IMG/VR virus record: IMGVR_UViG_3300035698_010479
Coordinates: 164,459-228,458 of that record
Length of the DNA: 64,000 nt
Reading direction: 5' to 3' (one strand)
Shown: one piece after another, positions 1 to 64,000 of the stretch
How the letters are laid out: the number at the start of each line of letters is the position of its first letter
Position numbering within the stretch: the stretch's first letter is position 1
Translations under genes and position numbers: made by a program
The notes under the pieces: generated by a model
Database searches by the model: none
Told to the model about the DNA's origin: nothing
The model's input: the letters and a program-made list of their open reading frames with translations, nothing else

Positions 1-43
1 TTACCGTAAAATTGGACTTTCTTATATTAATATTTGTTGCCAT
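1..43 (-). CDS. 5' fragment of a gene running off the window (MATNINIRKSNFTV...)
   Basis: ATG at 43 directly after the stop of the 49..546 ORF, same strand, open to the window edge. Confidence 0.45.
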   Translation of the reverse strand, partial: MATNINIRKSNFTV

Positions 44-48
44 ATATA

Positions 49-546
49 TTATCCATATAAAATTGTGGGTATCCAATGAAAATCATATTCATAAGGGTCC
101 CCTTTAACGATCACTTCCGATGTTATATCAAAATCTACTTCGCCATTATTTAAGGTTACCACCATATCTGATAAGTCTATACCTGATGATGGGTGCTTCT
201 CTTCTATAACAAAACGTATATGTTCTGTTATAGGTACATTAATACCCACGGGGGAAAAATTTTTTAAAGTCGGTGGGTATCTATCTACATCAAAATCCTG
301 CCAATCTATTATGCTACACATATCAGCAATAGCTTTATTTATTTCAGGCTCTATAAAGTCTTCTGTAACTTTGTGTACAAATCTTGGTACTATCTTATTA
401 CCACTAGAGTCCAGAGATGCGGTTCCTATCTCTAGCAACCACACCATTTCACCCTCTTCATCCTTTAAAGCATATTTACGTAAGTTTAAATTAAACTTTA
501 CTGCTTTTCTAGGATTTAAAGTATGCTTTACAATTATATCAGACAT
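49..546 (-). CDS. hypothetical virion structural protein, tail-tip region
   Basis: 165 aa, tightly packed in the tail operon; the C-terminal half is beta-rich and Ig-like. Confidence 0.6.
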   Translation of the reverse strand: MSDIIVKHTLNPRKAVKFNLNLRKYALKDEEGEMVWLLEIGTASLDSSGNKIVPRFVHKVTEDFIEPEINKAIADMCSIIDWQDFDVDRYPPTLKNFSPVGINVPITEHIRFVIEEKHPSSGIDLSDMVVTLNNGEVDFDITSEVIVKGDPYEYDFHWIPTILYG

Positions 547-1511
547 TAAGAAAAGTCAATTTGATTTATCATAATTTTTGCCATATATCTTAATAATTCA
601 TCTATATCATTGTAGTAACTATCAGGTGAGTTATCTGGATCTACCTTCTGTAGAATCTGAACATATGCTCCTGAAGCTACAGTGTAACTGTTAGGTATAC
701 CTATAAAACTATTAGTAGCAGTTGTAGCTACAGTTATATTAGTAGTGTTGACTGCCAATGCAGTAAAATAGTTACTCTTAGTTCCATCAGTAATAACAAG
801 TGCATCACCAACATTAACACCGGTAGTCATATTTATAACTAATGTATCCGCGTTCGCAGTATAATCAGATAATAGGGGTGCTTCCAATATAGTTATATCA
901 GATAGTACTTCACTCATAACAGGCTGGTCAAAACCCAACATTGCCGCACAATCGTTTACAGGGCTATTTCCAACTCTAACAGATGACCTTGCAGGGCCTG
1001 TAAAATAGTTAGATATTGTACCTGAGGATATAAAAAATTTATTATCCGAAAACTTTACTGAACAGTTTTTATAAGCCAGTTTAAAACCGGCATCAACTCC
1101 AGAAGCAGTAACCACACGTAGTTTGGCCTGTATATCCATAGCAATTTCTTCACCACGTTTTAATACGCCATTATTATGATCTAGTGTTATATTATAATAA
1201 CCATTAGAAGTACCACTAACTGTAGCGTCCATTTTTACACCGAGAACGCAATGTGTGGAGTCTAATGCAAATTTACCATTTGTGCCTTTAAACCCTGAGC
1301 TTTTAACCCAACCTATCTTGCCCCCAGCTATATAAAGACTCTGAATAGATGTCCTAGCTGTAGTATCTGAATAAGCTGATGTCGATGCAGATATTAAATA
1401 TTTTTCATCACCTTCTGAACCTGAAGGTACTAAAATAGTTGTGTCCAATGTAACTTTTTTTGTCACACCAGGAAAATTTTCTAAATCTTGTACGTCTAAG
1501 CTAATGGACAT
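546..1511 (-). CDS. putative tail-tip/baseplate structural protein
   Basis: 321 aa, Thr/Ser/Gly-rich beta-type composition, RBS GGAGG, located downstream of the tape measure gene. Confidence 0.6.
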   Translation of the reverse strand: MSISLDVQDLENFPGVTKKVTLDTTILVPSGSEGDEKYLISASTSAYSDTTARTSIQSLYIAGGKIGWVKSSGFKGTNGKFALDSTHCVLGVKMDATVSGTSNGYYNITLDHNNGVLKRGEEIAMDIQAKLRVVTASGVDAGFKLAYKNCSVKFSDNKFFISSGTISNYFTGPARSSVRVGNSPVNDCAAMLGFDQPVMSEVLSDITILEAPLLSDYTANADTLVINMTTGVNVGDALVITDGTKSNYFTALAVNTTNITVATTATNSFIGIPNSYTVASGAYVQILQKVDPDNSPDSYYNDIDELLRYMAKIMINQIDFS

Positions 1512-1541
1512 TATTATATCCTCCGTTATTGAATTATTATA

Positions 1542-1829
1542 TTATACATAAAAAAAAGCTAATCCGGTATTTAAAAGGTACTGACACCCACTATAGGTGC
1601 ATTGATAACCCCAAGTACCCCCAACATTAATCGGACGCATATAATAGTGTTTGTTATCATCTCCTATGTGTGCTGCTTTTGCTGGCAAAGTACCTGATAC
1701 AGAGATATCTAATAAGTGTCTAGTCCTTATATCTGTAGCTTCTATATCGAAAGGGCAAGGTGCATAACACTTACCGACATGATCAAATACTTTATATTCT
1801 GGAAAATTTCCACATGTATAGTCTGCCAT
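1542..1829 (-). CDS. small Cys-rich hypothetical protein
   Basis: 95 aa with C, CxxxC and CxxxxC clusters; in operon. Confidence 0.55.
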   Translation of the reverse strand: MADYTCGNFPEYKVFDHVGKCYAPCPFDIEATDIRTRHLLDISVSGTLPAKAAHIGDDNKHYYMRPINVGGTWGYQCTYSGCQYLLNTGLAFFYV

Positions 1830-1831
1830 TG

Positions 1832-2260
1832 TTATCCTATAAAATTATATATTTGTAAATCTTTATTAGAAACATACGTCTTATATGAAGTATAAAAATC
1901 ATGCGTTTCTCTTTCGTGTTGTTTACAATCAATAACTAACGTGTCACTATCTTCCAACTTAGGTACCTTATGTATTTCAGAGTCGTGTGTAATATAGCAA
2001 TCGGATAATAACACTTTATTAGCAACATAGGTTACTTCCCCCCATGCTAGTTTACCTATATATACATTGTCTACTAAAATAAAGTACTGTTTAAAAAAAT
2101 CAAGAAACATAAAGTTATTACTTTCAATTTTTTCGGCAAACTGTAAAACAGGTCCAGAAAAATAAGCATTTAGTAAACTACACGTATTATCTGAATATAT
2201 CGCTTTTTCCCAGCATAACTCTAATCTATATTTCTCACCAAGTAAAAATAAATCACGCAT
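1832..2260 (-). CDS. hypothetical protein
   Basis: 142 aa with operon-like spacing; no recognisable motif. Confidence 0.55.
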   Translation of the reverse strand: MRDLFLLGEKYRLELCWEKAIYSDNTCSLLNAYFSGPVLQFAEKIESNNFMFLDFFKQYFILVDNVYIGKLAWGEVTYVANKVLLSDCYITHDSEIHKVPKLEDSDTLVIDCKQHERETHDFYTSYKTYVSNKDLQIYNFIG

Positions 2261-2271
2261 AAAAGCTCCAA

Positions 2272-2937
2272 TTATAAGTATAAAGGATTATAAGGCATAG
2301 AACAGTTACCAGTACCGATATCACCTGAACCGCCCGTAGATGAACCAACTGCAGCTATAACACCATTGTATATAAAATCTGATCTACCAATTTGTCCAGC
2401 TGATACACTACCAGTTGTACCTTGGTCAGTAGCTCCAGTAAAAGTTATACCAACTACATTTTCTGCTGTACCAACTGGATCAGAACTAGTGATGGAACCT
2501 TCTGATATACCCCGTAGTACATATGTAGGCAAAACAACATTAGCATCACCTAAAGTAACGTAATTCATCAACGACCAAGACTCTGTACCTGGCGATCTAG
2601 CATCCCCTTTTGAATAGTTATAACTACTGACATACCATGTAGTGGATGTTGGCCCAGATGAACCTGCACCACATCCTGCTGGTGATACTGTGGCAGCTAG
2701 TTGATTCGCATTTGCGCAAGTTGTTGTAGGAGTTGTTGTATACGAAGGTCCTGGAGAATACACAGTAACGTTTAAAGTTTCTGTTGGGCTTTTCAACTCT
2801 GCCGCAGTATAAGGGTCCCAACTACCAAGAACGTATGCTCTCTGTATATTAGGACTAATACTCCAGGAAACTTGTGTAGCGTGACTACCAGCCCCGCCGA
2901 AGGATATTGTTGTAACTGAACCTATTATAACACCCAT
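2272..2937 (-). CDS. putative tail-tip protein, possibly tube-like fold
   Basis: 221 aa, G/S/T-rich, alternating beta-strand patterns (QVSWSISPNIQRAYVLG, YVSSYNYS) typical of tube-fold tail proteins. Confidence 0.5.
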   Translation of the reverse strand: MGVIIGSVTTISFGGAGSHATQVSWSISPNIQRAYVLGSWDPYTAAELKSPTETLNVTVYSPGPSYTTTPTTTCANANQLAATVSPAGCGAGSSGPTSTTWYVSSYNYSKGDARSPGTESWSLMNYVTLGDANVVLPTYVLRGISEGSITSSDPVGTAENVVGITFTGATDQGTTGSVSAGQIGRSDFIYNGVIAAVGSSTGGSGDIGTGNCSMPYNPLYL

Positions 2938-2939
2938 AT

Positions 2940-3146
2940 TTAGTCCCCTTTTTTACATATTAAGAAAGAAGCATAGTCGCATTCGTATCTTTTTTCACAT
3001 TCTGGGCAATTATGCCTTTTATATGATGCCAGTCTAGCCTCTATTTGGGCGTTGGAAAGATACTTATATTCCCCAAAAAGCTCCTTACTTACATCATTGA
3101 CCTTGTTAGTATATTTACTTCTTTTTGAGCAGCTTCCGCAAGTCAT
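2940..3146 (-). CDS. small Cys-rich (metal-binding) protein
   Basis: 68 aa with CGSC, CPEC and two further Cys. Confidence 0.55.
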   Translation of the reverse strand: MTCGSCSKRSKYTNKVNDVSKELFGEYKYLSNAQIEARLASYKRHNCPECEKRYECDYASFLICKKGD

Positions 3147-3156
3147 ATTAGTATTC

Positions 3157-3411
3157 CTAATTAGTTGTTGTTATTAAAGTAACATGTGTTTCATACCAAC
3201 CATTGGTACCAATAATTTGGTTCAATGACATAGCAGTAACTTCACCATCAAATGTTCTACCACCAGCATCAATTGACGTGGTATAACAAAAATTAGCTGT
3301 TTGATGCACAGTTGTATAAGACACAGTGGCTCTACCCATTATATCATAGCTAATAGATAATGAAGTACACTCTATAAAACCACAAGGTAAATTTATTGTG
3401 GAATTGCCCAT
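3157..3411 (-). CDS. hypothetical tail-tip protein
   Basis: 84 aa, beta-rich, translationally coupled to neighbours. Confidence 0.5.
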   Translation of the reverse strand: MGNSTINLPCGFIECTSLSISYDIMGRATVSYTTVHQTANFCYTTSIDAGGRTFDGEVTAMSLNQIIGTNGWYETHVTLITTTN

Positions 3412-3686
3412 TAGCTTCTTTCCTCTACAAAATCTGGATTTTCCACAGTACTACCAGAAAAAACATCTCCACTAACATCTAGTAGTCTGGAAAAAGAACC
3501 AGACATCAAATCTCCACCCTGGCCTCTAAAGTCACCACTACCAGGAAGATTTTCTGTATATAAATAGTTAACTACAGTTGATTCTTCACCCATAAAAGTC
3601 TGCAGTATAAACTCAGAACCACCTACTGGCATTGGTGACCCAGCACGAAGCCTATATGTTCTACCAATTACTTTAACGTCTGCCAT
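3411..3686 (-). CDS. hypothetical protein
   Basis: 91 aa; its stop overlaps the next start at 3411. Confidence 0.5.
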   Translation of the reverse strand: MADVKVIGRTYRLRAGSPMPVGGSEFILQTFMGEESTVVNYLYTENLPGSGDFRGQGGDLMSGSFSRLLDVSGDVFSGSTVENPDFVEERS

Positions 3687-3694
3687 AATTTATC

Positions 3695-4300
3695 CTAACT
3701 TATTGAGTAAATGAAACTCATATTAACTACCGGAATTTGCCCTGGAACACACTGTATGTTAATATTCTGTAGTTTACAACTACCGTATCCCCCTATACCA
3801 TATGAGGTTAGATTAATTGTACAACCGGCTTCCGTAGTAGTATTTATATCCCACGGGTTTCCACTGTAGATCAACCCATAGCCATCTTTTTGTGTTGAGT
3901 TTTCGTACAAAGAAGCTGGTCCTGAACCAGCTGTGGCACTTACTACTTGATACTCACTTATAGGATTGGGAACACCATTTATAGAGGGAAATTTTGCATA
4001 CCCACCTACCTCACCAGATACATAGGATCTTCCAGCCCCTCCAAATAAATACATATTTTCTTCACAATTACTTTTTATAATCCAGGGGATAGTAACACCA
4101 GCTCTACCTGGGCAACCTACATATCGTTCTTTTGAAGCATACGCAGTAATAGATACAGTACCAGTGCTTGGTGACACTGTATAAGCATTAGTTCCACCGG
4201 CGCTTATTAAATTCATCTGTGTAGACCCTTGAGAGGTTACGGAAATAATACCTTGAGCAGTTATATTAAAATTTCCAACTAAATTACAACAAGAAGTCAT
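3695..4300 (-). CDS. putative tail-tip structural protein
   Basis: 201 aa, G/S/T-rich, RBS AGGAG, in the tail operon. Confidence 0.55.
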   Translation of the reverse strand: MTSCCNLVGNFNITAQGIISVTSQGSTQMNLISAGGTNAYTVSPSTGTVSITAYASKERYVGCPGRAGVTIPWIIKSNCEENMYLFGGAGRSYVSGEVGGYAKFPSINGVPNPISEYQVVSATAGSGPASLYENSTQKDGYGLIYSGNPWDINTTTEAGCTINLTSYGIGGYGSCKLQNINIQCVPGQIPVVNMSFIYSIS

Positions 4301-4311
4301 TATAGTTCTCC

Positions 4312-4707
4312 TTAGGGTGTAGTAGGTGTAGTAGTTGGAATATCTGCCATATACGTACCATAAGCAGGGCCACCTTGCTCTATAGATCCATGTGTGTGAA
4401 TTGGTATGGATATGATAGAAATTATATGCTCTTCATTATTAGCTGTAAAAAAATGAATTCTATTTTCTCTACTTTGTAAATGTGTATATCTTACTTTTAG
4501 TACAGGCTCGTCTAATTTAGTTATACTACCTACTAACTCATCCTCTGAAACAAAGCCGTATATATGTAACCTAGGCTCTCCATGAATTTTTACCATATCC
4601 GCAGATTTTTTAGGAAAAGTGCCCTGTCTTTCTTTAGGAAATACTGGTACTGATATATCTACATAATGTCCAGCAGGTATTGATATAGTAGCTGCATTGT
4701 ATGCCAT
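4312..4707 (-). CDS. hypothetical tail-tip protein with C-terminal HxH
   Basis: 131 aa; contains IPIHTHG near the C-terminus. Confidence 0.5.
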   Translation of the reverse strand: MAYNAATISIPAGHYVDISVPVFPKERQGTFPKKSADMVKIHGEPRLHIYGFVSEDELVGSITKLDEPVLKVRYTHLQSRENRIHFFTANNEEHIISIISIPIHTHGSIEQGGPAYGTYMADIPTTTPTTP

Positions 4708-5306
4708 TATGGGGTTACTCCTGCAGTAGTATCTACTAAGGTTATCGCACTGAAACTAAAATTTAAAGACATATCAGAGTTGGCTAAATTAGTAACACCA
4801 AAAGCGTTAAGATCAGAAGAGTTATTACTTTTATTATTTTTCTCTTTAGCACTGGTAACATCTTGGTCTGTATATTGTACATTAGCATTTACTAAAGCAA
4901 ATTGGCCTCCTTTTTCAGCTGCCCTAACTACACTTTCTATAATAGCCCAACGTGCCTTAGAGTCCATCTGACGTCTAGTGTATTTCTCACCCTCTAGTCT
5001 ATAAAGAACATCGCTACCTGAAATATTCAATACAGTATAATTAGGATCATCAAAACATATACTAGGTCTGGAAGATAGAATTAAACCAGTAAATATTTTA
5101 CTTTCTCTACCTTTCTCACCAGCATATATAATCACCTCATTATTATCAATAGATCTAAGGTGTGAAGATAGTACTTTAACAGACGCAGAAAAAGTAGATT
5201 TACTATTTCTAGTTTTTGTCACATTAAAAGATAGTATATACGGCGTTGCAACAGAAATACCACCGAAAGATATAGTAGCTCTAATTTTTACACTTTCTAT
5301 TGACAT
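4707..5306 (-). CDS. putative baseplate-hub-like/distal tail protein
   Basis: 199 aa; the SFNVTKTRN..STFSASV...IIYAG..KIFTG.I pattern resembles the N-terminal part of hub (gp27/GPD-like) proteins; second gene after the TMP. Confidence 0.5.
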   Translation of the reverse strand: MSIESVKIRATISFGGISVATPYILSFNVTKTRNSKSTFSASVKVLSSHLRSIDNNEVIIYAGEKGRESKIFTGLILSSRPSICFDDPNYTVLNISGSDVLYRLEGEKYTRRQMDSKARWAIIESVVRAAEKGGQFALVNANVQYTDQDVTSAKEKNNKSNNSSDLNAFGVTNLANSDMSLNFSFSAITLVDTTAGVTP

Positions 5307-7309
5307 TACCCCTCCACAGCATTATTATGAATAGTTATAGAAACCCTATCTCTTATGGCCAGTACACTAGCACAACCATTAATACACATTATTGGCCCTA
5401 TACCATCAACATGTACAACATACTGTACATGATTTCCTAGATCTTGTATAATAGTTCCTTTGGAGGATACTTCTTCGGTTTGTTTGTAATAAATTCCGCC
5501 ATCTATACCAGCAAAATCTCCAAAATATTCTGGGCCTTCAGTTACATTTATTAAATAAGAGCCTTGGTCTGTGTATGAATACTCCACTACGTTTACAATA
5601 CCACCGTTTATACCCCTATCACCTACTTTTGGGTTATCTGTAGGTGGACATGTATGTGTAAAAACCTCACCATTATCTGCCTTTAGTAAGTCATATAATT
5701 TACGTGATAATATTCTAGTATGTCCTTCATCTAGTGAAGCTAATGTGAGGCTTAAAGTCCTACCGGAACTCATGGTTGATAAGGCCCTCTCCATAGCAGT
5801 ATCTTGTAGTTCTTGAACGGTTGTTGGATCATTATCCACAATGCCATCTGTTTGGTCAATTATATCACCATTTATAGCAATTGGTGATGGTAGATCTCTT
5901 ATGGCCATTCCTAGAATTTCCACTGTAAGATTTTGAGCTATCTCAGACGCTCTGCCTGTAGGATCTGTAACAATAAAACATGGAGAGTCTAGATTTATTT
6001 GGGCCCATATTTGTTCTACAAGAACACCATTATTGTTTTCAAGCGGCAATATTGTACCTTGTGCTGGATCAGCACCTTGAAATAATTCTATTAAATCCTC
6101 ACTTGCATCATCAATATAGAAATTAACGCCAGTACCAACAGTAGCGAAGTCATTATATCTTAGATTATCGACAAACTGAATACATGGAAGATTTTCAAAA
6201 GTATTATCCTCTTTATTATATAATGTTGCATAGTGTATACTTTCATTTAGTTTTATAATGTTCCTGTATATATTTCTGGAAAACACACATAATACTGTGT
6301 TTGTTATATCATTTTCAGAAATAGCAGCTGCGTCGTCAACAGGAACGCCCCAACAACTTACCAATGGTATACCTACAACAAATACACCCTGTATACCTAA
6401 AAACTTACTAACCACTGAACCTCTAATATCATCGTAAGTAAGCCCCTCAATACTAGGTATAACTAAAGGTATAGATGATGATGAACAATTCATTACAGTT
6501 GTGTCGAACGTTGTACAACCACTTAATGATTCATCATTAAAAACAGATATCTTTCTTTTTACTAATGTACCAATATTTGGGTGTGGTCCTGGTCCGATCT
6601 TTGCTTCTGGGTCTGAAAGTATTACAGGAATAGATGACTGACTTTGCTGATAAATCTTAGTAAATGGTGTAACCAAGTCTGCCGGTGGTGTAATTTTCCA
6701 TGAAAAGCCTATAAATCTCTCAAATGGTGAGGTTAATTCAAAACCTATATCATTTATACCATTATTCCAATTACTATTTGGTGAATTTCTAAATGGATCA
6801 TTATAAGTCACAGTAGCGTGTGTGGTAAAATTACTAAAAAGGCAACTAGAATTTAATTTTGTAGTATCATGTACTGTACTATTACTTGATTCGGACCCTA
6901 TAATTTCGTACCACTCATACATTATACGTTCTTGTTTAGGTTTAGCCCCTGTTATTTGAACGCCAACATCAGGTCTTACATAACTTCTTGAACCTATACT
7001 ATAATAAGGACTTATATCAGCATTACTATCACCAACTTCATAAAATTCAGCTTTTCCATCTGCATTTATTCTCACTTCAAATAAGTTGGAACTTTCATTC
7101 TTAGCGTATTCCTCCAGCAAAGATGTTTTCAATGTTGATAATGCATCAGCTCTCTTTATATCTACATTATTTAAAGGACCTCCCCCGTTACCTTCATAAC
7201 TAATACCAAAAGTTGCTAGTACATCTTCAGCTACGCTGGATTTTTCAGGTACTTCATAGATATCTTGAAGTACCTGAAAACCTGGCCACACAAAATTTTC
7301 TGTTGCCAT
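5306..7309 (-). CDS. putative tail-tip hub/distal tail protein
   Basis: 667 aa, acidic, immediately downstream of the TMP (canonical Dit/hub position). Confidence 0.55.
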   Translation of the reverse strand: MATENFVWPGFQVLQDIYEVPEKSSVAEDVLATFGISYEGNGGGPLNNVDIKRADALSTLKTSLLEEYAKNESSNLFEVRINADGKAEFYEVGDSNADISPYYSIGSRSYVRPDVGVQITGAKPKQERIMYEWYEIIGSESSNSTVHDTTKLNSSCLFSNFTTHATVTYNDPFRNSPNSNWNNGINDIGFELTSPFERFIGFSWKITPPADLVTPFTKIYQQSQSSIPVILSDPEAKIGPGPHPNIGTLVKRKISVFNDESLSGCTTFDTTVMNCSSSSIPLVIPSIEGLTYDDIRGSVVSKFLGIQGVFVVGIPLVSCWGVPVDDAAAISENDITNTVLCVFSRNIYRNIIKLNESIHYATLYNKEDNTFENLPCIQFVDNLRYNDFATVGTGVNFYIDDASEDLIELFQGADPAQGTILPLENNNGVLVEQIWAQINLDSPCFIVTDPTGRASEIAQNLTVEILGMAIRDLPSPIAINGDIIDQTDGIVDNDPTTVQELQDTAMERALSTMSSGRTLSLTLASLDEGHTRILSRKLYDLLKADNGEVFTHTCPPTDNPKVGDRGINGGIVNVVEYSYTDQGSYLINVTEGPEYFGDFAGIDGGIYYKQTEEVSSKGTIIQDLGNHVQYVVHVDGIGPIMCINGCASVLAIRDRVSITIHNNAVEG

Positions 7310-7310
7310 A

Positions 7311-10300
7311 TTATACTCTCTTTATTGAATATATATGAGTCATTGCATTGTTCTGGCTTTCTTTTAATTCATTTATAGACACATTAAGTACTTGTTTCAA
7401 TGTTATTATTGATGAGGTTAGCCCAGATACCTCTGAAGAAGTAGCTAGCATATCTTTCTTAAGTCCAGCTATTTCAGATTTCTGATTAATATCTAGTACG
7501 GGCAATTCAGCAACAATATCCTTTACGGTAGTTTTAATTAAAGATATCTGATCGGCAGAACTTTTCTCTAAATTACCTACACGAGAATCAAAATCTTTTA
7601 AAGTACTAGCGAACATATCACCCATATCAGCTCCCACAGAACTTGTTTTAACATTAATATCCTTCAACTCATCTAAACCTAATATCTTAATATCTCTTAA
7701 ATTCTCTAGGCCTGTTATTGATATATTTTTCAATTGGTCTATATTTTCAATTCTAATATTAGCTAATTTTTCTAATCCCTCAACTTTTATATCTCTTATA
7801 CTATCTATACCAGTTATCTTAATATCATGTAGGTCATTTATACCTTCAATTTTGATATTCTTAAGCTCACTCAAACCTTCTATCTTTATATCTTTTAGGT
7901 CACTCAAACCTTCTATCTTTATATCACGTAAGTCGCTCAAACCTTCTATCTTTATATCGGTTAGTTTATCAATACCTTCAATTTTTATATTGGTTAATTT
8001 ATTTAAAGACTTCTCAAGGTTACTTACAATTTTCTCAAAAGCATCTAAACCTTCTATTTCAACTGTCTGCTTTGCTGGTGCTTGTGTATTAATACTAGCT
8101 GAGTTATTTTGAGTAGTGTTATTACCAAAGTAATTTTTGTCCAGTATTACTTCCCCACCTTCTAAAAAGTAACTGCCGGATTTATGTGCAACACCACCAT
8201 TATGTCTAACCTGTCTACTTAAATTGTTAGAGTTAACATCACCGCCTGCTAGGAAATTATTTTTAGTGTTATCACCTCTTGTAAGTATCTCCCCTTGTTT
8301 TTGTTTAGTCAGCCTGCTTATTATTTCTATCAACATTTTTTCAGGAATGGTGCCTGACATAGACTGCATATATTTCTTATAAAAATCTGGGTCGTTACCT
8401 GCACGTGTAGTGAAACCATTTAGTTGTTCATTATATGTACGTAAACCATCTATATTTCGTTCACTTCGTTTTTTAAATGTACCTTTACCATACTTTTCAT
8501 CCACTAGTTTAGCCATGTCTGATTTACGCTTATCTAAGTAAAAACTCTCAAAATTACTAGAATGTTGAAAAGCTTCAGACATCATAAAATTAGCTTTTTG
8601 ATTTGTAGCTACAGCAGCCATACCACCAGCACTGGCCAAAGTTTTTACATTTCGGTCAGTTATAGATAAACTTTTAAAAAACGATTCTCTACCTTTATCA
8701 TCTAATGTAGAAAGATACGCTTTTCTTTCTGGAGTATCGGCGCTTGCCAGATTAACTCTTTTTTGTAGTTCAGATAAAGCATCTGGACCTTTATTTAAAT
8801 TATCAGCAACGAATGGGGTCCCTTTACCTGTACCATTCATAACTGTAAGACCCTTTATATCACTCCAACGTTTTGTAGGTAGATTAACACTAGCACCAGC
8901 TCTAGTTGCATCAATTTGCTTTGCTATTAGTTTAGTAGTAGGTTCTTTCATAGCATTTTCGTAGTATGCAGTATTACCCCTACTTATATTACCTAGTTTA
9001 GTAATTTCATCAGTTAATTGTTTTTTGCCCTCTTCTTCTTCAGGTGTAACTGCATGAGTTAGATTAGCATCCTGTAAGCTAAGATGTAAACCCCTACTGT
9101 CTATTGAGTTGCTATCTCTAAATTTAGCTAAAGAACTTATTTTATTTATTAATTGTTCAGTAGTTTCCTCGGAGTTAATAATATTATTACTAGAAGTACT
9201 ATTATCTAGACTGGCAGCAACGCGTTCTTTTAAAGATACACCAGAAGTGTTCTGATTACTAGGTGTTAAGCTAGTATTGTTTTGCCATACACCTTTATTA
9301 TCTTTATAAACATCTGTTGTATAAACTTGTTTAGGTTCACTAGGGTAAGAAACTATAGCGTCTTTACTGTACATATCAAATAGCTGCTTTCTTAACTTTT
9401 CTTGTTCATCTACAGAGCCGCCTTTCGCAAAGCCTTTGGTGGCTATGGAGTCAACCATATTTTTTAAGCCTATAGGTCCAGTGCGTGTAACTATATTAAT
9501 CAGTGAAGCACTATCACCATATATGGCTTGACCTTTACTCATAACTTCTTTCAATAATGCTTTGTTATTCATTATTTCTTTAGTATATTTAGAAACATCC
9601 AAATTCGTTCCCATAATACCTTGGGCTTCTTTTAGATAACCAGATAGTCCTGATTTTGTTGTTACATTAGTAGCTTTAGATACTACATTTTTAAATAAGG
9701 CAGCAGAACCAAAGCCCGATAAGATATCTACTGGGTCTATCATTGGTGTTTCTAAACCACCTATCTGCTGTGAATAGTCTTTCTCATTGGCAAAGCCGTG
9801 GTTATTATAATCTTCTTTGGACCATGAAGATCTTATGGTAGCATCATCTGGTAATCTACCGCTGTTAAAGGCATCAGCAGTTGCTGTCCCACCAATTTTT
9901 GCGACCTCTTCAGGAGTTAATAGTAACTCACCATTACTAACATTGATGGGTACTTGGCCACCTTTTGCAAACGAATTAAGCCTGCTTTTGGTAGCTTGAG
10001 CATATTTAGCCTGTATAACATATGAACCAGAAGGTACAGCCATTGATATATCATCTGAAGTACCAGTACCAGCACCCCTGATTATAGATCCTACAGTTCC
10101 ACCAGAAGCAAGGCCTGTTGGGTCAGAGAATGACCTAGAAAGTATATCACCCACCTTACTTAACTCTTCCATAAAAGTAGGTGATTTATCCACCTTTAAT
10201 ACACCTAAAGCCTCTACTAGTTGTGAACTTGTCAACAGGGTATTAATTATTTTATCCGTCTGTGCATTAAGCGCAGATACTACTGGATTAGAAGAAACAG

Positions 10301-13300
10301 AACTAAGAGCATTCTTTAATTCATCCTTACTAGCACCACCCAAACTTTCAGTTGTTTGAGAAGATACTTCACGCATGGAATTAAAATCTTGTTCATTTAT
10401 GGGCGTTCCACGGTCAACTAAACTATTCATTAAATCGTTTAATTTTTTGTAACCATTATCTAGACTAACTATAGCAGATCTATCAGATTCCTTATTTTTG
10501 GATACTCCAGCAGTATCAAAATCGGTATAATTGTTATCAGCTATGCGCTCTTGTATTTTTATACGGGAAGAAGCAATTGCTGCCTGATAATCTTGTCCTG
10601 GCCTAATCGCGTCACGTATAGCTTGCGAAGAACGTAATCTCTCTTCATGTTGTTTGTATTCTTCTTGTTTCTTTGGTAGATTAGCATTTCCTAGTTTGGC
10701 CTGCATCCATTCCTGAGGAGAAGTACTTTGCCCATGCATAGTTTTAAGATACTGTGCCTTCTCTATATCAAACTGGTTGGACTTACCGCTTATTAAAGTA
10801 CCTCCACCATTTCTAGCAAAATCCTCACGCTGATTTATATCTATTTGTTGAGGTGCAAATGGACTTGAACCTCCATATAAACTATCCAATTTACTTTGCA
10901 GACCGGATGCCCCCATAGAGGCAGCATACATTGAAGTTTTTACACTAACAATAGCAGTTTCAAATTGTTTTGCTGCATCGGTGGCTTCCATAAAATTACT
11001 CATCTTCATACTAGCAACTTCTAGTGCATGTCCAGTTTCTTCTAACTCCTTTTTAGCTGCAGCAAGTGCTAAAGTTTTTGTAACAATATCACCTGATACT
11101 ATACTAGCTTGAGCACCCTTACCAAAGTAACCGTTATTAGATGTTTGAGGGTCTTCTAATTTAAGATTATTTAAGGTATCTTCTAACTCTTTAACTTTCT
11201 GTAATTGTCCATCATATAAATTAGTATTTACTTTATATTGTGACATAGTATCTTTCATACCAGCACTTGCTTGAAGATGTGCATATTGTGTGTTACTTAT
11301 ACTATCCACACTATTAGGTATTAAAGATATATCATTTGTAGCACCTCTTAGTCTACCACCCATACCTCTATTATTAACATTATACAATGCATCAGTACGT
11401 ACACTGGTAATAGTAGCAAGTTTATTTTTAATATTCTCTATAGTTCTAGCTGCTGCGTCTGTCTCTTTAATTACAGAATGTAATGCTACCCTATAGCCAT
11501 CTTGTTTTTCTGTAACATTTTCAAGTTCTTTACCTATGTCTTTTAAAAAATCGTCCCATTTTTCAAGTTCATCAGCATCAGTAGCTTGTGATCTATTCTG
11601 CAAACCAGCATTCATCCTCGAAGTAAGACCTACTTTTTTATCTTCTAAAGCTGAGTACTCTTTTAAAACATTCTGTCCTCTATATTTATGGTTCAGAGAG
11701 TCCTCTGGATTAACAGAGTTTATAACCCTTAAAGAGAAATTTTTAAAATCCTCGGCCCAATCTGTTGGCCCGTAAATACCTTTTTGATCTTCTTTTCTTT
11801 TTTGAACTAGTTGGTAAAGTTCCATACTATTTAAATCGGTAACCCCTTTGGTTTCTATATTTAAATCTTTAGGTCCAGAGAAGCCCTCAAAAGCACCAGT
11901 ACCAAGTTTAAGAGAATTCTTAAAATTTTCAGCAAAATTAGCATCAGCTATTGACTTATTCATAGCCTCAATCTGCATTAAGAATTTTTCAGCAATATCT
12001 GCCTTTCTCATCTCTTCTTTTAGTGTGGCTATCTCTTTATTATACTTGTCATGCTCAGATATTAAAGAACTTTCAATAGCCGCAGTATCATCAAGTGCTT
12101 TATTATATTCTTTCGCAGTATCAAAAATTCTGGATACTTCTTCAGTGGGTACCTCTGCCCCGTTGTTACCGTCAGCCATTGGGTTACGTGTAGTATCATA
12201 AACTTTTTGAGCTGCCTCTGAATTAGCAAGTATAGCATCATATATTGCAGTGTTTTCACCCTCGGCTAAATTACCTAAGTCTGTTGCTTTGGTTTTATCA
12301 GCTGATTTCTCTGCAGCGTACCTTGATAAAGTAAATGCTGAAGCAGCAGCTGCCGCTTGAGCGAACCTATTCACACTATCTTGGTCAAGTGATACAACAG
12401 ACGCTGGTAAACTAGAAACTTCACCACCATTGGTATATCCCCTAACTACACCACCATTAGCAAAAGAAGTCTTTTGTCCGTGTTGTAATTTTTTTAGGTT
12501 TGTCTCACCTATTTTAGAAGCGTCTTCAGGTGATATAAAGTATTCCCCATTACTTACACGTATATCTGATTTTGCTGACCCGCCGGATGCAAACTCGATC
12601 TGTTCTTTAGCATTCTGTGCATACTTAGAAGGTACTATAAAAGAACCGTCTGGCACGTCATTCATATTGATAGAGTCAGATGTACCTGTTCCAGGACCTT
12701 TAATCATACCTGAACCTACAGTACCACCGCCAGCATGTCCAGCTAAAGAGTCGTTATACTTATCGTAAATGTCTTCATCTTCATTTAAATTTGCATATAA
12801 TAGTGAGCCTCCAGCAGCTCCTAAAGTTCCTGTAGCAAGCGCCTCATACATTTTAGGATTTGCCTTCTTAAATGCCTCATAGGCACTAGGGGAAGCCGTA
12901 GCGGTTGCTTTAATTGCAGCTGTAGTTTTTCGAGCACCTGTTACTAAATTTTTATTTTGTAAAATTTTCCCTATTTCGGCCAAACCAGAGGCAGCTGCTC
13001 CTATACCTAAACCAACGCCTGTACCAGTTAATTTTAATAAACCCTTAAGCCCTGTAGATATAAAACCACCACTAGCGTAAGATTCCTCTTCATTGTTAAG
13101 CAAGGAATAAGCACCTAAAGATCCTGCGGCAATTGCAGAATATTTTAATTTTGACATTTTAGATAGTTTATCCTGCAAGCCAGCTTTTGTATTTTTTATA
13201 TCTTCTAAATTAGGTGCTTTACTAGATATAAAATCCTTACCCATAAGTGCACCATCAATTAAGAAACTGGCAGCTGTACCAACACCAGGAATGTTACTAA

Positions 13301-16300
13301 CTAATCCAGAAGCCATTTCCATACCGGCACCTAGATAGTCACCTATGGCTGCTCTTTCAGCAGCAAATCCTGCGGCGGCTACTGTACCTATGCCTGGTAT
13401 CTTTTTAAGGCCTATCTTACTTGCAGCCTTAGCTGTATATTTACCTATAGTGCCTTTTGTGTTACTTATAGCATCCCCTAAAAACATTTTAGTTACTTCA
13501 GAATTAAAACCAGCTTTCTTACCAAAAGAAGCTGCAATATCAGCTCCTTTTGTTTCAGCAGTAGCTTGGAAAGCTTTAAGCTTGTCTAAGGTATCAGCCC
13601 CAAACCCCGTGGCCTTACTGTAGCCTAATGGGTCTGATACTGCACCTTTTAAAAGAGTAGCTTGATAACGAGCTTTTTCTAAAGTATCCCCTAAAAACAT
13701 TTTAGTTACTTCAGAATTAAAACCAGCTTTCTTACCAAAAGAAGCTGCAATATCAGCTCCTTTTGTTTCAGCAGTAGCTTGGAAAGCTTTAAGCTTGTCT
13801 AATCTGTCATTAACGTAGCCGCCGTCAGCGTACATAACTGGTGGACCATTTTTTAAAGCGTCTAATACTGGTTTTAACTTTTTACGCTGTTCTTCAGTTA
13901 AAACTTCCTCACCTGCAGTAAGTAGGGATGGTTGTACATCACCTGTACCTGGTACTATTTGTTTAACGGTACCACCAGTAGAAAACTTTTGTATGAAACC
14001 TCCAGCAGCATTACCTGGAGTAGATTCAGAACTACCATTAACTGCATCTGTATTGTTTTTTAATGCTTCAACTAAGGCGTCCAATGCGCCTAAAGATGCT
14101 GTAGCTGCGTAATCAGCTGCTTTACCTGTAAATTCTCCGGCTGAAGACATTTTACCTTTTATATCTTCGTAAGACTCACCAGTTTTTATCTTAGCACCCT
14201 CATATACTTTTGAAGCTTCTTCTTTGAGGTTGACCTCCTCACCACGTGCCATTTTATCCGCAGAAGATTTAATAGCATCTTGGCTTGTGGTTTTAACATA
14301 CTCTTTTAACTCAGCTAATTTATCTTTTAAATCTTGTGCACCTTGATTAACAGATTCCTTTGTATTTTCGCGTAAGTCTGCATTTGGATTTTCTACTTTA
14401 CGTTTAAATTCTTTAGCTTTCCATTCAGCGTCAAATACAACGTTATCTTTTGTATTACTAAATGATTTTGATGCAGCTGAATATTTTGCATCTCTATCAT
14501 CATTTTCCTTATTAGGTGTTACCTTAAGGTCTAAGGTTTCTTCTGTAAACTGCTTCATAAAACCTTCAGAGGCATCCTTAAATCTACTAGCAGCTTTACC
14601 TTGTTTTAGTGTACTGAATATACCATCGTCTTTCATTGCTGCAGCAAATATCGTAACTTCTTTACCAAAATCTTTTACCAACGGTGGCAAATCATCACCG
14701 GTCATACCTTGATTTAATTTAGCTGCACCATAAACACCAAGAGCTGCCCCGCCTGCACCAATTCGTTTGATATTGTCTTCGGACATTCCTAAATTACGCG
14801 CTAAAAGCATACCGCCAGAAGTACCACCGGCAGCATATCGCATAGTACCATACATTCTAGCTTTCTTCTCTTCTGCAGCTTTGGCAGTTGTGAGTGACTC
14901 CATCTGAGGAGCATAGTCAATGAAGCCTACTTCGTTCTCTCTCTTTTTTAGATCTTGAATTTCTTTTTCATAATTTTCAATCTTCTTATTTGAGAAGTTG
15001 CTATTAAAGGCTTGGTATACACCAAAACCAGTAGCGGCTCCGGCTATATTTTTTGAGTTTAGTATTGTGCTCTCTTTTGACTTAGCTATATTTTCAGCTT
15101 GTATGCTCTGTACACCCTCTACAGTTTTATCGAAAGTAGGTGTACCTTTCTTGGTTACTAAACCAAACCAAGATTTTTCGTCAGGCATATTAGCTTTCAT
15201 TTCTGAAGATAATGTTTTGAAATCCAAACCACCAAAAGCTCTCTGAATAAGTTCTTCACCTTTGAAGTCGCCTGAACCAAATATACCACTATTTACTTTA
15301 TTAGTAGCACCAACTATACCCATACGGTCTACCAACTGCTTAGTAAGGTTATCTAAAGCAGCATTTGCTTTAGTAGTTTTATCAACATCTCCAGCAGAAG
15401 CTGCCTCATTTCTAATAGATGCTACCCGGTCTAATGCCTCGCTTAAACGTTCATTTTTAGTAATATTTGGCGATGGTAACATGAAATCCAATGCGTCCAT
15501 AAAACTAGTTTGCATAGCTTCAGAACCAGCCGTATCCGATAGATTATTTAGTATTTCATCTAATTTATCTACAGTTTTAGCAGTGTTCTCCGCAGTATTA
15601 CTAGTATCTATCTTAAGTTCTGCAATACCTAAATCACCTGTCTTAGCTACTATGTCTGTGTATTTAGCAAAATCCTTATCACCTATAGTCGAACCAAAAC
15701 CACCTGATAGATTTTTTATACTTTCTAGAGCTACTTTTGATCTTTCTACAGTATACATCTGTTCAGCTTTACCAGATTTTCTAATTTCTAACTCTTTAAG
15801 TTTTTTGGAGTTTTCTTCAAATTTAGAAGACTTTATTAATAATCGTTCTTGTGAAGATAAATCTGCCTTATTATATTTACCTAAATCTACGTTGGCTAAT
15901 GAAGCATCTCTACCTTTTAATAGACCAGAAGTTTCTTTTGATAAAGGAGATCTTGTCTTCTCTACTGCTATGTTTTCCTTAACAGCACGAGTATTAGCTT
16001 CCATAGTTTTAGTCAAATCAGCGAATACTGCACGATACTGTAAAACTACTTGATTATTTCTAAGTATATTTTGAAGCTTCATTAGAGACTCGTAAAGACC
16101 AGTCGACATTTCAACACTACTTGTGTCCAAACCGTCAAGATGCATTTTTTCCAACTGCTCTAAACTAGTTTTGTATTCATGGAGAGGTTTATTGTAATAT
16201 TTTTCAAAATCATCAGCCCAACCTTTCTGAAAAGGTGACTCACCAAAACCTTCAGTAGGATTAAAACCTTTATCTCCTTGAATAATAGTAGATGTACTAA

Positions 16301-19300
16301 TGTCGCTAAAGAAACGTTCTCCAAGATTGAAGTCTGTTTTGAACCCCTTCTTAGCTAGACCTACTAACCCTGCACTGGCACCAGTAATAATAGTACCTAA
16401 CGCATCTATTCTTTCGGACATATCTTGTTCTATAACTTTAGTTGGTAATATAGATTCAACTAAATCCTGCATATTATTATCAAATTTACGTTCGTCTATT
16501 TTTAAAGTCTTAGAGTTAAAGTAAGTAGCTACCCATTCAAATATACCATCTGAAGTTTCCTTAAGTTTTACAATGGCTTGTTGTCCTGCCATATTGAAAC
16601 CTTTGGCAGCGTCATCTGTAAAAGTAACTAGGTCACCGCTTAATACTTTACCCTCTCTTTTTGATACACCAGCAGTTTCTGTATTAGCTACACTAAGTGC
16701 TTTAGTAGCACCAAGATTATTACTTTCAGGGAACAAACGTTTCATTACCTCTGCTCCTAATACATCCTCTTTTGTAACCTTTCCTTTCACACCTTTAACA
16801 TTAAACTGGGGCTCAACGTCTATCATCAACTGATAGCCCGCCTGTAATTCGTCAGCACCCATTATACTAGCTACTTCGTCTTTACCAAAACCAGCTGTTG
16901 GTATGTTTGATAATGATCTTTTAAATTCAGAATATGTAACATTAAAAGTATCTTTAATCTTAGCCAATTTACCCTGTAGATTTTTTATATCGTCATCATA
17001 AACTGTGGACATGGGCGAAGCGTTTTTCTTTGCAACTAAATTATTAAGCTTTCCTGTAAGTATTTCAAGACTTTTAGCAGGTGCTACACTTATCTGATTA
17101 CTTATTAATTCACCTATAATAGGTATCTCTTTAGTAAGGTCTTTAAGTTCACTCTTCCACGTTTCAGAACCATCTGTTTTTGTTAGTGCCTCTATATGTC
17201 TAGCAGCAACACTAGAATCCTTTGCGGCTAAATCTCTAACTTTAGACCTCTCAAAAGTATTTAAAAGTGTTTGATAATTATCAGAAGTTCTTAGGATAAC
17301 ATTACCAAGCTTGTCGTAACCAGAGATCATATTTGTATTTTCTCTAGCTATTTTTTCACCTAATTTTAATGCGTCTGTCTGTACAGATGATAGGGCATTT
17401 AAAGGATTAACATAGGTACCAAGATACTTCTGTCTATCAGCAGTTGCTGGGTCTTCACTTTTAGCTACATCCTTTAACTTTCTCTTAATATCCCCTGTAG
17501 ATTTTTCAGTATCTCTGATACTAAACAAATCTGTCTCATCTTTTGTTATGGCACCATACATAGAATCAGCAAAATCTTTAGAAGATCTTGTCGTCTTCAT
17601 GAATTCAGCGCCAAGTGTTTTTATAGCGGGTGTCAACAAACCCAAAGTTAATAACATTGGTGCCATAGATTTTATAACACCTGCGTTATCTTTGGCCCAG
17701 TTTTTAAATATATCCCCACCGGCACCTAATTTTTTTGAAAACTCATCTATAAAGATACCAGCAGCAGCACCACCTAATCCAGCCACCTCTGTTGCCACAC
17801 CTAGGAAAGATGAAGCAACTTTACCTATACCTTTCATACCGCCTAAAGCAAATGCACCTTTTACGCCTTCTGATTTAGAATATTTTGATGCTGCCCCACC
17901 TGCCAAATCTTTATATGTAACATCTTCGTCTTTTCCATATTTACCACCGCCTAGCGATGATACAACGGCACTCAACCAAGAGCTACCTCTAACCATAGAT
18001 TGTCCAAAACCCTGACCAGCTTTACCAGTACCTTGTAAACCCCCTCCTACTGTGTCATTAAAAGATTTTCCAGCTGATACTAACATGTAAGCAGCCTTTC
18101 CTAAAGCTGATTCAAAATCTCTAATACCTTTACCCTGGCCTCTGCCTTCTACTTGGTCAGCTACTAATGTTTTCAAACCTCTTGAAGATGGGTCAGTAGC
18201 CCCTGCACCCATTATTTCAAAAGAAGCTGTTTTAAGTTCATCTTTTATAGAACCTATTAAATTACCAACTATAGGTGTACCACCAGAAAAGAAGTTAGAT
18301 ATAGTATCTAGAATTTTAGCGCCTTTAGATAAATAGGTAAATAACCCTAACGCGGCTACACTGGCTATCTTAAAAGAGGCTGGTATAGCAGAGACAGTTT
18401 CAGCCATAGCTCGCATACCCTGAAGACCAAACTTGGCTGCTGGGAAAGCTATTTTACCAAAAGCCAACTGTAATTCTAGGGAAGCTGACTTGGTCTGTTC
18501 AACTTGTTTCGAGTAAGTCTGCATTAACTCTGCATTTCTTCTTGAAGCCGAACCTTGTGAATTCATACTATCTTGCACGCCGTCCAATGCTTCCTGCCAG
18601 TTATCCATAAGAACAAGTAAAGAGTTATATTGTCTAGTACCACCTATAGCCTGTGCTACAGTTAGTTTCTGGGCACTATTTAACTCTTTCCATTTCTCTG
18701 CTAGGCCGCTAAGAATATCAAAGCCGCCACGTAACTCACCTGCACCGGTTATAGTAGGAACATTAAGCTTAGCCAACTCATTAGGTCCTTTCTCAGAAGA
18801 TAATCTTCTCATTATAAATCTCAAGGAAGTACCTACCTCTTTACCAGACTGTCTAGTAACAGAACCTATAGAGGCCACAATACCGTTTAACTGGTCAAAA
18901 GTAATACCAGCTGTGCTAGCAGCTGCTGCTGACTTTTTAATAGCTTCAGCCATATCACCTGCTGTAATAGCATGTTTAGATTCAACTTCAGACCATGAAT
19001 CTAAGAAACGCATAGATCTATCACCCTCAGTTCTAAACACCTTCATAGCTGCGGTAAGAGCTTCTGTAGCATCTTTTGCTTTTAACGTAGTAACGTTAGC
19101 AGCCAACATAGATGTGTTAGTTCTATCGGTAACTTCTGATTGAGACAAGCCCTGTTGCGCGTATACAACCATAGCATCTATAACACCAGTAGTACCGGTG
19201 CCATACTCTTTGGCCATACCAACAGCCGATTTCTGTAAACCGGAAAAATCTGTAGTTTTAGCTGGCATAACCATTTTTAATCTTGCCATACCTACTTCTA

Positions 19301-22300
19301 CTTCTGCTACTGTTTCAACTGCCTCTTTTAATTTATCTACGCCGCCATAAATTAATGAAGAAGCTGCGCCCCATTTTACAGCTCTCTCAATAGCCCCTAA
19401 GAAGCCTCTATTGGCACCAGCTAGAGAAGCTGCCATATCTTCTTGTTTTGCTGTAAAAATACCTACTGTTTGTCCTGCAGTATCTACAGACTCACTTAAT
19501 TTATGAAAAAGAACTCGTTGATTTTCGATAGGTTTACCAGAATCATCAAATACCTTAGCATCATAAGTATAACGCTCTCCTACCTTTGCACCACCCTCTT
19601 CGTTACCTTTACCGTAGTATTCCCGTAATTTTGATATATTGCGTTTATGTAAGTTAGCTTGCATTTCTGGATCGGCCCATTTAGGTACCTGTACAACACC
19701 CGTGTCACCCCATACACCTGGTCCACCAGGTTGTGTTTTTCTTCCCATATCAACTTTAGAGAGCTTATTTTCTGCGTCTTTTAAAAGTTTAATAGTAGTT
19801 TCTAAATTCTTACTTTCTACAGATAGTGGGCTATCAGAGACATTAAACTGTTTAAATAACTCTAAAGCACTTCTAAGTCTTGTTACTCTCTCTGCGGCAC
19901 CCTCAAAATTCCAGGCCTCAGCAATCTCAGGTCCTAGTCTTTCCAGTAATCTACCATTACTCATGAGAGCTATGGATTCATCGTTCATTTCTGTAAGGTC
20001 TTTTATAGCATTTCTTGCTTTGTCTGTAGGTGCAGTTATATTACCTCTATTTTTACCAGAAAGATCTCCTGTTATATCATCAAATACTTTTTTAAGTAAG
20101 TCACTATCTGGATCAGTTATATCACCTAAATCCCTATTTGATTTTCTTTGTATATCTACAGGAGCTTGATATACACCAGCTGCTTTAGCTATATCTGGAA
20201 AAGCCCAAACTTTATTAGCAGTATATATGTCGCTTCTTTTACCAGTATCATCCGTTATTTTTTTCTGTACAGCAGTAACAGCTGATTCTAGTCTATTATA
20301 AGCCTTACCTTCTTCATTACCACCCATACCTTTAACACTTTCATAAGCTATTTGGGCTTCCTCTGCCTTATCCATTAAATACCCTACTACAGCGTCTTTA
20401 TATAGCCGCCACGCAGTAGATATGTCTTTACCCGACATACCCTGTGCAGGATCTTGTTGATTCAATATACGGGCATTTTTAGTGAAATCTAGGAATTCTG
20501 ATACATCTATACCTCCACGGTCTTTTGCCCCTTCGATATAATCCTGAGCTTCTGTTGTAAGTTTCTTAGCTTCATTATTAAAATCCATACCCCTAGCTTC
20601 ATACAAAGATTTGGAAGCGTCCCTTAATAATTGTAAATTAGACAACTCTACTGACGGGCCTGTTCCTTCATGTGGTTGTAATGTTTGTGCTCTACCCGCA
20701 GCTGATTTACGTTGTTCTTCCGTAGTTTTAAATTTATCTACAGTTTGATTTATATTTCCTATACCTGAGTCATCATCTTTAAACGCACCTGTGGTATAAG
20801 CAGAATTACCTGTATTGCCAAGATTAGCGGAGTCTATTAATTGGCCTAATAATTTTACAGGGAATACTAGACTAGCATTAATACCTTCAATGAATACTGG
20901 AATTACTCCTCCAGTTGTTGGTATAGCTAGTTTAGTACCTTCTGGTGGACTAGGTGGTAAGTTGCCTCCTGTTACGCCTGTATTAAATGCTGGGTGTGGT
21001 GGCTCTTCACCTCTATTAGTATTGTACTCAACCCCAGTTTGATTTTGTGGTGTAATAGTAGGTATAACACTTGCTGATTCTTGAGTTTTAAATACTCCAA
21101 GAGATGCGTTAGCTATAGCATCTTTATCTTCAGTAACACCTATAGATATATCTCTTCCAGCTGTTGGTAATGGATCTTTTCTGTATCCTGATACTTCTGA
21201 AATTCTAGACATCCTGGCACGAAGTATTTCCAAGTCTCCTAGTTTATCATTATACTTAGAAATACTATCTATCTCTTCAGATTTAGCATTCTCAGGGATA
21301 TCCGATAATTTAGCTACATGTTCAGGAGAAGTAAGTATACTATTTTGCTTTCTATCACTTATAGGTGCTAAACCTAAAGTATTTTCCATGGAGCCTATTA
21401 ATTCTTTTATAGGTCCCATAGGTGCTTTACCTAAGGCAAACTGTTCACTAGTTGTTCCATATAGCAAACTACTAGCTTTAGAATAATCTTTTTGATTAAC
21501 ACCTTCTTTCCCTAGAGAATCAAAAGTCTTTACAAGCTCAGCGTAAGCGCCTTTACTTCTAAATGTCTTAGCTACTGAGTCCAAACCATCTTTAAATTGT
21601 TCATCGAAGGTATCATCTACTTGGAAACCACCAGTTCTAAATTTATACATAGGGTCATTAATATTAGTGACCATACTAGATACATCTATACCCTTAGGTG
21701 GGTTACCATCTTTAGGCTCATAACGTTTACTTAATATTTTATAAGCCACCTCAGCGCTCATTGGTTTTTCACTTTTAGCTTGAATACCCTTTATTGCTAA
21801 CTGTTCAATAGTACTTTGAAGATCTCTTAAAAACCCATCAAAGCCTAGATTCTTTACTAAAGTGTCAGTTAAGTCAGATCTATTCATATCAGAAACATTA
21901 CCTATGTTAGCACCTGTTGCTGCTACTTGATCTTTCAACTCTTGTGTAGAAAACTTACCAAAAGTATTTCTTAATGACTCCTCATTTATATTCTTAAACT
22001 TCTTTAAATCATCATAACTTTTATTTTTGTCAAGTTTCTGCATTAAGTCTGCTAAACCACTAGGACCTGTAGTAACACCTTTGACCAATTCACCAGCTAT
22101 TGGTCTCTCACCAGCATGTTTTACATCCATACCTTTTTGAATAGTAAATCTAAAGAACTCATTTAATTGAGTATTTCGTTCTCGTGTAACAAAGTCGTTA
22201 TCTATTTTTCCTGATTTAGTCTTATCAGAAAGAGCTATCTCACCTTCACCAAAACCACGTTTACTTTCATATGCACGCATAAGTTTAGTCATACTTTCAG

Positions 22301-25300
22301 TATCTGTACCAGTGTTTATTTTAAATAACTGGGCATTTACTGCTGTATCTAACTTCATATTAGCTAACTCTTCTTTCAAGTGTCCTTCAATTAAAGATTT
22401 GATATTTATATCTTTTATTGTGTCAAGCTGTAATGAAGCTGCTTGTGAAGCATCACCAAGATCTTCAATATCTTTTATAGAACTATCATCAAATTTGGCT
22501 CCTGCTTTATCAAAAATTGCTCTCATAACACGACTTACCGACTCACCGCCAGAAGTCATATTTAGATCTTGTTCTTTACTAGCCAAAATACCAACCTTCT
22601 CCTTAGGATTTAAATAAGATAAGTCTTCAGTTGTAAAGGGTTTATCAAGAAAAGAGTAACCTTTCGAGCTATCAAATTTTTTACTAAATGCTTGAGACAT
22701 ATAAGATAGTGGTAAATCACCTTGTGAAGGTTGTTTAGAATCATAGGAATAAAAATCACCAAATTTACCAGCTGTAGAGTCTATATCTTCTGTAAGCATT
22801 TTAAAATGCTTATAAATATCATTTCTAGCTTCAGATGTTTTAGCGGTATGGAGCTCAATCTGGTCGCCGTCATAATCAAGTTTCTGTGCATGAGCCACAT
22901 ATTTTGGAAGTACTGCAGATATCGCCTCGTTTAATCTATCAATTGTATTGGTTAACTCATCGGCTTTAGGGTCATCTCCGGTATCTCTTGCAGATTCTCT
23001 TTCTATAGACAAGGTTTTTACTTTATCTTTTATAGAATTATAAACCTCTTCAAAAGCACCCATATCCATCTCAGGTGTTCCAGGTACCATTAAGGAATCA
23101 TCCCCTATACCACCTGCAGTTTGTACAAGTTTAGCTTTGTAGGGTTTTAGTGAGGAAGTTCCAGTAAATGGAAAACGTACGCTCTCTATATAAGGAGATA
23201 ATTCTTCGTTAACATACCGCTTGATATCTTCAGCCCTGTCGCCACCGTTTACTTTTTTAGCAGTGTTTTCTAGTTTATCTGAGTAGACCAACAAATCTTT
23301 TAAAGAGCCCTCAACTTGATTACCTTTATCACCATTTAATAAAAAGCCTTTATCGGCATCGTATTTCTTGGTAAAATTTACTCTAAGTTTTTCAGCTAAC
23401 TTACTAGACACACCCAACTCATGTTGTTTTAATACGGGCATACCAATTTCTTTGTACTTAGCAACATTGTCTGAATGTTCTGCAGTAAGTTTGTCAATTT
23501 TAGAAATTTCACTAGTGAGGTCTAATCCATCGATCCCACGTAATGTTTCAGAAAAAGCCATCAAATCCTCTGTCTTATCTACTGTAGCATTTGTAGCTTT
23601 TGCTAAAACTGATGGAATATTTCTAGTAAAGAAAGTTCTAGCTACTGATCCTTTTTTACCTACTAAAGTTCTTTTTAAAGATTCTTGATAAGACTGTTTG
23701 GCTCTTTCGAGACCTTCCTGTCTTTTAATTACCTGATTGTTATATTTTTCTTCTTTATCAGCACCAGTACCATAACTAAACATACTATCTTTATCACCTA
23801 AGGCACTAGATATACCACTCATAACATCTAATCTAGTACTTGAATCAGTAGCTCTTGCCAGTACACTTGTGTCTGCTTCACCGGACATGCCAGTACCAAT
23901 GAGCATATTTTTCATTGCTGCAAGAGTCGTTGGTGAATTAAACCCTTCTTTAGTTCCTAAATGTTTTACGAAATCTGACTCACTTCCTTGAGCACTATCA
24001 AATCTACCACCAGTATTATATTTACTGTTATAAAAATTTTGTACAGATTTATTTAAAGAACCCTCATCTGTAGATAGTTTACCTTGGTCATCAAGTTTGT
24101 TGAGTAACTTAAGAAGATCTTGCTTTACAGCATTTACTTTGGTCACAGCTTCGGCAGTGTCGGTATTTTCTAAGCCAGTACTTCTACCCCTACTATCTTT
24201 AGAAAAATCCTTTGTAAATAATGAAGACATTGCGTTAGAAGTAGTACTACCAAAAGCACCAGACATACCAGTAATATCAGTATCTAACAACATACTTGAA
24301 TCTTTATTATAGAAGGATTCAAGAGATCTAGACTTGTCAATAACATCTTGTAGTTTACTACCTAGTTTTTTGATGCCATAAGAGCCAGCCTGCATAGGAT
24401 CAGCGTAAGTAGTTCTTGAAATAGACCTTGGTATATATAAATCTTCACCAGGTGCATCTTTACCTTTAGTGGATGGTATAACTGTTTTATAAGCCTCAGG
24501 TAGTTTATCCGTATCAAATATGGTACCTAGTAGTGAACCTGGGTCGCCTTCATTAAAAGTTTTTGTGGCATCCTTATTTACTGATTTTAGGTCCTTTATA
24601 TCTATTTGTTTAACTGATGCCAGTACACTGGTTTTATAGGCGTCATTTGTATTTACTAAATATGTAAGGATATTATCATAGTGCTCTGCCTGCTTATCAG
24701 TAAAATTTTCATTTAGACTCTTCATAAATGCCGAGTCTTCACCAAAAGTAGAAGTGTATGCGGCGTATGCTGGTATATTTAATTTTATACCTTTACTTAA
24801 GGAGTCGATAGCACCTTTAGACCACTCTTCTGTTTGAGTAGGTTCTTCCACAATAGATAGAAACTTTTCACCAACTAAACTTTTTCTTCTTTTATTTAGT
24901 TCGTCTACAACCTCTACATAGTAACTAGATTTCTTTTCTAGTTCTATCATAGCTTTTATAGCGTCTTGTGTACTTTTATCTTGTAATTTTTCTTTAGAAA
25001 ACATACTTGTTATCTTGCTTTGAAGTTCTTCATCTGTCTTACCTGACCCTGAAAAACCTAATGCCTTACTATATTTTGAAAATGATCCACCTGAAGCACC
25101 GGATATTAAACCAGTATTCTTATCATCAATAGTATTTTTTATTACAGTATTACCCTCACTACCTGCCAAGTTATTAGCAATCATCTCTAAAGGTTCGGTT
25201 TGTAGACCACGTTTGGCAGCACCATAAGAACTAATACGTACATCAATGGCTTTAGCTACTGTCTTGTCGCCAACATGCTTATTTTTTATCTGGTCTATAC

Positions 25301-28300
25301 CTTGTATATTTTGTGCTAAGTCCATATCTAATGCAGCAAAGGCCTTTTTAGCATTATCAAATACGGCTTTATTTTTTATAGCCTCTGTTTCTGTAACTAA
25401 GCCTTTTTCTACATCAGTAAAGATATCCAGTATAAACTTATTACCTGATTCCCTTAAATTCTGAGACAGATCGTCTATATTTACACCAGTACTAATACTA
25501 ATTCTTTCTTTTGTTTTATCATCCTGCTGACCTAATATATCAGCGGATAACTCTCCCATGGACTTAGGCATAAATGCTACACCTAATCCAGCTTTCTTTT
25601 GTTCGTCACCAGCTAAAACTTTAACATTAGATGTTTTATTAGCTGCTAATATATCACCTAAAGTAGATGGACTTGTAGGTGTTGTAGATACACCTTTTGA
25701 GCCATATCTAGTAGTAAGTTTTCTACCAAAGTGATTTAAGAATAGTTCAGCTAATTTTGCAGATTGTACTTCAACAGATGCACCCCTATTAGTGGTAACT
25801 TCATTTTTAACATCTGATATAAAAGCTTTATCTGGACGGCGCTTATACTTCTCATCGCGACCCATTATGGACATTATATTTCCAGTTACCTCTTCTATAT
25901 CGGAGTCTTTGATTGGACCTTCATTTATGGCGGAGGCTGTTCCTGAAGAAGCTTTGGGTCTTACAAGCTTTCGTACTGCAGTAGTAGCTGCATCAGCCAA
26001 CTTACCAGAAACTAGTATTTGATCTTCAAAGGTACCGGCAGTGTGGCGTAATTCCGCTAGGACGTTATAACCAATACCTGATTTACCAAATCTACCTGAT
26101 TGAATTACTTTATCTTCAGATTCAGATCTTAGTTTAGGAAATTCTGAAGTAACTCCCTGTGCTTTACCGAATAAACCAGTATCAAACCCTTTTGCAGAGG
26201 ATATACCTGAGATATTCCGACCTGTTTGTTGATATTCTAACGAAAAAGGTGCTATCTCACGTAAGTTACCTGTGTACATAGGGACTGTTCTGCCAGACCT
26301 ATTCATAGAATCAGGGGTTGTTTCCAAACTACTTGCAGGGGATTCGGGTAAACCTAGACTAGTAAGTTGTTTTGTAGTACCTGTATTTAATAAAGACTGT
26401 CTATACGCTACATCAGGAGATACGTCTTTAATGCCCTCTAGTTTACTAGCCTCATAAAATAATTCATTAGTTCTTCTATTAAAATTAGTTATAAATGCTT
26501 TTTTAGATTCATTACTAGAATTAAATTTTTTCTCTTCTTTAGAAACATCTTCATTAAAATTAGTTTGCCCTTCAGGTGTTAATAACTTAGAGCCTTCAGC
26601 ACCAATAGAATGGGCCTTTGAGTAGTTAAACATAGCAGATACTGTATCACCTTGATGCATACCACGTCTTGGTGCGTTTTGTTCAACTATAGGCATCATA
26701 CCTGATAGAGATGATAACGTTTTTTCGAAGTCGCCTATAGCACCTGTAGATGTGGCTATATTACCCACAATTTTGTCTATATCTTGTGTTGTGGCTCTTC
26801 CTATAGCATCATATACATTTGAAAAATTTAGAGAGTCTAGAGACTTAATAACTTTCGTGGCTGATAACCCAAGTGCGTCCATACTAGTCATAAACTCATC
26901 TATAGACTTAGTAGATTTTAAAGAATCATCAACCCTTTTAGATAATGCAGAAAACTCATCTGTAGCATTTAATTCATTTGAGGTGCCTTTAGTTATTCTC
27001 TGCTTTTCTACACTAATAGGTATTAAAGCCTTCTTGTAAAAAGAAGCTGCATCTTCTTTTGTGGCTGCAGCGCCGTTTTTAGAAGCTACACCCTTAAGTA
27101 GCAGTCTAGAGGCGTCTTCAAAAGTGTTAGCGGTGTCTGGTACTACATCACGTGGATCGGTATTAACTACTACACTTCTAGCTGCTTTAGCTAAACTTAA
27201 TATTTCAGGAGTTATATTTTCTTTATATGCTTCTTGTTTATCTTTTGGAAGTTTATGTAATAAATTAGTAGCATTTTTTAAATAGCCTTCAAAGGCCCTT
27301 TCATGACCAGATTTATACTCAGCAAGCTGTAAAGTAGACCTCTGACTACCATGTTGTGTCTCCAGTACGGTGCTACCAGTATTAGTTAATTTAGCAGCTG
27401 GAATCGCAATAGTGCGTTTGACTTCAGATAAAGTTTTTTGTATATCTGAAAATCCTACGGTTTTAGTAAATATATCTTTAAGAGAATCGTTAGATGTTTT
27501 TCCGAAAGCCTTAGCTATGTCATCAACAGAAGTAGACCCAATATTAGGTACACTTAATTGCTCAATGATATCCTTACCTAAAGCTGTACGTACCTCTGGA
27601 TTAAGTCCTTGAACACCACTTTCTTTAACATTTGTTTTTAACCACCCTGCAATCTCAGTTTTTAGTGTACTAGGTGTTTGGCCTTTATCTCTTAGTAGAT
27701 TTGTGGCAATTTTATCTGAGTAGGTTTTTAAAAGTTCTTTAGGGGTACCTTCCTGTTTACCAGTTAAACTTCTCAGTTTCTTCATGTCCACAACATCCAT
27801 AGCCCATTCACGTCCTCTGAGGTTGAAGGCTTTATTATGTGAACTACCAGTACCTTCATTCTCCACTACTTTCCAATCAGTGAATTGACGCTTTCCTGGC
27901 TGTGGGCGTAATCCTTCAGAAACCTTAGTATATATAGTTTGCTGTAGTTTATCCAAAGACACTGATAGTTTGGACATGTTATCATAAACTTTAAGTTCAT
28001 ACTCGTTCTTAGTATTCTCTGGAGCAGCATATTTTATATTGGGTTGTATAAATTTTTCAGAATACTTTACGCTAACCGCTTTTTCGGCATTAGTTAGAGA
28101 GTAGTTACTTTTGGAGGCATCATTTTTAAACTTTTCTACTACAGAGGCTAAAGAACTTTGTCCTGTAGTATTTTTATCAATAGCTTGTATAAGTTTGGAG
28201 TTGTCTTGTTTAGTACCACCTTTACCTACGATTGCAACTATGTTATTAACTTCTTTAACCAAGTCGCCTATAGCAGTGGAATCTTGAATAGTAGTTACAC

Positions 28301-29732
28301 GACGATCACTTTTTACAAATTTACTTATATTATCATTAGAAAGTGATACTTGAAGGTCTGGTACTTTACCTAGCTTTGCAAAATCGTGTTCAATAGAAAG
28401 TACATCACTCTTCTTTGTCTTATCATTTGTTATAAAAGAAGATTCCTTTCTATCAAGAACGGAGTTCATAGAAACACGTGTACTCTCAAGTTCTGCTACT
28501 AGTTTTTCTAATCTACTTCTCTGAGCTTCAACACCAGTACGATTACTTTCTGGTAACTTAGAAGCCTCGGATCTGTCGGGTAAATTACTAAGTTCTTTAG
28601 TTTTGTTATATTGTTCCCGGCCTAAAGATCCCTTTACATAATCAAATCCACGTACTAATTTAGTTAGTTCTTCTTGAAGAGCCTTTATAGGTGTAGTAAT
28701 GATATCTAAAGATATTCCACTTTTATTTAGCTCGTTTATCTTACCTTGTAATTGTTCTAGTCTATTATATATACTTGGGATATCATCTCTAGCTATGTCA
28801 ATATTTAGCTTTATTACGTCTTGGTCAACAAGCTTATCTAATTTACTAGTAGCTTTTGTAGTATCCGCCTCTACAGTTATAGTAGTAGATTTATCTTTAA
28901 AAGTTTCTGTGATTGTCTTTTCTGCTTGGGCCGTATCAACAACAATATTCAGAGATATTTCTTGTTCAAGGCGATCACGAACCTGTTTTATGTTTGCATT
29001 TAAGCTCTTATCAATCATTGATAAGCTAGCAACAGCACCAATAGACTTATCATGGTCAATCTTAGCTAGTGGCGCTTTTATAGTTTTATAACTTTCTTTA
29101 GTATTAGATAACTTTGTAAGTAAACTTTCAAGCATAGTTATAAGTTTGCTTGAGTCAGGTGTTTCTTTATTACTCTCTGCTACAAACACCTTGGCCATAT
29201 TAGGTAGAACAGATAAATTCTTTGAAATAGCTGATAACTCTTGTACTACTTTAGTCATATCAGATATTTCTTTCTTAGATACAGTAGATGCGGCTGTTTT
29301 TACAGAACTGGTTACAGCCGTTTTTTCGTTGGAAACTTTATTAGCCTTAAAGAAGTTTTGAAGTTGTTCAGTAAGAATGGTTTTTACAGTAGCTGTTACC
29401 TCTTTCTGTATCTCTCTACTATTTACAGGAGTATCGCCTACAGAAGATTTATTGACTATATCTACAATAGCGTCTTTAACATCTCTGGCTAGAGACTTAG
29501 AAAAAGCTGAATTATCTTTAGATATACCTTTAGAATCTCCTGGCAAACTACTAGATATAGCTTTAGATATAGCCCCACTTAAAGTGCTTTCTAAAGTTTT
29601 CATAGAGGAGTTTATGGAACTTTCAATGGCGTTACTAATACCGGAAACATCAAAATCACTGTTAGTATTAGCGCCCTTGTTATTGTCAGAATATGATTGG
29701 ATCTTGATTATGTGCTCGCTTGTTCCAGCCAA
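7311..29732 (-). CDS. giant tail tape measure protein fused to a two-barrel (beta/beta-prime-like) RNA polymerase
   Basis: 7473 aa, TTG start with AGGAGG 8 nt upstream, sited between tail chaperones and tail-tip genes. TP901-type TMP core at aa ~3440-3760. RNAP motifs: FEDQILVS aa1235, GRKLTTRYGSKGV aa1336, GKKG aa2025, RFP aa2186, DYDGD aa2286. Confidence 0.92.
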   Translation of the reverse strand: MAGTSEHIIKIQSYSDNNKGANTNSDFDVSGISNAIESSINSSMKTLESTLSGAISKAISSSLPGDSKGISKDNSAFSKSLARDVKDAIVDIVNKSSVGDTPVNSREIQKEVTATVKTILTEQLQNFFKANKVSNEKTAVTSSVKTAASTVSKKEISDMTKVVQELSAISKNLSVLPNMAKVFVAESNKETPDSSKLITMLESLLTKLSNTKESYKTIKAPLAKIDHDKSIGAVASLSMIDKSLNANIKQVRDRLEQEISLNIVVDTAQAEKTITETFKDKSTTITVEADTTKATSKLDKLVDQDVIKLNIDIARDDIPSIYNRLEQLQGKINELNKSGISLDIITTPIKALQEELTKLVRGFDYVKGSLGREQYNKTKELSNLPDRSEASKLPESNRTGVEAQRSRLEKLVAELESTRVSMNSVLDRKESSFITNDKTKKSDVLSIEHDFAKLGKVPDLQVSLSNDNISKFVKSDRRVTTIQDSTAIGDLVKEVNNIVAIVGKGGTKQDNSKLIQAIDKNTTGQSSLASVVEKFKNDASKSNYSLTNAEKAVSVKYSEKFIQPNIKYAAPENTKNEYELKVYDNMSKLSVSLDKLQQTIYTKVSEGLRPQPGKRQFTDWKVVENEGTGSSHNKAFNLRGREWAMDVVDMKKLRSLTGKQEGTPKELLKTYSDKIATNLLRDKGQTPSTLKTEIAGWLKTNVKESGVQGLNPEVRTALGKDIIEQLSVPNIGSTSVDDIAKAFGKTSNDSLKDIFTKTVGFSDIQKTLSEVKRTIAIPAAKLTNTGSTVLETQHGSQRSTLQLAEYKSGHERAFEGYLKNATNLLHKLPKDKQEAYKENITPEILSLAKAARSVVVNTDPRDVVPDTANTFEDASRLLLKGVASKNGAAATKEDAASFYKKALIPISVEKQRITKGTSNELNATDEFSALSKRVDDSLKSTKSIDEFMTSMDALGLSATKVIKSLDSLNFSNVYDAIGRATTQDIDKIVGNIATSTGAIGDFEKTLSSLSGMMPIVEQNAPRRGMHQGDTVSAMFNYSKAHSIGAEGSKLLTPEGQTNFNEDVSKEEKKFNSSNESKKAFITNFNRRTNELFYEASKLEGIKDVSPDVAYRQSLLNTGTTKQLTSLGLPESPASSLETTPDSMNRSGRTVPMYTGNLREIAPFSLEYQQTGRNISGISSAKGFDTGLFGKAQGVTSEFPKLRSESEDKVIQSGRFGKSGIGYNVLAELRHTAGTFEDQILVSGKLADAATTAVRKLVRPKASSGTASAINEGPIKDSDIEEVTGNIMSIMGRDEKYKRRPDKAFISDVKNEVTTNRGASVEVQSAKLAELFLNHFGRKLTTRYGSKGVSTTPTSPSTLGDILAANKTSNVKVLAGDEQKKAGLGVAFMPKSMGELSADILGQQDDKTKERISISTGVNIDDLSQNLRESGNKFILDIFTDVEKGLVTETEAIKNKAVFDNAKKAFAALDMDLAQNIQGIDQIKNKHVGDKTVAKAIDVRISSYGAAKRGLQTEPLEMIANNLAGSEGNTVIKNTIDDKNTGLISGASGGSFSKYSKALGFSGSGKTDEELQSKITSMFSKEKLQDKSTQDAIKAMIELEKKSSYYVEVVDELNKRRKSLVGEKFLSIVEEPTQTEEWSKGAIDSLSKGIKLNIPAYAAYTSTFGEDSAFMKSLNENFTDKQAEHYDNILTYLVNTNDAYKTSVLASVKQIDIKDLKSVNKDATKTFNEGDPGSLLGTIFDTDKLPEAYKTVIPSTKGKDAPGEDLYIPRSISRTTYADPMQAGSYGIKKLGSKLQDVIDKSRSLESFYNKDSSMLLDTDITGMSGAFGSTTSNAMSSLFTKDFSKDSRGRSTGLENTDTAEAVTKVNAVKQDLLKLLNKLDDQGKLSTDEGSLNKSVQNFYNSKYNTGGRFDSAQGSESDFVKHLGTKEGFNSPTTLAAMKNMLIGTGMSGEADTSVLARATDSSTRLDVMSGISSALGDKDSMFSYGTGADKEEKYNNQVIKRQEGLERAKQSYQESLKRTLVGKKGSVARTFFTRNIPSVLAKATNATVDKTEDLMAFSETLRGIDGLDLTSEISKIDKLTAEHSDNVAKYKEIGMPVLKQHELGVSSKLAEKLRVNFTKKYDADKGFLLNGDKGNQVEGSLKDLLVYSDKLENTAKKVNGGDRAEDIKRYVNEELSPYIESVRFPFTGTSSLKPYKAKLVQTAGGIGDDSLMVPGTPEMDMGAFEEVYNSIKDKVKTLSIERESARDTGDDPKADELTNTIDRLNEAISAVLPKYVAHAQKLDYDGDQIELHTAKTSEARNDIYKHFKMLTEDIDSTAGKFGDFYSYDSKQPSQGDLPLSYMSQAFSKKFDSSKGYSFLDKPFTTEDLSYLNPKEKVGILASKEQDLNMTSGGESVSRVMRAIFDKAGAKFDDSSIKDIEDLGDASQAASLQLDTIKDINIKSLIEGHLKEELANMKLDTAVNAQLFKINTGTDTESMTKLMRAYESKRGFGEGEIALSDKTKSGKIDNDFVTRERNTQLNEFFRFTIQKGMDVKHAGERPIAGELVKGVTTGPSGLADLMQKLDKNKSYDDLKKFKNINEESLRNTFGKFSTQELKDQVAATGANIGNVSDMNRSDLTDTLVKNLGFDGFLRDLQSTIEQLAIKGIQAKSEKPMSAEVAYKILSKRYEPKDGNPPKGIDVSSMVTNINDPMYKFRTGGFQVDDTFDEQFKDGLDSVAKTFRSKGAYAELVKTFDSLGKEGVNQKDYSKASSLLYGTTSEQFALGKAPMGPIKELIGSMENTLGLAPISDRKQNSILTSPEHVAKLSDIPENAKSEEIDSISKYNDKLGDLEILRARMSRISEVSGYRKDPLPTAGRDISIGVTEDKDAIANASLGVFKTQESASVIPTITPQNQTGVEYNTNRGEEPPHPAFNTGVTGGNLPPSPPEGTKLAIPTTGGVIPVFIEGINASLVFPVKLLGQLIDSANLGNTGNSAYTTGAFKDDDSGIGNINQTVDKFKTTEEQRKSAAGRAQTLQPHEGTGPSVELSNLQLLRDASKSLYEARGMDFNNEAKKLTTEAQDYIEGAKDRGGIDVSEFLDFTKNARILNQQDPAQGMSGKDISTAWRLYKDAVVGYLMDKAEEAQIAYESVKGMGGNEEGKAYNRLESAVTAVQKKITDDTGKRSDIYTANKVWAFPDIAKAAGVYQAPVDIQRKSNRDLGDITDPDSDLLKKVFDDITGDLSGKNRGNITAPTDKARNAIKDLTEMNDESIALMSNGRLLERLGPEIAEAWNFEGAAERVTRLRSALELFKQFNVSDSPLSVESKNLETTIKLLKDAENKLSKVDMGRKTQPGGPGVWGDTGVVQVPKWADPEMQANLHKRNISKLREYYGKGNEEGGAKVGERYTYDAKVFDDSGKPIENQRVLFHKLSESVDTAGQTVGIFTAKQEDMAASLAGANRGFLGAIERAVKWGAASSLIYGGVDKLKEAVETVAEVEVGMARLKMVMPAKTTDFSGLQKSAVGMAKEYGTGTTGVIDAMVVYAQQGLSQSEVTDRTNTSMLAANVTTLKAKDATEALTAAMKVFRTEGDRSMRFLDSWSEVESKHAITAGDMAEAIKKSAAAASTAGITFDQLNGIVASIGSVTRQSGKEVGTSLRFIMRRLSSEKGPNELAKLNVPTITGAGELRGGFDILSGLAEKWKELNSAQKLTVAQAIGGTRQYNSLLVLMDNWQEALDGVQDSMNSQGSASRRNAELMQTYSKQVEQTKSASLELQLAFGKIAFPAAKFGLQGMRAMAETVSAIPASFKIASVAALGLFTYLSKGAKILDTISNFFSGGTPIVGNLIGSIKDELKTASFEIMGAGATDPSSRGLKTLVADQVEGRGQGKGIRDFESALGKAAYMLVSAGKSFNDTVGGGLQGTGKAGQGFGQSMVRGSSWLSAVVSSLGGGKYGKDEDVTYKDLAGGAASKYSKSEGVKGAFALGGMKGIGKVASSFLGVATEVAGLGGAAAGIFIDEFSKKLGAGGDIFKNWAKDNAGVIKSMAPMLLTLGLLTPAIKTLGAEFMKTTRSSKDFADSMYGAITKDETDLFSIRDTEKSTGDIKRKLKDVAKSEDPATADRQKYLGTYVNPLNALSSVQTDALKLGEKIARENTNMISGYDKLGNVILRTSDNYQTLLNTFERSKVRDLAAKDSSVAARHIEALTKTDGSETWKSELKDLTKEIPIIGELISNQISVAPAKSLEILTGKLNNLVAKKNASPMSTVYDDDIKNLQGKLAKIKDTFNVTYSEFKRSLSNIPTAGFGKDEVASIMGADELQAGYQLMIDVEPQFNVKGVKGKVTKEDVLGAEVMKRLFPESNNLGATKALSVANTETAGVSKREGKVLSGDLVTFTDDAAKGFNMAGQQAIVKLKETSDGIFEWVATYFNSKTLKIDERKFDNNMQDLVESILPTKVIEQDMSERIDALGTIITGASAGLVGLAKKGFKTDFNLGERFFSDISTSTIIQGDKGFNPTEGFGESPFQKGWADDFEKYYNKPLHEYKTSLEQLEKMHLDGLDTSSVEMSTGLYESLMKLQNILRNNQVVLQYRAVFADLTKTMEANTRAVKENIAVEKTRSPLSKETSGLLKGRDASLANVDLGKYNKADLSSQERLLIKSSKFEENSKKLKELEIRKSGKAEQMYTVERSKVALESIKNLSGGFGSTIGDKDFAKYTDIVAKTGDLGIAELKIDTSNTAENTAKTVDKLDEILNNLSDTAGSEAMQTSFMDALDFMLPSPNITKNERLSEALDRVASIRNEAASAGDVDKTTKANAALDNLTKQLVDRMGIVGATNKVNSGIFGSGDFKGEELIQRAFGGLDFKTLSSEMKANMPDEKSWFGLVTKKGTPTFDKTVEGVQSIQAENIAKSKESTILNSKNIAGAATGFGVYQAFNSNFSNKKIENYEKEIQDLKKRENEVGFIDYAPQMESLTTAKAAEEKKARMYGTMRYAAGGTSGGMLLARNLGMSEDNIKRIGAGGAALGVYGAAKLNQGMTGDDLPPLVKDFGKEVTIFAAAMKDDGIFSTLKQGKAASRFKDASEGFMKQFTEETLDLKVTPNKENDDRDAKYSAASKSFSNTKDNVVFDAEWKAKEFKRKVENPNADLRENTKESVNQGAQDLKDKLAELKEYVKTTSQDAIKSSADKMARGEEVNLKEEASKVYEGAKIKTGESYEDIKGKMSSAGEFTGKAADYAATASLGALDALVEALKNNTDAVNGSSESTPGNAAGGFIQKFSTGGTVKQIVPGTGDVQPSLLTAGEEVLTEEQRKKLKPVLDALKNGPPVMYADGGYVNDRLDKLKAFQATAETKGADIAASFGKKAGFNSEVTKMFLGDTLEKARYQATLLKGAVSDPLGYSKATGFGADTLDKLKAFQATAETKGADIAASFGKKAGFNSEVTKMFLGDAISNTKGTIGKYTAKAASKIGLKKIPGIGTVAAAGFAAERAAIGDYLGAGMEMASGLVSNIPGVGTAASFLIDGALMGKDFISSKAPNLEDIKNTKAGLQDKLSKMSKLKYSAIAAGSLGAYSLLNNEEESYASGGFISTGLKGLLKLTGTGVGLGIGAAASGLAEIGKILQNKNLVTGARKTTAAIKATATASPSAYEAFKKANPKMYEALATGTLGAAGGSLLYANLNEDEDIYDKYNDSLAGHAGGGTVGSGMIKGPGTGTSDSINMNDVPDGSFIVPSKYAQNAKEQIEFASGGSAKSDIRVSNGEYFISPEDASKIGETNLKKLQHGQKTSFANGGVVRGYTNGGEVSSLPASVVSLDQDSVNRFAQAAAAASAFTLSRYAAEKSADKTKATDLGNLAEGENTAIYDAILANSEAAQKVYDTTRNPMADGNNGAEVPTEEVSRIFDTAKEYNKALDDTAAIESSLISEHDKYNKEIATLKEEMRKADIAEKFLMQIEAMNKSIADANFAENFKNSLKLGTGAFEGFSGPKDLNIETKGVTDLNSMELYQLVQKRKEDQKGIYGPTDWAEDFKNFSLRVINSVNPEDSLNHKYRGQNVLKEYSALEDKKVGLTSRMNAGLQNRSQATDADELEKWDDFLKDIGKELENVTEKQDGYRVALHSVIKETDAAARTIENIKNKLATITSVRTDALYNVNNRGMGGRLRGATNDISLIPNSVDSISNTQYAHLQASAGMKDTMSQYKVNTNLYDGQLQKVKELEDTLNNLKLEDPQTSNNGYFGKGAQASIVSGDIVTKTLALAAAKKELEETGHALEVASMKMSNFMEATDAAKQFETAIVSVKTSMYAASMGASGLQSKLDSLYGGSSPFAPQQIDINQREDFARNGGGTLISGKSNQFDIEKAQYLKTMHGQSTSPQEWMQAKLGNANLPKKQEEYKQHEERLRSSQAIRDAIRPGQDYQAAIASSRIKIQERIADNNYTDFDTAGVSKNKESDRSAIVSLDNGYKKLNDLMNSLVDRGTPINEQDFNSMREVSSQTTESLGGASKDELKNALSSVSSNPVVSALNAQTDKIINTLLTSSQLVEALGVLKVDKSPTFMEELSKVGDILSRSFSDPTGLASGGTVGSIIRGAGTGTSDDISMAVPSGSYVIQAKYAQATKSRLNSFAKGGQVPINVSNGELLLTPEEVAKIGGTATADAFNSGRLPDDATIRSSWSKEDYNNHGFANEKDYSQQIGGLETPMIDPVDILSGFGSAALFKNVVSKATNVTTKSGLSGYLKEAQGIMGTNLDVSKYTKEIMNNKALLKEVMSKGQAIYGDSASLINIVTRTGPIGLKNMVDSIATKGFAKGGSVDEQEKLRKQLFDMYSKDAIVSYPSEPKQVYTTDVYKDNKGVWQNNTSLTPSNQNTSGVSLKERVAASLDNSTSSNNIINSEETTEQLINKISSLAKFRDSNSIDSRGLHLSLQDANLTHAVTPEEEEGKKQLTDEITKLGNISRGNTAYYENAMKEPTTKLIAKQIDATRAGASVNLPTKRWSDIKGLTVMNGTGKGTPFVADNLNKGPDALSELQKRVNLASADTPERKAYLSTLDDKGRESFFKSLSITDRNVKTLASAGGMAAVATNQKANFMMSEAFQHSSNFESFYLDKRKSDMAKLVDEKYGKGTFKKRSERNIDGLRTYNEQLNGFTTRAGNDPDFYKKYMQSMSGTIPEKMLIEIISRLTKQKQGEILTRGDNTKNNFLAGGDVNSNNLSRQVRHNGGVAHKSGSYFLEGGEVILDKNYFGNNTTQNNSASINTQAPAKQTVEIEGLDAFEKIVSNLEKSLNKLTNIKIEGIDKLTDIKIEGLSDLRDIKIEGLSDLKDIKIEGLSELKNIKIEGINDLHDIKITGIDSIRDIKVEGLEKLANIRIENIDQLKNISITGLENLRDIKILGLDELKDINVKTSSVGADMGDMFASTLKDFDSRVGNLEKSSADQISLIKTTVKDIVAELPVLDINQKSEIAGLKKDMLATSSEVSGLTSSIITLKQVLNVSINELKESQNNAMTHIYSIKRV
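7659..7988 (-). repeat. 10 tandem 33-bp (11-aa) units, consensus IKIEGL.DL.D, near the TMP C-terminus
   Basis: Read directly: IKIEGIDKLTD IKIEGLSDLRD IKIEGLSDLKD IKIEGLSELKN IKIEGINDLHD ... IKILGLDELKD. Confidence 0.9.
13473..13802. repeat. perfect 117-bp direct repeat (13473-13589 and 13686-13802), in frame inside the TMP
   Basis: Base-by-base identical; both copies encode DKLKAFQATAETKGADIAASFGKKAGFNSEVTKMFLGD; offset 213 bp. Confidence 0.92.
18500..19420 (-). other. tape-measure core domain (PhageMin_Tail/TP901-like); boundaries approximate
   Basis: GMAKEYG..TTGVIDAMVVYAQQG...SMLAANV...ATEALTAAM...LDSWSEV..KHAITAGDMAEAIKK.AAAA..AGITFDQLNG...SGKEVGTSLRFIMRRL is the typical TMP core pattern. 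Confidence 0.88.
22000..26400 (-). other. embedded RNA polymerase module (beta-like DPBB then beta-prime-like DPBB); boundaries approximate
   Basis: Collinear counterparts of RpoB and RpoC conserved blocks; catalytic DYDGD at 22863-22877. Confidence 0.88.
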
Positions 29733-29736
29733 TAGT

Positions 29737-30753
29737 TTACCCTCCTGAGGTTCTTTTCTTGATATCTGTTCTATCTTTTATTTTCTGAGCTTCTTTCGGT
29801 TTATCATACTTTATATCATAGTAAAGCTCATTTGACTGAGTAATAATTACTTCCTCGGAATCAAATGCAGATAATGAGCCTTTATTCTTATTTTTTTTAT
29901 TCTTGTCTCTCTGTATAGAAGATTCATTATTCATGTCTTTATAATAATCATCCATAAATTTATCTAAAGCTTCGTCATCCTCTATAACTGCATCGGGTGG
30001 TCTATCAGAAGACATCATGGAATAAATTTGCTCGTAATAATTTGACCAGTATATTAGATTTAACTGGTCTGTTGTATAGTCTACTAAAGGTACTCCAAAT
30101 AAAACTTCGGATGTCTTTAAACTAGATGTATATCTTATTCTCCATAAGTTACTTCTAGCTATAAATCTTATTGTAGCACTGTCTAAACCACGCATAAAAT
30201 CCATGAAAGCCGAAAAAATTTCGTTCTTATCATCGGTGTTTCTATCCATTAAAAAAGCATCGTAAGAGTACCAATACTTGGATTTATCCTCTGTGTAGAC
30301 ACATTCACTACATATAAAACCGTACATATCTTCTTCTGCCTTATTATCCGCAGACATATATAATTTAGAATATTTTTTTGCTAATATATTAGATAAATCC
30401 GCTTTTATTTCAGAAATAGTTTTTTTAATTCTATCTTGATTAGCTCTAACTTTTAAAGTTTTAGCTAGAAGGACTTCTTGACCCTCTAAGCGAGATCGTA
30501 GTTTGGCAACTGCGTTTTCATCATCCCTTGAAAAAATACCCCTAGAGATAATTAATTCCTCTAATGCTTTTTTAGGAAGGAGTCCATCACTAATGGCTTT
30601 TTTGTATGATTTATCCCAAAGCAGTTTAGATTTTATTTTTAAAAAATTATTAGGATATTGTAAATAAAGTAGTTCATTATTTATATATACTAAACATTTA
30701 CCTAAAGCTATTTTACGGATAAGTAAATCTGTGTCTTCATATGATATTTCCAT
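29737..30753 (-). CDS. tail assembly chaperone, long form (GT-like)
   Basis: 338 aa, helical, directly upstream of the TMP; its N-terminal part resembles the 30808 ORF. Confidence 0.65.
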   Translation of the reverse strand: MEISYEDTDLLIRKIALGKCLVYINNELLYLQYPNNFLKIKSKLLWDKSYKKAISDGLLPKKALEELIISRGIFSRDDENAVAKLRSRLEGQEVLLAKTLKVRANQDRIKKTISEIKADLSNILAKKYSKLYMSADNKAEEDMYGFICSECVYTEDKSKYWYSYDAFLMDRNTDDKNEIFSAFMDFMRGLDSATIRFIARSNLWRIRYTSSLKTSEVLFGVPLVDYTTDQLNLIYWSNYYEQIYSMMSSDRPPDAVIEDDEALDKFMDDYYKDMNNESSIQRDKNKKNKNKGSLSAFDSEEVIITQSNELYYDIKYDKPKEAQKIKDRTDIKKRTSGG

Positions 30754-30764
30754 AATAACTATAA

Positions 30765-30793
30765 TGTAGGTACTAAAATTATTAGTACCTACA
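30765..30793. terminator. 12-bp stem hairpin between the two chaperone genes
   Basis: TGTAGGTACTAA-aatta-TTAGTACCTACA; no strong U-tract. Confidence 0.45.
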
Positions 30794-30807
30794 GTAGTAT
30801 AGATTAA

Positions 30808-31566
30808 TTATTCAGATTTTTTACCCTTTTTTATAACTTTCTTAGTGTCATCTATAGGAAGATCTTCTAGCATAACATTTTCTTCGTTTGTATTCACGGA
30901 TGTATCCTCTTCATCAACAACAAGAGAAGCTAAGTCTTTTGCTATCTGAATTGATGCTTCTTCTTGTAACTCACGCATAGCAACTGCTTCTGGGGTGTTC
31001 TCTAAAAACTTACTATCTAGGCCTTGTAGGTATAGCATTGCCTCAAAACGGGATTGCTGCGCAAGTGATTGCTCTTTCTCTGTAAGATAATCCTCGAATT
31101 TTTCCCATAGACGATTGCCTTCCGAATCAATTATTAACCTAGAAGTAAGATATTCAAGTCTAGAGTCATCTGCCATCTGCTCACAAGTATTACCTAGAGG
31201 TGCTGAAAGACGCTGGTTCCATTGGAACAGTTCATCTCTAGCCATAGCTACACGGTAGGCAAGTTCAGATTTTTCTTCGGAATTTTTTGCATTTTGTAGA
31301 GCCTCTATTTTAGCTGCTAATTCTGCTGCTAACTCATTTGACCTTTTTTCAAACTCCGGTCCGATAATACCCCTGCGCATAAGAATATCAGTCATCTCTG
31401 CAGTAGTTGTTATACCGTTTACAAGGCTTTTGGTGTAGGATTTACTGTATTCCCAATCAGCTCCTCTAATATCTTCCGCTGTTGGTGGTACTATAAAATA
31501 TGTGGTATCTTTCTTTACATTTAAAAAACTTCTTAGTCCTTCAGTACTAAATGTTTTACTTTCCAT
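30808..31566 (-). CDS. tail assembly chaperone, short form (G-like)
   Basis: Start revised from 31608 to the ATG at 31566 (AAGGAG RBS); 252 aa, helical with an acidic C-terminus; lies between tail tube and TMP. Confidence 0.65.
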   Translation of the reverse strand: MESKTFSTEGLRSFLNVKKDTTYFIVPPTAEDIRGADWEYSKSYTKSLVNGITTTAEMTDILMRRGIIGPEFEKRSNELAAELAAKIEALQNAKNSEEKSELAYRVAMARDELFQWNQRLSAPLGNTCEQMADDSRLEYLTSRLIIDSEGNRLWEKFEDYLTEKEQSLAQQSRFEAMLYLQGLDSKFLENTPEAVAMRELQEEASIQIAKDLASLVVDEEDTSVNTNEENVMLEDLPIDDTKKVIKKGKKSE

Positions 31567-31576
31567 AACCGTCTCC

Positions 31577-31819
31577 TTACTTATTTTTAATTTCAATGAT
31601 ATCATCACTCATATCTAGGTGTTTTACATCATAACAGTCCAATTCAGATATAATAGTCCTTATACAATCGTTACCTATACGTAGTATCCTACCTCTAAGA
31701 ATTTTAAACGTATTGGTGTCCGAAACTGCAATAGATGTATAGTCTAAAACAGATTCAAATAATTTGGTCACTTCTTTTTTAATTAAAGCATCCAATTGTT
31801 TTTTATCAACCTCTCCCAT
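31577..31819 (-). CDS. hypothetical protein
   Basis: 80 aa, AGGAGG RBS. Confidence 0.65.
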   Translation of the reverse strand: MGEVDKKQLDALIKKEVTKLFESVLDYTSIAVSDTNTFKILRGRILRIGNDCIRTIISELDCYDVKHLDMSDDIIEIKNK

Positions 31820-31892
31820 CTCTACCTCCTTTTAAAAAACTCCTTTTAAAAACTTACTTTAAGCCTACTATTATATAGTCAGTTAATTAAAT

Positions 31893-31930
31893 AAAAAAAA
31901 ATGGTACTCATGAAAAATCACGAGTACCAT
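31893..31930 (-). terminator. intrinsic terminator after the tail tube gene
   Basis: ATGGTACTC...GAGTACCAT stem followed by a 9-U tract on the minus strand. Confidence 0.8.
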
Positions 31931-31962
31931 TATAACTACTTTAGAAATTTAAAACTTACTTA

Positions 31963-33552
31963 TTAACCACGTCGTCTAATTTTCTTACCATCAGTAATAT
32001 TACCAATAGTTATATCACCTTTGACAACATACAAATCGTTAGTAGAACGGAAAGAGAAGGACTGAGTTGCATTCGCACCCATATCTAAAGTCATACCCTC
32101 ATCAGTAATTTTAAGATGCTCAACTACGATTGTTTTTAAAGCTTTTTCTGCGTTACCGGCAGAATAAGTTCCCATAGTACCGTCAACCCAGTAATGCTGA
32201 CCAACTAAGTCAGAAGTAGCTGCAACTAGACGGTTAGAACCAGTTCCACCAGCTTCCTCATCGGTTTGTGCATAAACTTTAACTACAAGTTTTAGATCCT
32301 CAGAAGACATAAGGTCAGCTAGGGCTATACTATCCAAAGTACCAGCTTTGAAAGCAGATAGTTTGTTAGCAACTTTGGCCCAGTTCTCCAAGTCACCTGC
32401 GGTAGACTCAACTGCTACTGTAATAGGAACAGGAAGTGTAAGTGGACGGTCATAAGGAGAAAGATGCCCTAACTCGGTTAAAGGCTCACGAGTAAGTGAC
32501 GCCGAGATGGATGCACTGGTTAAACGCCATGCAATGTCGAAACTTGCAGATGTATCAGAAACAATATGAACTTCAATCTGTCCCTGACGTAAAGCACCTA
32601 CAAAGTCTGGGCGGTTTAAACTATCCATAAGTGCAAAATATTTATTGTTTGTACCAGAACCATAAGCATCTGCAGAGTATATAACAACCAATCGGTCAGT
32701 AGCTACAATTGCAGTGCCTGTAGGGAAATACAAACGATGTTGTGTTCCGTTATCATGATAAATGAAAGTAGCTACAGCCGCAGTTGTACCAACTGCAACT
32801 TTAATGTTTACCATGGTATTCGTGGATGCGTCATACCAAGTTACAGCAGGTGCGCCATTAGGGTCTTTTCGTAGAAAACCAATACCACCAGTAAGAACAG
32901 CAATGTTAGCAGCTGCACCTAAAGTAAGATCTACATAACCACTGGTTACATCTCCAGCAGCAATAGTGAAGTTATCACAGTTTACGAAGCGACCATCATT
33001 CAACAACCACATTTTGTTATCTGTCTCAAGGCCATAATTCTCAGTGGCGTTAGCACCAGATGAGTAACTAAACTCCAAACTATTTGCATAAACTTTGTCC
33101 AAAAACAATGTTTGGTCAATGTTTGAAGCTAAAGAACCCGCAGAACACTCCTCTTGAACTGGTGCCCATAAAGTAACACCTGGTAGAGCTCCACAAGATA
33201 TAGCAAAGTCAGGTACACAAGCGCCGTGTAGATAAACACCGGTAGATGCTAAAGAAGCATTAACAACTTCTAGGTTTGAGTTTGTACTAGTAGCAGTTGC
33301 ATCCATAGCTCTTCGTTCTGGAAGAATCTGAGCAATCTGTGCCATAGTTGTAACGTCACCAAAGTCATTGGTGTTTAATGTTACAGCTACTGCAGGTACG
33401 TCATCAACAACGTCAATGATGTCGAGGTGACCTAATTCGAAAATATCTTCACTAGTGAAGGTAGTTGTACTACCAAAAGACTGCACTCTATATAACAAAC
33501 TGCCATTACACCATACTGACTGTGAGGCATATATTATTCGGTTACGAGCCAT
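31963..33552 (-). CDS. major tail tube protein with two tandem tube domains
   Basis: 529 aa, upstream of the chaperones and TMP, own terminator; duplicated ELGH (aa39, aa360) and GANAT (aa166, aa492) motifs. Confidence 0.78.
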   Translation of the reverse strand: MARNRIIYASQSVWCNGSLLYRVQSFGSTTTFTSEDIFELGHLDIIDVVDDVPAVAVTLNTNDFGDVTTMAQIAQILPERRAMDATATSTNSNLEVVNASLASTGVYLHGACVPDFAISCGALPGVTLWAPVQEECSAGSLASNIDQTLFLDKVYANSLEFSYSSGANATENYGLETDNKMWLLNDGRFVNCDNFTIAAGDVTSGYVDLTLGAAANIAVLTGGIGFLRKDPNGAPAVTWYDASTNTMVNIKVAVGTTAAVATFIYHDNGTQHRLYFPTGTAIVATDRLVVIYSADAYGSGTNNKYFALMDSLNRPDFVGALRQGQIEVHIVSDTSASFDIAWRLTSASISASLTREPLTELGHLSPYDRPLTLPVPITVAVESTAGDLENWAKVANKLSAFKAGTLDSIALADLMSSEDLKLVVKVYAQTDEEAGGTGSNRLVAATSDLVGQHYWVDGTMGTYSAGNAEKALKTIVVEHLKITDEGMTLDMGANATQSFSFRSTNDLYVVKGDITIGNITDGKKIRRRG

Positions 33553-33714
33553 AGTTTTTCTCCTTATAAAAAAGTTATATGCTTATTCAATTAATTGTTT
33601 TTAAACACCGTTAGTTACTGTAGCAATACGGTGAAATTCACTTTATAGGTTAGTTTAGTTTTATTCCTTTTCCTTACCACTATACTACAGGTTAGTTAAT
33701 TACTTACATTAATA

Positions 33715-34575
33715 TTAGCAATATGAAACTAAATTAAAGCTTATTTTAGACCTATAAGCATTTAAGTCAGATAAAGTTGCCGACTCATTACGACTACTTA
33801 ATGTTAAGGGTAAATTTATATTTCTAGCTTCAACATCCTCAAATCTTAGATTTGATGTACCGCTTACAACTGTTCTATCAAATAAGTTAGTTGCCTTATC
33901 GTTACTATTTTTACTATTGTAAAATGTGCCATCAAAATCCAAAACAGACCCTCTTGGAAAATCATATATTGGACAGGTTTTTAAATATAAACTATCATAT
34001 ATCAATTCTGTTATATCAGCTCTTTCAGCGGATGATGATGCAAAAACAAATATATTACTCTTCCTAATTACCTTCTTACCTCCACCTAACTGAAATCCAG
34101 TTTTCTGTGTAGCAGCTATATCAATAACTACAACTGGTGCGGATGATGCGGATAATGAGCTCCACTCATCCACTAAACTTATATACTGCCAGTAAAAATC
34201 AATGTATTTAGGTTTTAAATAACTTGGTATAATTATCTTACCATCTATATAATCTACTCTATATAAATTACCACTTATCGTAGTTAATGAGTCATCATAT
34301 ATAGTAACTCTATTGGATTGTTCAGGTGTACCAGAAAAAGTTGTAGAACATATTAAAGATTCAGTAGATAAGTCATCAAAATATGCAATGCCTCTACCGT
34401 ATTCGAATGGAGATGGCTCAGCTGTTGTTATTATATCATAGACACTTAAAGAGTTATCTGACTTAACTCTGTTTAACACCAGTTCATCTTTATCTTGGTA
34501 CTCTATAAAATCAACTAGTACTAGGTCTCTTAGGTATCTATATACACTAAGATCTTCTTTTCGTATCTTATACAT
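33715..34575 (-). CDS. putative tail terminator/completion protein
   Basis: 286 aa, immediately before the tail tube gene; VVVIDI...FQLGG...NIFVFA...ERADITELIY pattern. Confidence 0.55.
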   Translation of the reverse strand: MYKIRKEDLSVYRYLRDLVLVDFIEYQDKDELVLNRVKSDNSLSVYDIITTAEPSPFEYGRGIAYFDDLSTESLICSTTFSGTPEQSNRVTIYDDSLTTISGNLYRVDYIDGKIIIPSYLKPKYIDFYWQYISLVDEWSSLSASSAPVVVIDIAATQKTGFQLGGGKKVIRKSNIFVFASSSAERADITELIYDSLYLKTCPIYDFPRGSVLDFDGTFYNSKNSNDKATNLFDRTVVSGTSNLRFEDVEARNINLPLTLSSRNESATLSDLNAYRSKISFNLVSYC

Positions 34576-35234
34576 TAATAAGCTCTCCTTTTTATATCTT
34601 CCAACGACTTATCAACAATCTTATTAGTTAGAGCTTCCTTGCTTTTATTAAAAAAGCCTTTACCATCTTCAAATAACTCTATGGCTTGGGTGTTAGAAAA
34701 TGGAAACCTTATAAGTTTTTTATTTAGTATATTTTGTAGTATACCATGAATATTTAAAGATTCATCAACCAAATAAAAGTCTAAATCATTTGTAATTTCA
34801 CCAAAAAATCCTGGAAGGTCTAATAGTGAATTTTTTATTTGCTTACTCAATTTTTCATAATTAATTAAATAATTATAATCATTTATTGGTAGTTCATAAT
34901 AACTATTTATAACACCAATAGATAACCAATGTAAGAATTTTAATCTTCCCTCAAATTCAAAATTATCTTCATCAGGCACAAGCATCTTAACTTCACCTTT
35001 AGCGGCTACTGAAACATATGTAAAATTATTTAATGCCTCTTCATACTCCTCATAGAATAATAAAGGATTAGCCAAACTACCTTCCTCTATATTATCCACT
35101 AGTAACAGGTCCGTATAGCTTTCCAAATATACTTCTTTAAGTTTAGGTAAAAAACTATCAAAAATATCTAACGTATTTATAAAAAGTAACTTCTCCAAGT
35201 CAACTGCTACTTTATCAGCACTACCTCTTTTCAC
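34575..35234 (-). CDS. putative head-tail/tail completion protein
   Basis: 219 aa; assigned from synteny only. Confidence 0.45.
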   Translation of the reverse strand: MKRGSADKVAVDLEKLLFINTLDIFDSFLPKLKEVYLESYTDLLLVDNIEEGSLANPLLFYEEYEEALNNFTYVSVAAKGEVKMLVPDEDNFEFEGRLKFLHWLSIGVINSYYELPINDYNYLINYEKLSKQIKNSLLDLPGFFGEITNDLDFYLVDESLNIHGILQNILNKKLIRFPFSNTQAIELFEDGKGFFNKSKEALTNKIVDKSLEDIKRRAY

Positions 35235-35818
35235 TAGTATTCCTTATCACTACTATTAGAGGGTGGTGATATATTATCTGATGTAAAAGCAAGCACTATT
35301 AGTAAAGCAGTTTCACCTATGCCTCTTAAAGTAGGTGGTTTAGACAAAACACATCTTGCCCCATCTACAACCATGTATGTACAGTTTGTAAATAATTCTT
35401 TGTATTTAGGTTCTATCTTTAACTCAACACTTGTACTACCTGAAAATCCTGGGGAATCACTTACAAGGGCCCCACCAGATTCTGGGTCCCAAGTTATTTT
35501 ACACTTAACCCAAACTTTGCGTATGGTTTCAAGAAAACCCTTACCTTTGCATATAGGACATCTACCTGTAGAAAAATATTTGTATTTCAGACCAGGGCCA
35601 CCTGATTGTATATACTCATTTTGTTTTTGTAGAGCTTCTGGTAATGTCCACTTACATGTATTTGTACTACTACTTGTAAGTTTATCAAAGAAACAATTAA
35701 AACATTCATGTTTTGTTGGCTGTTTAAAAACTTCAACAGGGCTACCTAAATCAGACATAATGTTTCTTATAACTTGAGTATATCTTTTTTTAGTGAAGGT
35801 ACTTATTCTTTTTCTCAT
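35234..35818 (-). CDS. putative head-closure protein with Zn-binding motifs
   Basis: 194 aa; contains CFNC and CPICKGKG; synteny after the adaptor. Confidence 0.5.
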   Translation of the reverse strand: MRKRISTFTKKRYTQVIRNIMSDLGSPVEVFKQPTKHECFNCFFDKLTSSSTNTCKWTLPEALQKQNEYIQSGGPGLKYKYFSTGRCPICKGKGFLETIRKVWVKCKITWDPESGGALVSDSPGFSGSTSVELKIEPKYKELFTNCTYMVVDGARCVLSKPPTLRGIGETALLIVLAFTSDNISPPSNSSDKEY

Positions 35819-35845
35819 TTCAAATCCTATAATTATTTAATTACA

Positions 35846-36802
35846 TTAATCTATTCTTACACCACCAAAACCAATAAATCTTTTTACTTTTACTGCCTCA
35901 TCTAGTTGCTTTTTCAATCTAGCTAATAATTTATCTCGTGCTACAAGACCAGCTGCAGGATTATATGTATCTCTACTATCCACAATTTCTGCGCCATCCT
36001 CGATTGCAAGCTCCCATAATTCACCACTTAAAATATCATAAGCAGTCTGTAGTAAATATATATCTTGTGTACAATTTGAAGTAGTTAAAGGTGCTGGAGG
36101 AGAACACGTATCATAAGCATCTAGTATTTGTTTATCACTATTTCTAAAAGTATAATACCACACATCTATAGTTTGAGGTACCCCGGATATGGTAGTATTA
36201 TTTAAATCAACTATAGAATTAAATTTTAAATATTTATAACCATTAACTGAAGGATCCACACTAGAGGTATATTGATTTCCGTATATGTTTATACTTGTTG
36301 GCCACCCTTTTTCCTCTAATTCAAATACCATAGAATTTGTATGGAAAGAGGCTAGTGCACCGTCCCCAAAAGATCTATGTAACTCAACTGGATCTCCAAT
36401 AAGAAGTCTTATTTTATTTACTAATAATTTATCTGACGTACCTAAGGAAGTCTCCGAGGGGTACATAGGATTATAATAAATAGAACCTATACTTCCTTGT
36501 ATAGGATCTGACCAACCACTACTAGAACTACCTACATTGTTAGAGTATCTAGTAATATACCAGCTATCGGCAGTGCCATCAGGGTCAACAAAATAATATT
36601 GGGTGAATGAGTGTGACAACAGAATATCACTTACATTATTTCTATTGTTCACTTGGTCTATACCGGTCAAAATAGTAGCAAATTGAGATTCATCTACAGG
36701 TATAGTTGGTGAGGAGCTTCCGATATAGCGAAGTATGTTGATCCTACTAAATACATATAAAACATCTACTATGTTATCTACGGTTATTGATAAATTTATC
36801 AT
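35846..36802 (-). CDS. putative head-tail adaptor/neck protein
   Basis: 318 aa, beta-rich N-terminus and helical C-terminus; synteny after the capsid. Confidence 0.5.
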   Translation of the reverse strand: MINLSITVDNIVDVLYVFSRINILRYIGSSSPTIPVDESQFATILTGIDQVNNRNNVSDILLSHSFTQYYFVDPDGTADSWYITRYSNNVGSSSSGWSDPIQGSIGSIYYNPMYPSETSLGTSDKLLVNKIRLLIGDPVELHRSFGDGALASFHTNSMVFELEEKGWPTSINIYGNQYTSSVDPSVNGYKYLKFNSIVDLNNTTISGVPQTIDVWYYTFRNSDKQILDAYDTCSPPAPLTTSNCTQDIYLLQTAYDILSGELWELAIEDGAEIVDSRDTYNPAAGLVARDKLLARLKKQLDEAVKVKRFIGFGGVRID

Positions 36803-36875
36803 AATTTGTTTAGACCCCGTTTATATGTAAAAGTTATTACCATATTATATAACTACTTTATTTTTAAATATACTT

Positions 36876-36909
36876 AAAAGGCCCACACAAAAATTATTAA
36901 GTATGGGCC
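36876..36909 (-). terminator. intrinsic terminator
   Basis: GGCCCATAC...GTGTGGGCC-TTTT on the minus strand. Confidence 0.6.
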
Positions 36910-36916
36910 AGTATTA

Positions 36917-37387
36917 TTATCCGTTTGGATGCATACTTAATTCCATTACACGCTTATCTATAATTCTACATAGAGATTCCTTATTAGGAAGTGGTTTACA
37001 TTCCCTTAAAGCAAACTTAAGAAGTTTAATATCCATAATACCAGGGATTATCTCTCTTGCTTTTCGTACTGGTAAGTTCATTACATCTTGTACACTCATC
37101 TTACTAGCTACTACATCTCCAGCACCATTAGTTTCATATTTAACTGTACTTGGTTCTTTTACTGCTGGCTCAACTGGTATATCTTCTTCCTCTACTATAA
37201 TCCAGTCGTCTGCAGTACCTCGTAGCTTAACTTCTCTTAACCACTTTACAAAGTCTTTTTCGCTGATGTTATGACGTTTACCGTATAGTGTATACAATTC
37301 ATCAAGTGGTACCTTACCACCAGGTCTAACACTCATCTTAAAAATATGTACCCAAGCAGTTTTTTTACTTTTTATGTATCCCTTCAT
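36917..37387 (-). CDS. hypothetical protein
   Basis: 156 aa, AAGGAG RBS. Confidence 0.65.
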   Translation of the reverse strand: MKGYIKSKKTAWVHIFKMSVRPGGKVPLDELYTLYGKRHNISEKDFVKWLREVKLRGTADDWIIVEEEDIPVEPAVKEPSTVKYETNGAGDVVASKMSVQDVMNLPVRKAREIIPGIMDIKLLKFALRECKPLPNKESLCRIIDKRVMELSMHPNG

Positions 37388-37407
37388 GACTTACTCCTTT
37401 TCCAAAA

Positions 37408-37728
37408 TTAATTTTCACTTCTCCTTGTCCGATCTATAAAATTATGTAATACATTTGAACTTTTATGAAGCAGTAATCCTATAATGAACCAATCTACCCA
37501 AAAACTTACTATATGTATATTTAGTACAACCAAACCAACTAATGTACCTGACCATACTGAGAAACATATTGGGCAATCAAGCAGATCGTGTATAAAGTTA
37601 AAAACTTTATTAGCTTTTCTTTTAAAAAACCACGCCCTAACTGGTTCAAATAAAACAGACTTAACAACAATGTCTGTTACTGTTTCAGTGAGTACCACTG
37701 ATATTAAAAATAGAATTATATTGTTCAT
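37408..37728 (-). CDS. small membrane protein, DUF1360-like
   Basis: 106 aa, 2-3 hydrophobic segments, LLDCPICFSVW motif resembling the DUF1360 CxxCxSVW signature. Confidence 0.6.
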   Translation of the reverse strand: MNNIILFLISVVLTETVTDIVVKSVLFEPVRAWFFKRKANKVFNFIHDLLDCPICFSVWSGTLVGLVVLNIHIVSFWVDWFIIGLLLHKSSNVLHNFIDRTRRSEN

Positions 37729-37871
37729 ATCATATAAAAGTTAGTTTATTGTGGATTAAAATGTTTTAATTGGGTTTACTACATTCTTTGGTATGCATAT
37801 CTTCTAATGTAATATCACTACTAACTATTAATATCAAATATAGTAATACGATTAAAAGTAGTAACTAAAAC

Positions 37872-37905
37872 AAAACCCACTACTAAATTAATAGTAGTGG
37901 GTTTT
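37872..37905. terminator. bidirectional intrinsic terminator after the major capsid gene
   Basis: Perfect 14-bp stem AAAACCCACTACTA-aattaa-TAGTAGTGGGTTTT. Confidence 0.85.
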
Positions 37906-37929
37906 ATAACTATATAATATTACTTAATA

Positions 37930-39003
37930 TTATATTTGTGAACGGTCAATGACTCCTAGTCCCAACATACGACTATCAAGGCACGCAAAACCGAGCTCTG
38001 CCCATCCAAAAAATCCTTGTTTTTGAACACGTAGAAGAGTTGGGTCCTCATGTGCTTCGTACTCTTTTCTAACAGGCATAACTAAAGAGTCATTAGAAGT
38101 CATATCGAAACCATAAATCTGAGTCTCACCTAATGTGGTTACTGTACCATCGGCATCAGTAATGTTAGCATTATCCAAAGTATAAGAATTATATTTACCA
38201 GCACCGTCAGCAAGGAATTTGCCATACTGTGAAGTATTACCATTAATATTGTACAATCCAGGAGCACCTAAATGTTGTACTTCATGAAGAGCTACGTTCC
38301 AGATACTTCCCATACCAGCAGCTGTAAATACTTCTCTACGGGTAATAGGATCGATATCAGTATCAGTCCACTCACGAATATCTGCAGCGTCTTCTGGAGA
38401 TACATATAGGTCAGTAAGGGTTCTACCTAAACGTTTGAAGCCAACCAACATTTTATTTACCAATTCTTTAGAAAGATATCCGGCACCAGTAGCAGCGGTA
38501 GGAATCTCATAAATTGGAGCTGGTCTAGCACCTAAAAGACCTTTACCAGAAAAACCGGAAGTAGCAGCTGGTACGATTACTCTCCAACCACATTCTTCCT
38601 CATAATTAGCCAAGTCTTTTGCAACTCTAGCAGCGGTTCTTTGAACAACATCAATACGTGAGTCACGTGCATAGGTAATCTTCCAGTCTGCGGAAGCATT
38701 AATACTGAAAGTAGGTACATAAACCTCTTCACCGATACCCTCGATGAAGTTCTGGGCCTGATAACCTAAACCAGGAAGAACCCATACTGGGATTTCAAAA
38801 TCTTCGGCAACTGGGTATACTGCTTGTGCACCTGGTGCCAATCTTTCAACTGCAAACAACTGACGCATAATGGACTCTAGCTCTACTTTCTGTAAAATAG
38901 GTGTAGTGATAGCAGCTGCGAAAGCCCTATAAGCTGCCATACCTTCTGGAGTCTGAACTTCAGCGGTAGCAGCAAACAATTTTCTCATTTCATTAATATC
39001 CAT
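37930..39003 (-). CDS. major capsid protein (HK97 fold)
   Basis: 357 aa after protease/scaffold/decoration genes; strong RBS and terminator; E-loop-like YVPTFSINAS..WKITYARDSRIDVVQR..ARVAKDLANYEE. Confidence 0.85.
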   Translation of the reverse strand: MDINEMRKLFAATAEVQTPEGMAAYRAFAAAITTPILQKVELESIMRQLFAVERLAPGAQAVYPVAEDFEIPVWVLPGLGYQAQNFIEGIGEEVYVPTFSINASADWKITYARDSRIDVVQRTAARVAKDLANYEEECGWRVIVPAATSGFSGKGLLGARPAPIYEIPTAATGAGYLSKELVNKMLVGFKRLGRTLTDLYVSPEDAADIREWTDTDIDPITRREVFTAAGMGSIWNVALHEVQHLGAPGLYNINGNTSQYGKFLADGAGKYNSYTLDNANITDADGTVTTLGETQIYGFDMTSNDSLVMPVRKEYEAHEDPTLLRVQKQGFFGWAELGFACLDSRMLGLGVIDRSQI

Positions 39004-39072
39004 TGTAGCTCCTTTTATTGTATTTATTTATGGAAGGGTAGGTATTATCCTACCCCTTAATCCATGTGTTAT

Positions 39073-39699
39073 TTAAACTAATAGTTTCACTCTGAGTGCA
39101 AATTTAGTACCACCACCAAAAGTAGAGGTAGCTTTAGCTGCAGATACACCTTTAACTACTTTAGCAACTACAGTGGTGTTACAACGCTCACCAGAAACAT
39201 CAGTACCATTAGATGCAACTGTAGAGTTAGTAAGTTTACCTTCATCAGCTGCTGGGAACATACTCTGTCCAGGTATAGGTTGGGAACCATCAGCAACACT
39301 AACTACGCCACTTGTGGTTGTACTAACACATGTATAATGGATTGTATCATAAATACCAAGATGGGCTACACCTACAGGTACTGTAGTAGTACCAGTGATT
39401 GCGCCAGTGTTACTATAAGTAGGTTGGGCGATTGCATCACTTGAACCAAGATCACCTGGCATAACAAAACCAACTGGGTGAACTGAATGATAACCAGTTT
39501 TTACTTTTTGCATTAAAAATCCAAAAGGATCGGCAGTAACGCCATGAGCAAATTTCAAAACTTCTGATTCTTCTTTAGTACTGTCCAAATATACAACAGC
39601 ACCGGCATAAGCTATAGCTCCACCAATACCAGCGGTATTGACTGAGCTACCATATAAACAAAACTGATCTTCTACAACAGGGTGTCTAGGAATAAACAT
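39073..39699 (-). CDS. head decoration/cement protein
   Basis: 208 aa, G/T/V-rich, directly upstream of the MCP. Confidence 0.6.
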   Translation of the reverse strand: MFIPRHPVVEDQFCLYGSSVNTAGIGGAIAYAGAVVYLDSTKEESEVLKFAHGVTADPFGFLMQKVKTGYHSVHPVGFVMPGDLGSSDAIAQPTYSNTGAITGTTTVPVGVAHLGIYDTIHYTCVSTTTSGVVSVADGSQPIPGQSMFPAADEGKLTNSTVASNGTDVSGERCNTTVVAKVVKGVSAAKATSTFGGGTKFALRVKLLV

Positions 39700-39716
39700 A
39701 TAATTTTCCTCCTCAA

Positions 39717-40424
39717 TTATTTTTTAGTAATAGATTTAGCAAGTGCATCTCCCAAGTCTCTATACTTCGAAATAAGATCCTGAGAAGGGGTTGTTTCTAA
39801 ATTTAAAGCGGCCTGAACTGATTGGGTAGTATCCACATTTGCTGGTGGTACTACAGTGTCTTCTACAACAACTTCTGCTTCAACTACTGCGGCTTCAACT
39901 ACTGCGGCTTCAACTTTCTTAGCTGCAAGAGACGCAATAACCTGAGCTTTAACAGCAGCCAACTCGTCTTTATAAGCTACGAAATCTTCGTCACTCATGG
40001 TTTTAACTTTATCTCTTTGAATAGAGGCCTGTTCACGAACAACACCCACTTTTTCAAGCTCAGTCATACGAGTATCGGCTAAGAGCTCCATCTTAAGTGT
40101 TGAAAATTCAAGACTAAGCTTTTCTAATTCAGTATCAGATGCATTCTTAGCTTCAGTTGCTACTGATAGGTCATCTTGAAATTTCTGTTCCAAAGCAGCT
40201 TTCTCTTCTTTTAGTGTTAGAATTTGAGCAGATAGGTCTGTTATTACAGTACCCTGGTCTACATTATTCTGATTTGCTTTTGCCAACTCTTCTTGCATTA
40301 CTGTCAATTTATTTGCAGATGCGTGAAGAGCGTCTTCAGTCTTCTTACGTTTAGTATCTTCCTCTTTACTAGCGAAAATAGTTGTAACGACTTTTTCAAT
40401 TTGATCTTTTAACTTATCTTCCAT
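39717..40424 (-). CDS. capsid scaffolding protein
   Basis: 235 aa coiled coil, E/K/A-rich, between protease and MCP; short 15-bp repeat (VEAAV) at 39877-39915. Confidence 0.7.
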   Translation of the reverse strand: MEDKLKDQIEKVVTTIFASKEEDTKRKKTEDALHASANKLTVMQEELAKANQNNVDQGTVITDLSAQILTLKEEKAALEQKFQDDLSVATEAKNASDTELEKLSLEFSTLKMELLADTRMTELEKVGVVREQASIQRDKVKTMSDEDFVAYKDELAAVKAQVIASLAAKKVEAAVVEAAVVEAEVVVEDTVVPPANVDTTQSVQAALNLETTPSQDLISKYRDLGDALAKSITKK

Positions 40425-40508
40425 TATATTCCTCCTAATTAAATTCTAAATAAATTGTTTTATAACTAACCTAAGTTTACATTAATCCTATCCATGTCCA
40501 AACGTGGT

Positions 40509-41594
40509 TTACTTTTTAAGTAAATCGTTTATAGTATCTACTAGTTTGTCTATCTCTTGTTCTTTCTGTAATGCTGAAATTTTACGTTTAGCAACTTCTG
40601 TAATAAATTCGGATGTAAATAATTTAGCTAAACAGCTAGAGTTTGTAAAATCACCAGTTGTTGTACAAGTGGCCTCGAATTTACCACACCAATTACTACT
40701 AATAACATTAGAATCTTGATCTTTGTAAATTGAATCAACTGATTCTTTCTTATAATACACACATATACCAGGAGAATCATCAGCTGCTATAACTAATTCT
40801 AGTTTTGTATCTACATTACTAGAGGTTACATTATTACTTGCTGTTTCTAACGTATCATAATCAAATTTTACAATATCATCATTGACTATATTATCTACAG
40901 CTGCAGTGGCTTCAAATATTACAGATGGTTTATTAGCTGGTTGTTTAACTATACCTACACCGGAAAAACAAATTCCTCTTAGTACTTTTGCTATAGTACC
41001 CTCATCAATAATCTCTCCTGATTTTATCACTTTAGCAGCTTTACCATAAAGAGACTCGTTAGCTACGTCAAATCCCATTAACTGGGCTTCCTCAGCAGTC
41101 ATTAGTGTACTCCCAACAAGTATATCATAAGAAGTATAATAAGCTTCCATAGATACTTTCCACTCACCATCTTTTATCTCTTTAGCCAAAGATGGGAACC
41201 TTGTTTTATAAACTACACTAGCTATTTCAATATGCATATCTTGTGCGTCTAGTTTATCAGAAGTATGTGCGGCTAGCTCAGTACTGTTTAATTTATTACC
41301 TTTTGCGTCAGTGTATTCGCAGGCGTATATATGGCCAATGATCTCATTTTCTTCATGCTCAACATCAACTGCTTTAGCCACTACAGTCTTTCTAGCCTTC
41401 ACTAACTCACTGCTCATAAAATGGGCATTATTTAAGTTAGTACCTGAACTTACAAATCTACTTGTAAAATACATTAAATCTGGTTGACGTTCCTCTACAC
41501 CTGGTAAAGGAATTACAGAAGCTACTTCTTTACGCATAGCTTCTGTCTCTTTTACATAATCTAAGCTAGCTGTCATATAAAATTTATGTTTCAT
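40509..41594 (-). CDS. prohead (capsid maturation) protease
   Basis: 361 aa after the portal; DVEH...IIGHI and WKVSMEAY motifs (His and Ser of the herpes/HK97-type protease fold). Confidence 0.7.
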   Translation of the reverse strand: MKHKFYMTASLDYVKETEAMRKEVASVIPLPGVEERQPDLMYFTSRFVSSGTNLNNAHFMSSELVKARKTVVAKAVDVEHEENEIIGHIYACEYTDAKGNKLNSTELAAHTSDKLDAQDMHIEIASVVYKTRFPSLAKEIKDGEWKVSMEAYYTSYDILVGSTLMTAEEAQLMGFDVANESLYGKAAKVIKSGEIIDEGTIAKVLRGICFSGVGIVKQPANKPSVIFEATAAVDNIVNDDIVKFDYDTLETASNNVTSSNVDTKLELVIAADDSPGICVYYKKESVDSIYKDQDSNVISSNWCGKFEATCTTTGDFTNSSCLAKLFTSEFITEVAKRKISALQKEQEIDKLVDTINDLLKK

Positions 41595-41609
41595 AGTAAT
41601 TTCCTTATA

Positions 41610-43397
41610 TTATAATTTATCTTTTATATTAATAAGTTCTTGTATAAGCAAACCTACATCATCTTTAGACATGCTAGCTACTACACTATGTAAAGAATTA
41701 GGTGCTATAACCTCCTCATTAGCCTTTATTTTACTTGGGTCTGTTTCCGGTGTTTTTGTATTGGTGGTACCAGTAGGACGTCCTTTAGAAGGTGTACCAG
41801 TTGCGGAGTTTTGAACCTCTTGTAATGGTGCAGCTTGTTGAAATGGACTTCCTATTAAACCGAAGACACCTTTTTCTACTAAAGATAGCTCTTGTTCCAT
41901 ATTACCTAATTCATTAGTGTAGTCAAAACCCAAAGTCTCTAAAGCAGTTCTGTAAGATATCATACGTCTATCTACCATAGAAGCAATAACGTTTTTGTAT
42001 AGGATGTCATTTCTAAGTATATTTTCATCCCACCTAACTCTAGGGAACCTATCAAAACCCATAGCTTCAGCTATTTGTCTATACTCGTTATATATCCATC
42101 TAGTTACTTGTTTTCTAGCATAATCTATATCTTCTTTTACAGCACCTATAGCCCACTCTGATCCAGAAGTTACATTAGTGGCATCCAGTAAAGCTCTGGT
42201 AAATGATAAACCACCTGTGATATCTTCATTAACCTGCTCATACTTACCTTGACCTAAAATGGATTCTATTTCAGGACTTATTATTTTTTCTATTTTTAAT
42301 GTATGGTTCCATACAACATCAAAACTTTTACTAGGTGTATCAAACAGCTTAGCTACTGCCTCTAACTCTTCTTGTGATACCACCGGGAATTCATCATTAC
42401 CTATTGTAATTTTAAGGATATAGTTAGATATACCATCTAAAGTACTTAAATCAGCATTACGTAATGCTTTTTTATATTCTATACTTTCAAATACACGTGC
42501 TGTTCTAGGTCTAGCGTATCTTTCATAAGGTTGCTTTTTATATGTGATATTACCAACAAGTCTTGAGTCTAATAGATAATCACCACTACCAGATGCTGCT
42601 TTTTTAAGTTCCGTAGGTAATGACTTTATAAGTAGTTTTTCTTCATCTGTTAGTTCGGATGAATTTTTCTTCAACAAGTCCCCTAATTCTTTAGGTGGTG
42701 TAAGAGACACTGATACATTGTTGAACAATAGGTTACCTGTTATATTAACAAGGGTGGGATTCAGTACCGTATAACCTACTGGAAGGTGTCCTTTAGACCA
42801 AATTTTCTTTTTAGCTCCTGTGGCTAATTGACCTGTAGACTTTGTAGGAGTGGCTTTCTTTTTACCAACGGGTTGTATTGTGGAAATTCTAGGCTCATAG
42901 TTGGCTATATATTTATAAGTAGTTACATGAGAAGTTTTAAATAATTCTAAAAATATCCAATCAATTACTTCTTCGAAATTAACATCAAAGACCCAGGTAT
43001 CAAAAAAATTCTTAATATCAGGATCGTCTATATCATTTTCAAAACCTTTACAAGCTAGTGAGGAAAGTATATTAATAACTGAACCTACAATTGGTTCAGT
43101 GTAGTAATATCTCATTACCTTTTCATATAATATTTTTGGATCTTCATCATATACATCTTTACTCATACCAATGTCCAAATAGGACCTAGATAATGAATCT
43201 CTTGTAAGAGTAGAAGCGTGTTCTTTGTATGTGTGTGGTATTAACGGATTGTCAAGGAAAGCTAGAGCCTTTTTGGTTGGCTCAACAAGGAACGTAGTGG
43301 TTCCTGTGGATTCATTAACTGAAACCGACTTGATGCCTACATCTGGATAGCGTTCTTTTAATTCCGCAGTTATTTTATCTGAAACATTCGTATCCAT
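41610..43397 (-). CDS. portal protein
   Basis: 595 aa directly after TerL; typical helical portal patterns and a P/T-rich low-complexity C-terminus. Confidence 0.8.
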   Translation of the reverse strand: MDTNVSDKITAELKERYPDVGIKSVSVNESTGTTTFLVEPTKKALAFLDNPLIPHTYKEHASTLTRDSLSRSYLDIGMSKDVYDEDPKILYEKVMRYYYTEPIVGSVINILSSLACKGFENDIDDPDIKNFFDTWVFDVNFEEVIDWIFLELFKTSHVTTYKYIANYEPRISTIQPVGKKKATPTKSTGQLATGAKKKIWSKGHLPVGYTVLNPTLVNITGNLLFNNVSVSLTPPKELGDLLKKNSSELTDEEKLLIKSLPTELKKAASGSGDYLLDSRLVGNITYKKQPYERYARPRTARVFESIEYKKALRNADLSTLDGISNYILKITIGNDEFPVVSQEELEAVAKLFDTPSKSFDVVWNHTLKIEKIISPEIESILGQGKYEQVNEDITGGLSFTRALLDATNVTSGSEWAIGAVKEDIDYARKQVTRWIYNEYRQIAEAMGFDRFPRVRWDENILRNDILYKNVIASMVDRRMISYRTALETLGFDYTNELGNMEQELSLVEKGVFGLIGSPFQQAAPLQEVQNSATGTPSKGRPTGTTNTKTPETDPSKIKANEEVIAPNSLHSVVASMSKDDVGLLIQELINIKDKL

Positions 43398-43469
43398 AAT
43401 TTTCCCAATAAGTGTAATTAAATTTTATTATAAAAATAAATATGTAGTAGTCTAAATATACTAGTTAGT

Positions 43470-46400
43470 TTATTTCTTCCTAGTTAAAACAGCCATAGAT
43501 AAACTAGATGAAACACTATTTATACCTGTAGCAGCTGACCAATTAGAAGTGTTTCTGTTTCTAACTAATCCACCACTACTATGCATCGAGGTTTTTGATG
43601 TTTCGTCTACTATTTCATGGTCTAATGCTTTTACACCGTAACTTGCTAGTATTAAAGCAGAGTATATATCTTTGTTTTGTCCCTTCTTAGGTGTATCAAA
43701 GTGAAGAGATCCACCAGATGTTTGTGTTACAACTATGTTTAAACACTGTTTCTTTAACTCGTTTATTAAATCATACTCGTCTAGTATTAAGTCAGATACT
43801 ATATCTACTGGTACTATTGGAAATTGTAAATGACCATCTTCAAATAAAGATAGTGCTGCAAAGTTAGCGTCAGCTATCCAAGATGTACTAAATGTAATTA
43901 ACTCAAGAATTCTATTACCCTTTAAAGTTAGCGTGTCTTTATCATTTCTATTTAGTATTGGCTCAGCACCATTATAACCCTCTGCTAGTAAGTCTGCAAC
44001 GGATTTACCACCGCCTCCTCTATCCATAAATATACGTAATACATTATAACTACTACAAAGCTCTTGCAGAGACATAGTTATGTCTTGTGTTGTTCTGCCG
44101 TCTAAAGCTAGTACTCTCACTATCTTATTTGGTTTACCTAATTTAATTATTACCACACCACATTTTGCTTTACCACCCTGATTAGGATCTATACCTATTA
44201 TATAAGAAGAGCCTTTATCACCACTTAACTCAATAACATAATCCATTGTAGAGCATTTTTCTAGTATTGATGCTTTAAAGAATCCTTCAGAATCAGATAC
44301 CATGGCCCCTAAATATTCCATAGCAAATTCATGACTAGACATAACCCTTTCAGCGTTCTCGATATTTTTAGGGTCTAAGAAGCCGTCCGGTAGTGCTGTA
44401 TATGGTATTTGAAAAACAGCATGATCTTTAGAACCTTCCTCAATCTGATTCCAATACTCACGCATACGTTTGTACATATGATTAAACTTATAGTAACCAG
44501 AGGAAGTACCAATCATCTTGTTGATGGAGTCTTCTTCAAAATCATCTTCAAAAGCTAACCCTGCCTCTATTAAAGCAGTTCTTCTTTCTAACTCCCTGAC
44601 CTTTTTCATTGGATCTAGTTTAGTGATACTCATAGGAGCTAAAACTGTTTCAATTATCTTAGATGGTACTTGTGCAAACTCATCTACTATAACACAGTAA
44701 AAACGTGAACCACGAATCTTTCCACCATCAGCACCTAGAGGAAGAGCCTCTATAAAAGCACCATTATGGCCATTCACTGCTCTAAACTTTAAGTAGCACG
44801 TGTCCGAGCCTCTAATTGGCCGTTTCTCTGTAGCGGCCTTAAGTATAGGTGCACTGGTATAAAGTTTTTCTATCTCAGCAAATATCATTTTTGATTGCCT
44901 AAATGACGGGCCAATTAGACCCACACGATATCCTGGGTATAATAAGGCTAGTAGAGCAGATAATGTACCTGATAAGAATGTATTATGATTAATAAAACCA
45001 TTTGTCATATAATTAGGCTCAACTTCTGATTCCATATCCATCTCAAAGTCATAACAGTCACCTTTCCAATCTTCTATAGATACAACCGTGTCAAAGTAGT
45101 AATTATATCTTAGTATCTCTTTTAAATTGGTGATAAAATGTGATACCTGTTCTAAACTAAATCCCTTATCTTCTATGCTTGTACATTGCTCTAAAAATTC
45201 ATGCAGTTTAACATAAGTTAATTCTTTTTTATTATTAGTTTCTATATTAAAAGATGGCTTTTTAGATGTTCTGTAAGTAGTTTGATAATAAGTAGTTATA
45301 GCTTTACATACATGTAGTACATAAGGTACTGTATCTTTATTAGGATTTAATACCTTACTTGAAAAATAATTATTTAATATAGTTTGTTTTCTTTTTAATC
45401 TAAAACCTATAAGTTCTTTGAACTTATAGGCATCTTCAGAAAACATGTCTAATAAATAGGCTTTACCAAAATCTGACTTAGTCTTTTTCTCTCTAAGTCT
45501 AGCTATGATACCTAAGTTGAGTAGCATCATTTGAATCTCTTCCAACAATTGTCTAGACACAGAACAACAAGATACACCACCGTTGGTATTATGCACTGTA
45601 CCATCTGTGTCAAAATAACCTTGAAGGAAAGCAATTTGTGACTCTCTTTTAGAAGTACGTATAGAATATGGTACAGTTTTATCATATGCTAAAGTTATAG
45701 GTACTTTATATGTGTTTATAAACTTATTTATACCTTTAGCATAAAATATTACGTCGCATGTACATGACCCAGACTTGTAAGTTATATTATAATTAATATT
45801 ATTAAGTGTGCAAAAAGCAGCAGTAAAAGAAATTAAGTCTTCATCCTCGGAAGTTATAAAGGCACCTGAAATTTTTTTTCCAATATAACCATCCCCTATT
45901 AGTAAACCCAGTAAATACGCGTCATCTATAGGTACTTTATTAACACCAAAAACTTTTTGTCCTCTTTGAATACAGACTTTATCACCAACACTAAATTCGG
46001 CTAGTGTTTTATAAACAAAGTTACCTTCATAATCAATTGTAAGTAAAGGGTGATGATCGCTCCCTCTTTTAATAATACCGTTCTGTGTAATTAACTTCTT
46101 ACCTTGTATACCTTTTTCTAAACATAGTTTTTTAGTATTTCTAAAACCTTCTGATGTAAACATTTTGGTATTATAGTCAATAACTTCATCCTCCCCATCA
46201 GATAAGTATTCTGGTATCTCTGGGAGTACCTCATTTAGATATACAATACCTTTATTAAAATATGTAGTAATTTCACGTAAATATACCGATTTTCCAAAAC
46301 CCCTTGTAGCCACAGAAAGTGTATAAGGTTTGAACCACATAGCTTCAAATACTATACGTTGTACAGGAGCTAGGTCTACTCCTAAAAGTTCATAGGCAGC

Positions 46401-46484
46401 TATACAGGGGTTATTTCTATAAAACTCTATTAGGTCTGGACCTTGTTGTAATACAATATCCATATTTTTGGTTAGCTTAGACAT
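43470..46484 (-). CDS. terL: terminase large subunit containing an intein
   Basis: Walker A ATRGFGK|T split by the intein; GSRFYCVIVDEF Walker B; GIDP and MDRGGGG nuclease motifs; KDIYSAL C-terminal Asp; 568 aa after splicing. Confidence 0.93.
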   Translation of the reverse strand: MSKLTKNMDIVLQQGPDLIEFYRNNPCIAAYELLGVDLAPVQRIVFEAMWFKPYTLSVATRGFGKSVYLREITTYFNKGIVYLNEVLPEIPEYLSDGEDEVIDYNTKMFTSEGFRNTKKLCLEKGIQGKKLITQNGIIKRGSDHHPLLTIDYEGNFVYKTLAEFSVGDKVCIQRGQKVFGVNKVPIDDAYLLGLLIGDGYIGKKISGAFITSEDEDLISFTAAFCTLNNINYNITYKSGSCTCDVIFYAKGINKFINTYKVPITLAYDKTVPYSIRTSKRESQIAFLQGYFDTDGTVHNTNGGVSCCSVSRQLLEEIQMMLLNLGIIARLREKKTKSDFGKAYLLDMFSEDAYKFKELIGFRLKRKQTILNNYFSSKVLNPNKDTVPYVLHVCKAITTYYQTTYRTSKKPSFNIETNNKKELTYVKLHEFLEQCTSIEDKGFSLEQVSHFITNLKEILRYNYYFDTVVSIEDWKGDCYDFEMDMESEVEPNYMTNGFINHNTFLSGTLSALLALLYPGYRVGLIGPSFRQSKMIFAEIEKLYTSAPILKAATEKRPIRGSDTCYLKFRAVNGHNGAFIEALPLGADGGKIRGSRFYCVIVDEFAQVPSKIIETVLAPMSITKLDPMKKVRELERRTALIEAGLAFEDDFEEDSINKMIGTSSGYYKFNHMYKRMREYWNQIEEGSKDHAVFQIPYTALPDGFLDPKNIENAERVMSSHEFAMEYLGAMVSDSEGFFKASILEKCSTMDYVIELSGDKGSSYIIGIDPNQGGKAKCGVVIIKLGKPNKIVRVLALDGRTTQDITMSLQELCSSYNVLRIFMDRGGGGKSVADLLAEGYNGAEPILNRNDKDTLTLKGNRILELITFSTSWIADANFAALSLFEDGHLQFPIVPVDIVSDLILDEYDLINELKKQCLNIVVTQTSGGSLHFDTPKKGQNKDIYSALILASYGVKALDHEIVDETSKTSMHSSGGLVRNRNTSNWSAATGINSVSSSLSMAVLTRKK
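44982..46289 (-). mobile_element. intein with LAGLIDADG homing endonuclease (436 aa, aa66-501 of TerL)
   Basis: Starts SVYL, ends NGFINHN followed by Thr; LAGLIDADG-like LLGLLIGDGY and FLQGYFDTDG. Confidence 0.92.
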
Positions 46485-46981
46485 TAATCTACGTCATCCT
46501 TACATGTATTTTCTTCAAGTAGTTTATTTATAGGTTCCTGCTCTTCCCTCATTTTTACAGCCTTGGCTTCCAATTTTAATTTTTTAATATTGTCAAATCC
46601 AACAGCTAGGTCTATAATAGAGAAACCTTTAAACTCATTAACATCTACCCTATCCTTACGTCTTGAGGCTAAGTTATCTTTGATTTTATCACTTTGTTTT
46701 CTTAATTTTTCCATTGAACTAGAATAGTTTAAATGGTCAGCTGCGGAACCCTTACTTGATTTTAACAATCTAACTTCTATAACTTTATTAGTAGCTAGTG
46801 TAAGTATGTCGTCAATATCACTTGAAGTAAGGTCATCTTCATCAAAGTCCTTAAGGTATATATCTATAAGACCATTATAGATAGGGAGTTCATCTTCTTC
46901 AAACATGTCATTTACTGGCATAATTTGAGTAAGCAACTCCCTAGCCTTAGGTGGATTTTTAGGTCTACCTACTTTCGCCAT
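46484..46981 (-). CDS. putative terminase small subunit
   Basis: 165 aa, helical, stop overlaps the terL start; basic GRPK N-terminus. Confidence 0.55.
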   Translation of the reverse strand: MAKVGRPKNPPKARELLTQIMPVNDMFEEDELPIYNGLIDIYLKDFDEDDLTSSDIDDILTLATNKVIEVRLLKSSKGSAADHLNYSSSMEKLRKQSDKIKDNLASRRKDRVDVNEFKGFSIIDLAVGFDNIKKLKLEAKAVKMREEQEPINKLLEENTCKDDVD

Positions 46982-46982
46982 A

Positions 46983-47450
46983 TTATAATTTTACCCCCAA
47001 TGCGTGACATACTGTATCAAAGTCTAAATCAATATCATCACACTGTTGTCTAAGTTCACATATATCCTCAGGGCTATTAAGAATTTGGCCCATATGTGGG
47101 TTGTCTTCTACACTGATATTATATTCTATTGATATTTCTCTGTAACGTTTAGAATTAAGAGATCTTTCGGTACAAATATTTGTTGTAGCATCGTAATCAG
47201 TTTTAATTTTATTAAACCAATTTCTAACTTCAACTGAATTTTTTATTTCTTGTTTGTACTGTAGATATAGCTCATCAGATAGAGGGTACATATTTCTGAA
47301 ATATTGCATTAGTGTTTTTGATATTTTTTCTTTTGTGGATTCTGAGTGATGTTGACCCTTTTTAGAATCACTAATTGCCTGTTTACTCACATCACTTAAT
47401 CTAAAACCTAGTGGCCTGCCTCTACCTCTTGTTGGTTCACTCTCCATCAA
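46983..47450 (-). CDS. NUMOD3-motif DNA-binding protein
   Basis: G.RLSDVSKQAISDSKKG.HHSESTKEKISK matches tandem NUMOD3 repeats; no nuclease motif seen. Confidence 0.6.
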   Translation of the reverse strand: MMESEPTRGRGRPLGFRLSDVSKQAISDSKKGQHHSESTKEKISKTLMQYFRNMYPLSDELYLQYKQEIKNSVEVRNWFNKIKTDYDATTNICTERSLNSKRYREISIEYNISVEDNPHMGQILNSPEDICELRQQCDDIDLDFDTVCHALGVKL

Positions 47451-47775
47451 TAGTTACCTCCTTAAGAGAAGCATATTTTCCACATGCTCTACATATTACA
47501 CCCACAGCATTAGTATGTACAAATACTTCAGCATTACAGTTTGAACATAATTTAACTACAGTTTTTTTTATACCGCTAAACGTAGGTTTTGTAAAAGAGA
47601 ACTCTAATTTTTTATGCTTATCTACAAAAGAGGTTTCCTTATGTATTCTAGCATTATGTTTTGCTACACCTACTTCTGGTTCATATCTTCGAGGTGTACC
47701 TGGTGTTAATTCGGTAGACACAGTGGTGTCTGCTACAAACTTATTCAAGTCGCTTTTAAATGCCTCATTAACCAT
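47437..47775 (-). CDS. Zn-ribbon protein
   Basis: 112 aa; CSNC...CRAC near the C-terminus. Confidence 0.6.
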   Translation of the reverse strand: MVNEAFKSDLNKFVADTTVSTELTPGTPRRYEPEVGVAKHNARIHKETSFVDKHKKLEFSFTKPTFSGIKKTVVKLCSNCNAEVFVHTNAVGVICRACGKYASLKEVTIDGE

Positions 47776-48343
47776 CGAATCTATCCTCTTGTTTTACAGT
47801 AAGTGACTTTTTACTAGCAACATAATCAGCTAAATATACACACATTTCTTCAGGGGTGTAAGAAGCTAGTGGTTTAGACCAAGGTTTTATACTCCATGGG
47901 CCGTAATGAAATCCAACACAATCTCGTATCATAGTAAAATCTTTCTCTGAAACCATTTTTAGGTCAGCATAAACCTCCTCTACTAGTTTTGCCCCTAAAT
48001 CTGGATGCCATTTAACAGTATGACCAGATTTTTCGACACCTTGTTTTCTTAAGTCATGCAAAATACAAGCTGAAATAATTTGATCTCTATGTTGCTCACA
48101 GCCTAAACCTCTAGATAACCCGTAAGCTACAGTGACAACACGTTTAGTATGAATCACTGTACCGTAACCAGAAAGTTCATCTACGGGATGGTATTTTCCA
48201 GAAGTAGATGCAGGTGCTGAATAAAATATATAGTCAGGTGCCATCATGACACATACTTCAGTGAAACTTTTAACATCATTATTAAAAACCAAATCTAATT
48301 CAGGTCTAAATACTTTTAATTTCTCATCTGGAGATAATTCCAT
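47768..48343 (-). CDS. HD-domain phosphohydrolase
   Basis: PAS.SGKYH, HTKRV, ILHDLRK, H.GPW. Confidence 0.8.
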   Translation of the reverse strand: MELSPDEKLKVFRPELDLVFNNDVKSFTEVCVMMAPDYIFYSAPASTSGKYHPVDELSGYGTVIHTKRVVTVAYGLSRGLGCEQHRDQIISACILHDLRKQGVEKSGHTVKWHPDLGAKLVEEVYADLKMVSEKDFTMIRDCVGFHYGPWSIKPWSKPLASYTPEEMCVYLADYVASKKSLTVKQEDRFDG

Positions 48344-48380
48344 AATAACAACTCCTTTAAATAAATATTAATAAATGATA

Positions 48381-48410
48381 ATAAGTGTAAATAAGTGTAA
48401 ATAAGTGTAT
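48381..48410. repeat. three tandem copies of ATAAGTGTA(A/T)
   Basis: Read directly, upstream of the HD gene. Confidence 0.8.
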
Positions 48411-48537
48411 ACATATTACGTACTATATGTAAAGTGTAACACATTTAAGTAATAATTACAACATAAAACTAAAAAATTACAAATCACTACTAAATAGTGT
48501 GTAACTATCTGTAATGAGATGTAATTTATATTACATA

Positions 48538-48768
48538 TTATTCTGGTGGTAGTACTACTTCATCCTTATCTAGGTTAACTTGTTTAACTGTTGGTGAATT
48601 AGCAGCTGGGTTGTACCCCGTCTGTGGAAAAGTATCACCTTTAAAGCGCCTTAAACCATTATATGTAGTACCATCCATAAATTTAGCTTTACTATCTTCG
48701 ATGAATGGGTTCTTTTGTTGATACTTAACAAATTTAGGAAATCTGTATTCGTCAATGGATATCGGCAT
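48538..48768 (-). CDS. hypothetical protein
   Basis: 76 aa, in operon. Confidence 0.55.
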   Translation of the reverse strand: MPISIDEYRFPKFVKYQQKNPFIEDSKAKFMDGTTYNGLRRFKGDTFPQTGYNPAANSPTVKQVNLDKDEVVLPPE

Positions 48769-48778
48769 AGTATAACCC

Positions 48779-49072
48779 TTAAATAGTTTCTGTACTTTCT
48801 TTAAATCTTTTTAAGAAATCTGAAAACTCTTGTTTATTTTTTACGCTAGCCATAGCTTTATCACCAACTGGGGCTTGTCCAAAATAATTAGTCATGTCCA
48901 TAACAAAATCAGGGATAACGTCTCCCTCCCACTCATAGTTAATATTCATATATTGGTCTTTGCCTTTTTTTATACCAACTGAAGCGTAATTATAACCATT
49001 TCTGCTTTTATACAAACTAACATTCATTATCTCACCAGAAACAAATTCTAGCGCGTATTTCATATCTGCCAT
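48779..49072 (-). CDS. hypothetical protein
   Basis: Start revised to the ATG at 49072 (GGAGG RBS); 97 aa. Confidence 0.6.
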   Translation of the reverse strand: MADMKYALEFVSGEIMNVSLYKSRNGYNYASVGIKKGKDQYMNINYEWEGDVIPDFVMDMTNYFGQAPVGDKAMASVKNKQEFSDFLKRFKESTETI

Positions 49073-49662
49073 ATCATTGTCCTCCATATATACTCTATTT
49101 TTTTATTTAGATCTTCTAATGTACCAATGTTATCAACACAAGCTCTTCTATCATGAGCTTCAAATACAGGTAGAGAAGTTTCCGAAGTGTGATTTTTATT
49201 ATTTACAAAAGTAACTTTATCTCTTTGTATGTGCATATGTAAACCATTTTTTTCTTCCATTACCCAATCTATCTCATTAGGAAATCTCCCATCAGTTATG
49301 ATAGTATGCTGTGCGTCACTTCCATATAAGGCGCTATGTTTTATAGTATTGACCCAACAATCAGGGTTTATTTTCCTAAACACATCCGTACCTATATACT
49401 GCAATAGTTCTCTAGGGGTCCAACATCTATCAGTTTCCAATAATGCCCCAGTATTCATAGGCATATTATTTATTGGTTCTTCCTTTAAATCTCCATAAAG
49501 TTGTTCGAAACTTAATAAAAAACATTTACTCAACACGTGCTTTAAAAAATCAGCATACGCTACTACTCGTACTGTTTGTTTATTGTCTAAAAATAACTTT
49601 TCCAAAATAATTGCTACTGTATCCTTTCCAGACCTTGCCTTTCCTGATAATACTATAATCAT
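49060..49662 (-). CDS. deoxynucleoside monophosphate kinase
   Basis: LSGKARSGKDT P-loop, RELLQYIGTD, IITDGRFPNE, HTSE: T4 gp1/T5 dnk-type motifs. Confidence 0.85.
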   Translation of the reverse strand: MIIVLSGKARSGKDTVAIILEKLFLDNKQTVRVVAYADFLKHVLSKCFLLSFEQLYGDLKEEPINNMPMNTGALLETDRCWTPRELLQYIGTDVFRKINPDCWVNTIKHSALYGSDAQHTIITDGRFPNEIDWVMEEKNGLHMHIQRDKVTFVNNKNHTSETSLPVFEAHDRRACVDNIGTLEDLNKKIEYIWRTMIWQI

Positions 49663-49665
49663 ATT

Positions 49666-50091
49666 TTAGCCTTCCCATTTAGTTATTAAATCACTATGCA
49701 ATACTGCTAAATAAATACTTTGATATTCTTCAAATAAAATATCGTTTTTAGAAAAAAGTGTGTTTATATCCAAATAAGGCGCAGCATTAGACTCAATTAA
49801 ATCCGTGAAAGTTAACATCTTGGCTTTTAATGTATCTAATAAATGTATAGCCTCAAAAACACTTAATTCAACATTACTAACGCTTATAAAAGTATCTTTA
49901 TTTAAATTTTCTATAAGTATAACATGACTTCTAATCTTACTTAATAATTCAAATTTATATGTTATAGCATTAGTGTATAATTCAGAAGCGCTACCTACAT
50001 CATTATTACTAATATATTTTATATATTTATTAATAGTAGTAAGTTTTGAGTGCAGATAACGCCTTCTTAGTAATATTTCACTTAAAATCAT
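49666..50091 (-). CDS. hypothetical helical protein
   Basis: 141 aa, in operon. Confidence 0.55.
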   Translation of the reverse strand: MILSEILLRRRYLHSKLTTINKYIKYISNNDVGSASELYTNAITYKFELLSKIRSHVILIENLNKDTFISVSNVELSVFEAIHLLDTLKAKMLTFTDLIESNAAPYLDINTLFSKNDILFEEYQSIYLAVLHSDLITKWEG

Positions 50092-50310
50092 TTAAATAAG
50101 CTCCACCTCTACAGCTTGTACACCTTTCTCGGTATCTTTCAAAACAAACGAAATAGGTTGTTTAGCTTTTAAAGTTTTATAACCATCCATATTAATTACG
50201 GAGTAGTGTAAGAAGTATTCTTGTTCCCTCTTATCACCATCAACTACTGCAAAACCATAACCCCTGTCGTTACTGAACCACTTAACAAAACCTAAAACTC
50301 TGTCACTCAT
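50092..50310 (-). CDS. csp: cold-shock domain protein
   Basis: G.VKWF...RGYGF (RNP1), YFLHYS (RNP2), GYKTL, KGVQAVEV. Confidence 0.9.
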   Translation of the reverse strand: MSDRVLGFVKWFSNDRGYGFAVVDGDKREQEYFLHYSVINMDGYKTLKAKQPISFVLKDTEKGVQAVEVELI

Positions 50311-50445
50311 AATTTACTCCTTAATTAAAAAATTCACTAATCCATATAATTAGTACACTATAATACAAGTAGTTACATTAATCACATCTTAATTCATAAT
50401 ATTTACAACCTTCAATTTTATGAACTTTTTGTGACATATTTCCAT

Positions 50446-50958
50446 TTAACTTAAATTCCATAAAGCTACTTCAGCAGCTCGTCGTCTTGTTAGCCCAGCC
50501 AAAACTTTTCCTTTAGCCTTATTCCAACGTTTAAACTGACCAGGTACTGATTTATAATCACCATTATTAAGAAGCAACATTAGTGTAGACTTCTTTAATG
50601 CAGTAACTCCAATATTAAAAGCTAGGCTTATTAATGCACATAATTGATTATTAGAAACTTGAACTTTTAATAAAGATTGTACACCAATAGTGAATTTTCT
50701 TAAATCATCATTAAGTAGAATTATGGCTTCATCCATGGTAATACCGTTAGGGTATATAGAATAAGCTAATTTTTTATTTTCCTTACCTTTAATTTGTTTT
50801 CCATATGAATCAAGCACAACGTGACCCCACCCTATTGTCCAATAGTTTGCAGGACATAAATAAGGATCAAGATTTACCGTTGAAGGGTCACCATCTAGAA
50901 TACCTTCAAAAGACTTTATCAACTTTATAGCATTTTTTAAATCAATTGTAGTTTCCAT
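50446..50958 (-). CDS. endolysin, GH24 phage lysozyme
   Basis: IKSFEG...YLCPANYWTIGWGH, NQLCALISLAFNIG, W.KAKGKVLAGLTRRR.AE. Confidence 0.92.
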   Translation of the reverse strand: METTIDLKNAIKLIKSFEGILDGDPSTVNLDPYLCPANYWTIGWGHVVLDSYGKQIKGKENKKLAYSIYPNGITMDEAIILLNDDLRKFTIGVQSLLKVQVSNNQLCALISLAFNIGVTALKKSTLMLLLNNGDYKSVPGQFKRWNKAKGKVLAGLTRRRAAEVALWNLS

Positions 50959-50962
50959 TTCA

Positions 50963-51196
50963 TTATTTTGAAGCTTTAGTAGTTTTTTTAGTTACTACTT
51001 CTTCTTGAAGTGATTCAATTAGTGCCTCTTTCTTAGCAAGCTCTTCCTGTAATTCTGCAATCTTATCATTTACCTCTTGTACTTCTTTCTCTGAAAATAC
51101 GATAATATCGTCCATAGATTTATTCTTCTGAATATCTCTAGGAGATTTTATTTGTGGTATTACACGCGTATCTGAATTCTGTTTATTATAGTCCAT
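50963..51196 (-). CDS. hypothetical coiled-coil protein
   Basis: 77 aa, AGGAGG RBS. Confidence 0.6.
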   Translation of the reverse strand: MDYNKQNSDTRVIPQIKSPRDIQKNKSMDDIIVFSEKEVQEVNDKIAELQEELAKKEALIESLQEEVVTKKTTKASK

Positions 51197-51210
51197 GTTA
51201 TTTCCTCCTA

Positions 51211-51789
51211 TTAAATAATTTTATCCACTAAGCCATAAGTTAAGGCTTCTTCGGCAGTCAACCAATAATCACGTTGCATGTCTTTTTTAATCTTAGTTAA
51301 AGTCTGCCCTGTCAAAGTTACGTATTGTTTTGCCATTTTATCATGTAGTTTTTTATATTTTTCTACTTGATTAAAAATATCGCCTGCCTTTCCCTCTGTA
51401 CCACCAGAAAACTCATGGATCATTATTTCCGTATTAGGTAGTACTGACCTCTTACCTTTTGCTCCTGCCGCCAAGATAAAACTTCCTGCTGAACAGTTCT
51501 GTCCTATACCTACAGTACATACGTCAGGTTTTATATGATTCATAACATCATATATAGCGTACATAGATGTTATAGCCCCACCAGGACTATTTACGTACAT
51601 GAAAATATCTTTCTCAGTATCTTGAGAACTGAGATACAGTAACTGTGCTACTGTGTTATTTGCCATATCGTCATTAAAAACACCTTGAATATACACGATT
51701 CTATCTTTAAGAAGTCTACTAAAAATTTCATAACTTCTCTCTTCTTTAGGATTGTCACCTTCAATAACATAAGATAAATTCATAAACAT
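51211..51789 (-). CDS. clpP: ClpP-family protease proteolytic subunit
   Basis: IFSRLLKDRIVY, YVNSPGG, CSAGS (Ser), MIHE (His), RDYWL (Asp). Confidence 0.92.
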   Translation of the reverse strand: MFMNLSYVIEGDNPKEERSYEIFSRLLKDRIVYIQGVFNDDMANNTVAQLLYLSSQDTEKDIFMYVNSPGGAITSMYAIYDVMNHIKPDVCTVGIGQNCSAGSFILAAGAKGKRSVLPNTEIMIHEFSGGTEGKAGDIFNQVEKYKKLHDKMAKQYVTLTGQTLTKIKKDMQRDYWLTAEEALTYGLVDKII

Positions 51790-51837
51790 CTCCTTTAAAA
51801 TTAAAATTCTATATCATATTAATTACTACACTACTAT

Positions 51838-51865
51838 AGTATAACACATAAATAGTATTTTGCAA
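51838..51865 (-). promoter_or_regulatory. sigma70-like promoter upstream of clpP
   Basis: TTGCAA-16 nt-TATACT with TG at the extended -10 position. Confidence 0.5.
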
Positions 51866-51868
51866 GGT

Positions 51869-54109
51869 TTATATAGGTACTTGCTGAAACTCTAAATGTC
51901 TTATACTAAACCATCCTTGTGGTGCATGTACTTGTTCAATAACACATACTATATATTGGTAAGCTTCAGTATTATCAAATTGAAATATTTGTGGGTCAGA
52001 AACATCATATAACACATGTTCTCTAACGTTTATAGTAGTTAGTAAGGTTAAATTATCTATATTTGTCCCAGTTAGATTGTTAAAAGCAACTGCTGAGTTA
52101 GTACCATATATCTTTACTACTTTAACACCACTATTAACAGTTGTTCCAATATAGTGACCATTCTCTATATAAACACATCTTGGTATAAAAGGTATTGTAT
52201 AGTCAATATTTATCTTCTGTGGGTATGAACCGTGATTGCCCAAAAATGATTTATATAAAATGTCACCAGTAACGGAAGATAATGGATCAAGTGCGTAAAA
52301 AGCATAGTATGGTGTACTAAAAAAGGTTGTACTTTGTATTTTATTCAAGGAAAATTCCACAGGATACACAGGCGTAAAATTCTTTGGTGGTTCATTTTTA
52401 AATGGATGTGTAATAGGTAAGTCGTCTACCAAACTGTACGTCCATGCTAGGTAACCTTCAGATTTTACTCTGTTATAAGCTGTGTTTCCAGTGCTTAAAA
52501 TTATAAGTTCTTTCAACACACCCTGTAACTGAAATTGTGGATAAGATGAGCTATAATAAAACATATTTAAGGTATTCCAGCCAGCTAAATTTACATTTTC
52601 TAAACATAAAATAAAAAATTTGCCACTATTTAAGTCAGTATATACTTGACCTCTGTTAGCCCACGATACTTTAGAACCATTTAATGTAATATCTGGAGTT
52701 CCAAAATTCTCAGATATAATAGTTTGACTACTACTAATTTCCCCAGCAATACCATACCATGCATTATTATTTGATCCAAAAATAACAAATGTTGGATCTT
52801 CTACCTTCATAACTACATATATACTTTGTAAACCTAAATTATATGGTACTGTTATACTTAGAAGTTTAGTTGAATCTGTATATGATATACCATCGGAATT
52901 TAATACTGGCTGAAATTCTATATTGTTTTGCACAGCATTTCTACCATTGATTGATTTATCTTTCCATGCCGCTACACCGCTAGCAGACTGAGTTATTGTT
53001 GACTCATCTGTAATAGTATACCAACCTTCTGGGCTAATTAAGTCTACTGTCCACTCTATATTAGTAGGAGCTCTTGGAGGTGGTAATACAACAACAGGTA
53101 ATGTACCTGCAGAAATAACTCTATCGTATATTAAAGCATTGAAACCATCTTTAAACGCAGTTATAGTATAGTATGATTTGTTTATTTCGATATTACTAAA
53201 TCTAAAATTACCATCATAATCAGATCTAGTTGTATCTATTAACATACCATTTACGTTATAGTACAGTCTAACAATAACATTAGGCCATACAGTACCACTA
53301 ACAGTAACTTTACCCTCTATATAGCCACCTATGTTGGTATTTATATCACCGTTATTATATACTGTAGATGTTCTTACTCTAGTAGCTTCTGTAGATAAGG
53401 CTTTAAAACTTGGTGGTGTAAGTATATTTATTGGATTATAATAAGAGTTAAATGGAGATATTTTTATGCTTCTTCGCCAAATATTTTTAGTAGCATAAAA
53501 TAGTGATTTATTTTTAAGTTGCCCTGGAAACTTATTTTTAACATATGGCCTGCAAGTTATTTTATCTATCTTACTAACTATATCTATAGAATCTTTAAGC
53601 GTAACAAATTCTATATGTCTTATGCCAAACATTGTTGCTGTTGGATCTTGCACATCCACTATTATTGTAACAGTATATCTAAAACTATATTCTACGTATA
53701 CATAAAAATATTGGTTATCTATAACATCTTCAGCTACGTGTGGTAGCGCCACAAATTCTCCTAGTAATGTCAAATCTGTTAAATCGTAGCCAGAGGTGTT
53801 TAAGAAAGCTGTCGAAGAATTAGTTCCATATACTCTAAATGTTTTTATACCAATATTTGTCAAGCCACCATAATTATGAAAATTATTTAGGCATATTCTT
53901 GACACTACAAATGGTCTACCATGATCTATATTTAGTTTTTGTGGTGGTGTATTATTTAAAGAAGCCCATGAACACCAACTGTACTGATTTATTAAAGATA
54001 GGTCAGGATTTGTAGCAAACCAAGGAGAAGTATCCGTATTATATAATGAGGTAGCTTTTACATACGTAGTGTTATAAAGAGGAGGATAATTGTTTATTGT
54101 GGCAGGCAT
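51869..54109 (-). CDS. mosaic tail fibre/receptor-binding protein
   Basis: 746 aa; ~165-aa beta-sandwich domain duplicated at both termini, central Ig-like (EGKVTV...RLYY...SDYDGNFRF) and lectin-like segments. Confidence 0.65.
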   Translation of the reverse strand: MPATINNYPPLYNTTYVKATSLYNTDTSPWFATNPDLSLINQYSWCSWASLNNTPPQKLNIDHGRPFVVSRICLNNFHNYGGLTNIGIKTFRVYGTNSSTAFLNTSGYDLTDLTLLGEFVALPHVAEDVIDNQYFYVYVEYSFRYTVTIIVDVQDPTATMFGIRHIEFVTLKDSIDIVSKIDKITCRPYVKNKFPGQLKNKSLFYATKNIWRRSIKISPFNSYYNPINILTPPSFKALSTEATRVRTSTVYNNGDINTNIGGYIEGKVTVSGTVWPNVIVRLYYNVNGMLIDTTRSDYDGNFRFSNIEINKSYYTITAFKDGFNALIYDRVISAGTLPVVVLPPPRAPTNIEWTVDLISPEGWYTITDESTITQSASGVAAWKDKSINGRNAVQNNIEFQPVLNSDGISYTDSTKLLSITVPYNLGLQSIYVVMKVEDPTFVIFGSNNNAWYGIAGEISSSQTIISENFGTPDITLNGSKVSWANRGQVYTDLNSGKFFILCLENVNLAGWNTLNMFYYSSSYPQFQLQGVLKELIILSTGNTAYNRVKSEGYLAWTYSLVDDLPITHPFKNEPPKNFTPVYPVEFSLNKIQSTTFFSTPYYAFYALDPLSSVTGDILYKSFLGNHGSYPQKINIDYTIPFIPRCVYIENGHYIGTTVNSGVKVVKIYGTNSAVAFNNLTGTNIDNLTLLTTINVREHVLYDVSDPQIFQFDNTEAYQYIVCVIEQVHAPQGWFSIRHLEFQQVPI

Positions 54110-54115
54110 TAAATT

Positions 54116-55291
54116 TTAATCCCAAGTTAAAGAGATGTCTACCATAAATTGTGAGTAGTTTGTTACAGACGGACTACATATAAGTGTAAGAAAGGTTTTT
54201 CCAGCAAGATCCCCATTACCGTCAAATATATCACCTTGATTTAAAGGTAACCCATGTAGAGGATTCCATATACCATACATTTTACCCCTCAACACAGCTT
54301 GTGCAGCGGTTCCCACACCCTCTCCTATAGTTACTGGACACATATATAAACCACCATCTACTGGACTTGGGTAAGGCATACCAGTACCGTAAAAACCCAT
54401 ACCTGACTGTTGGGCTTTTGTATAGTCGCCAAGCTTACCTAGTACACAAGATGAACCTACCTGAGTAAAAGATCTTGCACCATACATAGCATATAATGAC
54501 GTGTTTAAAATAGCACCCAAATTAGTAGCTAAAAAACAAAAGTAAAAATAACTGTATGATGCATTACCAGTATTAGCAGATAAAAATGTGCTGTAAGCAT
54601 CCCCCTGTTTGTATGAAGCGTAGTCACCAAATCCATGCATAGCGTAGGAAGTGTAATCACTACCTCCTGTAAATCGTACCCACATATAAACTGTTTTATT
54701 ATCAGCAATAATAATCCATTCCCTTTCGTTTGTAATGTTAGCAACATTAGATTTTTGCCACCACAACCCCAAAGATATCTGCGTATTGGTTGGAAATGGT
54801 CCAGTACCAGTGCTAACGGCTGTCATATTTTCATAACCTAAACATCGTGCAGAAGTAGTACCAGTATCATCTATACGTAAATAGTGTTGATTACCACCAC
54901 CCTGTTTATAAGCAGCTAAATTTGTTCCAGCATGTGGTTTGGTCCAACCAGCACTAGCTGAATTTGTTGTTATTGTGCCAGTGGCTGTTGAAGCACTTAT
55001 GCCAGTAGCAGAATAATAGAAAGAAAAACCATCTATTATTGATATAACAAATTCACCGTTATAACCAGCTTCTACAGCACCAGATATTGTTTGTCTAGAA
55101 TAAGGATTTAGATTATGTAAAGTAGCTGTTGCCACAGTTACTATACCATTTGAATGGGTCATACTCAAAATACTTTGAGTACCGTAACCAGTAACAAGGC
55201 AAGCATCTAGCACATCTATTAAATATCCAGGATTACCAAAAAGTGATGGTGCACCATAATCAGATGACCTGAAGAGTTTAACGTTACTCAT
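54116..55291 (-). CDS. tail-fibre-associated protein
   Basis: 391 aa; APSL.G..GYLIDVLDACLVTGYG and SAGWTK patterns recalled from phage tail-fibre proteins. Confidence 0.65.
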   Translation of the reverse strand: MSNVKLFRSSDYGAPSLFGNPGYLIDVLDACLVTGYGTQSILSMTHSNGIVTVATATLHNLNPYSRQTISGAVEAGYNGEFVISIIDGFSFYYSATGISASTATGTITTNSASAGWTKPHAGTNLAAYKQGGGNQHYLRIDDTGTTSARCLGYENMTAVSTGTGPFPTNTQISLGLWWQKSNVANITNEREWIIIADNKTVYMWVRFTGGSDYTSYAMHGFGDYASYKQGDAYSTFLSANTGNASYSYFYFCFLATNLGAILNTSLYAMYGARSFTQVGSSCVLGKLGDYTKAQQSGMGFYGTGMPYPSPVDGGLYMCPVTIGEGVGTAAQAVLRGKMYGIWNPLHGLPLNQGDIFDGNGDLAGKTFLTLICSPSVTNYSQFMVDISLTWD

Positions 55292-55314
55292 TTTACTTCT
55301 CCTATATTAAATAT

Positions 55315-55575
55315 TCAGCTATTAGAAAGTTTTGGTTCTATAAGCAAAAATTTTGTACAATCAAGTACTATGTGGTCTAGATCTATACAAAGTTTAGTAC
55401 AATACTCATGTGTAAAACTATCGAGACCTTCTTCAGGTACATTAGAAGTTGACTCGTAGGTATCATCCATCTCATAGTACTCAACATCAAGACCTTCAGT
55501 ACTAACTACTCTAGAAACCCTATGATCACAATGTTTGCATAGAGAGTTACTAAGCATATAGCCTATATCCATCAT
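55315..55575 (-). CDS. small Cys/His-rich protein
   Basis: 86 aa; contains CKHC, HEYC, C, C. Confidence 0.55.
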   Translation of the reverse strand: MMDIGYMLSNSLCKHCDHRVSRVVSTEGLDVEYYEMDDTYESTSNVPEEGLDSFTHEYCTKLCIDLDHIVLDCTKFLLIEPKLSNS

Positions 55576-55778
55576 TTGGCTTTCTCCTTATGGGCTCTAG
55601 AAACGGTCTCTGGAGTTTTATGGGTTAATATCTTATTTTGCTTACGCATCCTCTTTATTTTACAATTAATAGAATCCTCATCTCTACCTGGAAGTTTATC
55701 CATTAGTTCAAAAACAGTATTCGTAGAATAGTTATCTATTAATATTTTTTCTTCTGAAAAATTCCACATTCGGCTCAT
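55572..55778 (-). CDS. Myb/SANT-like helix-turn-helix protein
   Basis: W..SEEKIL..Y......EL...LPGR...SI..K pattern. Confidence 0.6.
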   Translation of the reverse strand: MSRMWNFSEEKILIDNYSTNTVFELMDKLPGRDEDSINCKIKRMRKQNKILTHKTPETVSRAHKEKAK

Positions 55779-55968
55779 ATAGTTCCTCTTCTAAATAATC
55801 TGTCATTGAAGTACATATTTTTATATCATCTAATAAATTACGCATTATACGTAAGGTCTCTTCTTGTTCGGTTCCTTTTGCTATAACTATATCTATGTTA
55901 GATTCTAGATTACTAATAGTATTGTTTAAATCATTGATAGACCTTTTGCGTTGAAATAAATTCTCCAA
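55732..55968 (-). CDS. hypothetical coiled-coil protein
   Basis: 78 aa, TTG start, AGGAG upstream. Confidence 0.45.
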   Translation of the reverse strand: MENLFQRKRSINDLNNTISNLESNIDIVIAKGTEQEETLRIMRNLLDDIKICTSMTDYLEEELYEPNVEFFRRKNINR

Positions 55969-56047
55969 AGTATTTGTTTCTCCTAATAAGTTATTGTTAT
56001 TACAAAGTAGTTATAATAAACTAAACCTACAATAAAGCTTGGTTAGT

Positions 56048-56689
56048 TTAATTACCTCTAATACCCTGCCATGTTGGTTTATATGGTATTGCTGAATAAA
56101 CTATTACTTGTCCTGATGGCTCACTTAGCTCTACAGTTGATTTGTTTTGAAATACCATATTTAATACTGTAAAATATGAGGTTTCTTTAGCTATACTCAT
56201 TTGTTTATATTCTGGTACACTAATAGAATTAGTAAACTCAAATGTTGGCGTCTCAGTTATGAAGACTATAGTATCAGTAATTATTTCAGGATTTTTATAA
56301 CACCAACTAATTTTGAATGATATGGAAGATACAGTTATAAATAAATCTTTTGAAAAAACATTAACGCTAGCACCTTGGGCATTAACTCCTTTAATTAAAA
56401 CCATATAATAACCTGGTTCTAAGTTTGAGTAAGTTAAATTATTACCTGTAGTTGGTGTTGTTTCCAATAAGGTGTGTGTAATACCACCACAAGCAACACC
56501 TAAAGTTACTTTGTTTAACTCTATAATGTAAGAGCTATAAGTTATGGTTGGATTTTTCCAAAATACTGATAAAGCTTTAGCTTCATAATTATACACCCCA
56601 TATACGTCTACCTTCACTGAGTCGGCGTATATAGGGGTAGAAAATGCTAGCAAAAACACTACCAATATAAATAGTAGTCTCTTTATCAC
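56048..56689 (-). CDS. exported protein with Fn3/Ig-like domains
   Basis: Signal peptide MIKRLLFILVVFLLAFSTPIYA; W.NP...Y.IEL...L.PG.Y.V.I.G.N pattern. Confidence 0.6.
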   Translation of the reverse strand: MIKRLLFILVVFLLAFSTPIYADSVKVDVYGVYNYEAKALSVFWKNPTITYSSYIIELNKVTLGVACGGITHTLLETTPTTGNNLTYSNLEPGYYMVLIKGVNAQGASVNVFSKDLFITVSSISFKISWCYKNPEIITDTIVFITETPTFEFTNSISVPEYKQMSIAKETSYFTVLNMVFQNKSTVELSEPSGQVIVYSAIPYKPTWQGIRGN

Positions 56690-56693
56690 CAGT

Positions 56694-57029
56694 TTATTCC
56701 TTCAAGTGAATACCAGAGGGTAGTGGGGGTAATGTTTTTGCGTAAGAGAAAGGGACAGCAGTTGAACTACCCCACAAGTTGGTATAAGTTACGGCTACTA
56801 CGTTATTACCGTTTACAGAATTTTTAATATCGAATGTACAAATACTTTTTGTTTCGTCAGCTAAAATAGTTGGGGCTACGTCCACAGATGCTCCACTATT
56901 TAATGTGAATTTACAAGTAGTTACCACAGCAGTAGGAAATTCACCTGTGACAGCAAAAGGTGCTGATATAACTGTTGAAGCCGTACCTATGACTAGCAAC
57001 AGGGCCAAACCACTAATTAATTTCTTCAT
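56694..57029 (-). CDS. small exported beta-sandwich protein
   Basis: Signal peptide, two Cys, N.WG.S..VPF.Y.K..P..P C-terminus. Confidence 0.65.
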   Translation of the reverse strand: MKKLISGLALLLVIGTASTVISAPFAVTGEFPTAVVTTCKFTLNSGASVDVAPTILADETKSICTFDIKNSVNGNNVVAVTYTNLWGSSTAVPFSYAKTLPPLPSGIHLKE

Positions 57030-57125
57030 AATTTGTCCTCATAATTAATTTTATTAAATAAAACGTCAGTAAAATAAAATAACTTACTATTCTTATAACT
57101 AGTAAGTTAGTTTATTTTAGAATGT

Positions 57126-58427
57126 TTAAAATGTTTTATCTTGTAATTTTTCAGCCAGTTCTAATAGTTCACTTCTGTAAGAATATTTTAAATTAACATA
57201 AGCTAATGACTTATGTGGTAGTGCTCTAAGAAGTTTAAGCAAACCACTGTTAGATGGTTTTATACTATAGCTCTGTATCAAATCCCCTGTCATAATAATC
57301 TTGGACTCTTCTGTAGCCCTACTTAAACAAGCTGAAATTAAATCTATTGTACAAAGCTGCACTTCATCAAGAAGGAGGAAATCATCCATCAAACTTAACC
57401 CTTGTATACTATTGATGTCTATTAACTCAAAAAATTTATTAAATAGCTCTGTCTTAACAAAATCAAATGATTTACCCTCTTTAGATTGGCCTTTAGTATT
57501 ACCAAATAAGAAGTATAGGGAACTAAGAAAACCCATAGCCCATGAAAATAATTTATCATCCGTGTTTCCAGGAAGGAACCCAATATTATATCTATGGTCA
57601 ATGCCTATAGGAGGCCTACTAATAAATGTTTTTTTACTATTTTCAGCTAGTGCAAACGCAGAACTAATTAAGCTTTTACCAGACCCCCATTTTCCGGTAA
57701 TTAAAACATTATCTGCATTGGCTAACGCGTAGAATGCACATATTTGATATACATCTTTTGATTTTAGTTTGAAATTTGGTCCTTCTATAGTTCTATATTT
57801 AGGGTTGTTGTCTATCCTTTCTAGCATATATGTTTTAGGATTATTAGCATAAACACAAACGTCTTCATCATTTTCATCTCTAATAAACATAAAAAACCAG
57901 CTTTCACGTGTAACACCTTTATTATCTTCCAACCAAGTTAGTAATTGTTCATATTCACCCATGAAGTACTTTTGAAGAAAACAAAAAGCCTTAGGTATAC
58001 CGTTATCTCTAAACTCAGGTAACTGTGACTCACTTATATAAATATAAGGGTCAAATATACCATTAGCTATATTACCATACAATCTTACAGGTACTTCTTT
58101 ACTCTCAGCAATTATACTCATTGAAATATCTTTTGTGGCTATTGTAGCACCTGTTTTCTTTGCAGCAGCAATTATTAAATCATCATTACTAGAAATATCT
58201 TCTTGATTAACAACAAATTCTATTACACCTGGTCTAGTCTTTTTAAATTCTTTTATAGAGTTTATAGCAGCTCTAGCTGAGAAAGATAAATCTGGATTAA
58301 ATTTATGCTTATCTAACTCCTTTAATACTACTGATGATAATACTATCCCTGTATACTCTTTATTTAATTTAAATAATATATTAGGGTCATCCAATAACAG
58401 ATTAGTATCTACTAGTATTTTCGACAT
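57126..58427 (-). CDS. phoH: PIN-PhoH (PhoH2-type) RNase/ATPase
   Basis: PIN: ILVDTNLLL, ELD.HK, NDD.I, TKD..M; ATPase: GKWGSGKS, LLDEVQ, GDLIQ, RS.L. Confidence 0.88.
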   Translation of the reverse strand: MSKILVDTNLLLDDPNILFKLNKEYTGIVLSSVVLKELDKHKFNPDLSFSARAAINSIKEFKKTRPGVIEFVVNQEDISSNDDLIIAAAKKTGATIATKDISMSIIAESKEVPVRLYGNIANGIFDPYIYISESQLPEFRDNGIPKAFCFLQKYFMGEYEQLLTWLEDNKGVTRESWFFMFIRDENDEDVCVYANNPKTYMLERIDNNPKYRTIEGPNFKLKSKDVYQICAFYALANADNVLITGKWGSGKSLISSAFALAENSKKTFISRPPIGIDHRYNIGFLPGNTDDKLFSWAMGFLSSLYFLFGNTKGQSKEGKSFDFVKTELFNKFFELIDINSIQGLSLMDDFLLLDEVQLCTIDLISACLSRATEESKIIMTGDLIQSYSIKPSNSGLLKLLRALPHKSLAYVNLKYSYRSELLELAEKLQDKTF

Positions 58428-58436
58428 TGAGCCTCC

Positions 58437-58477
58437 AAAATAAAAAGACGCCAGTACTTACAATAAGTACTAGCGCC
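58437..58477 (-). terminator. intrinsic terminator
   Basis: 14-bp stem GGCGCTAGTACTTA-ttg-TAAGTACTGGCGTC followed by a U-tract. Confidence 0.75.
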
Positions 58478-58916
58478 CATTAGTATTGACACTTGGCAGT
58501 TTACTAAAAAACCATAAGTAAAGCCAAGCAATTAAGAAAACAACCAAACTTGATGTTACAATAACATATAGCTTCCTAACTAAATTATAAATATAAGTAA
58601 CTCTTGGTGCATTGAAGTCTGAACAAACCTTGATTAACATTTCTTGAAGTCTGGTTTCCATAATAGCCAGGTCATTTATAACTACCAACCCAAAAACTAT
58701 TAAAGAAGTAAGTATGAATGACACAAATATACCAATTGGTATATATAAATCACTTTCGTTAAAAATAGATCTTGCCGGGTAAACCTTTCCTAAAAGTGTA
58801 AGTATAAATAAATAAGAAGATAACCACCAAGCTAACCCAGAACTCCAGGCTAGGGTAATTAATGAGAAACTATTACTAATTACTATCTTATATACCTCCA
58901 AATCAATAGAATTCAT
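58470..58916 (-). CDS. multi-pass membrane protein
   Basis: 148 aa, three strongly hydrophobic segments. Confidence 0.65.
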   Translation of the reverse strand: MNSIDLEVYKIVISNSFSLITLAWSSGLAWWLSSYLFILTLLGKVYPARSIFNESDLYIPIGIFVSFILTSLIVFGLVVINDLAIMETRLQEMLIKVCSDFNAPRVTYIYNLVRKLYVIVTSSLVVFLIAWLYLWFFSKLPSVNTNGR

Positions 58917-59380
58917 TATTTAGTACTTTTAGGAAGTGCTTTTTTTGTACTACTTTTTATTTTAGATGGTGTTTTATTTGTTAAGTCATTAATATCATCA
59001 GGGTCATCTTCTAAATAGTCTATATCATTTCTATTTTTATTAATTCTACTTTGATTTGTCATAAGTAAATTTGATATGCTATTTAAATGATCTTTAACAT
59101 CCGAGTTTAACTCATGTACGGAATCTGATAATTCTACAAACTTATTAGTTATTTTTAATATACTCTCATCATGTCGTTGTTCTTTAAGTGCATATTTTTC
59201 AAAAGATTTATTTTGTAAAGTTTGCAGCACATTAATACGAGAATCCATGTGGAAATACAAACCTGTCATAGTGGCCATGTAAATAATAATTATATACACA
59301 GCAAACTTCTCGATTCTTAGTGCTAAGCTTGTCATGATATTAGTATCTCCAAAGTAATTATAAAATAAGTTTTCAGCCAA
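58916..59380 (-). CDS. single-pass membrane coiled-coil protein
   Basis: N-terminal TM segment then heptad-rich region. Confidence 0.6.
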   Translation of the reverse strand: MAENLFYNYFGDTNIMTSLALRIEKFAVYIIIIYMATMTGLYFHMDSRINVLQTLQNKSFEKYALKEQRHDESILKITNKFVELSDSVHELNSDVKDHLNSISNLLMTNQSRINKNRNDIDYLEDDPDDINDLTNKTPSKIKSSTKKALPKSTK

Positions 59381-59447
59381 TCTGAACCTTACACCTATTA
59401 TAGGTTACTTTAATTAAGAAGATACTAATACAGTTATGAGTACCCCC

Positions 59448-59795
59448 TTAATTACCGCTTAAAAGGCTATTTCTATATAATTTTTTTATTAATCTTACTT
59501 CTTCTATGAAACCGTCAATGTTTTCTGAGTTTGAAATAATTGCACCAGCGGCCAACTCAAAAAGAGTATTTTGTTTTGATACTAACAAATCAATTTCAGA
59601 TTCCTTCTGTTGTATTATATTGGCTTCCCAGGTGTTTAACACCATGTCCACGAATACCTCCTTGTTTGGCATCACGGATAGTAACTCTCTAAACATAACT
59701 AAAGTAATGGTTTCTATAAAGTCATTTGTAATCTGCCTAGGTTTGTTAGTTAGTTTTGATAATTCATACATAATTTTTGCACTGTTTTCATCCAT
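59448..59795 (-). CDS. hypothetical protein
   Basis: 115 aa, AGGAG RBS. Confidence 0.6.
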   Translation of the reverse strand: MDENSAKIMYELSKLTNKPRQITNDFIETITLVMFRELLSVMPNKEVFVDMVLNTWEANIIQQKESEIDLLVSKQNTLFELAAGAIISNSENIDGFIEEVRLIKKLYRNSLLSGN

Positions 59796-59808
59796 TGTAA
59801 TTCTCCTG

Positions 59809-60003
59809 TTAGTTTTTATAATCTAGATCTAAAACTGAAATTCTTCTGTTGGTTTGATCTTCATAAACATGTAAATTATCTACTAATGACATATGTCCTA
59901 TATGACCTACAAGTTCTGAAGTTCTTAAATTTGATTCTACCACATCTACATTAGTGTATTCATTAATAGGTTTTTTATTAGTCCTAAATATTTCTAATCC
60001 CAT
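59809..60003 (-). CDS. hypothetical protein
   Basis: 64 aa, AAGGAG RBS. Confidence 0.6.
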   Translation of the reverse strand: MGLEIFRTNKKPINEYTNVDVVESNLRTSELVGHIGHMSLVDNLHVYEDQTNRRISVLDLDYKN

Positions 60004-60088
60004 GGTATCTCCTTAAGTATATTATTGTACTACTAAGCTGTTTCAATAAAACATATTATAGTACTAATTCAACCATAAGTCAATTTAT

Positions 60089-60412
60089 TTAGAAGTATAC
60101 ATAAAATGTTATACCTACTCCTGCAGCTTCTCTATAATCCAATGATTCATGAATACTAAAGTTGTTAATTAGATATTCTTTAACAAATCCAATAGTTAAC
60201 TTTAAACCACAAGTATTATCTTGTGATATATTATATCTAATGTTGTATCCTAGTAAACCTAAGCCTTTAATGTGTTTGAAATTTTGGTCATTGTAAGATT
60301 CAGTACTTATGTCTTTGTAGAAACTATTAGAGCTAGCTATTGTGGAGTAACTTAGAATTAATGCTACTATTATAATCTGTAATGTCTTTAGTAGATTCAT
60401 ATTAATCACCAA
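60089..60412 (-). CDS. exported/outer-membrane-type hypothetical protein
   Basis: Signal-peptide-like N-terminus, beta-type body ending in Phe. Confidence 0.5.
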   Translation of the reverse strand: MVINMNLLKTLQIIIVALILSYSTIASSNSFYKDISTESYNDQNFKHIKGLGLLGYNIRYNISQDNTCGLKLTIGFVKEYLINNFSIHESLDYREAAGVGITFYVYF

Positions 60413-60529
60413 ATGTTAAACAACTTATATTAGATGTCTTTACTATAGTACATGTTATTTATTACTACTTATAATACATATTGTAATACAATAACTGTAC
60501 TACTTACTAATTTGTTAGAGTGAGTGCAG

Positions 60530-60810
60530 TGAGTACTTATGCCCCCATGTACGACTAAAAATAAAGAGGTGTCGCACATAAGGGGCAGAATAACTAACTA
60601 TTTGACTAACTTGTCGTCGGTCGTTTGTTTCGTTTTTTTAGGGGAATAACGTGCCCAGGTCTACCTTTACCACGCGAAGCCTAGTCCTATCACCAAGTCT
60701 TCTACCCCACATTCTGGATGTTTCCATCTAGGACGGCGGGATGCCAATTAAGTGCATCCTGTCAGGGTCTCCCTATTAATTTCATAGCCGGGCAACGCTA
60801 TACCTGCAAA
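60530..60810 (-). ncRNA. candidate structured non-coding RNA, unclassified
   Basis: GC-richer island without an ORF, containing many nested helices; G-U pairs favour the minus strand. Confidence 0.5.
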
Positions 60811-60901
60811 GTAAGTTATTTATTAAATAATTCCTAATGCACCCTCAAAGGCTTTACTAAAATCAGAGGGATTTAAATATAAAGATAAGTATGTATATAA
60901 C

Positions 60902-60930
60902 AGCGTAACAAATAAAATCTATAAAGTCAA
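60902..60930 (-). promoter_or_regulatory. sigma70-like promoter pointing into the structured island
   Basis: TTGACT-17 nt-TACGCT. Confidence 0.45.
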
Positions 60931-60945
60931 CACTTATTTTTTAAA

Positions 60946-61086
60946 TTAGAAGGCTCCGTTATGAATAAGGATTATTAAAGATACGAAAGAAGTTACTATA
61001 CTGAGGGCAGCGAGAGCTAATAGTACCAAATTTGTTTTAGCTTGCTGCTCTGCTACCCATGAAGGTGATCTGTGTCGTGTGTTCAT
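60946..61086 (-). CDS. small single-pass membrane protein (46 aa), absent from the ORF track
   Basis: MNTRHRSPSWVAEQQAKTNLVLLALAALSIVTSFVSLIILIHNGAF; AGAGAG upstream; follows the TAACTAAC motif. Confidence 0.5.
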   Translation of the reverse strand: MNTRHRSPSWVAEQQAKTNLVLLALAALSIVTSFVSLIILIHNGAF

Positions 61087-61116
61087 GTATATCTCTCTGG
61101 TTAGTTAAAAGAAATT

Positions 61117-61149
61117 AAAAAGGGTACTACTTAATTTTAGTAGTACCCT
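61117..61149 (-). terminator. intrinsic terminator after the lipoprotein gene
   Basis: AGGGTACTACT-7 nt-AGTAGTACCCT plus a U-tract. Confidence 0.8.
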
Positions 61150-61157
61150 CACTCTTG

Positions 61158-61616
61158 TTACTTGATCACTAAACCAATTCTTGCTTTGGCTGTTGCATTT
61201 ACAATCTCAACTACTTTCCAAGCTACGACTAACTTTTCATCAGGTAGTATACCTTGTACATCTAATTTTTGAGCTATACTAGCTTTTACTACCTCTACCA
61301 AATCATTAAATGATTGTAGTGTTAAAGGATCTAAATTTAACTTAGCTGTTTCAATAGCTAGTGCTGAATCTAAGCTGCTTAATTCAATAATCTCTATAGT
61401 GTTATCATCTCTTAGAGCCAATAAAGCGCTTGTTACTTCAAAAGCCGGAATAACCGTTTTTGGATAAGCCGCCATAGATGCTCCTACAGAAAGCTGGATA
61501 ACTGCGGCCTCCACTGGGTCAATTTTACCATCACCAATAGTTGATGTACCATCAGTAGCACATCCTTGCAGCGCCAAAAATACACACATTACCAACCCAA
61601 TTATGAGTTTTTTCAT
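61158..61616 (-). CDS. lipoprotein
   Basis: MKKLIIGLVMCVFLALQG-C signal II-like N-terminus. Confidence 0.75.
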   Translation of the reverse strand: MKKLIIGLVMCVFLALQGCATDGTSTIGDGKIDPVEAAVIQLSVGASMAAYPKTVIPAFEVTSALLALRDDNTIEIIELSSLDSALAIETAKLNLDPLTLQSFNDLVEVVKASIAQKLDVQGILPDEKLVVAWKVVEIVNATAKARIGLVIK

Positions 61617-61697
61617 ATACTTCTCCTTTTATTTTCTTTTGAAACAGCATTACCACCATGGTATTACTGTTGTATCTCCTCCTATAATTATACGTCA

Positions 61698-61706
61698 GTT
61701 AGTTTA
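61698..61706 (-). promoter_or_regulatory. TAAACTAAC motif (representative copy; see findings)
   Basis: Same 9-mer at 33649, 37740, 43464, 56042 and 57106; here followed by TATAAT and AGGAGG. Confidence 0.5.
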
Positions 61707-62038
61707 TTATACTTTTAAGTTTTGGGCTTTTCGACGGACATTTAGTACTCTTCTCATCACGACCACTAACATTTGTTAACCGGCGCTAGAGGGGATAAAA
61801 CAGTACCACCCTTCCACGTAGCACAAGTACCATAGCTAGGTGTACCAAGTGCACCAATAAGAACGTAGGAAATCATTAAGAGCTGCAGTACTTACCTTAC
61901 TACTACTACTACTACTAACAAACGCTAATAGTACTTTGAAGACAAATACGCTGTTTCAAAAATAACTTCTCTGCTAGTAGTATAGTAGTATAGTAGTATA
62001 TGTATAGAGGGGTAAACATGGTAAGAGATGAGGGTGTG

Positions 62039-62104
62039 GTAGTAATAAATATAGTACTTAAAAGCTATAGTACTTAAAAGCTATAGTACTATATTTATTA
62101 CTAC
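62039..62104. repeat. perfect 20-bp inverted repeat enclosing 16-bp tandem repeats
   Basis: GTAGTAATAAATATAGTACT (62039-62058) / AGTACTATATTTATTACTAC (62085-62104); ATAGTACTTAAAAGCT x2. Confidence 0.88.
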
Positions 62105-62174
62105 TATAAGTTGGTGGTTGCTAATAATTGTACAATAAGTAAATAGGGCTGTCTCGTATAGTAAGAACAATTTT

Positions 62175-62993
62175 TTATAATGTTATAATCATGCGTATTT
62201 CTACGGGTGGTACAACACTAGCGTCTGGTGGTATTACTTCATCTAATGTGAATATATAATTAGGTGATTTAGGGCTTTCAGTATCGTCTATATAAACGGC
62301 CGCCATAGTAAAATTAGTAGTATTATGTGTCAGTACAATACCATCACACTCCATCGACGATGTAGGTACCAAATTGATTGAAATTTCATGAGGATATGCT
62401 TTAGCAGTTGGACTCCATTGAGTATGCCATAAAGTTTCTGGTATACCATCAAAGGCATTAGAAGCCTTGCCATCCTCTTTTGCTGTTTCTTCACTATCAA
62501 CAAAAGTAATACTCCATGGGACATCTGGTAGTTTAGTACCTGCAGCATCTGTAGTTTCATACAACACTTTTAATTCGGCCAAGCTTGTCCATGCCCCGCC
62601 GTTTATTTCACTAAGAGCAACGAGTCTCAAAAATTTACCAATTACTGGTGTGAATAAAACCTCTTTTTCAGTCATAGCTTTATCAAATGCCCCTTTAGCT
62701 ACCGGAATTCCCCAATTTACTCCATCGATACTAGTGTATATTTCATAATTTGCAATAGTTCCGTTGACTCCTCCATCTTGTCTGGGTAAATATTTGATAC
62801 CTCTTATCTTTGTGATGTCGTTACTTATAGAGTTACACACAGGAAGTCCCTCTTGGTATAGTCTATAACTCTTAACAGTTCTACCTGTTGCAGACACAGC
62901 TGAGAAGTCCACCTGAAGGGTTTTTATAGCGGCAGCTGTTGCAAAAGAACCCAAACTTACTAGCACTAACAATAACATAATAATTCGTTTCAT
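62175..62993 (-). CDS. exported protein with a circularly permuted F5/8 type C (discoidin) domain
   Basis: Signal peptide; YLPRQDG..NG.I..YEIY.S.DG.NW...AEL precedes W.I..VDSEE..EDG.ASNAFDG...T.WHT.W...PHEI. Confidence 0.78.
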   Translation of the reverse strand: MKRIIMLLLVLVSLGSFATAAAIKTLQVDFSAVSATGRTVKSYRLYQEGLPVCNSISNDITKIRGIKYLPRQDGGVNGTIANYEIYTSIDGVNWGIPVAKGAFDKAMTEKEVLFTPVIGKFLRLVALSEINGGAWTSLAELKVLYETTDAAGTKLPDVPWSITFVDSEETAKEDGKASNAFDGIPETLWHTQWSPTAKAYPHEISINLVPTSSMECDGIVLTHNTTNFTMAAVYIDDTESPKSPNYIFTLDEVIPPDASVVPPVEIRMIITL

Positions 62994-63277
62994 ATGGCCC
63001 CCAAATAAATTTTTATCTTACAATAATAAAGTTAAATAAAGGTGGTGGTCGAGTTGCTTAAAATACTAGAAATTTATATTTATAGGCACCCTTATAGTGA
63101 TACAGCCTTATTAGGGATTCTTTCGTTTTTATAGGGGGAGTTCTTTGTTTGGAAGAGTTATAGTGGTACTCTTTCTTTGAGAGTAATTAAGCTCATTTTG
63201 CAGTTTTTAACTAAACTGCTTTAAATATTTTTATTTCTGGGGTATTTGACCCCCTCCCCCCCCCTAAGGAGCCTCCC

Positions 63278-63532
63278 ATGTCTGAAATCATCCTTGTTGC
63301 ATCAAAAAAGAACATTTTCATGTCTTCTGACAAAACTGTCGTTGCAGACCTGTCGGTCTACGATGATGCAATGCTTCTTACTACCAAAAAAGGTAAATAC
63401 GTCCTTAAACAGGATGGTATTGCTGAATTTCCATCTTATTCCACCTTTTACAGCGGTGGTGTAGACATCAGTGGCCGTCTTTATGAGGTACAGGTGGAAG
63501 TTATGAAGCGTACCGCGGTACTGTCTTGGTAG
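63278..63532 (+). CDS. small hypothetical protein, probable early gene
   Basis: 84 aa, AAGGAG RBS, own terminator. Confidence 0.75.
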   Translation: MSEIILVASKKNIFMSSDKTVVADLSVYDDAMLLTTKKGKYVLKQDGIAEFPSYSTFYSGGVDISGRLYEVQVEVMKRTAVLSW

Positions 63533-63538
63533 CCCATC

Positions 63539-63573
63539 AATAGGACCAGCTTTTATAGTGGTCCTATTTTTTT
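63539..63573 (+). terminator. intrinsic terminator
   Basis: AATAGGACCA...TGGTCCTATT followed by a T-run. Confidence 0.82.
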
Positions 63574-63637
63574 GAAGGAGCTAACATATCGTTGGCTCTA
63601 AAAAACCAAAGCAGCCAAGGCTGCAAAGGAGTTCGCC

Positions 63638-63955
63638 ATGACTTACTCAAAAGATTTCGGAACCCTGAACCTCATCGGTTGTTACTTAGTTAACGGTGAT
63701 CCTGTTCAGGCCAAGACACAAGAGGTATCCAAGATTACCCACTTCGTGGATAATGTTGATGAGCCCAAGGTGTCTATAGACCTTACCAAGCGCTACCTTT
63801 TGGTTTCGCCTAACGGTAAGTCGATGCCTACCTCTATTGGTATACAAACCAAGAAAGGCACGAAGTATACCTATAACCAGAATGGTTACTTCATCGAGGC
63901 TCAGCTCAAGAAAATGGTAGGTACTATGACCTACACCAGGGGTGTTACCAAGTAA
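63638..63955 (+). CDS. small hypothetical protein, probable early gene
   Basis: 105 aa, AAGGAG RBS, own terminator. Confidence 0.78.
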   Translation: MTYSKDFGTLNLIGCYLVNGDPVQAKTQEVSKITHFVDNVDEPKVSIDLTKRYLLVSPNGKSMPTSIGIQTKKGTKYTYNQNGYFIEAQLKKMVGTMTYTRGVTK

Positions 63956-63960
63956 CCCTT

Positions 63961-63998
63961 ACTGTACCGCTGCCTTCGGGTAGTGGTACAGTTTTTTT
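63961..63998 (+). terminator. intrinsic terminator with cUUCGg tetraloop
   Basis: ACTGTACCGCTGCC-TTCG-GGTAGTGGTACAGT-TTTTTT. Confidence 0.92.
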
Positions 63999-64000
63999 GA

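Follow-up and report, generated by a model that had tools for sequence, protein, structure and literature searches.

In the uncultured phage studied here, the N-terminal half of the tape measure protein (TMP) probably contains a DNA-dependent RNA polymerase (RNAP) of the single-chain, two-barrel type, which by analogy would be delivered with the virion. The window analysed, i.e. a stretch of 64,000 nucleotides (positions 164,459 to 228,458 of IMG/VR record IMGVR_UViG_3300035698_010479), comes from a genome that is 228 kb or longer and low in GC (about 34%); the TMP gene there is part of a head-tail module whose genes all point the same way, and the terminase and major capsid genes precede it. 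The initial annotation had proposed from catalytic motifs that an RNAP is hidden in this protein, and three independent lines of evidence, namely residue invariance, profile links and fold searches, agree that both catalytic barrels lie within a genuine TMP.

The layout of the giant open reading frame (ORF) is given in Table 1. Its TTG start is supported by the agreement of the N-terminus with the opening of the family consensus (MA....I.I). Searches of the region preceding the conserved block against Pfam and PHROG returned no match, and the stretch of about 50 residues of this region that is covered by the conservation profile (aa 586-635) is poorly conserved, with an identity of 0.26 and an occupancy of 0.55. 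The tape measure identity of the protein rests on its core, which in addition to the PHROG families matches, by tblastn, proteins annotated as tape measures in phages of Bacillus, Lactococcus and Staphylococcus (E 5e-29). The C-terminal extension shows no RNAP similarity, and Pfam and PHROG searches of it gave only phrog_11341 and weak leucine-rich repeats, the latter including LRR_RPS2 and LRR_EndoS at aa ~7223-7339, both under their cut-offs; it is presumed to form the tail-length ruler and the tail-tip end.

Table 1. Features of the giant ORF, with positions in the window
Feature	Position (nt)	Strand	Basis or remark
Giant ORF, TMP with embedded RNAP	7311..29732	(-)	7,473 aa, TTG start
N-terminal region, aa 1-635	27828..29732	(-)	conservation profile starts at aa 586
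Conserved block holding the RNAP module, aa 636-3135	20328..27827	(-)	conservation profile, 39 relatives
Beta/Rpb2-like half, aa 936-1835	24228..26927	(-)	AF2 model mbf9b0aac5158, Foldseek, hhalign
Beta-barrel motif ..TFEDQILVS, aa 1219-1242	26007..26078	(-)	E. coli RpoB NFEDS 811; E1236, D1237 invariant
Beta-barrel motif GRKLTTRYGSKGV, aa 1336	25689..25727	(-)	K1338, K1346 invariant
IDVRISSYGAAKRG motif, aa 1496	25206..25247	(-)	R1508 invariant; counterpart of RpoB VDIVLNPLGVPSR block
First beta'-like block, LYIPRSISR (aa 1765)...KLQDVID (aa 1793)	24336..24440	(-)	cf. RpoC LPPDLRP..LYRRVIN
Beta'-type barrel region, aa 2006-2314 (GKKGS, LKQHELGV, VRFP, DYDGD)	22791..23717	(-)	hhalign, Pfam, Foldseek
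VRFP, aa 2185	23169..23180	(-)	RpoC NRAP counterpart; R2186, P2188 invariant
DYDGD, aa 2286-2290, presumed metal-binding aspartate triad	22863..22877	(-)	D2286, D2288, D2290 invariant
NE..RF.IQKGMDVKHAGE invariant block, aa 2524-2542, past the barrels	22107..22163	(-)	alignment A4 invariant columns
Tape measure core, aa ~3363-4450	16383..19646	(-)	PHROG tape measure families, best E 2e-75
PhageMin_Tail PF10145, aa 3505-3698	18639..19220	(-)	Pfam E 2.1e-25, 90 bits; cut-off 33
Hydrophobic Gly/Ala-rich segment, aa 3780-3798	18339..18395	(-)	Kyte-Doolittle 19-residue window >1.6
Hydrophobic Gly/Ala-rich segment, aa 3977-3995	17748..17804	(-)	Kyte-Doolittle 19-residue window >1.6
C-terminal extension, aa 4451-7473, ~3,000 aa	7314..16382	(-)	phrog_11341 and weak leucine-rich-repeat matches
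33/66-nt tandem repeat near C-terminus, leucine-rich-repeat-like units	7815..7991	(-)	Tandem Repeats Finder

All ten motif strings listed by the initial annotation were found in the 7,473-aa ORF, once each and at most two residues from the positions given for them: IDVRISSYGAAKRG starts at 1496 (given as 1497), LVGKKGSVARTFF at 2023 (2025) and VRFP at 2185 (2186), while the placement of DYDGD was exact; LKQHELGV lies at aa 2101. Their order, described as RpoB-then-RpoC, is collinear with the positions of the counterparts in E. coli RpoB (NFEDS 811, GDK..NKGV 1063, PSRMN 1104), and then RpoC (LYRRVIN 268, KGKQGRFR 332, LRLHQCGL 361, NRAP 424, NADFDGDQ 458). In an alignment of 30 sequences with a mean column identity of 35% (A2), the invariant columns include E1236, D1237, R1337, K1338, R1342, G1344, K1346, G1347 and R1508 of the beta part, and R2186, P2188, D2286, D2288, G2289, D2290 and H2295 of the beta' part. 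Exactly one copy of D[FY]DGD is present in each of the 33 first-found homologues, and the catalytic residues are also invariant in much more distant giant proteins. Since the catalytic columns are invariant among relatives that are ~35% identical, chance can be rejected as the origin of the motifs. The region originally boxed (nt 22000-26400) is too narrow, as the conserved block extends over aa ~636-3135, with aa 1136-2385 as its best-conserved core.

Both halves of the module can be linked to true RNA polymerases, although the beta-like half does so more firmly. A Foldseek search of the PDB with the aa 936-1835 model has nothing but second-largest RNAP subunits among its 50 top matches (prob 1.0, with E 9.8e-5 for the best), and hhalign aligns aa ~1187-1804 with the alignment of stand-alone RNAPs described below (A3) at E 1.3e-15, a match that includes the LYIPRSISR...KLQDVID block (family consensus FYVPG..AR.TYPEP...RRLQ.VIN). 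The same program puts GRKLTTRYGSKGV onto RpoB 1063-1076, GDKMAGRHGNKGV. The beta'-like half extends over aa ~1765-2385, with further conserved sequence to ~3135, and its barrel carries three helical insertions. A profile built from 87 long (>=2,000 aa) fused-type proteins matches the stand-alone RNAPs in this half (hhalign prob 95.6, E 1.2e-8), and RNA_pol_Rpb1_2, the sole recurrent Pfam family across the fused region, is matched by 17 of the 30 members. For the DYDGD region hhalign finds RpoC 456-480 (E 0.012), or RpoC 448-482 with a deeper profile (E 0.0012); the direct profile matches to E. coli RpoB and RpoC span just 14-35 columns, and a HMMER search of the PDB with the family profile found no RNAP. 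Rpb1/beta' chains account for 38 of the 50 top Foldseek matches of the aa 1186-2385 model (model 1), with a best E of just 0.33, so that the fold comparison with RNAP subunits bore out the beta-like half and was weak for the beta' half; leaving the stand-alone RNAPs aside, the latter is weakly tied to cellular beta'. The description of the module as a complete two-barrel RNAP holds for the two barrels and not for completeness: neither a bridge helix nor a trigger loop was identified in the TMP-fused RNAP, and the beta-like barrel itself has a pLDDT below 55 in both AlphaFold models. The invariant NE..RF.IQKGMDVKHAGE block, which has no significant match against RpoC or A3, is a candidate bridge-helix-type element.

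Related phages encode stand-alone RNAP paralogues (L050:9260-12793, L049:6233-9349 and L048; P0134 to P0162 group), which are homologous to the fused module in both halves and share its motif set. These proteins match Pfam Rpb2_6 (5.3e-11) and Rpb1_2 (8.3e-5), and reach PDB beta subunits (3e-7) and RpoB 1049-1116 (3.6e-6), the latter aligning with their IDVRISSYGAAKRG-equivalent stretch. On the other hand, they are free-standing proteins of ~1,000-1,180 aa with 9-18 cysteines each, whereas the fused protein has none, and they do not have the three beta'-barrel insertions. Pattern scans found no such paralogue in the window or in its contig.

The sole functional precedent is gp96 of the Thermus phage P23-45 (Oshimavirus), a TMP-fused virion RNAP (PDB 8H2M/8H2N; Chaban et al. 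2024, PMC10770324) whose active fragment comprises residues 327-1124 (PMC10770324). Both are very long polypeptides (5,002 aa in gp96 vs 7,473 aa here) without any cysteine, in which the tape measure core is preceded on its N-terminal side by a two-barrel RNAP bearing a D[FY]DGD triad, and at least one related contig also has a separate RNAP paralogue of ~1,100 aa, comparable to gp64. However, phmmer detected no similarity to gp96, the best blastp E was 0.17, and hhalign of gp96 residues 1-1200 against the family profile found nothing at the catalytic sites; the gp96 beta' barrel is reached by the stand-alone paralogues (2e-6) and not by the fused family. Furthermore, two motifs that are invariant in the present family, FED and G.K....G.KG, are missing from gp96. 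The gp96 triad is at residue 779, whereas the one here (2286) belongs to a conserved block of ~2,500 aa preceded by a 635-aa leader. The setting differs as well, the present phage being a large, low-GC one seen in metagenomes only. As the initial annotation suspected, a lineage different from that of P23-45 is indicated, and on sequence grounds the fused RNAP family is a new, separate and widespread one beside the gp96 precedent.

The module shares its ordered catalytic motifs with cellular beta (RpoB/Rpb2) and beta' (RpoC/Rpb1), together with the Pfam Rpb1_2 matches and the corresponding fold matches of the two halves. It differs from the cellular enzyme in being a single chain instead of two, without alpha/omega partners, and fused to a virion protein; its FED-GRK spacing is 100 aa vs 252 in E. 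coli, with no flap-sized insertion, other insertions occur elsewhere, and the overall similarity is below the reach of HMMER. Two-barrel phage RNAPs are also known from phi14:2, a crAss-like phage, whose gp66 is a single-chain enzyme within a large, virion-delivered protein (PMC10770324), and from phiKZ-type virions; for the present module virion delivery would be a further likeness. A PDB search with the family profile did not match the gp66 entry 6VR4, the phiKZ subunit PHIKZ071 was matched by the stand-alone paralogues only (E 0.026), and phiKZ RNAPs consist of several split subunits outside any tape measure.

By analogy with P23-45 gp96, the TMP would be built into the tail lumen and, at infection, would leave it C-terminus first to form a conduit across the envelope. 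The RNAP module would then enter last, directly before the DNA, fold at the cytoplasmic end and transcribe the first-entering genes without the host RNAP; it may also assist in pulling in the long genome. Polymerase activity is inferred, as are virion packaging, injection and early transcription, the last three from this analogy. The absence of cysteine from the TMP (0 in 7,473 aa vs 1.16% in neighbouring ORFs; 29 per 549,349 aa in the giant homologues together) fits an unfolded passage via an oxidising route. Tail delivery has a difficulty in the size of the module, as more than 250 kDa would have to fit into, or pass along, the tail tube. The window yielded neither a second RNAP nor an early-promoter motif, leaving a two-polymerase cascade of the P23-45 style unsupported for this phage.

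In T7, part of the genome is pulled into the cell by transcription. The polymerase of the present phage might likewise be active but chiefly mechanical, hauling the very long genome in while anchored to the conduit, with early expression being secondary. This is unlikely, though it has the genome size, the covalent tether to the presumed conduit and the proposal by the P23-45 authors of transcription concomitant with DNA translocation (PMC10770324) in its favour; it is compatible with tail delivery for early transcription, and the sequence gives nothing to separate the two roles. It is improbable that the region is a catalytically dead relic that serves structurally, for instance as a plug, as a chaperone of assembly or as part of the length ruler. 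Its activity is so far deduced from sequence, its barrels carry large helical insertions relative to the stand-alone paralogues, and the beta-like barrel is modelled at low confidence, all of which would suit a relic; but one would expect the catalytic residues to have been lost from a relic, whereas those doing the chemistry in cellular RNAPs are all invariant here, even in the far more distant giants, and the RNAP block is the best-conserved part of the whole protein.

Very improbable is a module that makes RNA for other ends, either to prime the replication of phage DNA or to copy RNA in the manner of QDE-1, a eukaryotic enzyme grouped with the phage single-chain RNAPs (PMC10770324). Although two-barrel enzymes include RNA-dependent members and the template is not readable from sequence, the beta-like motifs are closest to DNA-dependent cellular beta subunits, and the sole tape-measure fusion to have been characterised acts as a promoter-specific DNA-dependent RNAP (PMC10770324). 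Chance motifs, or an assembly or frameshift artefact uniting separate genes, would be suggested by nothing but the rarity of such long ORFs; this reading is refuted by residue invariance, with which profile and fold links are concordant, and by recurrence in independent samples, the uninterrupted architecture being found in 81 distinct homologues of at least 4,000 aa and at 47 IMG/VR loci. The tail-delivered polymerase remains the preferred reading.

In all, the family is matched by 145 cluster representatives (clusters at 50% identity). No cultured phage with this fusion was found, and the relatives are known from metagenomes only. Automatic annotation had been expected to see only a tape measure protein, and the relatives are indeed named 'TP901 family phage tail tape measure protein' in their sources, mostly with PF10145 alone as the precomputed domain. 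The tape-measure/RNAP fusion, known before from a single hot-spring phage, is extended here to uncultured giant phages that form a large group unrelated to it.

The giant ORF of contig IMGVR_UViG_3300035698_010479, which is 228,458 bp long and of which the window is the final 64 kb, encodes a tape measure protein (TMP) in which the two catalytic barrels of a multisubunit-type RNA polymerase (RNAP) are well supported. The window has a GC content of ~34%, and nearly all of its ORFs lie on the minus strand. The giant ORF opens with a TTG codon, and its first residues match the consensus start of its family. As the genes for the large terminase and the major capsid protein are located upstream on the same strand (see the table), the giant gene occupies the position expected of a tape measure gene; the tail genes flanking it have no family matches. 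An intein that contains a LAGLIDADG homing endonuclease (PF14528, 3.5e-23; PF14890, 4e-7) splits the terminase at aa ~90-501, and the terminase's own domains pick up again at aa ~510. Several accessory genes are found upstream of the structural module. No tRNA gene was detected in the 64-kb window, nor was a repeated promoter-like motif found in its 46-64 kb portion.

Features of the window and the free RNAPs of related phage contigs
Feature	Location	Strand	Remark
Giant ORF	7311..29732	-	7,473 aa, TTG start
Major capsid protein	37933-39003	-	upstream of giant ORF
Large terminase	43473-46484	-	1,004 aa, upstream of giant ORF
NUMOD3-motif protein	46986-47450	-	accessory
HD-domain protein	47771-48343	-	accessory
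dNMP kinase	49063-49662	-	accessory
Phage lysozyme	50449-50958	-	accessory
ClpP-type protease	51214-51789	-	accessory
PhoH-like ATPase	57129-58427	-	accessory
Free RNAP	L050:9260-12793		related phage contig
Free RNAP	L049:6233-9349		related phage contig
Free RNAP	L048:4625-7918		related phage contig

The TMP identity of the product is borne out by a PF10145 domain at aa 3505-3698 (E 2.1e-25), by eleven PHROG TMP families that match aa ~3363-4450 (best E 2e-75), and by tblastn matches to the annotated TMPs of Bacillus, Lactococcus and Staphylococcus phages (E 5e-29). Two Gly/Ala-rich hydrophobic segments are located just after the PF10145 domain, and ~3,000 more residues extend beyond the TMP core, ending in leucine-rich-repeat-like tandem units. 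At the DNA level these units at the extreme C-terminus appear as a 33/66-nt tandem repeat (window 7815-7991, minus strand), and the Pfam LRR matches to them are below their cut-offs. The C-terminus is expected to be the tail-tip end, and the ~4,300 residues that follow the RNAP would, purely by extrapolation, correspond to a tail of ~0.6-0.9 micrometres. The initial annotation had anticipated that an automatic annotation would see the TMP alone, and indeed the pipelines give these proteins no other label.

The same annotation had read a complete two-barrel RNAP into this protein from a series of motifs in RpoB-then-RpoC order. Each of these RNAP motifs is present once, at the position assigned to it or at most two residues away, with DYDGD exactly at aa 2286-2290 (nt 22863-22877), and comparison with E. 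coli RpoB and RpoC confirmed the order. A word-indexed search retrieved 33 giant homologues of 5,000-8,000 aa, each with a single D[FY]DGD ~2,000-2,500 residues from the N-terminus. An alignment of 30 sequences over aa 1186-2385, the best-conserved part of the whole giant protein within a conserved region of aa ~636-3135, has a mean column identity of 35%. In the beta-type barrel its invariant columns include the ED pair (E1236, D1237) and the two-lysine block G.K...R.G.KG (R1337, K1338, R1342, G1344, K1346, G1347); in the beta'-type barrel they include D2286, D2288 and D2290, the presumed D.D.D metal-binding triad, as well as G2289 and H2295. R1508, R2186 and P2188 are also invariant. These columns are the counterparts of the catalytic residues in cellular beta and beta'. 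We therefore reject the possibility that the motifs arose by chance, since the catalytic columns remain invariant in 30 sequences that are only ~35% identical. An assembly artefact, in which separate genes would have been joined, is likewise rejected, since the same uninterrupted architecture is found in 81 distinct proteins with a length of 4,000 aa or more and at 47 IMG/VR loci.

The window sequence alone finds no RNAP, and the link to known RNAPs comes from its relatives. With aa 1001-2700 as a single sequence, nothing was found by phmmer against the PDB, by tblastn against 50,697 phage records, or in PHROGs, and an HMMER search of the PDB with the family profile returned coiled-coil noise only. 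When the family profiles were aligned by hhalign with single E. coli RpoB or RpoC sequences, the matches were confined to short catalytic motifs of 14-35 columns (E 0.22 to 0.0012, the latter at RpoC 448-482), falling exactly on GDKMAGRHGNKGV and NADFDGDQ; as profile evidence these matches are suggestive but weak. The sole Pfam family to recur in the fused region is Rpb1_2, found in 17 of 30 members with a best E of 6e-4.

A firmer connection is provided by free, single-chain RNAPs of ~1,040-1,180 aa that are encoded on three related phage contigs and carry NFEDQ, (R)HGNKGV, ERFP and LDFDGD. They match Pfam Rpb2_6 (5.3e-11) and Rpb1_2 (8.3e-5), PDB beta subunits at 3e-7 and RpoB 1049-1116 at 3.6e-6, so that to judge from their sequences they are clearly RNAPs. 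By hhalign, the fused aa ~1187-1804 match these stand-alone RNAPs with an E of 1.3e-15 (probability 98.6%), and the fused aa 2006-2314 match their beta' barrel with an E of 1.2e-8 (probability 95.6%), the latter with a profile built only from 87 proteins of the fused type that have 2,000 aa or more. In one case, contig IMGVR_UViG_3300028364_000014, a fused RNAP (locus L046) and a free one (L050) are encoded together, an arrangement that recalls gp64 of Thermus phage P23-45. Using the stand-alone RNAPs as tblastn queries, only the fused copy was found in the window, and the IMG/VR pattern scans picked up no free RNAP on its contig; a cascade with a second polymerase is thus not supported in this phage.

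Predicted structures are in line with the profiles. An AlphaFold model of aa 936-1835 (mean pLDDT 69.5) retrieved second-largest RNAP subunits as all of its 50 top Foldseek matches in the PDB, among them bacterial beta, Rpb2, A135 and their counterparts from vaccinia and ASFV. The top match reached an E of 9.8e-5 (probability 1.0), and 12 matches had an E of at most 0.001. Another model, of aa 1186-2385 (mean pLDDT 73.7), covers both barrels, and 38 of its 50 top PDB matches were Rpb1/beta' largest subunits, none of them individually significant (best E 0.33). Against the viral predicted structures of BFVD, the latter model gave nothing significant. Its top viral match, with an E of 0.014 over 1,278 aligned columns, was A0A8S5SD80_1 from Siphoviridae sp. 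ctnpt50. This entry is named 'Minor tail protein' and may be a UniProt-held relative annotated merely as a tail protein. The beta-like barrel was of low confidence in both models, with pLDDT below 50 for residues 1-200 of the model of aa 1186-2385, even when 250 N-terminal residues were added and the paralogues were included in the alignment. Downstream of the beta' barrel, a block at aa 2524-2541 contains the invariant pattern NE..R...Q.G.D.K..G; an alignment of this region after the barrels showed no significant similarity to either RpoC or the free RNAPs, and neither a bridge helix nor a trigger loop was found. Accordingly, of the reading as a complete two-barrel RNAP, the presence of both catalytic barrels stands on invariant residues, profiles and folds, whereas completeness is plausible but unproven, because the beta-like barrel is modelled with low confidence, the facing of the two barrels is unverified, and the bridge helix was not located.

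The closest known parallel in architecture is gp96 of P23-45 (5,002 aa), in which the TMP is joined to an N-terminal virion RNAP that is active and promoter-specific (Chaban et al. 2024, PMC10770324); P74-26, G20c and TSP4 are the only phages in which these authors noted the fusion (PMC10770324). As in gp96, the RNAP of the window protein (aa ~936-2385) is N-terminal to the TMP core (aa ~3363-4450) within one polypeptide, and this layout is shared by its relatives. In sequence, however, the two proteins have no detectable similarity in any region: phmmer found nothing, the best blastp match had an E of 0.17, hhalign of the 30-sequence alignment against gp96 1-1200 gave an E of 0.2 at a non-catalytic stretch, and the gp96 structures 8H2M and 8H2N were not among the matches of the family-profile search of the PDB. 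Moreover, the FED and two-lysine motifs, invariant in the window protein's family, are missing from gp96, and the beta' barrel of gp96 is reached by the free paralogues alone (E 2e-6). Membership of the gp96 sequence family is therefore rejected, in agreement with the initial suggestion of a lineage other than that of P23-45, and the window protein is filed as working like gp96 while standing outside its sequence family. Membership of the family of gp66, the virion RNAP of phi14:2, a crAss-like phage, is rejected as well, since its PDB entry 6VR4 was matched neither by the family profile nor by the single sequence.

The family is widespread among uncultured phages, on contigs that reach 318 kb. 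Of 1.84 billion cluster representatives searched exhaustively by HMMER, 145 matched, an IMG/VR scan recovered 47 loci with the same region, and all searches together yielded 81 distinct giant proteins with 4,000 aa or more. None was found among the cultured phages of a 50,697-record collection, and no publication describing the family was found in the full-text literature. In a set of 185,579 species genomes, it is confined to two short MAG contigs of 16-20 kb, one in a Woesearchaeota MAG (CAZRJS010000021.1) and one in a Gammaproteobacteria MAG (JAUVDT010000035.1); most likely these are mis-binned phage fragments, uninformative on the host. Resemblances of the terminase and of the TMP are a weak hint of low-GC Gram-positive phages. 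More distant giants of 4,000-5,500 aa keep FEDQ, G.K..T.R.G.KG and NLDFDGD, and one of them (P0133, 4,651 aa) has the triad at 1388 followed by PF10145 at 2531-2725, from which it follows that TMP-RNAP fusions span several deep lineages. Precomputed Pfam matches place other domains on the TMP scaffold of individual relatives: P0030 has PF00929 (an RNase_T-type exonuclease), P0033 has several helix-hairpin-helix families, and P0019 has PF14449; thus some relatives (P0030, P0033) appear to carry further nucleic-acid modules on the same scaffold.

The fused proteins are also distinguished by an exclusion of cysteine. There is no Cys in the 7,473 residues of the window protein, whereas its mean share in the remaining 33 ORFs of the window is 1.16%; over the 549,349 residues of the 81 giant relatives there are 29 Cys, and 65 of these proteins lack it altogether. 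Like the window protein, gp96 has no Cys; each of the free RNAP paralogues, on the other hand, has 9-18. So strong an exclusion, to which the polymerase module is subject in its fused form only, would fit a chain that has to remain free of disulfides during storage in the virion and passage across the envelope.

The architecture and the conserved catalytic residues are supported by these data, and from them we infer the function. The giant protein would fill the tail lumen and exit C-terminus first; the polymerase module would come next, directly ahead of the DNA, and would then fold and transcribe the genes that enter first, and it may also help pull the genome in. It is conceivable, if somewhat short of probable, that the TMPs of this large, uncultured giant-phage clade are covalent enzyme-delivery scaffolds. 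In this reading a cell-type fused beta-beta' RNAP, which originated or was acquired separately from the Thermus case, would pass through the tail unfolded, as a Cys-free chain, and regain its fold inside the host, where it would begin infection without the host RNAP.

The window protein represents a new, widespread lineage of a fusion, the TMP-fused virion RNAP, that was previously known from one Thermus phage genus alone. Since the same solution is seen in a protein without detectable sequence similarity to gp96 and in 145 cluster representatives, none of them from a cultured phage, what was a curiosity becomes a recurring strategy. This sharpens the question of how a tail tube with a width of a few nanometres would house an enzyme module of >250 kDa and let it pass. 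As its barrels keep cell-like motifs, this family should be easier than gp96 to align and to mutate rationally, and its free Cys-rich and fused Cys-free forms offer a natural comparison of what ejection demands of proteins. Furthermore, because pipelines label these proteins as TMPs only, early transcription independent of the host RNAP would be overlooked in surveys of giant phages.

What the first reader, a model, noticed from the sequence alone, without database searches (positions are those of the whole stretch)
31963..33552. Tail tube protein is an internal tandem duplication of two tube domains
Seen: ELGHL at aa39 and aa360 and GANAT at aa166 and aa492, with near-identical spacing (127 vs 132 aa), similar flanks (RVQSFGSTTTF vs RLTSASISASL) and a ~140-aa beta-rich insert between them. 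Established: T5 pb6 and Thermus P74-26 tube proteins have two tube domains per chain and form trimeric, pseudo-hexameric rings. Inference: trimeric rings, occurring here together with an ultra-long TMP and a TMP-fused RNAP as in the Thermus phages, which points to a recurring architecture.
Basis: partly seen in the sequence, partly recalled or inferred. Interest (0 to 1): 0.65.

Follow-up and report, generated by a model that had tools for sequence, protein, structure and literature searches.

The report
Two-domain tail tube protein, jumbo phage
This 529-residue phage protein is a tail tube protein made of two copies of the tube domain joined through an extra outward-facing domain; this design is known from phages T5 and P74-26, where three chains form each six-domain ring, and here it sits next to a 7,473-residue tail-length ruler that carries an RNA polymerase module.

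Summary
ELGHL (aa 39, 360) and GANAT (aa 166, 492) mark a collinear internal repeat. Smith-Waterman of the N against the C part gives z = 10.8, with 0 of 2000 shuffles as good. Family profiles give HHalign E = 3e-16 over 140 columns.

An AlphaFold2 model (pLDDT 78, pTM 0.81) shows two tail-tube beta-sandwich domains (aa 1-188 and 326-529) with a beta-sandwich insert between them. Its best structural matches are the known two-domain tube proteins, each aligned across both halves:

The gene lies in the tube-protein slot, between head-tail joining genes and a 7,473-aa tape measure protein (TMP). That TMP contains an invariant KLD[FY]DGD motif in a region that folds like the RNA polymerase largest subunit, so the parallel with the Thermus phages holds.

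Trimeric rings are inferred, not shown. The family has more than 800 close relatives but no Pfam, PHROG or PDB sequence match. Unlike pb6 and P74-26, its two halves are still recognisably alike in sequence. I class it as a new member of a known kind, of moderate interest.

The parts
31963..33552 (-). Whole gene for the 529-aa two-domain tail tube protein (P0001). AAGGAG ribosome-binding site at 33560..33565, after a 162-nt intergenic gap.
   Evidence: fold matches
32989..33552 (-). N-terminal tube domain, aa 1-188 (beta-sandwich, one helix, long loop).
   Evidence: AF2 model. Two-domain tube proteins align from model residues 3-8 onward. HHalign repeat unit aa 16-183.
33394..33465 (-). Long loop 1, aa 30-53, low-confidence in the monomer model. 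Contains ELGHL (aa 39-43, nt 33424..33438).
   Evidence: pLDDT below 50 for aa 30-53. E39 and G41 are invariant in 61 close relatives. Corresponds by position to P74-26 Loop1 (Q43-T65), needed for tube assembly.
33043..33057 (-). GANAT turn of the N domain, aa 166-170, between long strands 147-164 and 170-177.
32578..32988 (-). Inserted beta-sandwich (Ig-like) domain plus linker, aa 189-325. Variable in length and sequence across the family.
31966..32577 (-). C-terminal tube domain, aa 326-529.
32461..32475 (-). ELGHL of the C domain, aa 360-364, in long loop 2.
   Evidence: pLDDT below 50 for aa 358-364. E360, G362, H363 and L364 invariant.
32065..32079 (-). GANAT turn of the C domain, aa 492-496, between long strands 473-489 and 495-504.
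33715..34575 (-). Upstream 286-aa gene, a possible tail terminator or neck protein (lead only).
   Evidence: The nearest named Atlas clusters are Gp37, Phage_tail_terminator and SP10_terminator at scores 0.80-0.88, below the 0.9 mark.
29737..31819 (-). Three small genes between tube protein and TMP: 80 aa; 266 aa as listed (more likely 252 aa from the ATG at 31566, which has an AAGGAG site); and 338 aa. This is the slot of tail assembly chaperones. Function not shown.
   Evidence: The same order (tube, about 86, about 263, about 341 aa, TMP) is seen in relatives L009 and L006. No family hits.
7311..29732 (-). 7,473-aa tape measure protein. TMP core at aa 3410-3800 (nt 18333..19505). RNA polymerase-like region folded at aa 1976-2656 (nt 21765..23807), with DYDGD at aa 2286-2290 (nt 22863..22877).
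   Evidence: PF10145 E 5e-25 and phrog_4211 E 2e-80. Motif, invariant in 46 relatives. AF2 plus fold search.

Best explanation
The gene encodes the major tail tube protein of a 228-kb long-tailed (sipho-type) jumbo phage.

One chain holds two homologous tail-tube beta-sandwich domains (aa 1-188 and 326-529). They arose by tandem duplication of a single tube domain. A variable Ig-like beta-sandwich domain (aa 189-300) and a linker are inserted between them.

By analogy with T5 pb6 and P74-26 gp93, three chains would sit head to tail to make a ring of six tube domains (C3, pseudo-six-fold). Rings would stack around the giant tape measure protein. The long loop of each domain, which carries the conserved E-L-G motif, would reach into the neighbouring ring. 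The long hairpin ending in G-x-N-A-T-E/Q is, by analogy with other tube proteins, proposed to lie in the lumen-facing sheet, and the inserted domain is proposed to project outward as decoration.

Shown: the internal repeat, the two tube folds, their P74-26-like side-by-side arrangement in the model, and the gene's position.

Inferred: trimer stoichiometry, the roles of the loops, and the outward position of the insert.
For: Repeat:
- Smith-Waterman z = 10.8, 0 of 2000 shuffles.
- Family profile HHalign E = 3.3e-16 over 140 columns; the middle part is negative as a control.

Fold:
- AF2 model pLDDT 78, pTM 0.81.
- The top Foldseek PDB hits are the P74-26 tail tube (E 4.7e-6), DT57C/T5 tube, T5 tip proteins and the SH-Ab15497 major tail protein.
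- No sheath or capsid fold appears among the 50 best rows of either PDB fold search.

Context:
- On the minus strand the order is terminase with intein, portal, major head protein (phrog_2522), small neck-region genes, this gene, three small genes, then the 7,473-aa TMP.
- The same order with very long TMPs is found in relatives: 5,817 aa in L009, 3,935 aa in L003 and at least 2,198 aa in L006.
- An HMM of the family finds no second copy in the 228-kb genome.

Conservation:
- More than 846 relatives were found, and the best 120 are 63-88% identical.
- 356 cluster representatives were found, nearly all with both halves.
- In a tree of 59 N and 59 C domains, the C domains form one pure clade (support 0.99). 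This indicates a single duplication before the sampled family diverged.

The literature establishes duplication/fusion and trimeric pseudo-hexameric rings for pb6 and P74-26, and that the long loop is required for tube assembly in P74-26.
Against: - No oligomer was modelled or observed. The only complex job gave no verdict.
- The structure is a prediction. Whole-chain TM-scores to the PDB hits are low (0.3-0.5) because of the insert and the loops.
- No virion proteomics is available.
Confidence: 0.85

Rival explanations
1. It is a minor, single-ring pseudo-hexameric adaptor at the tail tip or tube end, like T5 p140 or the HFTV1 BTC protein. The true major tube protein would be another gene that has not been recognised.
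Confidence: 0.08
2. It forms six-chain rings. Only one tube domain would build the wall, and the second tube-like domain and the insert would sit outside as decoration or an outer layer.
For: Ring stoichiometry was not tested successfully. Tube proteins often carry outer decoration domains (pb6 Ig-like domain).
Against: Both domains superpose at once on the P74-26 and pb6 chains (290 and 289 aligned residues, rmsd 3.7 and 4.2 A). The model therefore has the side-by-side arrangement seen in trimeric rings. Both halves keep the same conserved loop and hairpin motifs across the family, as expected if both make equivalent ring contacts.
Confidence: 0.05
3. It is a tail sheath or a capsid protein, and the repeat is incidental.
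For: Its size (529 aa) and high conservation would suit a sheath or a capsid protein. It has no family annotation.
Against: No sheath or HK97 match appears among the 50 best rows of either PDB fold search. The major head protein is a different gene at 37930..39003 (phrog_2522, E 7e-11). No separate small tube gene follows, as a contractile tail would need.
Confidence: 0.02

Closest known systems
Thermus phage P74-26 tail tube protein gp93 (PDB 8ed0)
   Different: No sequence similarity was detected. gp93 is 348 aa and has no inserted domain. Its two halves show no detectable sequence similarity (Smith-Waterman z = -0.1; the paper gives 16% identity), whereas here z = 10.8. The host of P74-26 is a thermophile with an 83-kb phage genome; this genome is 228 kb with 34% GC.
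Phage T5 pb6 major tail tube protein (PDB 5ngj) and DT57C homologue
   Different: The Ig-like domain of pb6 is C-terminal (aa 375-462); here the extra domain sits between the two tube domains. The T5 TMP has only 1,219 aa. No sequence similarity was found, and the pb6 halves are not alike in sequence (z = -0.6).
T5 p140 and HFTV1 BTC (two-domain tube-like tail-tip proteins)
   Same: Two tube domains per chain, forming trimeric pseudo-hexamers.
Single-domain tube proteins (SPP1 gp17.1, lambda gpV, PVC/AFP tubes, T6SS Hcp)
   Different: They have one domain per chain and six chains per ring.

Membership tests
Two-domain (fused) siphophage tail tube proteins, pb6 / P74-26 gp93 type | Two tail-tube beta-sandwich domains in one polypeptide | tested here: met
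   AF2 model. Fold matches span both halves. Internal repeat E 3.3e-16.
Two-domain (fused) siphophage tail tube proteins, pb6 / P74-26 gp93 type | The two domains lie side by side as in the trimeric ring subunit | tested here: met
   A single superposition aligns 290 of 348 residues of 8ed0_A (rmsd 3.7 A) and 289 residues of 5ngj_A. This rests on a predicted model only.
Two-domain (fused) siphophage tail tube proteins, pb6 / P74-26 gp93 type | Assembles into C3 (pseudo-six-fold) rings stacked into a tube | not testable with these tools
   Three full chains exceed the size limit of the complex tool. The reduced job (full chain plus N domain) gave no verdict.
Two-domain (fused) siphophage tail tube proteins, pb6 / P74-26 gp93 type | A long loop in each domain, disordered in the monomer, for inter-ring contacts | tested here: met
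   Low-confidence loops at aa 30-53 and 358-364 carry the conserved ELG motif. Compare P74-26 Loop1 and Loop2. Their role in contacts is inferred.
Two-domain (fused) siphophage tail tube proteins, pb6 / P74-26 gp93 type | Gene lies between head-tail joining genes and the chaperone and TMP genes | tested here: met
   Gene order in the window and in relatives.
Two-domain (fused) siphophage tail tube proteins, pb6 / P74-26 gp93 type | Sequence homology to pb6 or gp93, or to a curated tube family (Pfam, PHROG) | tested here: not met
   No Pfam or PHROG hit for the protein, and no tube-family Pfam hit for any of the 61 relatives scanned. No PDB hit by sequence or by profile. HHalign against gp93, pb6 and p140 is negative. 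It therefore belongs by fold and architecture only, as a separate sequence family.
Tail sheath proteins | Sheath fold, followed by a separate small tube gene | tested here: not met
   No sheath among the 50 best rows of either PDB fold search. No tube-sized gene with a tube signature follows.
Ig-like decoration domains of tail tube proteins (Big_2 type) | Ig-like beta-sandwich recognisable by family profile or by a clear fold match | tested here: inconclusive
TMP-fused virion RNA polymerase (P23-45 gp96 type), for the neighbouring giant gene | DxDGD metal motif in a double-psi beta-barrel of RNA polymerase largest-subunit type, within a TMP chain | tested here: met

The most novel reading that the evidence does not exclude
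The duplication in this family may be a separate and younger event than those behind T5 pb6 and P74-26 gp93. Its two halves are still alike in sequence, whereas no sequence similarity to those proteins remains.

If so, a whole 'very long tail' package has either evolved more than once or been kept since a deep common ancestor. The package is a fused tube protein, a 5,000-8,000-aa TMP with an embedded virion RNA polymerase, and a separate single-chain two-barrel RNA polymerase. It would be present in a widespread group of jumbo phages from varied environmental metagenomes.

Scaled from P23-45 (800 nm for 5,002 aa), these tails would be about 1.1-1.2 um, longer than any tail measured so far.
Probability: 0.35. 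Interest if true: 0.7.

Novelty: new member of a known kind. Interest (0 to 1): 0.5.

Why it matters
Fused, pseudo-hexameric tube proteins have been characterised structurally in only a few phages. This family adds hundreds of uncultured relatives that no curated family covers.

It is also the case examined here in which the ancestral duplication is still visible in sequence. The family alignment therefore shows directly which positions both halves must keep: the E-L-G loop and the G-x-N-A-T turn. That gives concrete targets for mutational tests of tube assembly.

The fused tube protein recurs with TMPs of 2,200 to 8,000 aa. In the close relatives it recurs with a TMP-embedded RNA polymerase. 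This makes testable the idea, inferred here rather than taken from the P74-26 study, that halving the number of tube subunits helps build very long tails. It also suggests that the Thermus-phage infection strategy is not a thermophile oddity.

Tried and rejected
Searches that came back blank:
- Pfam and PHROG scans of the protein and six neighbours.
- PDB sequence search with the single sequence and with the family profile.
- tblastn against 50,697 GenBank phage records.

Analyses that were weak, failed or had to be replaced:
- HHalign on the shallow alignment A1 (Neff 1.6) found only a 23-column match at P 0.002. The diverse alignment A2 resolved it.
- Complex prediction with the full chain plus the N domain (aa 1-195) scored 0.27 against a mark of 0.34. 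This is no verdict and counts neither for nor against binding. Three or even two full chains exceed the 1000-residue limit.
- The IQ-TREE run through treekit returned no answer. It was replaced by MAFFT plus FastTree. P0138 and P0162 were left out of that tree because their N parts aligned poorly.

Comparisons with the Thermus and T5 proteins:
- BLAST or tblastn of the TMP, tube protein, head, portal, terminase and neck proteins against the P74-26 structural region found nothing.
- HHalign of the N and C profiles against gp93, pb6 and p140 found nothing. Common ancestry with those proteins therefore cannot be shown by sequence.

Other points:
- PDB sequence search with the RNA polymerase-like region was blank; the fold search was needed.
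- A programmed frameshift between the 80-aa and 266-aa genes was considered and dropped. The second gene has its own ATG at 31566 with an AAGGAG site just after the first gene's stop.
- The sheath and capsid readings were rejected.

Full report
**1. The observation**

The ORF at window 31963..33552 (minus strand) encodes 529 aa. It has an AAGGAG site seven bases before the ATG and follows a 162-nt intergenic gap.

ELGHL occurs at aa 39 and 360 and GANAT at aa 166 and 492. The spacings are 127 and 132 aa, and the quoted flanks are at aa 22 and 343. These are the only repeated 5-mers in the protein. Shuffled sequences give two or more repeated 5-mers 2% of the time.

The motifs belong to one collinear alignment:
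- BLASTP of aa 1-200 against aa 301-529 aligns 171 columns at 20% identity, 38.5 bits.
- The Smith-Waterman score is 91 against 33 +/- 5.4 for shuffles, so z = 10.8, with 0 of 2000 shuffles reaching it.
- The middle segment resembles neither end (z 0.6 and 0.1).

**2. The family, and the repeat at family level**

The word search found at least 846 relatives. The best 120 are 63-88% identical and nearly all about 530 aa. All are unnamed, and some sit on contigs of up to 325 kb.

The exhaustive profile search found 356 cluster representatives with E <= 0.001. Complete distant members are mostly 395-640 aa and match in several stretches. An alignment of 61 of them (A2, 20-64% identity to the query) shows both halves in all the rows displayed except P0138, whose N part aligned poorly, with a middle part that varies in length and sequence.

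The family consensus repeats the same signature in each half: R-V-Q ... E-D-x-x-E-L-G and G-x-A-T-E-N-Y in the N half, and L-R-x-Q-S ... R-E-x-L-x-E-L-G and G-x-N-A-T-Q-x-F in the C half.

HHalign of the N-half profile against the C-half profile gives probability 98.7%, E = 3.3e-16 and 140 columns. Both controls against the middle part give E of about 0.5. A shallow alignment of close relatives had given only a weak signal.

In a FastTree tree of 59 N and 59 C domains, all C domains form one pure clade (support 0.99, branch length 0.80). So one duplication preceded the divergence of the sampled family.

**3. What the protein is**

Neither Pfam, PHROGs, the PDB sequences nor the GenBank phage collection matches the protein, and Pfam and PDB-profile searches with its relatives found no tube family or solved structure either.

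AlphaFold2 on 61 sequences gives pLDDT 78 and pTM 0.81. The model has three parts:
- a beta-rich N domain (to about aa 188);
- a seven- or eight-strand beta domain (aa 189-294) followed by a low-confidence linker;
- a beta-rich C domain (aa 326-529).

Both ELGHL motifs fall in low-confidence loops (aa 30-53 and 358-364). Both GANAT motifs are the turns of long hairpins (strands 147-164/170-177 and 473-489/495-504).

Foldseek against the PDB ranks these first: P74-26 tail tube (E 4.7e-6), DT57C and T5 tubes, T5 tip proteins and the SH-Ab15497 major tail protein.

The Foldseek-independent search of 48,161 chains gives the following:

|---|---|---|---|---|
| P74-26 tail tube | 8ed0_A | 17.2 | 290 of 348 (rmsd 3.7 A) | 7..512 |
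| T5 pb6 | 5ngj_A | 15.1 | 289 | 3..526 |
| SH-Ab15497 major tail protein | 8xan_B | 14.8 | 270 | 8..513 |
| T5 tail tip | 7qg9_I | 13.1 | 255 | 7..513 |
| HFTV1 tail | 9fkb_BA | 8.8 | 219 | 11..507 |

BFVD gives 53 viral matches at E <= 0.001. Many are proteins of 300-410 aa that align across the whole model, several of them annotated as major tail proteins (Gordonia phage Kampe, Caulobacter phage Sansa, marine and archaeal viruses). These look like further two-domain tube proteins, though I did not check their domain make-up, so the fused design is probably not rare.

**4. Context**

The window is the last 64 kb of a single 228,458-bp contig with 33.9% GC. On the minus strand the gene order is:
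- large terminase interrupted by a LAGLIDADG intein (43470..46484);
- portal candidate (595 aa);
- major head protein (37930..39003, phrog_2522);
- several small genes;
- a 286-aa gene whose nearest named Atlas clusters are tail terminators (scores 0.80-0.88, a lead only);
- the tube gene;
- three small genes (80, 266 and 338 aa);
- the 7,473-aa ORF 7311..29732, with PF10145 (E 5e-25) and phrog_4211 (E 2e-80) at aa 3410-3800.

An HMM of the family finds no second copy in the genome.

Relatives keep the same order:

| Locus | Tube protein | Genes between | TMP |
|---|---|---|---|
| L009 | 538 aa | 86, 263, 341 aa | 5,817 aa |
| L006 | 530 aa | 88, 233, 324 aa | at least 2,198 aa (contig end) |
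| L003 | 414 aa | 423, 116, 217 aa | 3,935 aa |

All three informative relative loci, like the window itself, pair the fused tube protein with an unusually long TMP.

**5. The 'TMP-fused RNA polymerase' part of the inference**

The N-terminal part of the P23-45 TMP is an active virion RNA polymerase with DFDGD at aa 779, conserved in P74-26 (PMC10770324). I found that motif in P74-26 gp95.

In the window's giant ORF a single DYDGD lies at aa 2286. Forty-six relatives of 5,023-7,998 aa, all with PF10145, share aa 1850-2750 at 26-80% identity. Each has exactly one KLD[FY]DGD.

So a beta'-type catalytic module sits inside the TMP's 3,400-aa N-terminal extension. Its activity, and a beta-like second barrel, were not tested.

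The TMPs next to the distant tube relatives (L003, L006) have short N-terminal extensions and no DxDGD in the part seen. The RNA polymerase fusion therefore marks the subgroup close to the window, while the long TMP is more general.

**6. Relation to pb6 and gp93**

There is no sequence-level link:
- HHalign of the N and C profiles against gp93 (whole and by domain), pb6 and p140 gives E 0.02-0.8.
- The other structural proteins find nothing in the P74-26 structural region.

The two halves of gp93, pb6 and p140 are not alike in sequence (Smith-Waterman z -0.1, -0.6 and -1.1). The P74-26 paper gives 16% identity and calls the event ancient.

Here the halves are plainly alike. The simplest reading is that this duplication is younger than the split from those lineages, which would make it independent. 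Unequal rates, or gene conversion between the halves, could give the same picture. The shared package (fused tube, giant TMP with polymerase, second polymerase) points the other way, towards old common ancestry. I leave this open, at roughly even odds.

**7. How it most likely works**

- Shown: two homologous tube domains in one chain, arranged as in gp93 and pb6, encoded in the tube slot next to the TMP.
- Inferred from those systems: three chains close a ring head to tail, and rings stack around the TMP.
- Inferred: the long loops, which carry the invariant E-L-G and are disordered in the monomer model, insert into sockets of the next ring. In P74-26, deleting Loop1 abolishes assembly.
- Inferred: the insert faces outward.

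At 0.15-0.16 nm per TMP residue, 7,473 aa would give about 1.1-1.2 um if the whole chain sets the length. The 0.15 figure is the lambda rule from my own knowledge; 0.16 comes from 800 nm for 5,002 aa in P23-45 (abstract). If only the part from the TMP core onward counts, the length would be about 0.6 um. At about 4 nm per ring (general knowledge), that is 150-300 rings, or 450-900 chains.

**8. Verdict**

Trimer stoichiometry remains inferred, because the complex test gave no verdict.

The protein is a new sequence family of a known structural kind. Three things set it apart: the repeat is still visible in sequence, the extra domain sits between the tube domains, and it is tied to giant TMPs that carry a polymerase in a jumbo phage.

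Noticed in passing
window 7311..29732 (-), especially 21765..23807: The 7,473-aa TMP has a 3,400-aa N-terminal extension. A region at aa 1976-2656 folds like the RNA polymerase largest subunit, with an invariant KLD[FY]DGD motif (DYDGD at aa 2286). Forty-six relatives of 5,023-7,998 aa share it. If the whole chain sets tail length, the tail would exceed 1 um.
   Followed up: partly
genome contig C1:23334..26591 (+), outside the window; locus L008:335-3592: A 1,085-aa ORF with GLDFDGD. It has weak, correctly ordered Pfam hits to RNA_pol_Rpb2_6 (aa 301-464, 18 bits against a 23.4 cut-off) and RNA_pol_Rpb1_2 (aa 723-829, 24.1 bits against 25.3). All 14 weak PDB hits are RNA polymerase largest subunits. 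It is a candidate single-chain two-barrel non-virion RNA polymerase, paralleling P23-45 gp64.
   Followed up: partly
window 43470..46484 (-): The large terminase (Terminase_6N and 6C) is interrupted by an intein with a LAGLIDADG homing endonuclease (PF14528 E 3.5e-23; intein splicing domain).
   Followed up: no
genome contig C1:82246..82322 (complement), outside the window: One of the genome's 15 tRNA genes has the anticodon CTA, which reads TAG (ARAGORN labels it tRNA-Pyl). It is a possible amber suppressor. All ORFs used here read cleanly under table 11, and no other code was applied.
   Followed up: no
window 57126..58427 (-): A 433-aa protein with an N-terminal PIN domain fused to a PhoH-like ATPase (PF13638 E 3e-13, PF02562 E 2e-18).
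   Followed up: no
window 31566..31608 (-): The 266-aa ORF listed from a GTG at 31608 more likely starts at the ATG at 31566. That ATG follows an AAGGAG site placed just after the stop of the 80-aa gene, so the apparent overlap needs no frameshift.
   Followed up: yes
alignment A2 members (relatives, not the window): Two distant family members carry a CBM_X2 carbohydrate-binding domain (best E 1.7e-6), and some have long extra insertions in the N domain. This suggests that surface decorations on this tube protein are swapped freely.
   Followed up: no

What the first reader, a model, noticed from the sequence alone, without database searches (positions are those of the whole stretch)
33649..61706. 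Recurring strand-specific TAAACTAAC motif in intergenic gaps: candidate phage late promoter
Seen: exact minus-strand TAAACTAAC at plus-strand 33649-57, 37740-48, 43464-72, 56042-50, 57106-14 and 61698-706, plus TTAACTAAC at 33691 and 61100 and TTAACTGAC at 31878. All lie in or at the edge of intergenic gaps upstream of minus-strand genes (tail tube, DUF1360, portal and others), and several are followed by a TATA-like word. By base composition roughly one exact copy per strand is expected in 64 kb (rough estimate). Caveats: two copies overlap TAA stops, and a reverse-oriented look-alike sits near 40465. Inference: a recognition site for a phage RNAP, sigma factor or late activator.
Basis: partly seen in the sequence, partly recalled or inferred. 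Interest (0 to 1): 0.6.

Follow-up and report, generated by a model that had tools for sequence, protein, structure and literature searches.

The report
Conserved promoter motif of a jumbo phage
A 12-base word that recurs, always in gene orientation, in the gaps before tail, portal, membrane-protein and tRNA genes of an uncultured 228-kb salt-lake phage is very probably that phage family's own promoter, but no RNA data exist to prove it or to say which polymerase reads it.

Summary
All six listed TAAACTAAC copies exist on the minus strand, plus a seventh inside a coding region at 7960.

The true unit is a 12-mer, AATWAASTRACY. It is followed by an A/T-only stretch and a TAG about 10-12 nt downstream.
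- Window: 6 copies against 0.83 expected, all minus-strand and intergenic.
- Four whole genomes of this phage family: 17 of 21 strict copies lie in gene-oriented intergenic DNA (about 4% of sequence space), and none is antisense.

The motif is kept upstream of orthologous tail-tube-like, portal-like and DUF1360 genes while the flanks diverge. In some relatives it is held inside a coding region by rare synonymous codons.

It ends 15-17 nt before two tRNA genes. No long ORF but one isolated case starts before position 22-23, where the TAG peaks. Canonical terminators precede it.

I read it as a core promoter, at about -23 to -12, plus an initiator, for tRNA and middle/late genes.

The phage has no detectable sigma factor or T7-type polymerase. 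It does encode a 1,085-aa single-chain two-barrel RNA polymerase and a 7,473-aa tape-measure protein with an RNAP active-site motif.

Which enzyme reads the motif, and its temporal class, remain inferred. No RNA data exist.

The parts
31877..31888 (-). Motif copy AATTAACTGACT (variant, G at position 9). TAG follows at positions 19-21 and 22-24. It lies upstream of the 80-aa ORF 31577-31819 and the operon that runs into the giant ORF.
   Evidence: In one search it lies just downstream of the terminator hairpin 31900-31931 found.
33690..33701 (-). Motif copy AATTAACTAACC, the first of tandem copies upstream of the 529-aa tail-tube-like gene 31963-33552.
   Evidence: Orthologous copies in relatives are shown. 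The tube-like assignment comes and is only a lead.
33648..33659 (-). Second copy, ACTAAACTAACC. The 9-mer is exact but the 5' AAT flank is missing. It lies upstream of the same gene. A third, core-only AACTAAC sits at 33610-33616.
37739..37750 (-). Motif copy AATAAACTAACT. The ATG of the DUF1360 gene (37408-37728) begins at motif position 23 and no Shine-Dalgarno sequence is present, so a leaderless mRNA is predicted.
   Evidence: DUF1360 assignment: Pfam. The same 10-nt gap in relatives L189, L190 and L195.
37870..37907 (-). Canonical intrinsic terminator after the major-capsid gene. It lies about 120 nt upstream of the 37739 motif.
43463..43474 (-). Motif copy AATAAACTAACT. It overlaps the TAA stop of the terminase-like ORF and lies upstream of the portal-like gene 41610-43397. 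TAG follows at positions 21-23.
   Evidence: Footprint alignment. Relatives. Portal lead. Terminase.
56041..56052 (-). Motif copy ATTAAACTAACC. It overlaps the TAA stop of the 213-aa ORF and lies upstream of the 78-aa ORF 55732-55968. It forms the 5' arm of an imperfect hairpin. TAG follows at positions 24-26.
57105..57116 (-). Motif copy AATAAACTAACT. It lies 11 nt after the PhoH-like gene and upstream of the 111-aa ORF 56694-57029. Its 3' end is part of an A/T-rich hairpin followed by a T-run.
   Evidence: PhoH assignment.
61099..61110 (-). Motif copy TTTTAACTAACC, which lacks the AAT flank. It follows terminator hairpin 61122-61148. The ATG of a 47-codon ORF sits at position 25.
61697..61708 (-). 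Motif copy AATAAACTAACT. It lies 467 nt after the previous gene and 80 nt before the 152-aa ORF 61158-61616. TAG follows at positions 25-27.
7960..7968 (-). Exact 9-mer inside the repeat-rich C-terminal part of the giant ORF. It has no AAT flank and is probably a chance or non-functional copy.
40463..40471 (+). Reverse-oriented TAACTAACC in the gap 40425-40508. It lacks the AAT flank and its function is unknown.
7311..29732 (-). Context: a 7,473-aa ORF with a tape-measure domain and an RNAP-type DYDGD site. It is a candidate virion RNA polymerase. Its orthologues in three relatives are preceded by variants of the motif.

Best explanation
The motif is the upstream half of a phage-specific core promoter.

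**Consensus.** It reads 5'-AAT-W-AA-S-T-R-AC-Y (positions 1-12), then weak T13/T15, T17-A18, an A/T-only stretch to position 24, and a TAG starting at position 22-24 followed by purines.

**Inferred initiation point.** I infer that transcription starts at the A or G of that TAG. That places the 12-mer at about -23 to -12 and the A/T stretch over the region to be melted.

**What it drives.** It drives the tail-tube-like, portal-like and DUF1360 genes, several small ORFs, the operon that runs into the giant tape-measure gene, and two tRNA islands. The helicase, RNAP, DNA polymerase and RNR genes lack it. A middle/late class is therefore likely.

**Shown:** the sequence statistics, the conservation and the positional constraints.

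**Inferred:** that it is a promoter, where the start site is, and the temporal class.

I favour the phage's own 1,085-aa single-chain two-barrel RNA polymerase (roughly 0.4). Host RNAP redirected by an undetected phage factor comes second.
For: **Strand and location bias**
- In four whole genomes, 17 of 21 strict 12-mers are intergenic and co-oriented with the next gene. Four are sense-coding and none is antisense. That class makes up about 4.3% of sequence space. In G000 the score is 8 of 8.
- The motif words are the most frequent non-Shine-Dalgarno 10-mers in upstream gaps.

**Conservation at orthologous sites with diverged flanks**
- Upstream of the tube-like gene: 20 of 37 non-redundant loci have a sense copy within 600 nt. 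The antisense strand has 0, and two control windows inside the gene have 0 and 1.
- Upstream of the portal-like gene, down to about 65% aa identity.
- Upstream of the DUF1360 gene.

**Constraint inside a coding region**
- In 14 distinct relatives the upstream gene encodes N-K-L-T with AAT AAA CTA ACY.
- Leu is CTA in 12 of 14, against 10% background usage. Thr is ACC in 12 of 14, against 17%.
- Neighbouring synonymous sites vary freely.

**Start-site proxies**
- TAG starts at position 22-24 in 63 of 122 sites, against 1-5 at other positions.
- The first long-ORF start falls before position 22-23 at only one of 122 sites (position 16, probably a spurious ORF call). Leaderless-type ATGs sit exactly at positions 23-26.
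- The motif ends 17 nt before tRNA-Leu in G000 and 15 nt before tRNA-Thr in G001.

**Order relative to terminators**
- Canonical hairpin-plus-T-run terminators precede the motif in three window gaps.
- One copy sits in a divergent gap in G004, where no co-oriented upstream gene exists.

**Transcription machinery**
- No Sigma70_r2 or r4 match was found.
- No T7-type RNAP was found, and phage T7 served as a positive control for that search.
- A 1,085-aa ORF carries beta-type and beta'-type double-psi barrels and a DFDGD motif.
Against: - **No transcript data.** Only DNA runs from salt-lake metagenomes hold the phage. No 5' end has been mapped.
- **Closeness to the upstream stop.** The motif often sits within a few nt of, or on, the upstream stop codon. 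The median stop-to-motif distance is 4 nt. An element tied to gene ends would also fit this. I attribute it to compact gaps and to the two out-of-frame TAAs inside the motif.
- **Hairpins in two window copies.** Copies 56042 and 57106 are part of hairpins. The one at 57106 is followed by a T-run.
- **Variable spacing.** The distance to the TAG varies by about +/-2 nt, and several window copies have no TAG in range.
- **Not only structural genes.** Sites also precede small ORFs of unknown function, so 'late' is not established.
- **RNAP gene not found everywhere.** The nvRNAP gene was not found in relatives G001 and G004, which are incomplete contigs. Motif and enzyme therefore cannot yet be shown to co-occur.
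Confidence: 0.7

Rival explanations
1. It is a promoter, but it is read by the host RNA polymerase after redirection by a phage-encoded specificity factor or activator. That factor is too divergent to detect. This would resemble T4 gp55/gp33 at TATAAATA, or host RNAP on the late genes of Thermus phage P23-45.
For: - In the closest architectural analogue, P23-45, a TMP-fused virion RNAP and a single-chain nvRNAP transcribe pre-early and early genes. Late genes are left to host RNAP (PMC10770324).
- Canonical intrinsic terminators, typical of multisubunit RNAPs, are enriched in the structural module: 19 against 7.6 expected.
- At least one good sigma-70-type promoter exists in the window, in gap 60004-60088. 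Host RNAP is therefore probably used at some stage.
Against: - No sigma-70 region 2 or region 4 match occurs in six-frame searches of G000, and the control genomes ring.
- There is no conserved -35-like block upstream of the motif, and no -10 hexamer at sigma-70 spacing.
- Sigma-70-type matches are not enriched: 82 against 89 expected.
Confidence: 0.2
2. It is an RNA-level signal rather than a start site. It could be a sequence-specific processing site that cuts polycistronic transcripts upstream of genes and tRNAs. It could also be a sequence-specific pause or termination signal for a phage RNAP.
For: - The motif commonly lies at or just after the stop codon of the upstream gene.
- There is a modest excess of dyad symmetry between positions 11 and 36, with z = -8.8 against column shuffles.
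- Two window copies form hairpins.
- Phage P23-45 has a conserved 26-nt motif at some termination sites.
- Cleavage 10 nt downstream of the motif could also generate leaderless mRNAs and tRNA precursors.
Against: - The consensus after the motif is A/T-rich and then purine-rich. It has no U-run and no hairpin in a fixed register.
- Canonical terminators occur separately and upstream of the motif.
- One copy lies 467 nt after the previous gene but 80 nt before the next.
- One copy sits in a divergent gap.
- A copy kept inside a coding region about 190 nt before that gene's end would truncate or cleave the gene's own mRNA.
Confidence: 0.07
3. It is a compositional by-product. An A/T-rich word carrying TAA in two reading frames accumulates at gene ends and in gaps, without any regulatory function.
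For: - The word contains two out-of-frame TAAs.
- Two window copies supply the upstream gene's stop codon.
- The bare 9-mer count is only marginally above shuffles: 7 against 2.28, with 3 of 100 shuffles reaching 7.
- One-mismatch variants are not enriched: 51 against 49 expected.
Against: - Single-base variants of the core show no comparable intergenic bias: 3-11% against 16.5% for AACTAAC.
- The 12-mer is never antisense in 21 copies.
- It is conserved at orthologous sites, and by synonymous-codon choice inside a gene.
- It has a phased downstream TAG.
- It precedes tRNA genes, where translation stops are irrelevant.
Confidence: 0.03

Closest known systems
T7-group single-subunit RNAP promoters (for example T7 TAATACGACTCACTATAG, from my own knowledge)
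   Same: - One contiguous, strand-specific recognition block lies immediately upstream of a short A/T-rich melting segment and a purine start.
- No -35 element is present.
- Copies sit in short gaps before late genes, often just after terminators.
   Different: - No T7-type polymerase gene is detectable in G000 or in the complete relative G002. The same search finds T7's own gene at E 1e-109.
- The sequence differs, and the block sits further upstream (about -23 to -12, inferred).
Late promoters of jumbo-phage non-virion RNAPs: AR9 A(-11)ACA-N6-T-A/G(+1) and phiKZ T(-3)ATG(+1) (PMC7598289)
   Same: - These are promoters of phage-encoded two-barrel RNAPs that lack a -35 element.
- They combine a short upstream word with a conserved T-A-G/ATG-type initiator.
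- They drive late and virion genes.
   Different: - Those enzymes are split multisubunit beta/beta' assemblies. The candidate here is a single 1,085-aa chain.
- The upstream word here is longer (12 nt) and further from the presumed start.
- No uracil-DNA dependence is implied.
- The start site here is inferred, not mapped.
Thermus phage P23-45 two-polymerase system: tape-measure-fused virion RNAP gp96 plus single-chain nvRNAP gp64, each with its own promoter motif (PMC10770324)
   Same: - The gene inventory matches. There is a giant tape-measure ORF carrying a DxDGD two-barrel signature, and a separate roughly 1,100-aa single-chain two-barrel RNAP.
- The PDB profile search lists the gp96 fragment 8h2n among the weak hits.
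   Different: - In P23-45 both phage enzymes serve pre-early and early genes, and host RNAP transcribes late genes. Here the motif sits before structural and tRNA genes.
- The P23-45 motifs are described only as AT-rich and GC-rich, so I could not compare the sequences.
- Sequence similarity between the enzymes is marginal.
T4 late promoters (TATAAATA, gp55/gp33/gp45; from my own knowledge)
   Same: - A short, -35-less element lies upstream of structural genes.
- In T4 such elements also lie upstream of intron or free-standing homing-endonuclease ORFs. Compare the copy before the ORF inserted in the split RNR gene here.
   Different: - T4 late promoters need a sigma-like factor on host RNAP, and none was detected here.
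- The element here is at about -23 to -12, not at -10.
N4 virion-RNAP hairpin promoters (from my own knowledge)
   Same: Weak excess dyad symmetry is found just downstream of the motif. The phage carries a giant virion-associated polymerase candidate.
   Different: - The symmetry has no fixed register and is only modestly above control. Stems of 5 bp or more number 61, against about 41 expected.
- The motif precedes structural genes, not early genes.

Membership tests
Phage-specific (non-sigma-70) promoter | Strand-specific over-representation in non-coding DNA upstream of co-oriented genes | tested here: met
   - Window: 6 against 0.83 expected, all minus-strand and intergenic.
- Four genomes: 17 of 21 copies intergenic-sense and 0 antisense.
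- It is the top-ranked intergenic k-mer.
Phage-specific (non-sigma-70) promoter | Conservation at orthologous upstream positions while flanking non-coding DNA diverges | tested here: met
   - Orthologous sites.
- Synonymous-codon constraint where the motif is embedded in a gene.
Phage-specific (non-sigma-70) promoter | Primary transcript 5' ends at a fixed distance from the motif | not testable with these tools
   - No RNA run holds the sequence.
- Only proxies are available: a TAG peak at positions 22-24, a lower bound of ORF starts at positions 22-23, and tRNA 5' ends 15-17 nt after the motif.
Phage-specific (non-sigma-70) promoter | A cognate phage-encoded polymerase or specificity factor that binds the motif | tested here: inconclusive
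   - Two candidate RNAPs are encoded.
- No link between either enzyme and the motif could be tested.
Late temporal class | Restricted to genes expressed late (virion and lysis genes) and absent from early or replication genes | tested here: inconclusive
   - Present before the tube-like, portal-like and DUF1360 genes and the operon of the tape-measure gene.
- Absent from gaps around the helicase, RNAP, DNA polymerase and RNR genes.
- Also present before tRNAs and small ORFs of unknown function.
- No expression data exist.
Sigma-70-type promoter | A -35 and a -10 hexamer separated by 16-18 nt | tested here: not met
   - No information content is found 15-25 nt upstream of the motif, and there is no fixed hexamer pair.
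- The consensus scan shows no enrichment: 82 against 89.
T7-group promoter | A T7-type single-subunit RNAP encoded by the phage | tested here: not met
   PF00940 is absent from G000 and from the complete relative G002 at E<=10. It is found in phage T7 at E 1e-109.
Intrinsic terminator | A G+C-rich hairpin followed by a T-run | tested here: not met
   - The downstream consensus is A/T-only and then purine-rich.
- Stems are not in a fixed register.
- True terminators lie upstream of the motif.
- Copy 57106 is the only one followed by a hairpin plus T-run.

The most novel reading that the evidence does not exclude
The motif is the promoter of the 1,085-aa single-chain two-barrel RNA polymerase. 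In this widespread uncultured jumbo-phage family that enzyme would have taken over middle/late and tRNA transcription. A roughly 7,500-aa tape-measure-fused virion polymerase would start the infection. The cycle would then be largely independent of host RNAP, run by two single-chain enzymes. This would also be the first sequence-defined promoter for this enzyme lineage.
Probability: 0.3. Interest if true: 0.65.

Novelty: new member of a known kind. Interest (0 to 1): 0.45.

Why it matters
- **A testable promoter for an uncharacterised phage family.** Phage-specific promoters are well known. This one gives a precise, testable consensus (12-mer, A/T stretch, TAG) for a large phage family with no cultured close relative. 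The capsid gene finds 278 IMG/VR stretches. Its nearest isolates, Bacillus phage G and Tunturi_5, share only about 23-25% identity.
- **An entry point to new polymerases.** The family carries a tape-measure-fused RNAP candidate and a single-chain two-barrel RNAP. Such a pairing has so far been studied only in Thermus phage P23-45. The motif would let the polymerase be assayed in vitro without the unknown host.
- **Possible uses.** It could help define operons and temporal classes in these genomes. If the enzyme is orthogonal, it could provide a compact polymerase-promoter pair.

Tried and rejected
- **RNA evidence.** The look-up of sequencing runs returned only DNA runs from salt-lake metagenomes, kept as contigs. 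Read laying was therefore not used, because contigs cannot show starts.
- **De novo EM motif search.** An EM seeded on the motif drifted into the Shine-Dalgarno signal and was discarded. I used anchored counts instead.
- **N4-like hairpin promoter.** Excess dyad symmetry exists, but it is modest and has no fixed register. I kept it only as a minor feature.
- **Sigma-70 reading of copy 43464.** TTTAGA-18-TATAAT lies downstream of this copy. The motif-to-TATAAT distance is not kept in relatives, so I rejected it.
- **A distinct early-promoter motif.** None emerged by eye or by k-mers in the plus-strand block.
- **Rfam.** There was no hit in the window.
- **Downstream gene annotation.** PHROGs and Pfam left most downstream genes unannotated.
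- **RNAP relatives.** The RNAP found no match in GenBank phages. The word-based locus search found only one close relative.
- **Literature.** Searches for the motif string found nothing relevant. The 'moraphage' paper (PMC12619734) reports neither an RNAP nor a tape-measure gene in its lineage. I could not establish whether that lineage is the same as this one.
- **Genetic code.** No alternative genetic code was applied, despite the tRNA with anticodon CUA.

Full report
**Setting**

The window is the last 64 kb (164459-228458) of a 228,458-bp IMG/VR virus record that is estimated 86% complete. The G+C content is about 34%. Genes form a plus-strand block from 1 to 71.6 kb and a long minus-strand block from 71.6 to 227 kb.

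In the window the minus-strand array contains:
- a terminase-like gene and a major-head gene;
- a portal-like and a tail-tube-like gene, which are atlas leads only;
- a DUF1360 gene;
- a PhoH-like gene;
- one ORF of 7,473 aa.

Only DNA runs from salt-lake metagenomes hold the sequence. The nearest isolates by capsid are Bacillus phage G and Tunturi_5, at 23-25% identity. IMG/VR, by contrast, holds 278 capsid-matching stretches.

**Observation**

All six listed TAAACTAAC copies are present on the minus strand. A seventh lies inside the giant ORF at 7960. Shuffles give 2.28 copies for both strands, and 3 of 100 shuffles reach 7. One-mismatch variants are not enriched, at 51 against 49 expected. 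The bare 9-mer count is therefore only suggestive.

The signal sharpens once context is used:
- In the whole genome TAAACTAAC is the most enriched 9-mer in gene-oriented intergenic DNA (7 of 10 copies). TTAACTAAC follows with 5 of 6 copies.
- Aligning the copies shows a 5' AAT flank and a 3' pyrimidine.
- The 12-mer AATWAASTRACY occurs six times in the window against 0.83 expected. No shuffle of 100 reaches 6. All six are minus-strand and intergenic.

**Family-wide statistics**

I fetched three related genomes in full: G001 (234 kb), G002 (269 kb, complete) and G004 (189 kb). Genes were called with a simple ORF/Shine-Dalgarno heuristic.

- AAT[AT]AACTAAC[CT] occurs 21 times in the four genomes. 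Seventeen copies are intergenic and co-oriented with the next gene, four are in sense coding sequence, and none is antisense. That intergenic-sense class is about 4.3% of positions.
- Single-base variants of the core lack this bias.
- The motif words are the most frequent 10-mers in upstream gaps, level with Shine-Dalgarno words.

**Conservation**

- *Tube-like gene.* In 37 non-redundant loci, 20 carry a sense copy within 600 nt upstream. The opposite strand has none, and two control windows inside the gene have 0 and 1.
- *Portal-like gene.* The motif is kept in relatives down to about 65% protein identity. It forms the only conserved island in the gap. More distant relatives have no gap there and no motif.
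- *DUF1360 gene.* The motif is kept, with a motif-to-ATG distance of 10-25 nt.
- *Embedded copy.* In many relatives a copy lies inside the gene upstream of the tube gene, encoding N-K-L-T. Across 14 distinct sequences Leu is CTA in 12 (10% background usage) and Thr is ACC in 12 (17% background). Adjacent synonymous sites vary. This points to selection on the nucleotide word itself. The window's own gene has only a 7-mer core there, shifted by 2 nt. I do not count that as a site.

**Anatomy downstream**

These figures come from 122 non-redundant sites.
- Positions 1-12 are the motif.
- T13, T17 and A18 are favoured.
- Positions 19-24 are almost free of G and C.
- Positions 25-28 are purine-rich.
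- TAG starts at position 22, 23 or 24 in 63 of the 122 sites, against 1-5 at other positions.
- Apart from one site at position 16, the first start codon of a long ORF never lies before position 22-23. ATGs without a Shine-Dalgarno sequence sit at positions 23-26. These include the window's DUF1360 gene (ATG at 37728, which is position 23) and the ORF after copy 61100 (position 25).
- The motif ends 17 nt before tRNA-Leu in G000 (42733) and 15 nt before tRNA-Thr in G001.

Together these facts place any start site within about 11 nt after the 12-mer. They fit initiation at the A or G of the TAG.

**Terminators and gap position**

- Canonical hairpin-plus-T-run terminators are enriched, at 19 against 7.6 expected.
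- In three window gaps the terminator lies upstream of the motif: 31820-31962, 37729-37929 and 61087-61157.
- Copy 61697 lies 467 nt after the previous gene and 80 nt before the next. A copy in G004 lies in a divergent gap.
- Against this, the median distance from the upstream stop codon is only 4 nt. Copies 56042 and 57106 are part of hairpins.
- Dyad symmetry between positions 11 and 36 is above column-shuffled controls (z = -8.8). It is weak and has no fixed register.

**Which polymerase**

- Six-frame searches find no Sigma70_r2 or r4 match.
- They find no T7-type RNAP either. Phage T7 served as a positive control for that search.
- One ORF of 1,085 aa (G000:23334-26591, plus strand) has an Rpb2_6-type barrel at residues 301-464. 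It also has an Rpb1_2-type barrel at residues 723-829, with GLDFDGD at residue 809.
- PHROGs call both parts RNAP beta subunit.
- A four-sequence profile hits almost only RNAP beta, Rpb1 or A' chains in the PDB. E-values are marginal, from 0.012. The hits include the P23-45 tape-measure RNAP fragment 8h2n at E 0.74.
- The giant ORF carries KLDYDGDQ at residue 2286. Giant ORFs of four of the five relatives searched give the same Rpb1_2 hit, down to E 1.6e-5. G001 gave no Pfam hit, but tblastn aligns its giant ORF across this region.
- The giant ORF also has a clear tape-measure domain at about residues 3444-3737.

This is the layout of Thermus phage P23-45 (PMC10770324).

**Temporal class**

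- The motif is absent from the gaps around the RNAP, helicase, DNA polymerase and RNR genes.
- Variants of the motif precede the giant tape-measure gene in three relatives. This fits a class expressed after the non-virion enzyme is made.
- In P23-45, however, late genes use host RNAP.

**Verdict**

The finding is real. It is best read as the core promoter of a phage-specific transcription class that serves tRNA genes and middle/late, largely virion, genes. It is a new member of a known kind. The polymerase assignment and the start site are inferences that need RNA 5'-end mapping or in vitro transcription.

Noticed in passing
window 7311-29732 (-): A single 7,473-aa ORF combines a tape-measure domain with an RNA-polymerase beta'-type DYDGD site.
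- The tape-measure domain lies at about aa 3444-3737 (Pfam E 1e-24, PHROG E 6e-77).
- The DYDGD site is at aa 2286.
- Giant ORFs of relatives G002-G005 give the same Rpb1_2 hit.
- It looks like a tape-measure-fused virion RNAP, as in Thermus phage P23-45 gp96, but in a 228-kb jumbo phage and half as long again.
   Followed up: partly
G000:C1:23334-26591 (+), outside the window (locus L064): A 1,085-aa single-chain two-barrel RNA polymerase, with a beta-type barrel, then a beta'-type barrel, and DFDGD at residue 809.
- It has no match in GenBank phages.
- Homologues are present in G002 (45% identity), G003 and one IMG/VR contig.
   Followed up: partly
G000:C1:82246-82322 (-), outside the window: A tRNA with anticodon CUA, which would read TAG, lies among 15 phage tRNAs. 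TAG still ends 32 of 225 called genes and ORFs look intact under code 11. I therefore did not apply another genetic code.
   Followed up: partly
G000:C1:108421-112482 (-), outside the window: The ribonucleotide reductase large subunit is split into an N-terminal gene (111226-112482) and a C-terminal gene (108421-110148). An unannotated 337-aa ORF sits between them and is preceded by a motif copy (TTTAACTAACT). This could be a mobile-element insertion with its own promoter.
   Followed up: partly
window 60004-60088 (-): A near-consensus sigma-70-type promoter (TTGACT, 17 nt, TATAAT) lies upstream of the 64-aa ORF 59809-60003. This suggests that some genes near this end of the contig use host RNAP.
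   Followed up: no
window 60401-60945 (-): A 545-nt gap without an ORF is unusually G+C-rich for this genome. A 281-nt stretch folds somewhat better than shuffles (z = -2.6). There is no Rfam match. It may be a non-coding RNA.
   Followed up: partly
window 61617-62174: A 558-nt non-coding gap holds tandem repeats: a 16-nt unit TACTATAGCTTTTAAG, TACTA runs and a GTA run. It lies upstream of motif copy 61697. It could be an origin, a packaging site or a regulatory region.
   Followed up: no
G004 19430-19464 (loci L079/L080 region): A perfect 13-bp inverted repeat contains the motif and its reverse complement (TTAACTAACCTTC ... GAAGGTTAGTTAA) in one gap. It could be a bidirectional site or a terminator built from the motif.
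   Followed up: no

What the first reader, a model, noticed from the sequence alone, without database searches (positions are those of the whole stretch)
60530..60895. Unclassified structured RNA candidate with its own promoter
Seen on the minus strand, in a gap with no ORF: hairpins ATAGC/GCTAT, AGGG/CCCT, GGATGC/GCATCC and GATG-GAAA-CATC (GNRA loop) nested within GTCCTA/TAGGAC; GCGTG/CACGT; an alternative long-range CAGGT/ACCTG; an A/C-rich linker; then a long GCCCC.TATGTGCGAC/GTCGTACATG.GGGGC stem. A TTGACT-17-TACGCT promoter lies ~90 nt upstream. I could not match it to tRNA, tmRNA, RNase P or common riboswitch consensus. Inference: a new phage ncRNA or cis-regulatory RNA.
Basis: partly seen in the sequence, partly recalled or inferred. 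Interest (0 to 1): 0.65.

Follow-up and report, generated by a model that had tools for sequence, protein, structure and literature searches.

The report
Extended EGFOA-family RNA in a jumbo phage
The gap holds a real, conserved, about 390-base structured RNA gene with its own promoter in a giant phage; its centre belongs to EGFOA, a known RNA family of unknown function, flanked by extra folded domains not described before.

Summary
The hairpins and the promoter exist as described, on the minus strand. Five orthologous loci in related phage contigs keep the same unit: -35 TTGAC, 17-nt spacer, -10, then about 390 nt of RNA. Compensatory changes support ten helices. Cells paired are 93% (core), 93% (5' domain) and 83% (3' hairpin), against 26-63% when partners are slid. 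In each domain, 0 of 500 shuffles reach the observed percentage paired or covariation score.

It is not unclassified. Bases 60637-60754 match Rfam EGFOA (RF02955) at 37.0 bits, with a cut-off of 37.7 (E 6e-5). Four of the five orthologues (L002, L003, L004, L016) score 42-44.5, above the cut-off; the fifth, L029, was not scanned.

What is new is the context and size. The window is the end of a 228-kb phage genome, probably of a Bacillota host. The RNA has a 5' domain (H1-H3, H5) and a 3' linker plus long hairpin. Models of these domains find them only in this phage lineage.

Function is unknown. I favour a stand-alone, trans-acting scaffold RNA over a cis leader. No transcript evidence could be obtained.

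The parts
60902..60930 (-). Sigma-70/sigma-A-type promoter: TTGACT, 17-nt spacer, TACGCT, with TG two bases upstream of the -10. The predicted start is about 60894-60896.
   Evidence: The sequence is. In all six orthologues the -35 is TTGAC and the spacer is 17 nt. The -10 is TACGCT, TATAAG, TAGTAT or TATATT. Identity to L002 begins just upstream of it, at 60944. The consensus scan does not list it.
60871..60894 (-). A 24-nt leader without G, conserved as ACUUAUC.
   Evidence: It is predicted unpaired in all six sequences.
60842..60870 (-). H1 hairpin, CCCUC/GAGGG, with a 19-nt loop.
   Evidence: The arms change to CCUCA/UGAGG, CUUGUU/AACAAG and ACCUAC/GUAGGU in the orthologues. Three of 5 pairs change on both sides.
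60805..60841 (-). H2, a hairpin of variable length closed by UGCA/UGCA.
   Evidence: In one search, helix 2 has 91.7% of cells paired and 2 pairs with changes on both sides.
60735..60804 (-). Junction helix GGU (60804-60802) with GCC (60737-60735). It encloses H3, the 5' strand of the pseudoknot and H5.
   Evidence: RNAalifold predicts it. All cells are paired, with U-G changing to U-A in two sequences (helix 3).
60784..60801 (-). H3 hairpin, AUAGC/GCUAU, with an 8-nt loop.
   Evidence: The arms are UGGC/GCCA, AUGGC/GCCAU and UGCCC/GGGCA in the orthologues. All cells are paired and 2 of 3 modelled pairs change on both sides.
60763..60767 (-). CCCUG, proposed 5' strand of pseudoknot PK1. It would pair with CUGGG (60658-60654) in the H9 loop.
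   Evidence: L004, L016 and L003 and most canonical members have CCCAG/CUGGG. L029 has CCCUG/CAGGG, a change on both sides. Window and L002 have a U-U mismatch (helix 1). This pairing is inferred.
60739..60759 (-). H5 hairpin, GGAUGC/GCAUCC.
   Evidence: The arms are AAGUACUU/AAGUACUU, UUCGAC/GUCGGA, GGGC/GCCC and AGGA/UCCU in the orthologues. All 3 modelled pairs change on both sides.
60637..60754 (-). Match to Rfam EGFOA (RF02955) over the whole model: 37.0 bits against a cut-off of 37.7.
   Evidence: Orthologues L002, L003, L004 and L016 score 44.2, 42.1, 42.1 and 44.5 bits.
60728..60736 (-). Conserved block CCGUCCUAG. GU.CUA is the proposed 5' strand of pseudoknot PK2, pairing with UAGAC (60663-60659) in the H9 loop.
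   Evidence: Both strands never vary in the six sequences, so there is no covariation for or against (helix 2).
60717..60728 (-). H6, GAUG-GAAA-CAUC. It corresponds to the first hairpin of the Rfam model.
   Evidence: One search shows the alignment. L003 has GCUAG/CUAGC. All cells are paired (helix 3).
60641..60708 (-). H7, GGGG/CCCC, the closing stem of the core. It encloses H8 and H9.
   Evidence: The arms are GAAGAA/UUCUUC, CAGGGAUU/AAUCCUUG, GGGAUU/AAUCUC and GAGAGAA/UUCUCUC in the orthologues. Four of 5 pairs change on both sides.
60676..60702 (-). H8, GAAG/CUUC, with an enlarged loop carrying the lineage-specific UGAUAGGAC.
   Evidence: Six of 9 pairs change on both sides (helix 5). The loop motif UGAUARG is conserved in all six.
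60649..60675 (-). H9, GCGUG/CACGU, with a 17-nt loop, GUAAAGGUAGACCUGGG, that is nearly invariant.
   Evidence: All cells are paired and 2 pairs change on both sides (helix 6). Five of six sequences have a G-U closing pair, which shows that this strand is the functional one.
60587..60640 (-). A/C-rich linker containing the conserved CGA..CGACCGACG.
60541..60586 (-). H10, a 15-pair terminal hairpin. No run of U follows it.
   Evidence: After realignment to a model, 82.8% of cells are paired against 69.6% in shuffles (0 of 500). Seven of 15 pairs change on both sides. The terminator scan does not list it.
60496..60540 (-). Conserved, G-poor C/U-rich tail (ACUCACUGCACUCACUCU). It is either the 3' tail of the RNA or a promoter for the next genes.
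   Evidence: Identity to L002 ends at 60496. In the alignment, the 3' edge reads TGnTATGAT in L003 and L004 and TGTTATAAA in L016, which look like extended -10 elements.

Best explanation
This is a stand-alone gene for a structured non-coding RNA of a jumbo phage. It is a divergent, enlarged member of the EGFOA family.

Host RNA polymerase would start at a conserved sigma-70/sigma-A-type promoter, at about 60895. It would make an RNA of roughly 350-390 nt with three parts.
1. A lineage-specific 5' domain: H1, H2, H3 and H5, tied together by a short GGU/GCC junction helix.
2. The EGFOA core: H6-H9. In it the almost invariant H9 loop probably pairs back to CCCNG and GU.CUA, forming a double pseudoknot around H5.
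3. An A/C-rich linker and a long terminal hairpin, H10.

I propose that the RNA works in trans as a folded scaffold. The compact core would self-associate, as isolated EGFOA cores do in vitro. The lineage-specific outer domains would bind phage or host partners.

Shown here: the helices, their conservation, the promoter motif and family membership. Inferred: transcription itself, the 3' end, the pseudoknots, oligomerisation of the full-length RNA, and action in trans.
For: Identity:
- EGFOA matches over the full model at 37.0 bits, E 6e-5.
- Orthologues L002, L003, L004 and L016 score 42-44.5 bits, above the cut-off.
- Both signature blocks, CCGUNCUAG and GUAAAGNUAGACCNGGG, are present.

Structure:
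- Core: 92.9% of cells paired and 15 of 33 pairs changed on both sides, against 26-48% paired when partners are slid.
- 5' domain: 92.6% paired and 10 of 18 pairs changed on both sides.
- H10: 82.8% paired and 7 of 15 pairs changed on both sides.
- No shuffle of 500 reaches the observed pairing or covariation score in any domain.
- G-U pairs fix the strand.

A unit of its own:
- The -35 and the 17-nt spacer are conserved in six loci.
- The 85%-identical block shared with L002 is bounded by the promoter and the tail, 60944-60496, with unalignable DNA on both sides.
- A terminator lies upstream at 61150-61120. A separate 11-of-12 promoter lies at 60083-60055 for the genes further downstream.
- The genes between the RNA and the next conserved gene differ among orthologues.

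In trans rather than in cis:
- Across the family the downstream genes are unrelated: capsid, terminase and portal, Pol III alpha, ParA.
- No protein is shared between the flanks of the locus groups.
- In L014 the ORFs listed downstream are on the opposite strand, and the sequences of L013 and L014 suggest that the RNA converges on its downstream genes there.
- L009 and L022 have a hairpin followed by a run of U about 100 nt after the core.

Oligomers: cryo-EM found trimers and dimers of EGFOA cores (bioRxiv 10.64898/2026.07.01.735769).
Against: - There is no transcript evidence. The only runs labelled RNA that hold relatives are contigs, may contain DNA, and include one contig that also spans the promoter.
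- H10 is not followed by a run of U, so the 3' end is undefined and read-through into the 107-aa ORF is possible.
- The window's -10 is weak, 3 of 6.
- The score is 0.7 bits below the Rfam cut-off.
- Only six sequences from about five lineages support the outer domains.
- PK1 rests on a single double change and is mismatched in the window itself.
- Oligomerisation was shown only for short constructs of other family members in vitro.
Confidence: 0.6

Rival explanations
1. It is a cis-acting 5' leader of the downstream minus-strand genes. One version is a processive antitermination RNA in the manner of HK022 put or Bacillus EAR, which modifies the polymerase that transcribes it. Another is a leader that senses a ligand or a factor.
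For: No intrinsic terminator follows the RNA. All genes of the window downstream of it are on the same strand, in an array of about 60 kb that holds further terminator-like sites, for example 58478-58446. The RNA keeps its position upstream of the same gene cluster in four related phages. Very strong sequence conservation of the core loop would fit contact with a universally conserved machine such as RNA polymerase.
Against: Downstream genes are unrelated in other EGFOA loci. L013 and L014 appear to converge on their downstream genes, and L009 and L022 have a terminator-like hairpin after the RNA. A strong separate promoter precedes the conserved cluster at 60083-60055. The ORF directly downstream (60089-60400) is not conserved in the orthologues. 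There is no alternative terminator/antiterminator pair.
Confidence: 0.25
2. It is an orphan riboswitch-like aptamer or a self-cleaving ribozyme. In this reading the conserved pseudoknotted core binds a small molecule or catalyses cleavage.
For: The core is compact, has about 20 invariant loop nucleotides across very different phages, and probably forms pseudoknots. Small ribozymes are common in phages (general knowledge).
Against: No expression platform is present, and gene association is not consistent. No match to any known riboswitch or ribozyme family reached E 10. The cryo-EM preprint searched reports no ligand or cleavage for the two EGFOA cores it solved.
Confidence: 0.08
3. It works at the DNA level, as a replication origin, a packaging site or an operator cluster. 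In this reading the hairpins are incidental or form in single-stranded DNA.
For: It lies in a large ORF-free gap. Some family members sit near RepA_N, ParA or Pol III genes. A 6-1-6 palindrome lies just downstream at 60480-60492.
Against: Helices contain G-U pairs that would be A-C mismatches on the other strand, so the constraint is strand-specific. A conserved promoter points into the element. Isolated family members fold as RNA. Cumulative GC skew shows no switch here.
Confidence: 0.05

Closest known systems
EGFOA RNA motif (Rfam RF02955; Weinberg et al. 2017, PMC5737381; cryo-EM of two members in bioRxiv 10.64898/2026.07.01.735769)
   Same: Both share the signature blocks CCGUNCUAG and GUAAAGNUAGACCUGGG, the same four core helices (H6-H9), and a setting in large ORF-free gaps of environmental sequence. 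The match covers the full model at 37.0 bits, and four of the five orthologues score above the cut-off.
   Different: The window scores 0.7 bits below the cut-off. The H8 loop is enlarged and carries the conserved UGAUARG. About 160 nt of 5' helices and about 110 nt of 3' linker plus hairpin covary, but models of them find them only in this jumbo-phage lineage. The conserved promoter and the phage setting are not part of the Rfam model or of the description in the preprint.
GOLLD and ROOL large ornate RNAs
   Same: These are also large structured RNAs of unknown function, often carried by phages or prophages, and they form RNA-only multimers. The sources are PMC5737381 and the title and abstract of bioRxiv 10.1101/2024.12.08.627333.
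   Different: No sequence or model similarity was found. This RNA is smaller, and no tRNA genes are nearby.
phi29 prohead (packaging) RNA
   Same: It is a phage-encoded RNA with its own promoter that works as a homo-oligomer (general knowledge).
   Different: No similarity of sequence or fold was tested or seen. The gene is 14 kb from the terminase gene. No evidence ties it to packaging.
HK022 put and Bacillus EAR antitermination RNAs
   Same: Both are structured RNAs just downstream of a promoter, at the head of long gene arrays on the same strand, with no terminator of their own (general knowledge).
   Different: There is no sequence match. This RNA is much larger. Other family members are followed by convergent genes or by terminators.

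Membership tests
EGFOA (RF02955) | Covariance-model score at or above the Rfam gathering cut-off of 37.7 bits | tested here: not met
   The window scores 37.0 bits, E 6e-5, over model positions 1-108. It is absent from the gathering-threshold scan. Orthologues L002, L003, L004 and L016 score 44.2, 42.1, 42.1 and 44.5. The miss is marginal, and the orthologous group as a whole qualifies.
EGFOA (RF02955) | Conserved sequence blocks CCGUCcUAG and GUAAAGCUAGACCUgGG | tested here: met
   The window has CCGUCCUAG at 60736-60728 and GUAAAGGUAGACCUGGG at 60670-60654, with one change, C to G. A pattern built from both blocks retrieved family members almost exclusively.
EGFOA (RF02955) | The four helices of the Rfam consensus: the first hairpin, the closing stem, and two internal hairpins | tested here: met
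   H6, H7, H8 and H9 are all present. In the six orthologues 83-100% of cells are paired and 14 pairs change on both sides.
EGFOA (RF02955) | Location in an unusually large intergenic region of environmental sequence (as described in bioRxiv 10.64898/2026.07.01.735769) | tested here: met
   The ORF-free gap is about 530 nt, 60412-60946. The source is a virus record whose sequence is held by salt-lake metagenome runs.
EGFOA (RF02955) | Homo-oligomerisation of the core (trimer or dimer) | not testable with these tools
   This is known only from cryo-EM of two other members.
Stand-alone bacterial or phage small RNA | Own promoter and own intrinsic terminator | tested here: inconclusive
   The promoter motif is conserved. 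H10 has no run of U after it, and the terminator scan does not list it.
Riboswitch or cis leader | Consistent association with one class of downstream gene, and an expression platform | tested here: not met
   Downstream genes differ among loci. No protein is shared between the flanks. No alternative terminator/antiterminator was found.
tRNA, tmRNA, RNase P and other Rfam families | A match to the family model | tested here: not met
   ARAGORN found nothing. Besides EGFOA, the Rfam scan up to E 10 gave only matches far below their families' cut-offs (E 0.09 to 8.8).

The most novel reading that the evidence does not exclude
The EGFOA core may be a module that large tailed phages use to engage a universally conserved host machine, such as RNA polymerase or the ribosome, or to build an RNA-only multimeric scaffold during infection. 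In this jumbo-phage lineage it would have been built out into a three-domain RNA of about 390 nt, whose outer domains recruit lineage-specific partners. That would make it a phage counterpart of ornate RNAs such as GOLLD and ROOL, or a functional analogue of phi29 pRNA or HK022 put, with a solved core structure already available.
Probability: 0.15. Interest if true: 0.8.

Novelty: new variant of a known kind. Interest (0 to 1): 0.5.

Why it matters
EGFOA is an orphan RNA family. Two core structures have just been solved, yet nothing is known about its biology.

This locus and its relatives place the family in tailed phages. In every EGFOA locus where I annotated the neighbours, they were phage or plasmid genes.

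The comparison also shows that in one lineage the natural RNA is three to four times longer than the Rfam model. It supplies a conserved promoter and a probable double pseudoknot. Together these give concrete full-length constructs and a genomic setting for testing what the RNA does, and whether the oligomers seen in vitro form with the native transcript.

Tried and rejected
- **Rfam and tRNA scans.** Rfam at gathering thresholds over the whole window found nothing. tRNA and tmRNA scans found nothing.
- **Known phages.** blastn of the gap against 50,697 phage records found no match.
- **Pattern scans.** Scans of 185,579 prokaryote genomes gave 0 hits, then one chance hit inside a coding region, L033. 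L005 is also a chance 19-mer.
- **EGFOA-assoc-1.** I recalled from memory that a companion motif of this name exists. My guess at its accession, RF02956, was wrong: that is DUF2693. No second family appeared in about 190 kb of EGFOA loci. I could not test whether the flanking domains correspond to it.
- **Flanking domains in canonical loci.** Models of the 3' domain (R1) and the 5' domain (R2) hit only the six orthologues, not the flanks of canonical EGFOA loci. My impression that the flanks are homologous family-wide is therefore not supported.
- **5'-3' closing helix.** UACUUAU/AUAAGUA, predicted by RNAalifold, is not kept in L004, L016 or L003, and I dropped it.
- **Anti-Shine-Dalgarno tail.** The phage uses AGGAG. 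The window's tail lacks CCUCC, although L003, L004 and L016 carry such tracts. This is weak.
- **Shared neighbouring protein.** An all-against-all search across family groups found none.
- **Expression.** No run on record as RNA holds the window's sequence. Three wastewater runs labelled RNA-Seq hold relatives that are 80-90% alike, as contigs of 365-540 nt. One spans exactly 60533-60894, but another includes the promoter, and depth is similar on a neighbouring gene. This is therefore not evidence of a transcript.
- **Arm-swap control.** Cognate arms pair far better than non-cognate arms. The arms were chosen by eye, so I rely on the model-aligned counts instead.

Full report
**Where the window lies.** The window is the last 64 kb of a 228,458-bp IMG/VR virus record that CheckV estimates to be 86% complete. 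It encodes a large terminase, a major head protein and tail proteins, and almost all genes are on the minus strand. The terminase is 23-27% identical to terminases of phages of Bacillus, Staphylococcus, Enterococcus and related hosts. Ribosome-binding sites read AGGAG and G+C is about 34%. A Bacillota host is therefore likely, but this is an inference. Salt-lake metagenome runs hold the DNA.

**The observation.** The gap between the 46-aa ORF (60946-61086) and the next ORF (start 60400/60412) has no ORF above 39 aa. The 366-nt stretch folds at -102.1 kcal/mol against -90.6 ± 4.8 for dinucleotide shuffles, z = -2.41.

**Identity.**
- At Rfam's gathering thresholds nothing is reported in the window.
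- A permissive scan of 60300-61200 gives one good match: EGFOA (RF02955) at 60637-60754, minus strand, full model, 37.0 bits against a cut-off of 37.7, E 6e-5. The next best match has E 0.09.
- A pattern made from the two conserved blocks of that match retrieved 8 viral and 16 metagenome stretches. All 23 such matches that I scanned score above the EGFOA cut-off, from 42 to 76 bits, and no other family matched; some matches are duplicates of one contig or two copies in one locus.
- The window is therefore a marginal-scoring but genuine relative of a known family.
- That family was described in Weinberg et al. 2017 (PMC5737381). Its biology is unknown. A 2026 preprint reports cryo-EM trimers and a strand-exchanged dimer of two short EGFOA RNAs, and calls the family putative small RNAs in unusually large intergenic regions.

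**Orthologues and the extent of the unit.**
- Five other loci align with the window over the whole gap, not only the core. They are L002 (also seen as L026 and L028, from contigs of 55 and 264 kb), L029, L004, L016 and L003.
- The loci are syntenic. In L002, L003 and L004 the 115-aa, 154-aa and 148-aa proteins and a PIN-PhoH protein follow the RNA on the same strand; L029 was found through its 115-aa homologue, and the genes downstream of L016 were not held.
- Against L002 the DNA is 85% identical from 60944 to 60496 and unalignable on both sides. The conserved block thus starts at the promoter and ends 45 nt after the last hairpin.
- All six loci have TTGAC(T/A), a 17-nt spacer and a -10 of TACGCT, TATAAG, TAGTAT or TATATT.
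- A terminator-like hairpin with a run of T lies upstream at 61150-61120. An 11-of-12 promoter lies downstream at 60083-60055.

**Structure.** Folding each orthologue in anchored segments gives the same order of helices in all six sequences. The order is:
1. a G-free leader;
2. H1 and H2;
3. a short GGU/RCC helix that encloses H3 and H5;
4. H6;
5. H7, which encloses H8 and H9;
6. an A/C-rich linker;
7. H10;
8. a C/U-rich tail.

The arms differ in sequence but stay complementary.

| Domain | Alignment | Cells paired | Shuffled mean | Pairs changed on both sides | Paired when partners slid |
|---|---|---|---|---|---|
| Core | MAFFT | 92.9% | 83.4% | 15 of 33 | 26-48% |
| 5' domain | realigned to a covariance model | 92.6% | 80.0% | 10 of 18 | 31-50% |
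| H10 | realigned to a covariance model | 82.8% | 69.6% | 7 of 15 | 36-63% |

In all three domains, 0 of 500 shuffles reach the observed percentage paired or covariation score. The model-fitted alignments lean towards the structure they were fitted to, and six related sequences can exceed shuffles for phylogenetic reasons. The slid controls and the many double changes are the stronger argument. Recurrent G-U pairs, for example the closing pair of H9 in five of six sequences, show that the minus strand is the constrained one.

- Confirmed with covariation: ATAGC/GCTAT (H3), GGATGC/GCATCC (H5), GATG-GAAA-CATC (H6), GCGTG/CACGT (H9) and the long stem (H10).
- AGGG/CCCT exists only in window, L002 and L029. 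It overlaps a strand that I think has another partner.
- GTCCTA/TAGGAC keeps 4-5 of 6 pairs elsewhere. It cannot exist in canonical members, whose H8 loop is short.
- CAGGT/ACCTG remains possible, but it competes with the GGU/RCC helix.

**A probable double pseudoknot (inferred).** Read 5' to 3', CCCAG, then H5, then GU(N)CUA is the complement of the H9-loop segment UAGAC-CUGGG. The loop could therefore pair back to form a helix interrupted by H5. The GU.CUA/UAGAC part never varies. In the other part, L029 has CCCUG/CAGGG where most members have CCCAG/CUGGG, which is one double change. Window and L002 have the intermediate U-U. The L009 and L010 group lacks an obvious CCCAG. I treat this as a lead.

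**Is the enlarged architecture family-wide?** Canonical loci also have conserved extra hairpins on both sides of the core. However, covariance models of the window lineage's 3' domain (R1) and 5' domain (R2) find only the six orthologues. The outer domains are therefore specific to this lineage, or diverged beyond detection.

**Context of the family.**
- Where I annotated neighbours, the downstream genes differ: major head protein and RepA_N (the L018 group), terminase and portal (L006), Pol III alpha preceded by an amidase and a giant ORF (L007), and ParA (L010).
- No protein family is shared between the flanks of the seven locus groups.
- L013 and L014 appear to converge on their downstream genes, and L009 and L022 carry a hairpin followed by a run of U after the RNA.
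- Together these points argue against a leader dedicated to particular genes. They favour a self-contained RNA that works alone or with host factors.

**Expression.** No run on record as RNA holds the window's sequence. Two wastewater runs labelled metagenomic RNA-Seq hold several relatives, 80-90% alike, as contigs of 365-540 nt lying on 60476-60944. One contig spans exactly 60533-60894. Another includes the promoter, and depth is similar on a contig matching a neighbouring gene. Contig ends may simply mark where variants diverge. This shows that the RNA block is conserved among otherwise different wastewater phages. It does not show that the block is transcribed.

**The 3' end is unresolved.** H10 is strong but is followed by AUAAGUACUC, not a run of U. 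The conserved tail could be a single-stranded part of the RNA. Alternatively it could be DNA signal for the next genes: its 3' edge reads TGnTATGAT in L003 and L004 and TGTTATAAA in L016 (alignment).

**Verdict.** The feature is real and well supported as a structured RNA gene. It is a new, enlarged variant of a known orphan family, not a new class. Its function remains unknown. My working model is a trans-acting, possibly self-associating scaffold RNA, at about 0.5-0.6. A cis-acting leader or antiterminator is the main rival, at about 0.25.

Noticed in passing
window 7311-29732 (-): A single ORF of 7473 aa. Its only Pfam match is a phage minor-tail (tape-measure) domain at about residues 3505-3698, and the second half has no match. 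If it is one tape-measure protein, it would be extraordinarily long.
   Followed up: partly
window 43470-46484 (-): The large terminase subunit has 1004 aa. Its first roughly 500 residues match a PHROG of unknown function and, more weakly, an endonuclease family, ahead of the terminase domains.
   Followed up: no
window 57126-58427 (-): A fusion protein with a PIN domain and a PhoH-like ATPase. It is conserved at 60-85% identity in the related phages, about 2 kb downstream of the RNA.
   Followed up: partly
window 60946-61086 (-) and 61120-61150: A 46-aa ORF with a hydrophobic stretch sits between a strong, possibly bidirectional, terminator hairpin and the RNA promoter.
   Followed up: no
window 60480-60492: A 6-1-6 palindrome, ATTGTAtTACAAT, lies just beyond the conserved tail. 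It could be an operator for the downstream promoter region.
   Followed up: no
window 60684-60692 (H8 loop): The lineage-specific loop UGAUAGGAC resembles the H9-loop segment GGUAGAC that I propose pairs with GU.CUA. The two could compete for the same partner, which would make a conformational switch.
   Followed up: partly
L022 687-829 and 9792-9901 (-): One 11.3-kb metagenome contig carries two non-identical EGFOA copies about 9.1 kb apart. Related contigs of 8-9.5 kb encode a major head protein, a RepA_N/DnaD-like initiator, repressor-like proteins and a tape-measure-like protein. These may be small phage-like elements in tandem.
   Followed up: partly
L007 6-7382 (+); also L012 and L020 (contigs of 250 and 208 kb): Another EGFOA group sits beside an ORF of more than 2458 aa, on very long contigs from gut and other metagenomes. 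EGFOA may therefore be common in large phages.
   Followed up: no
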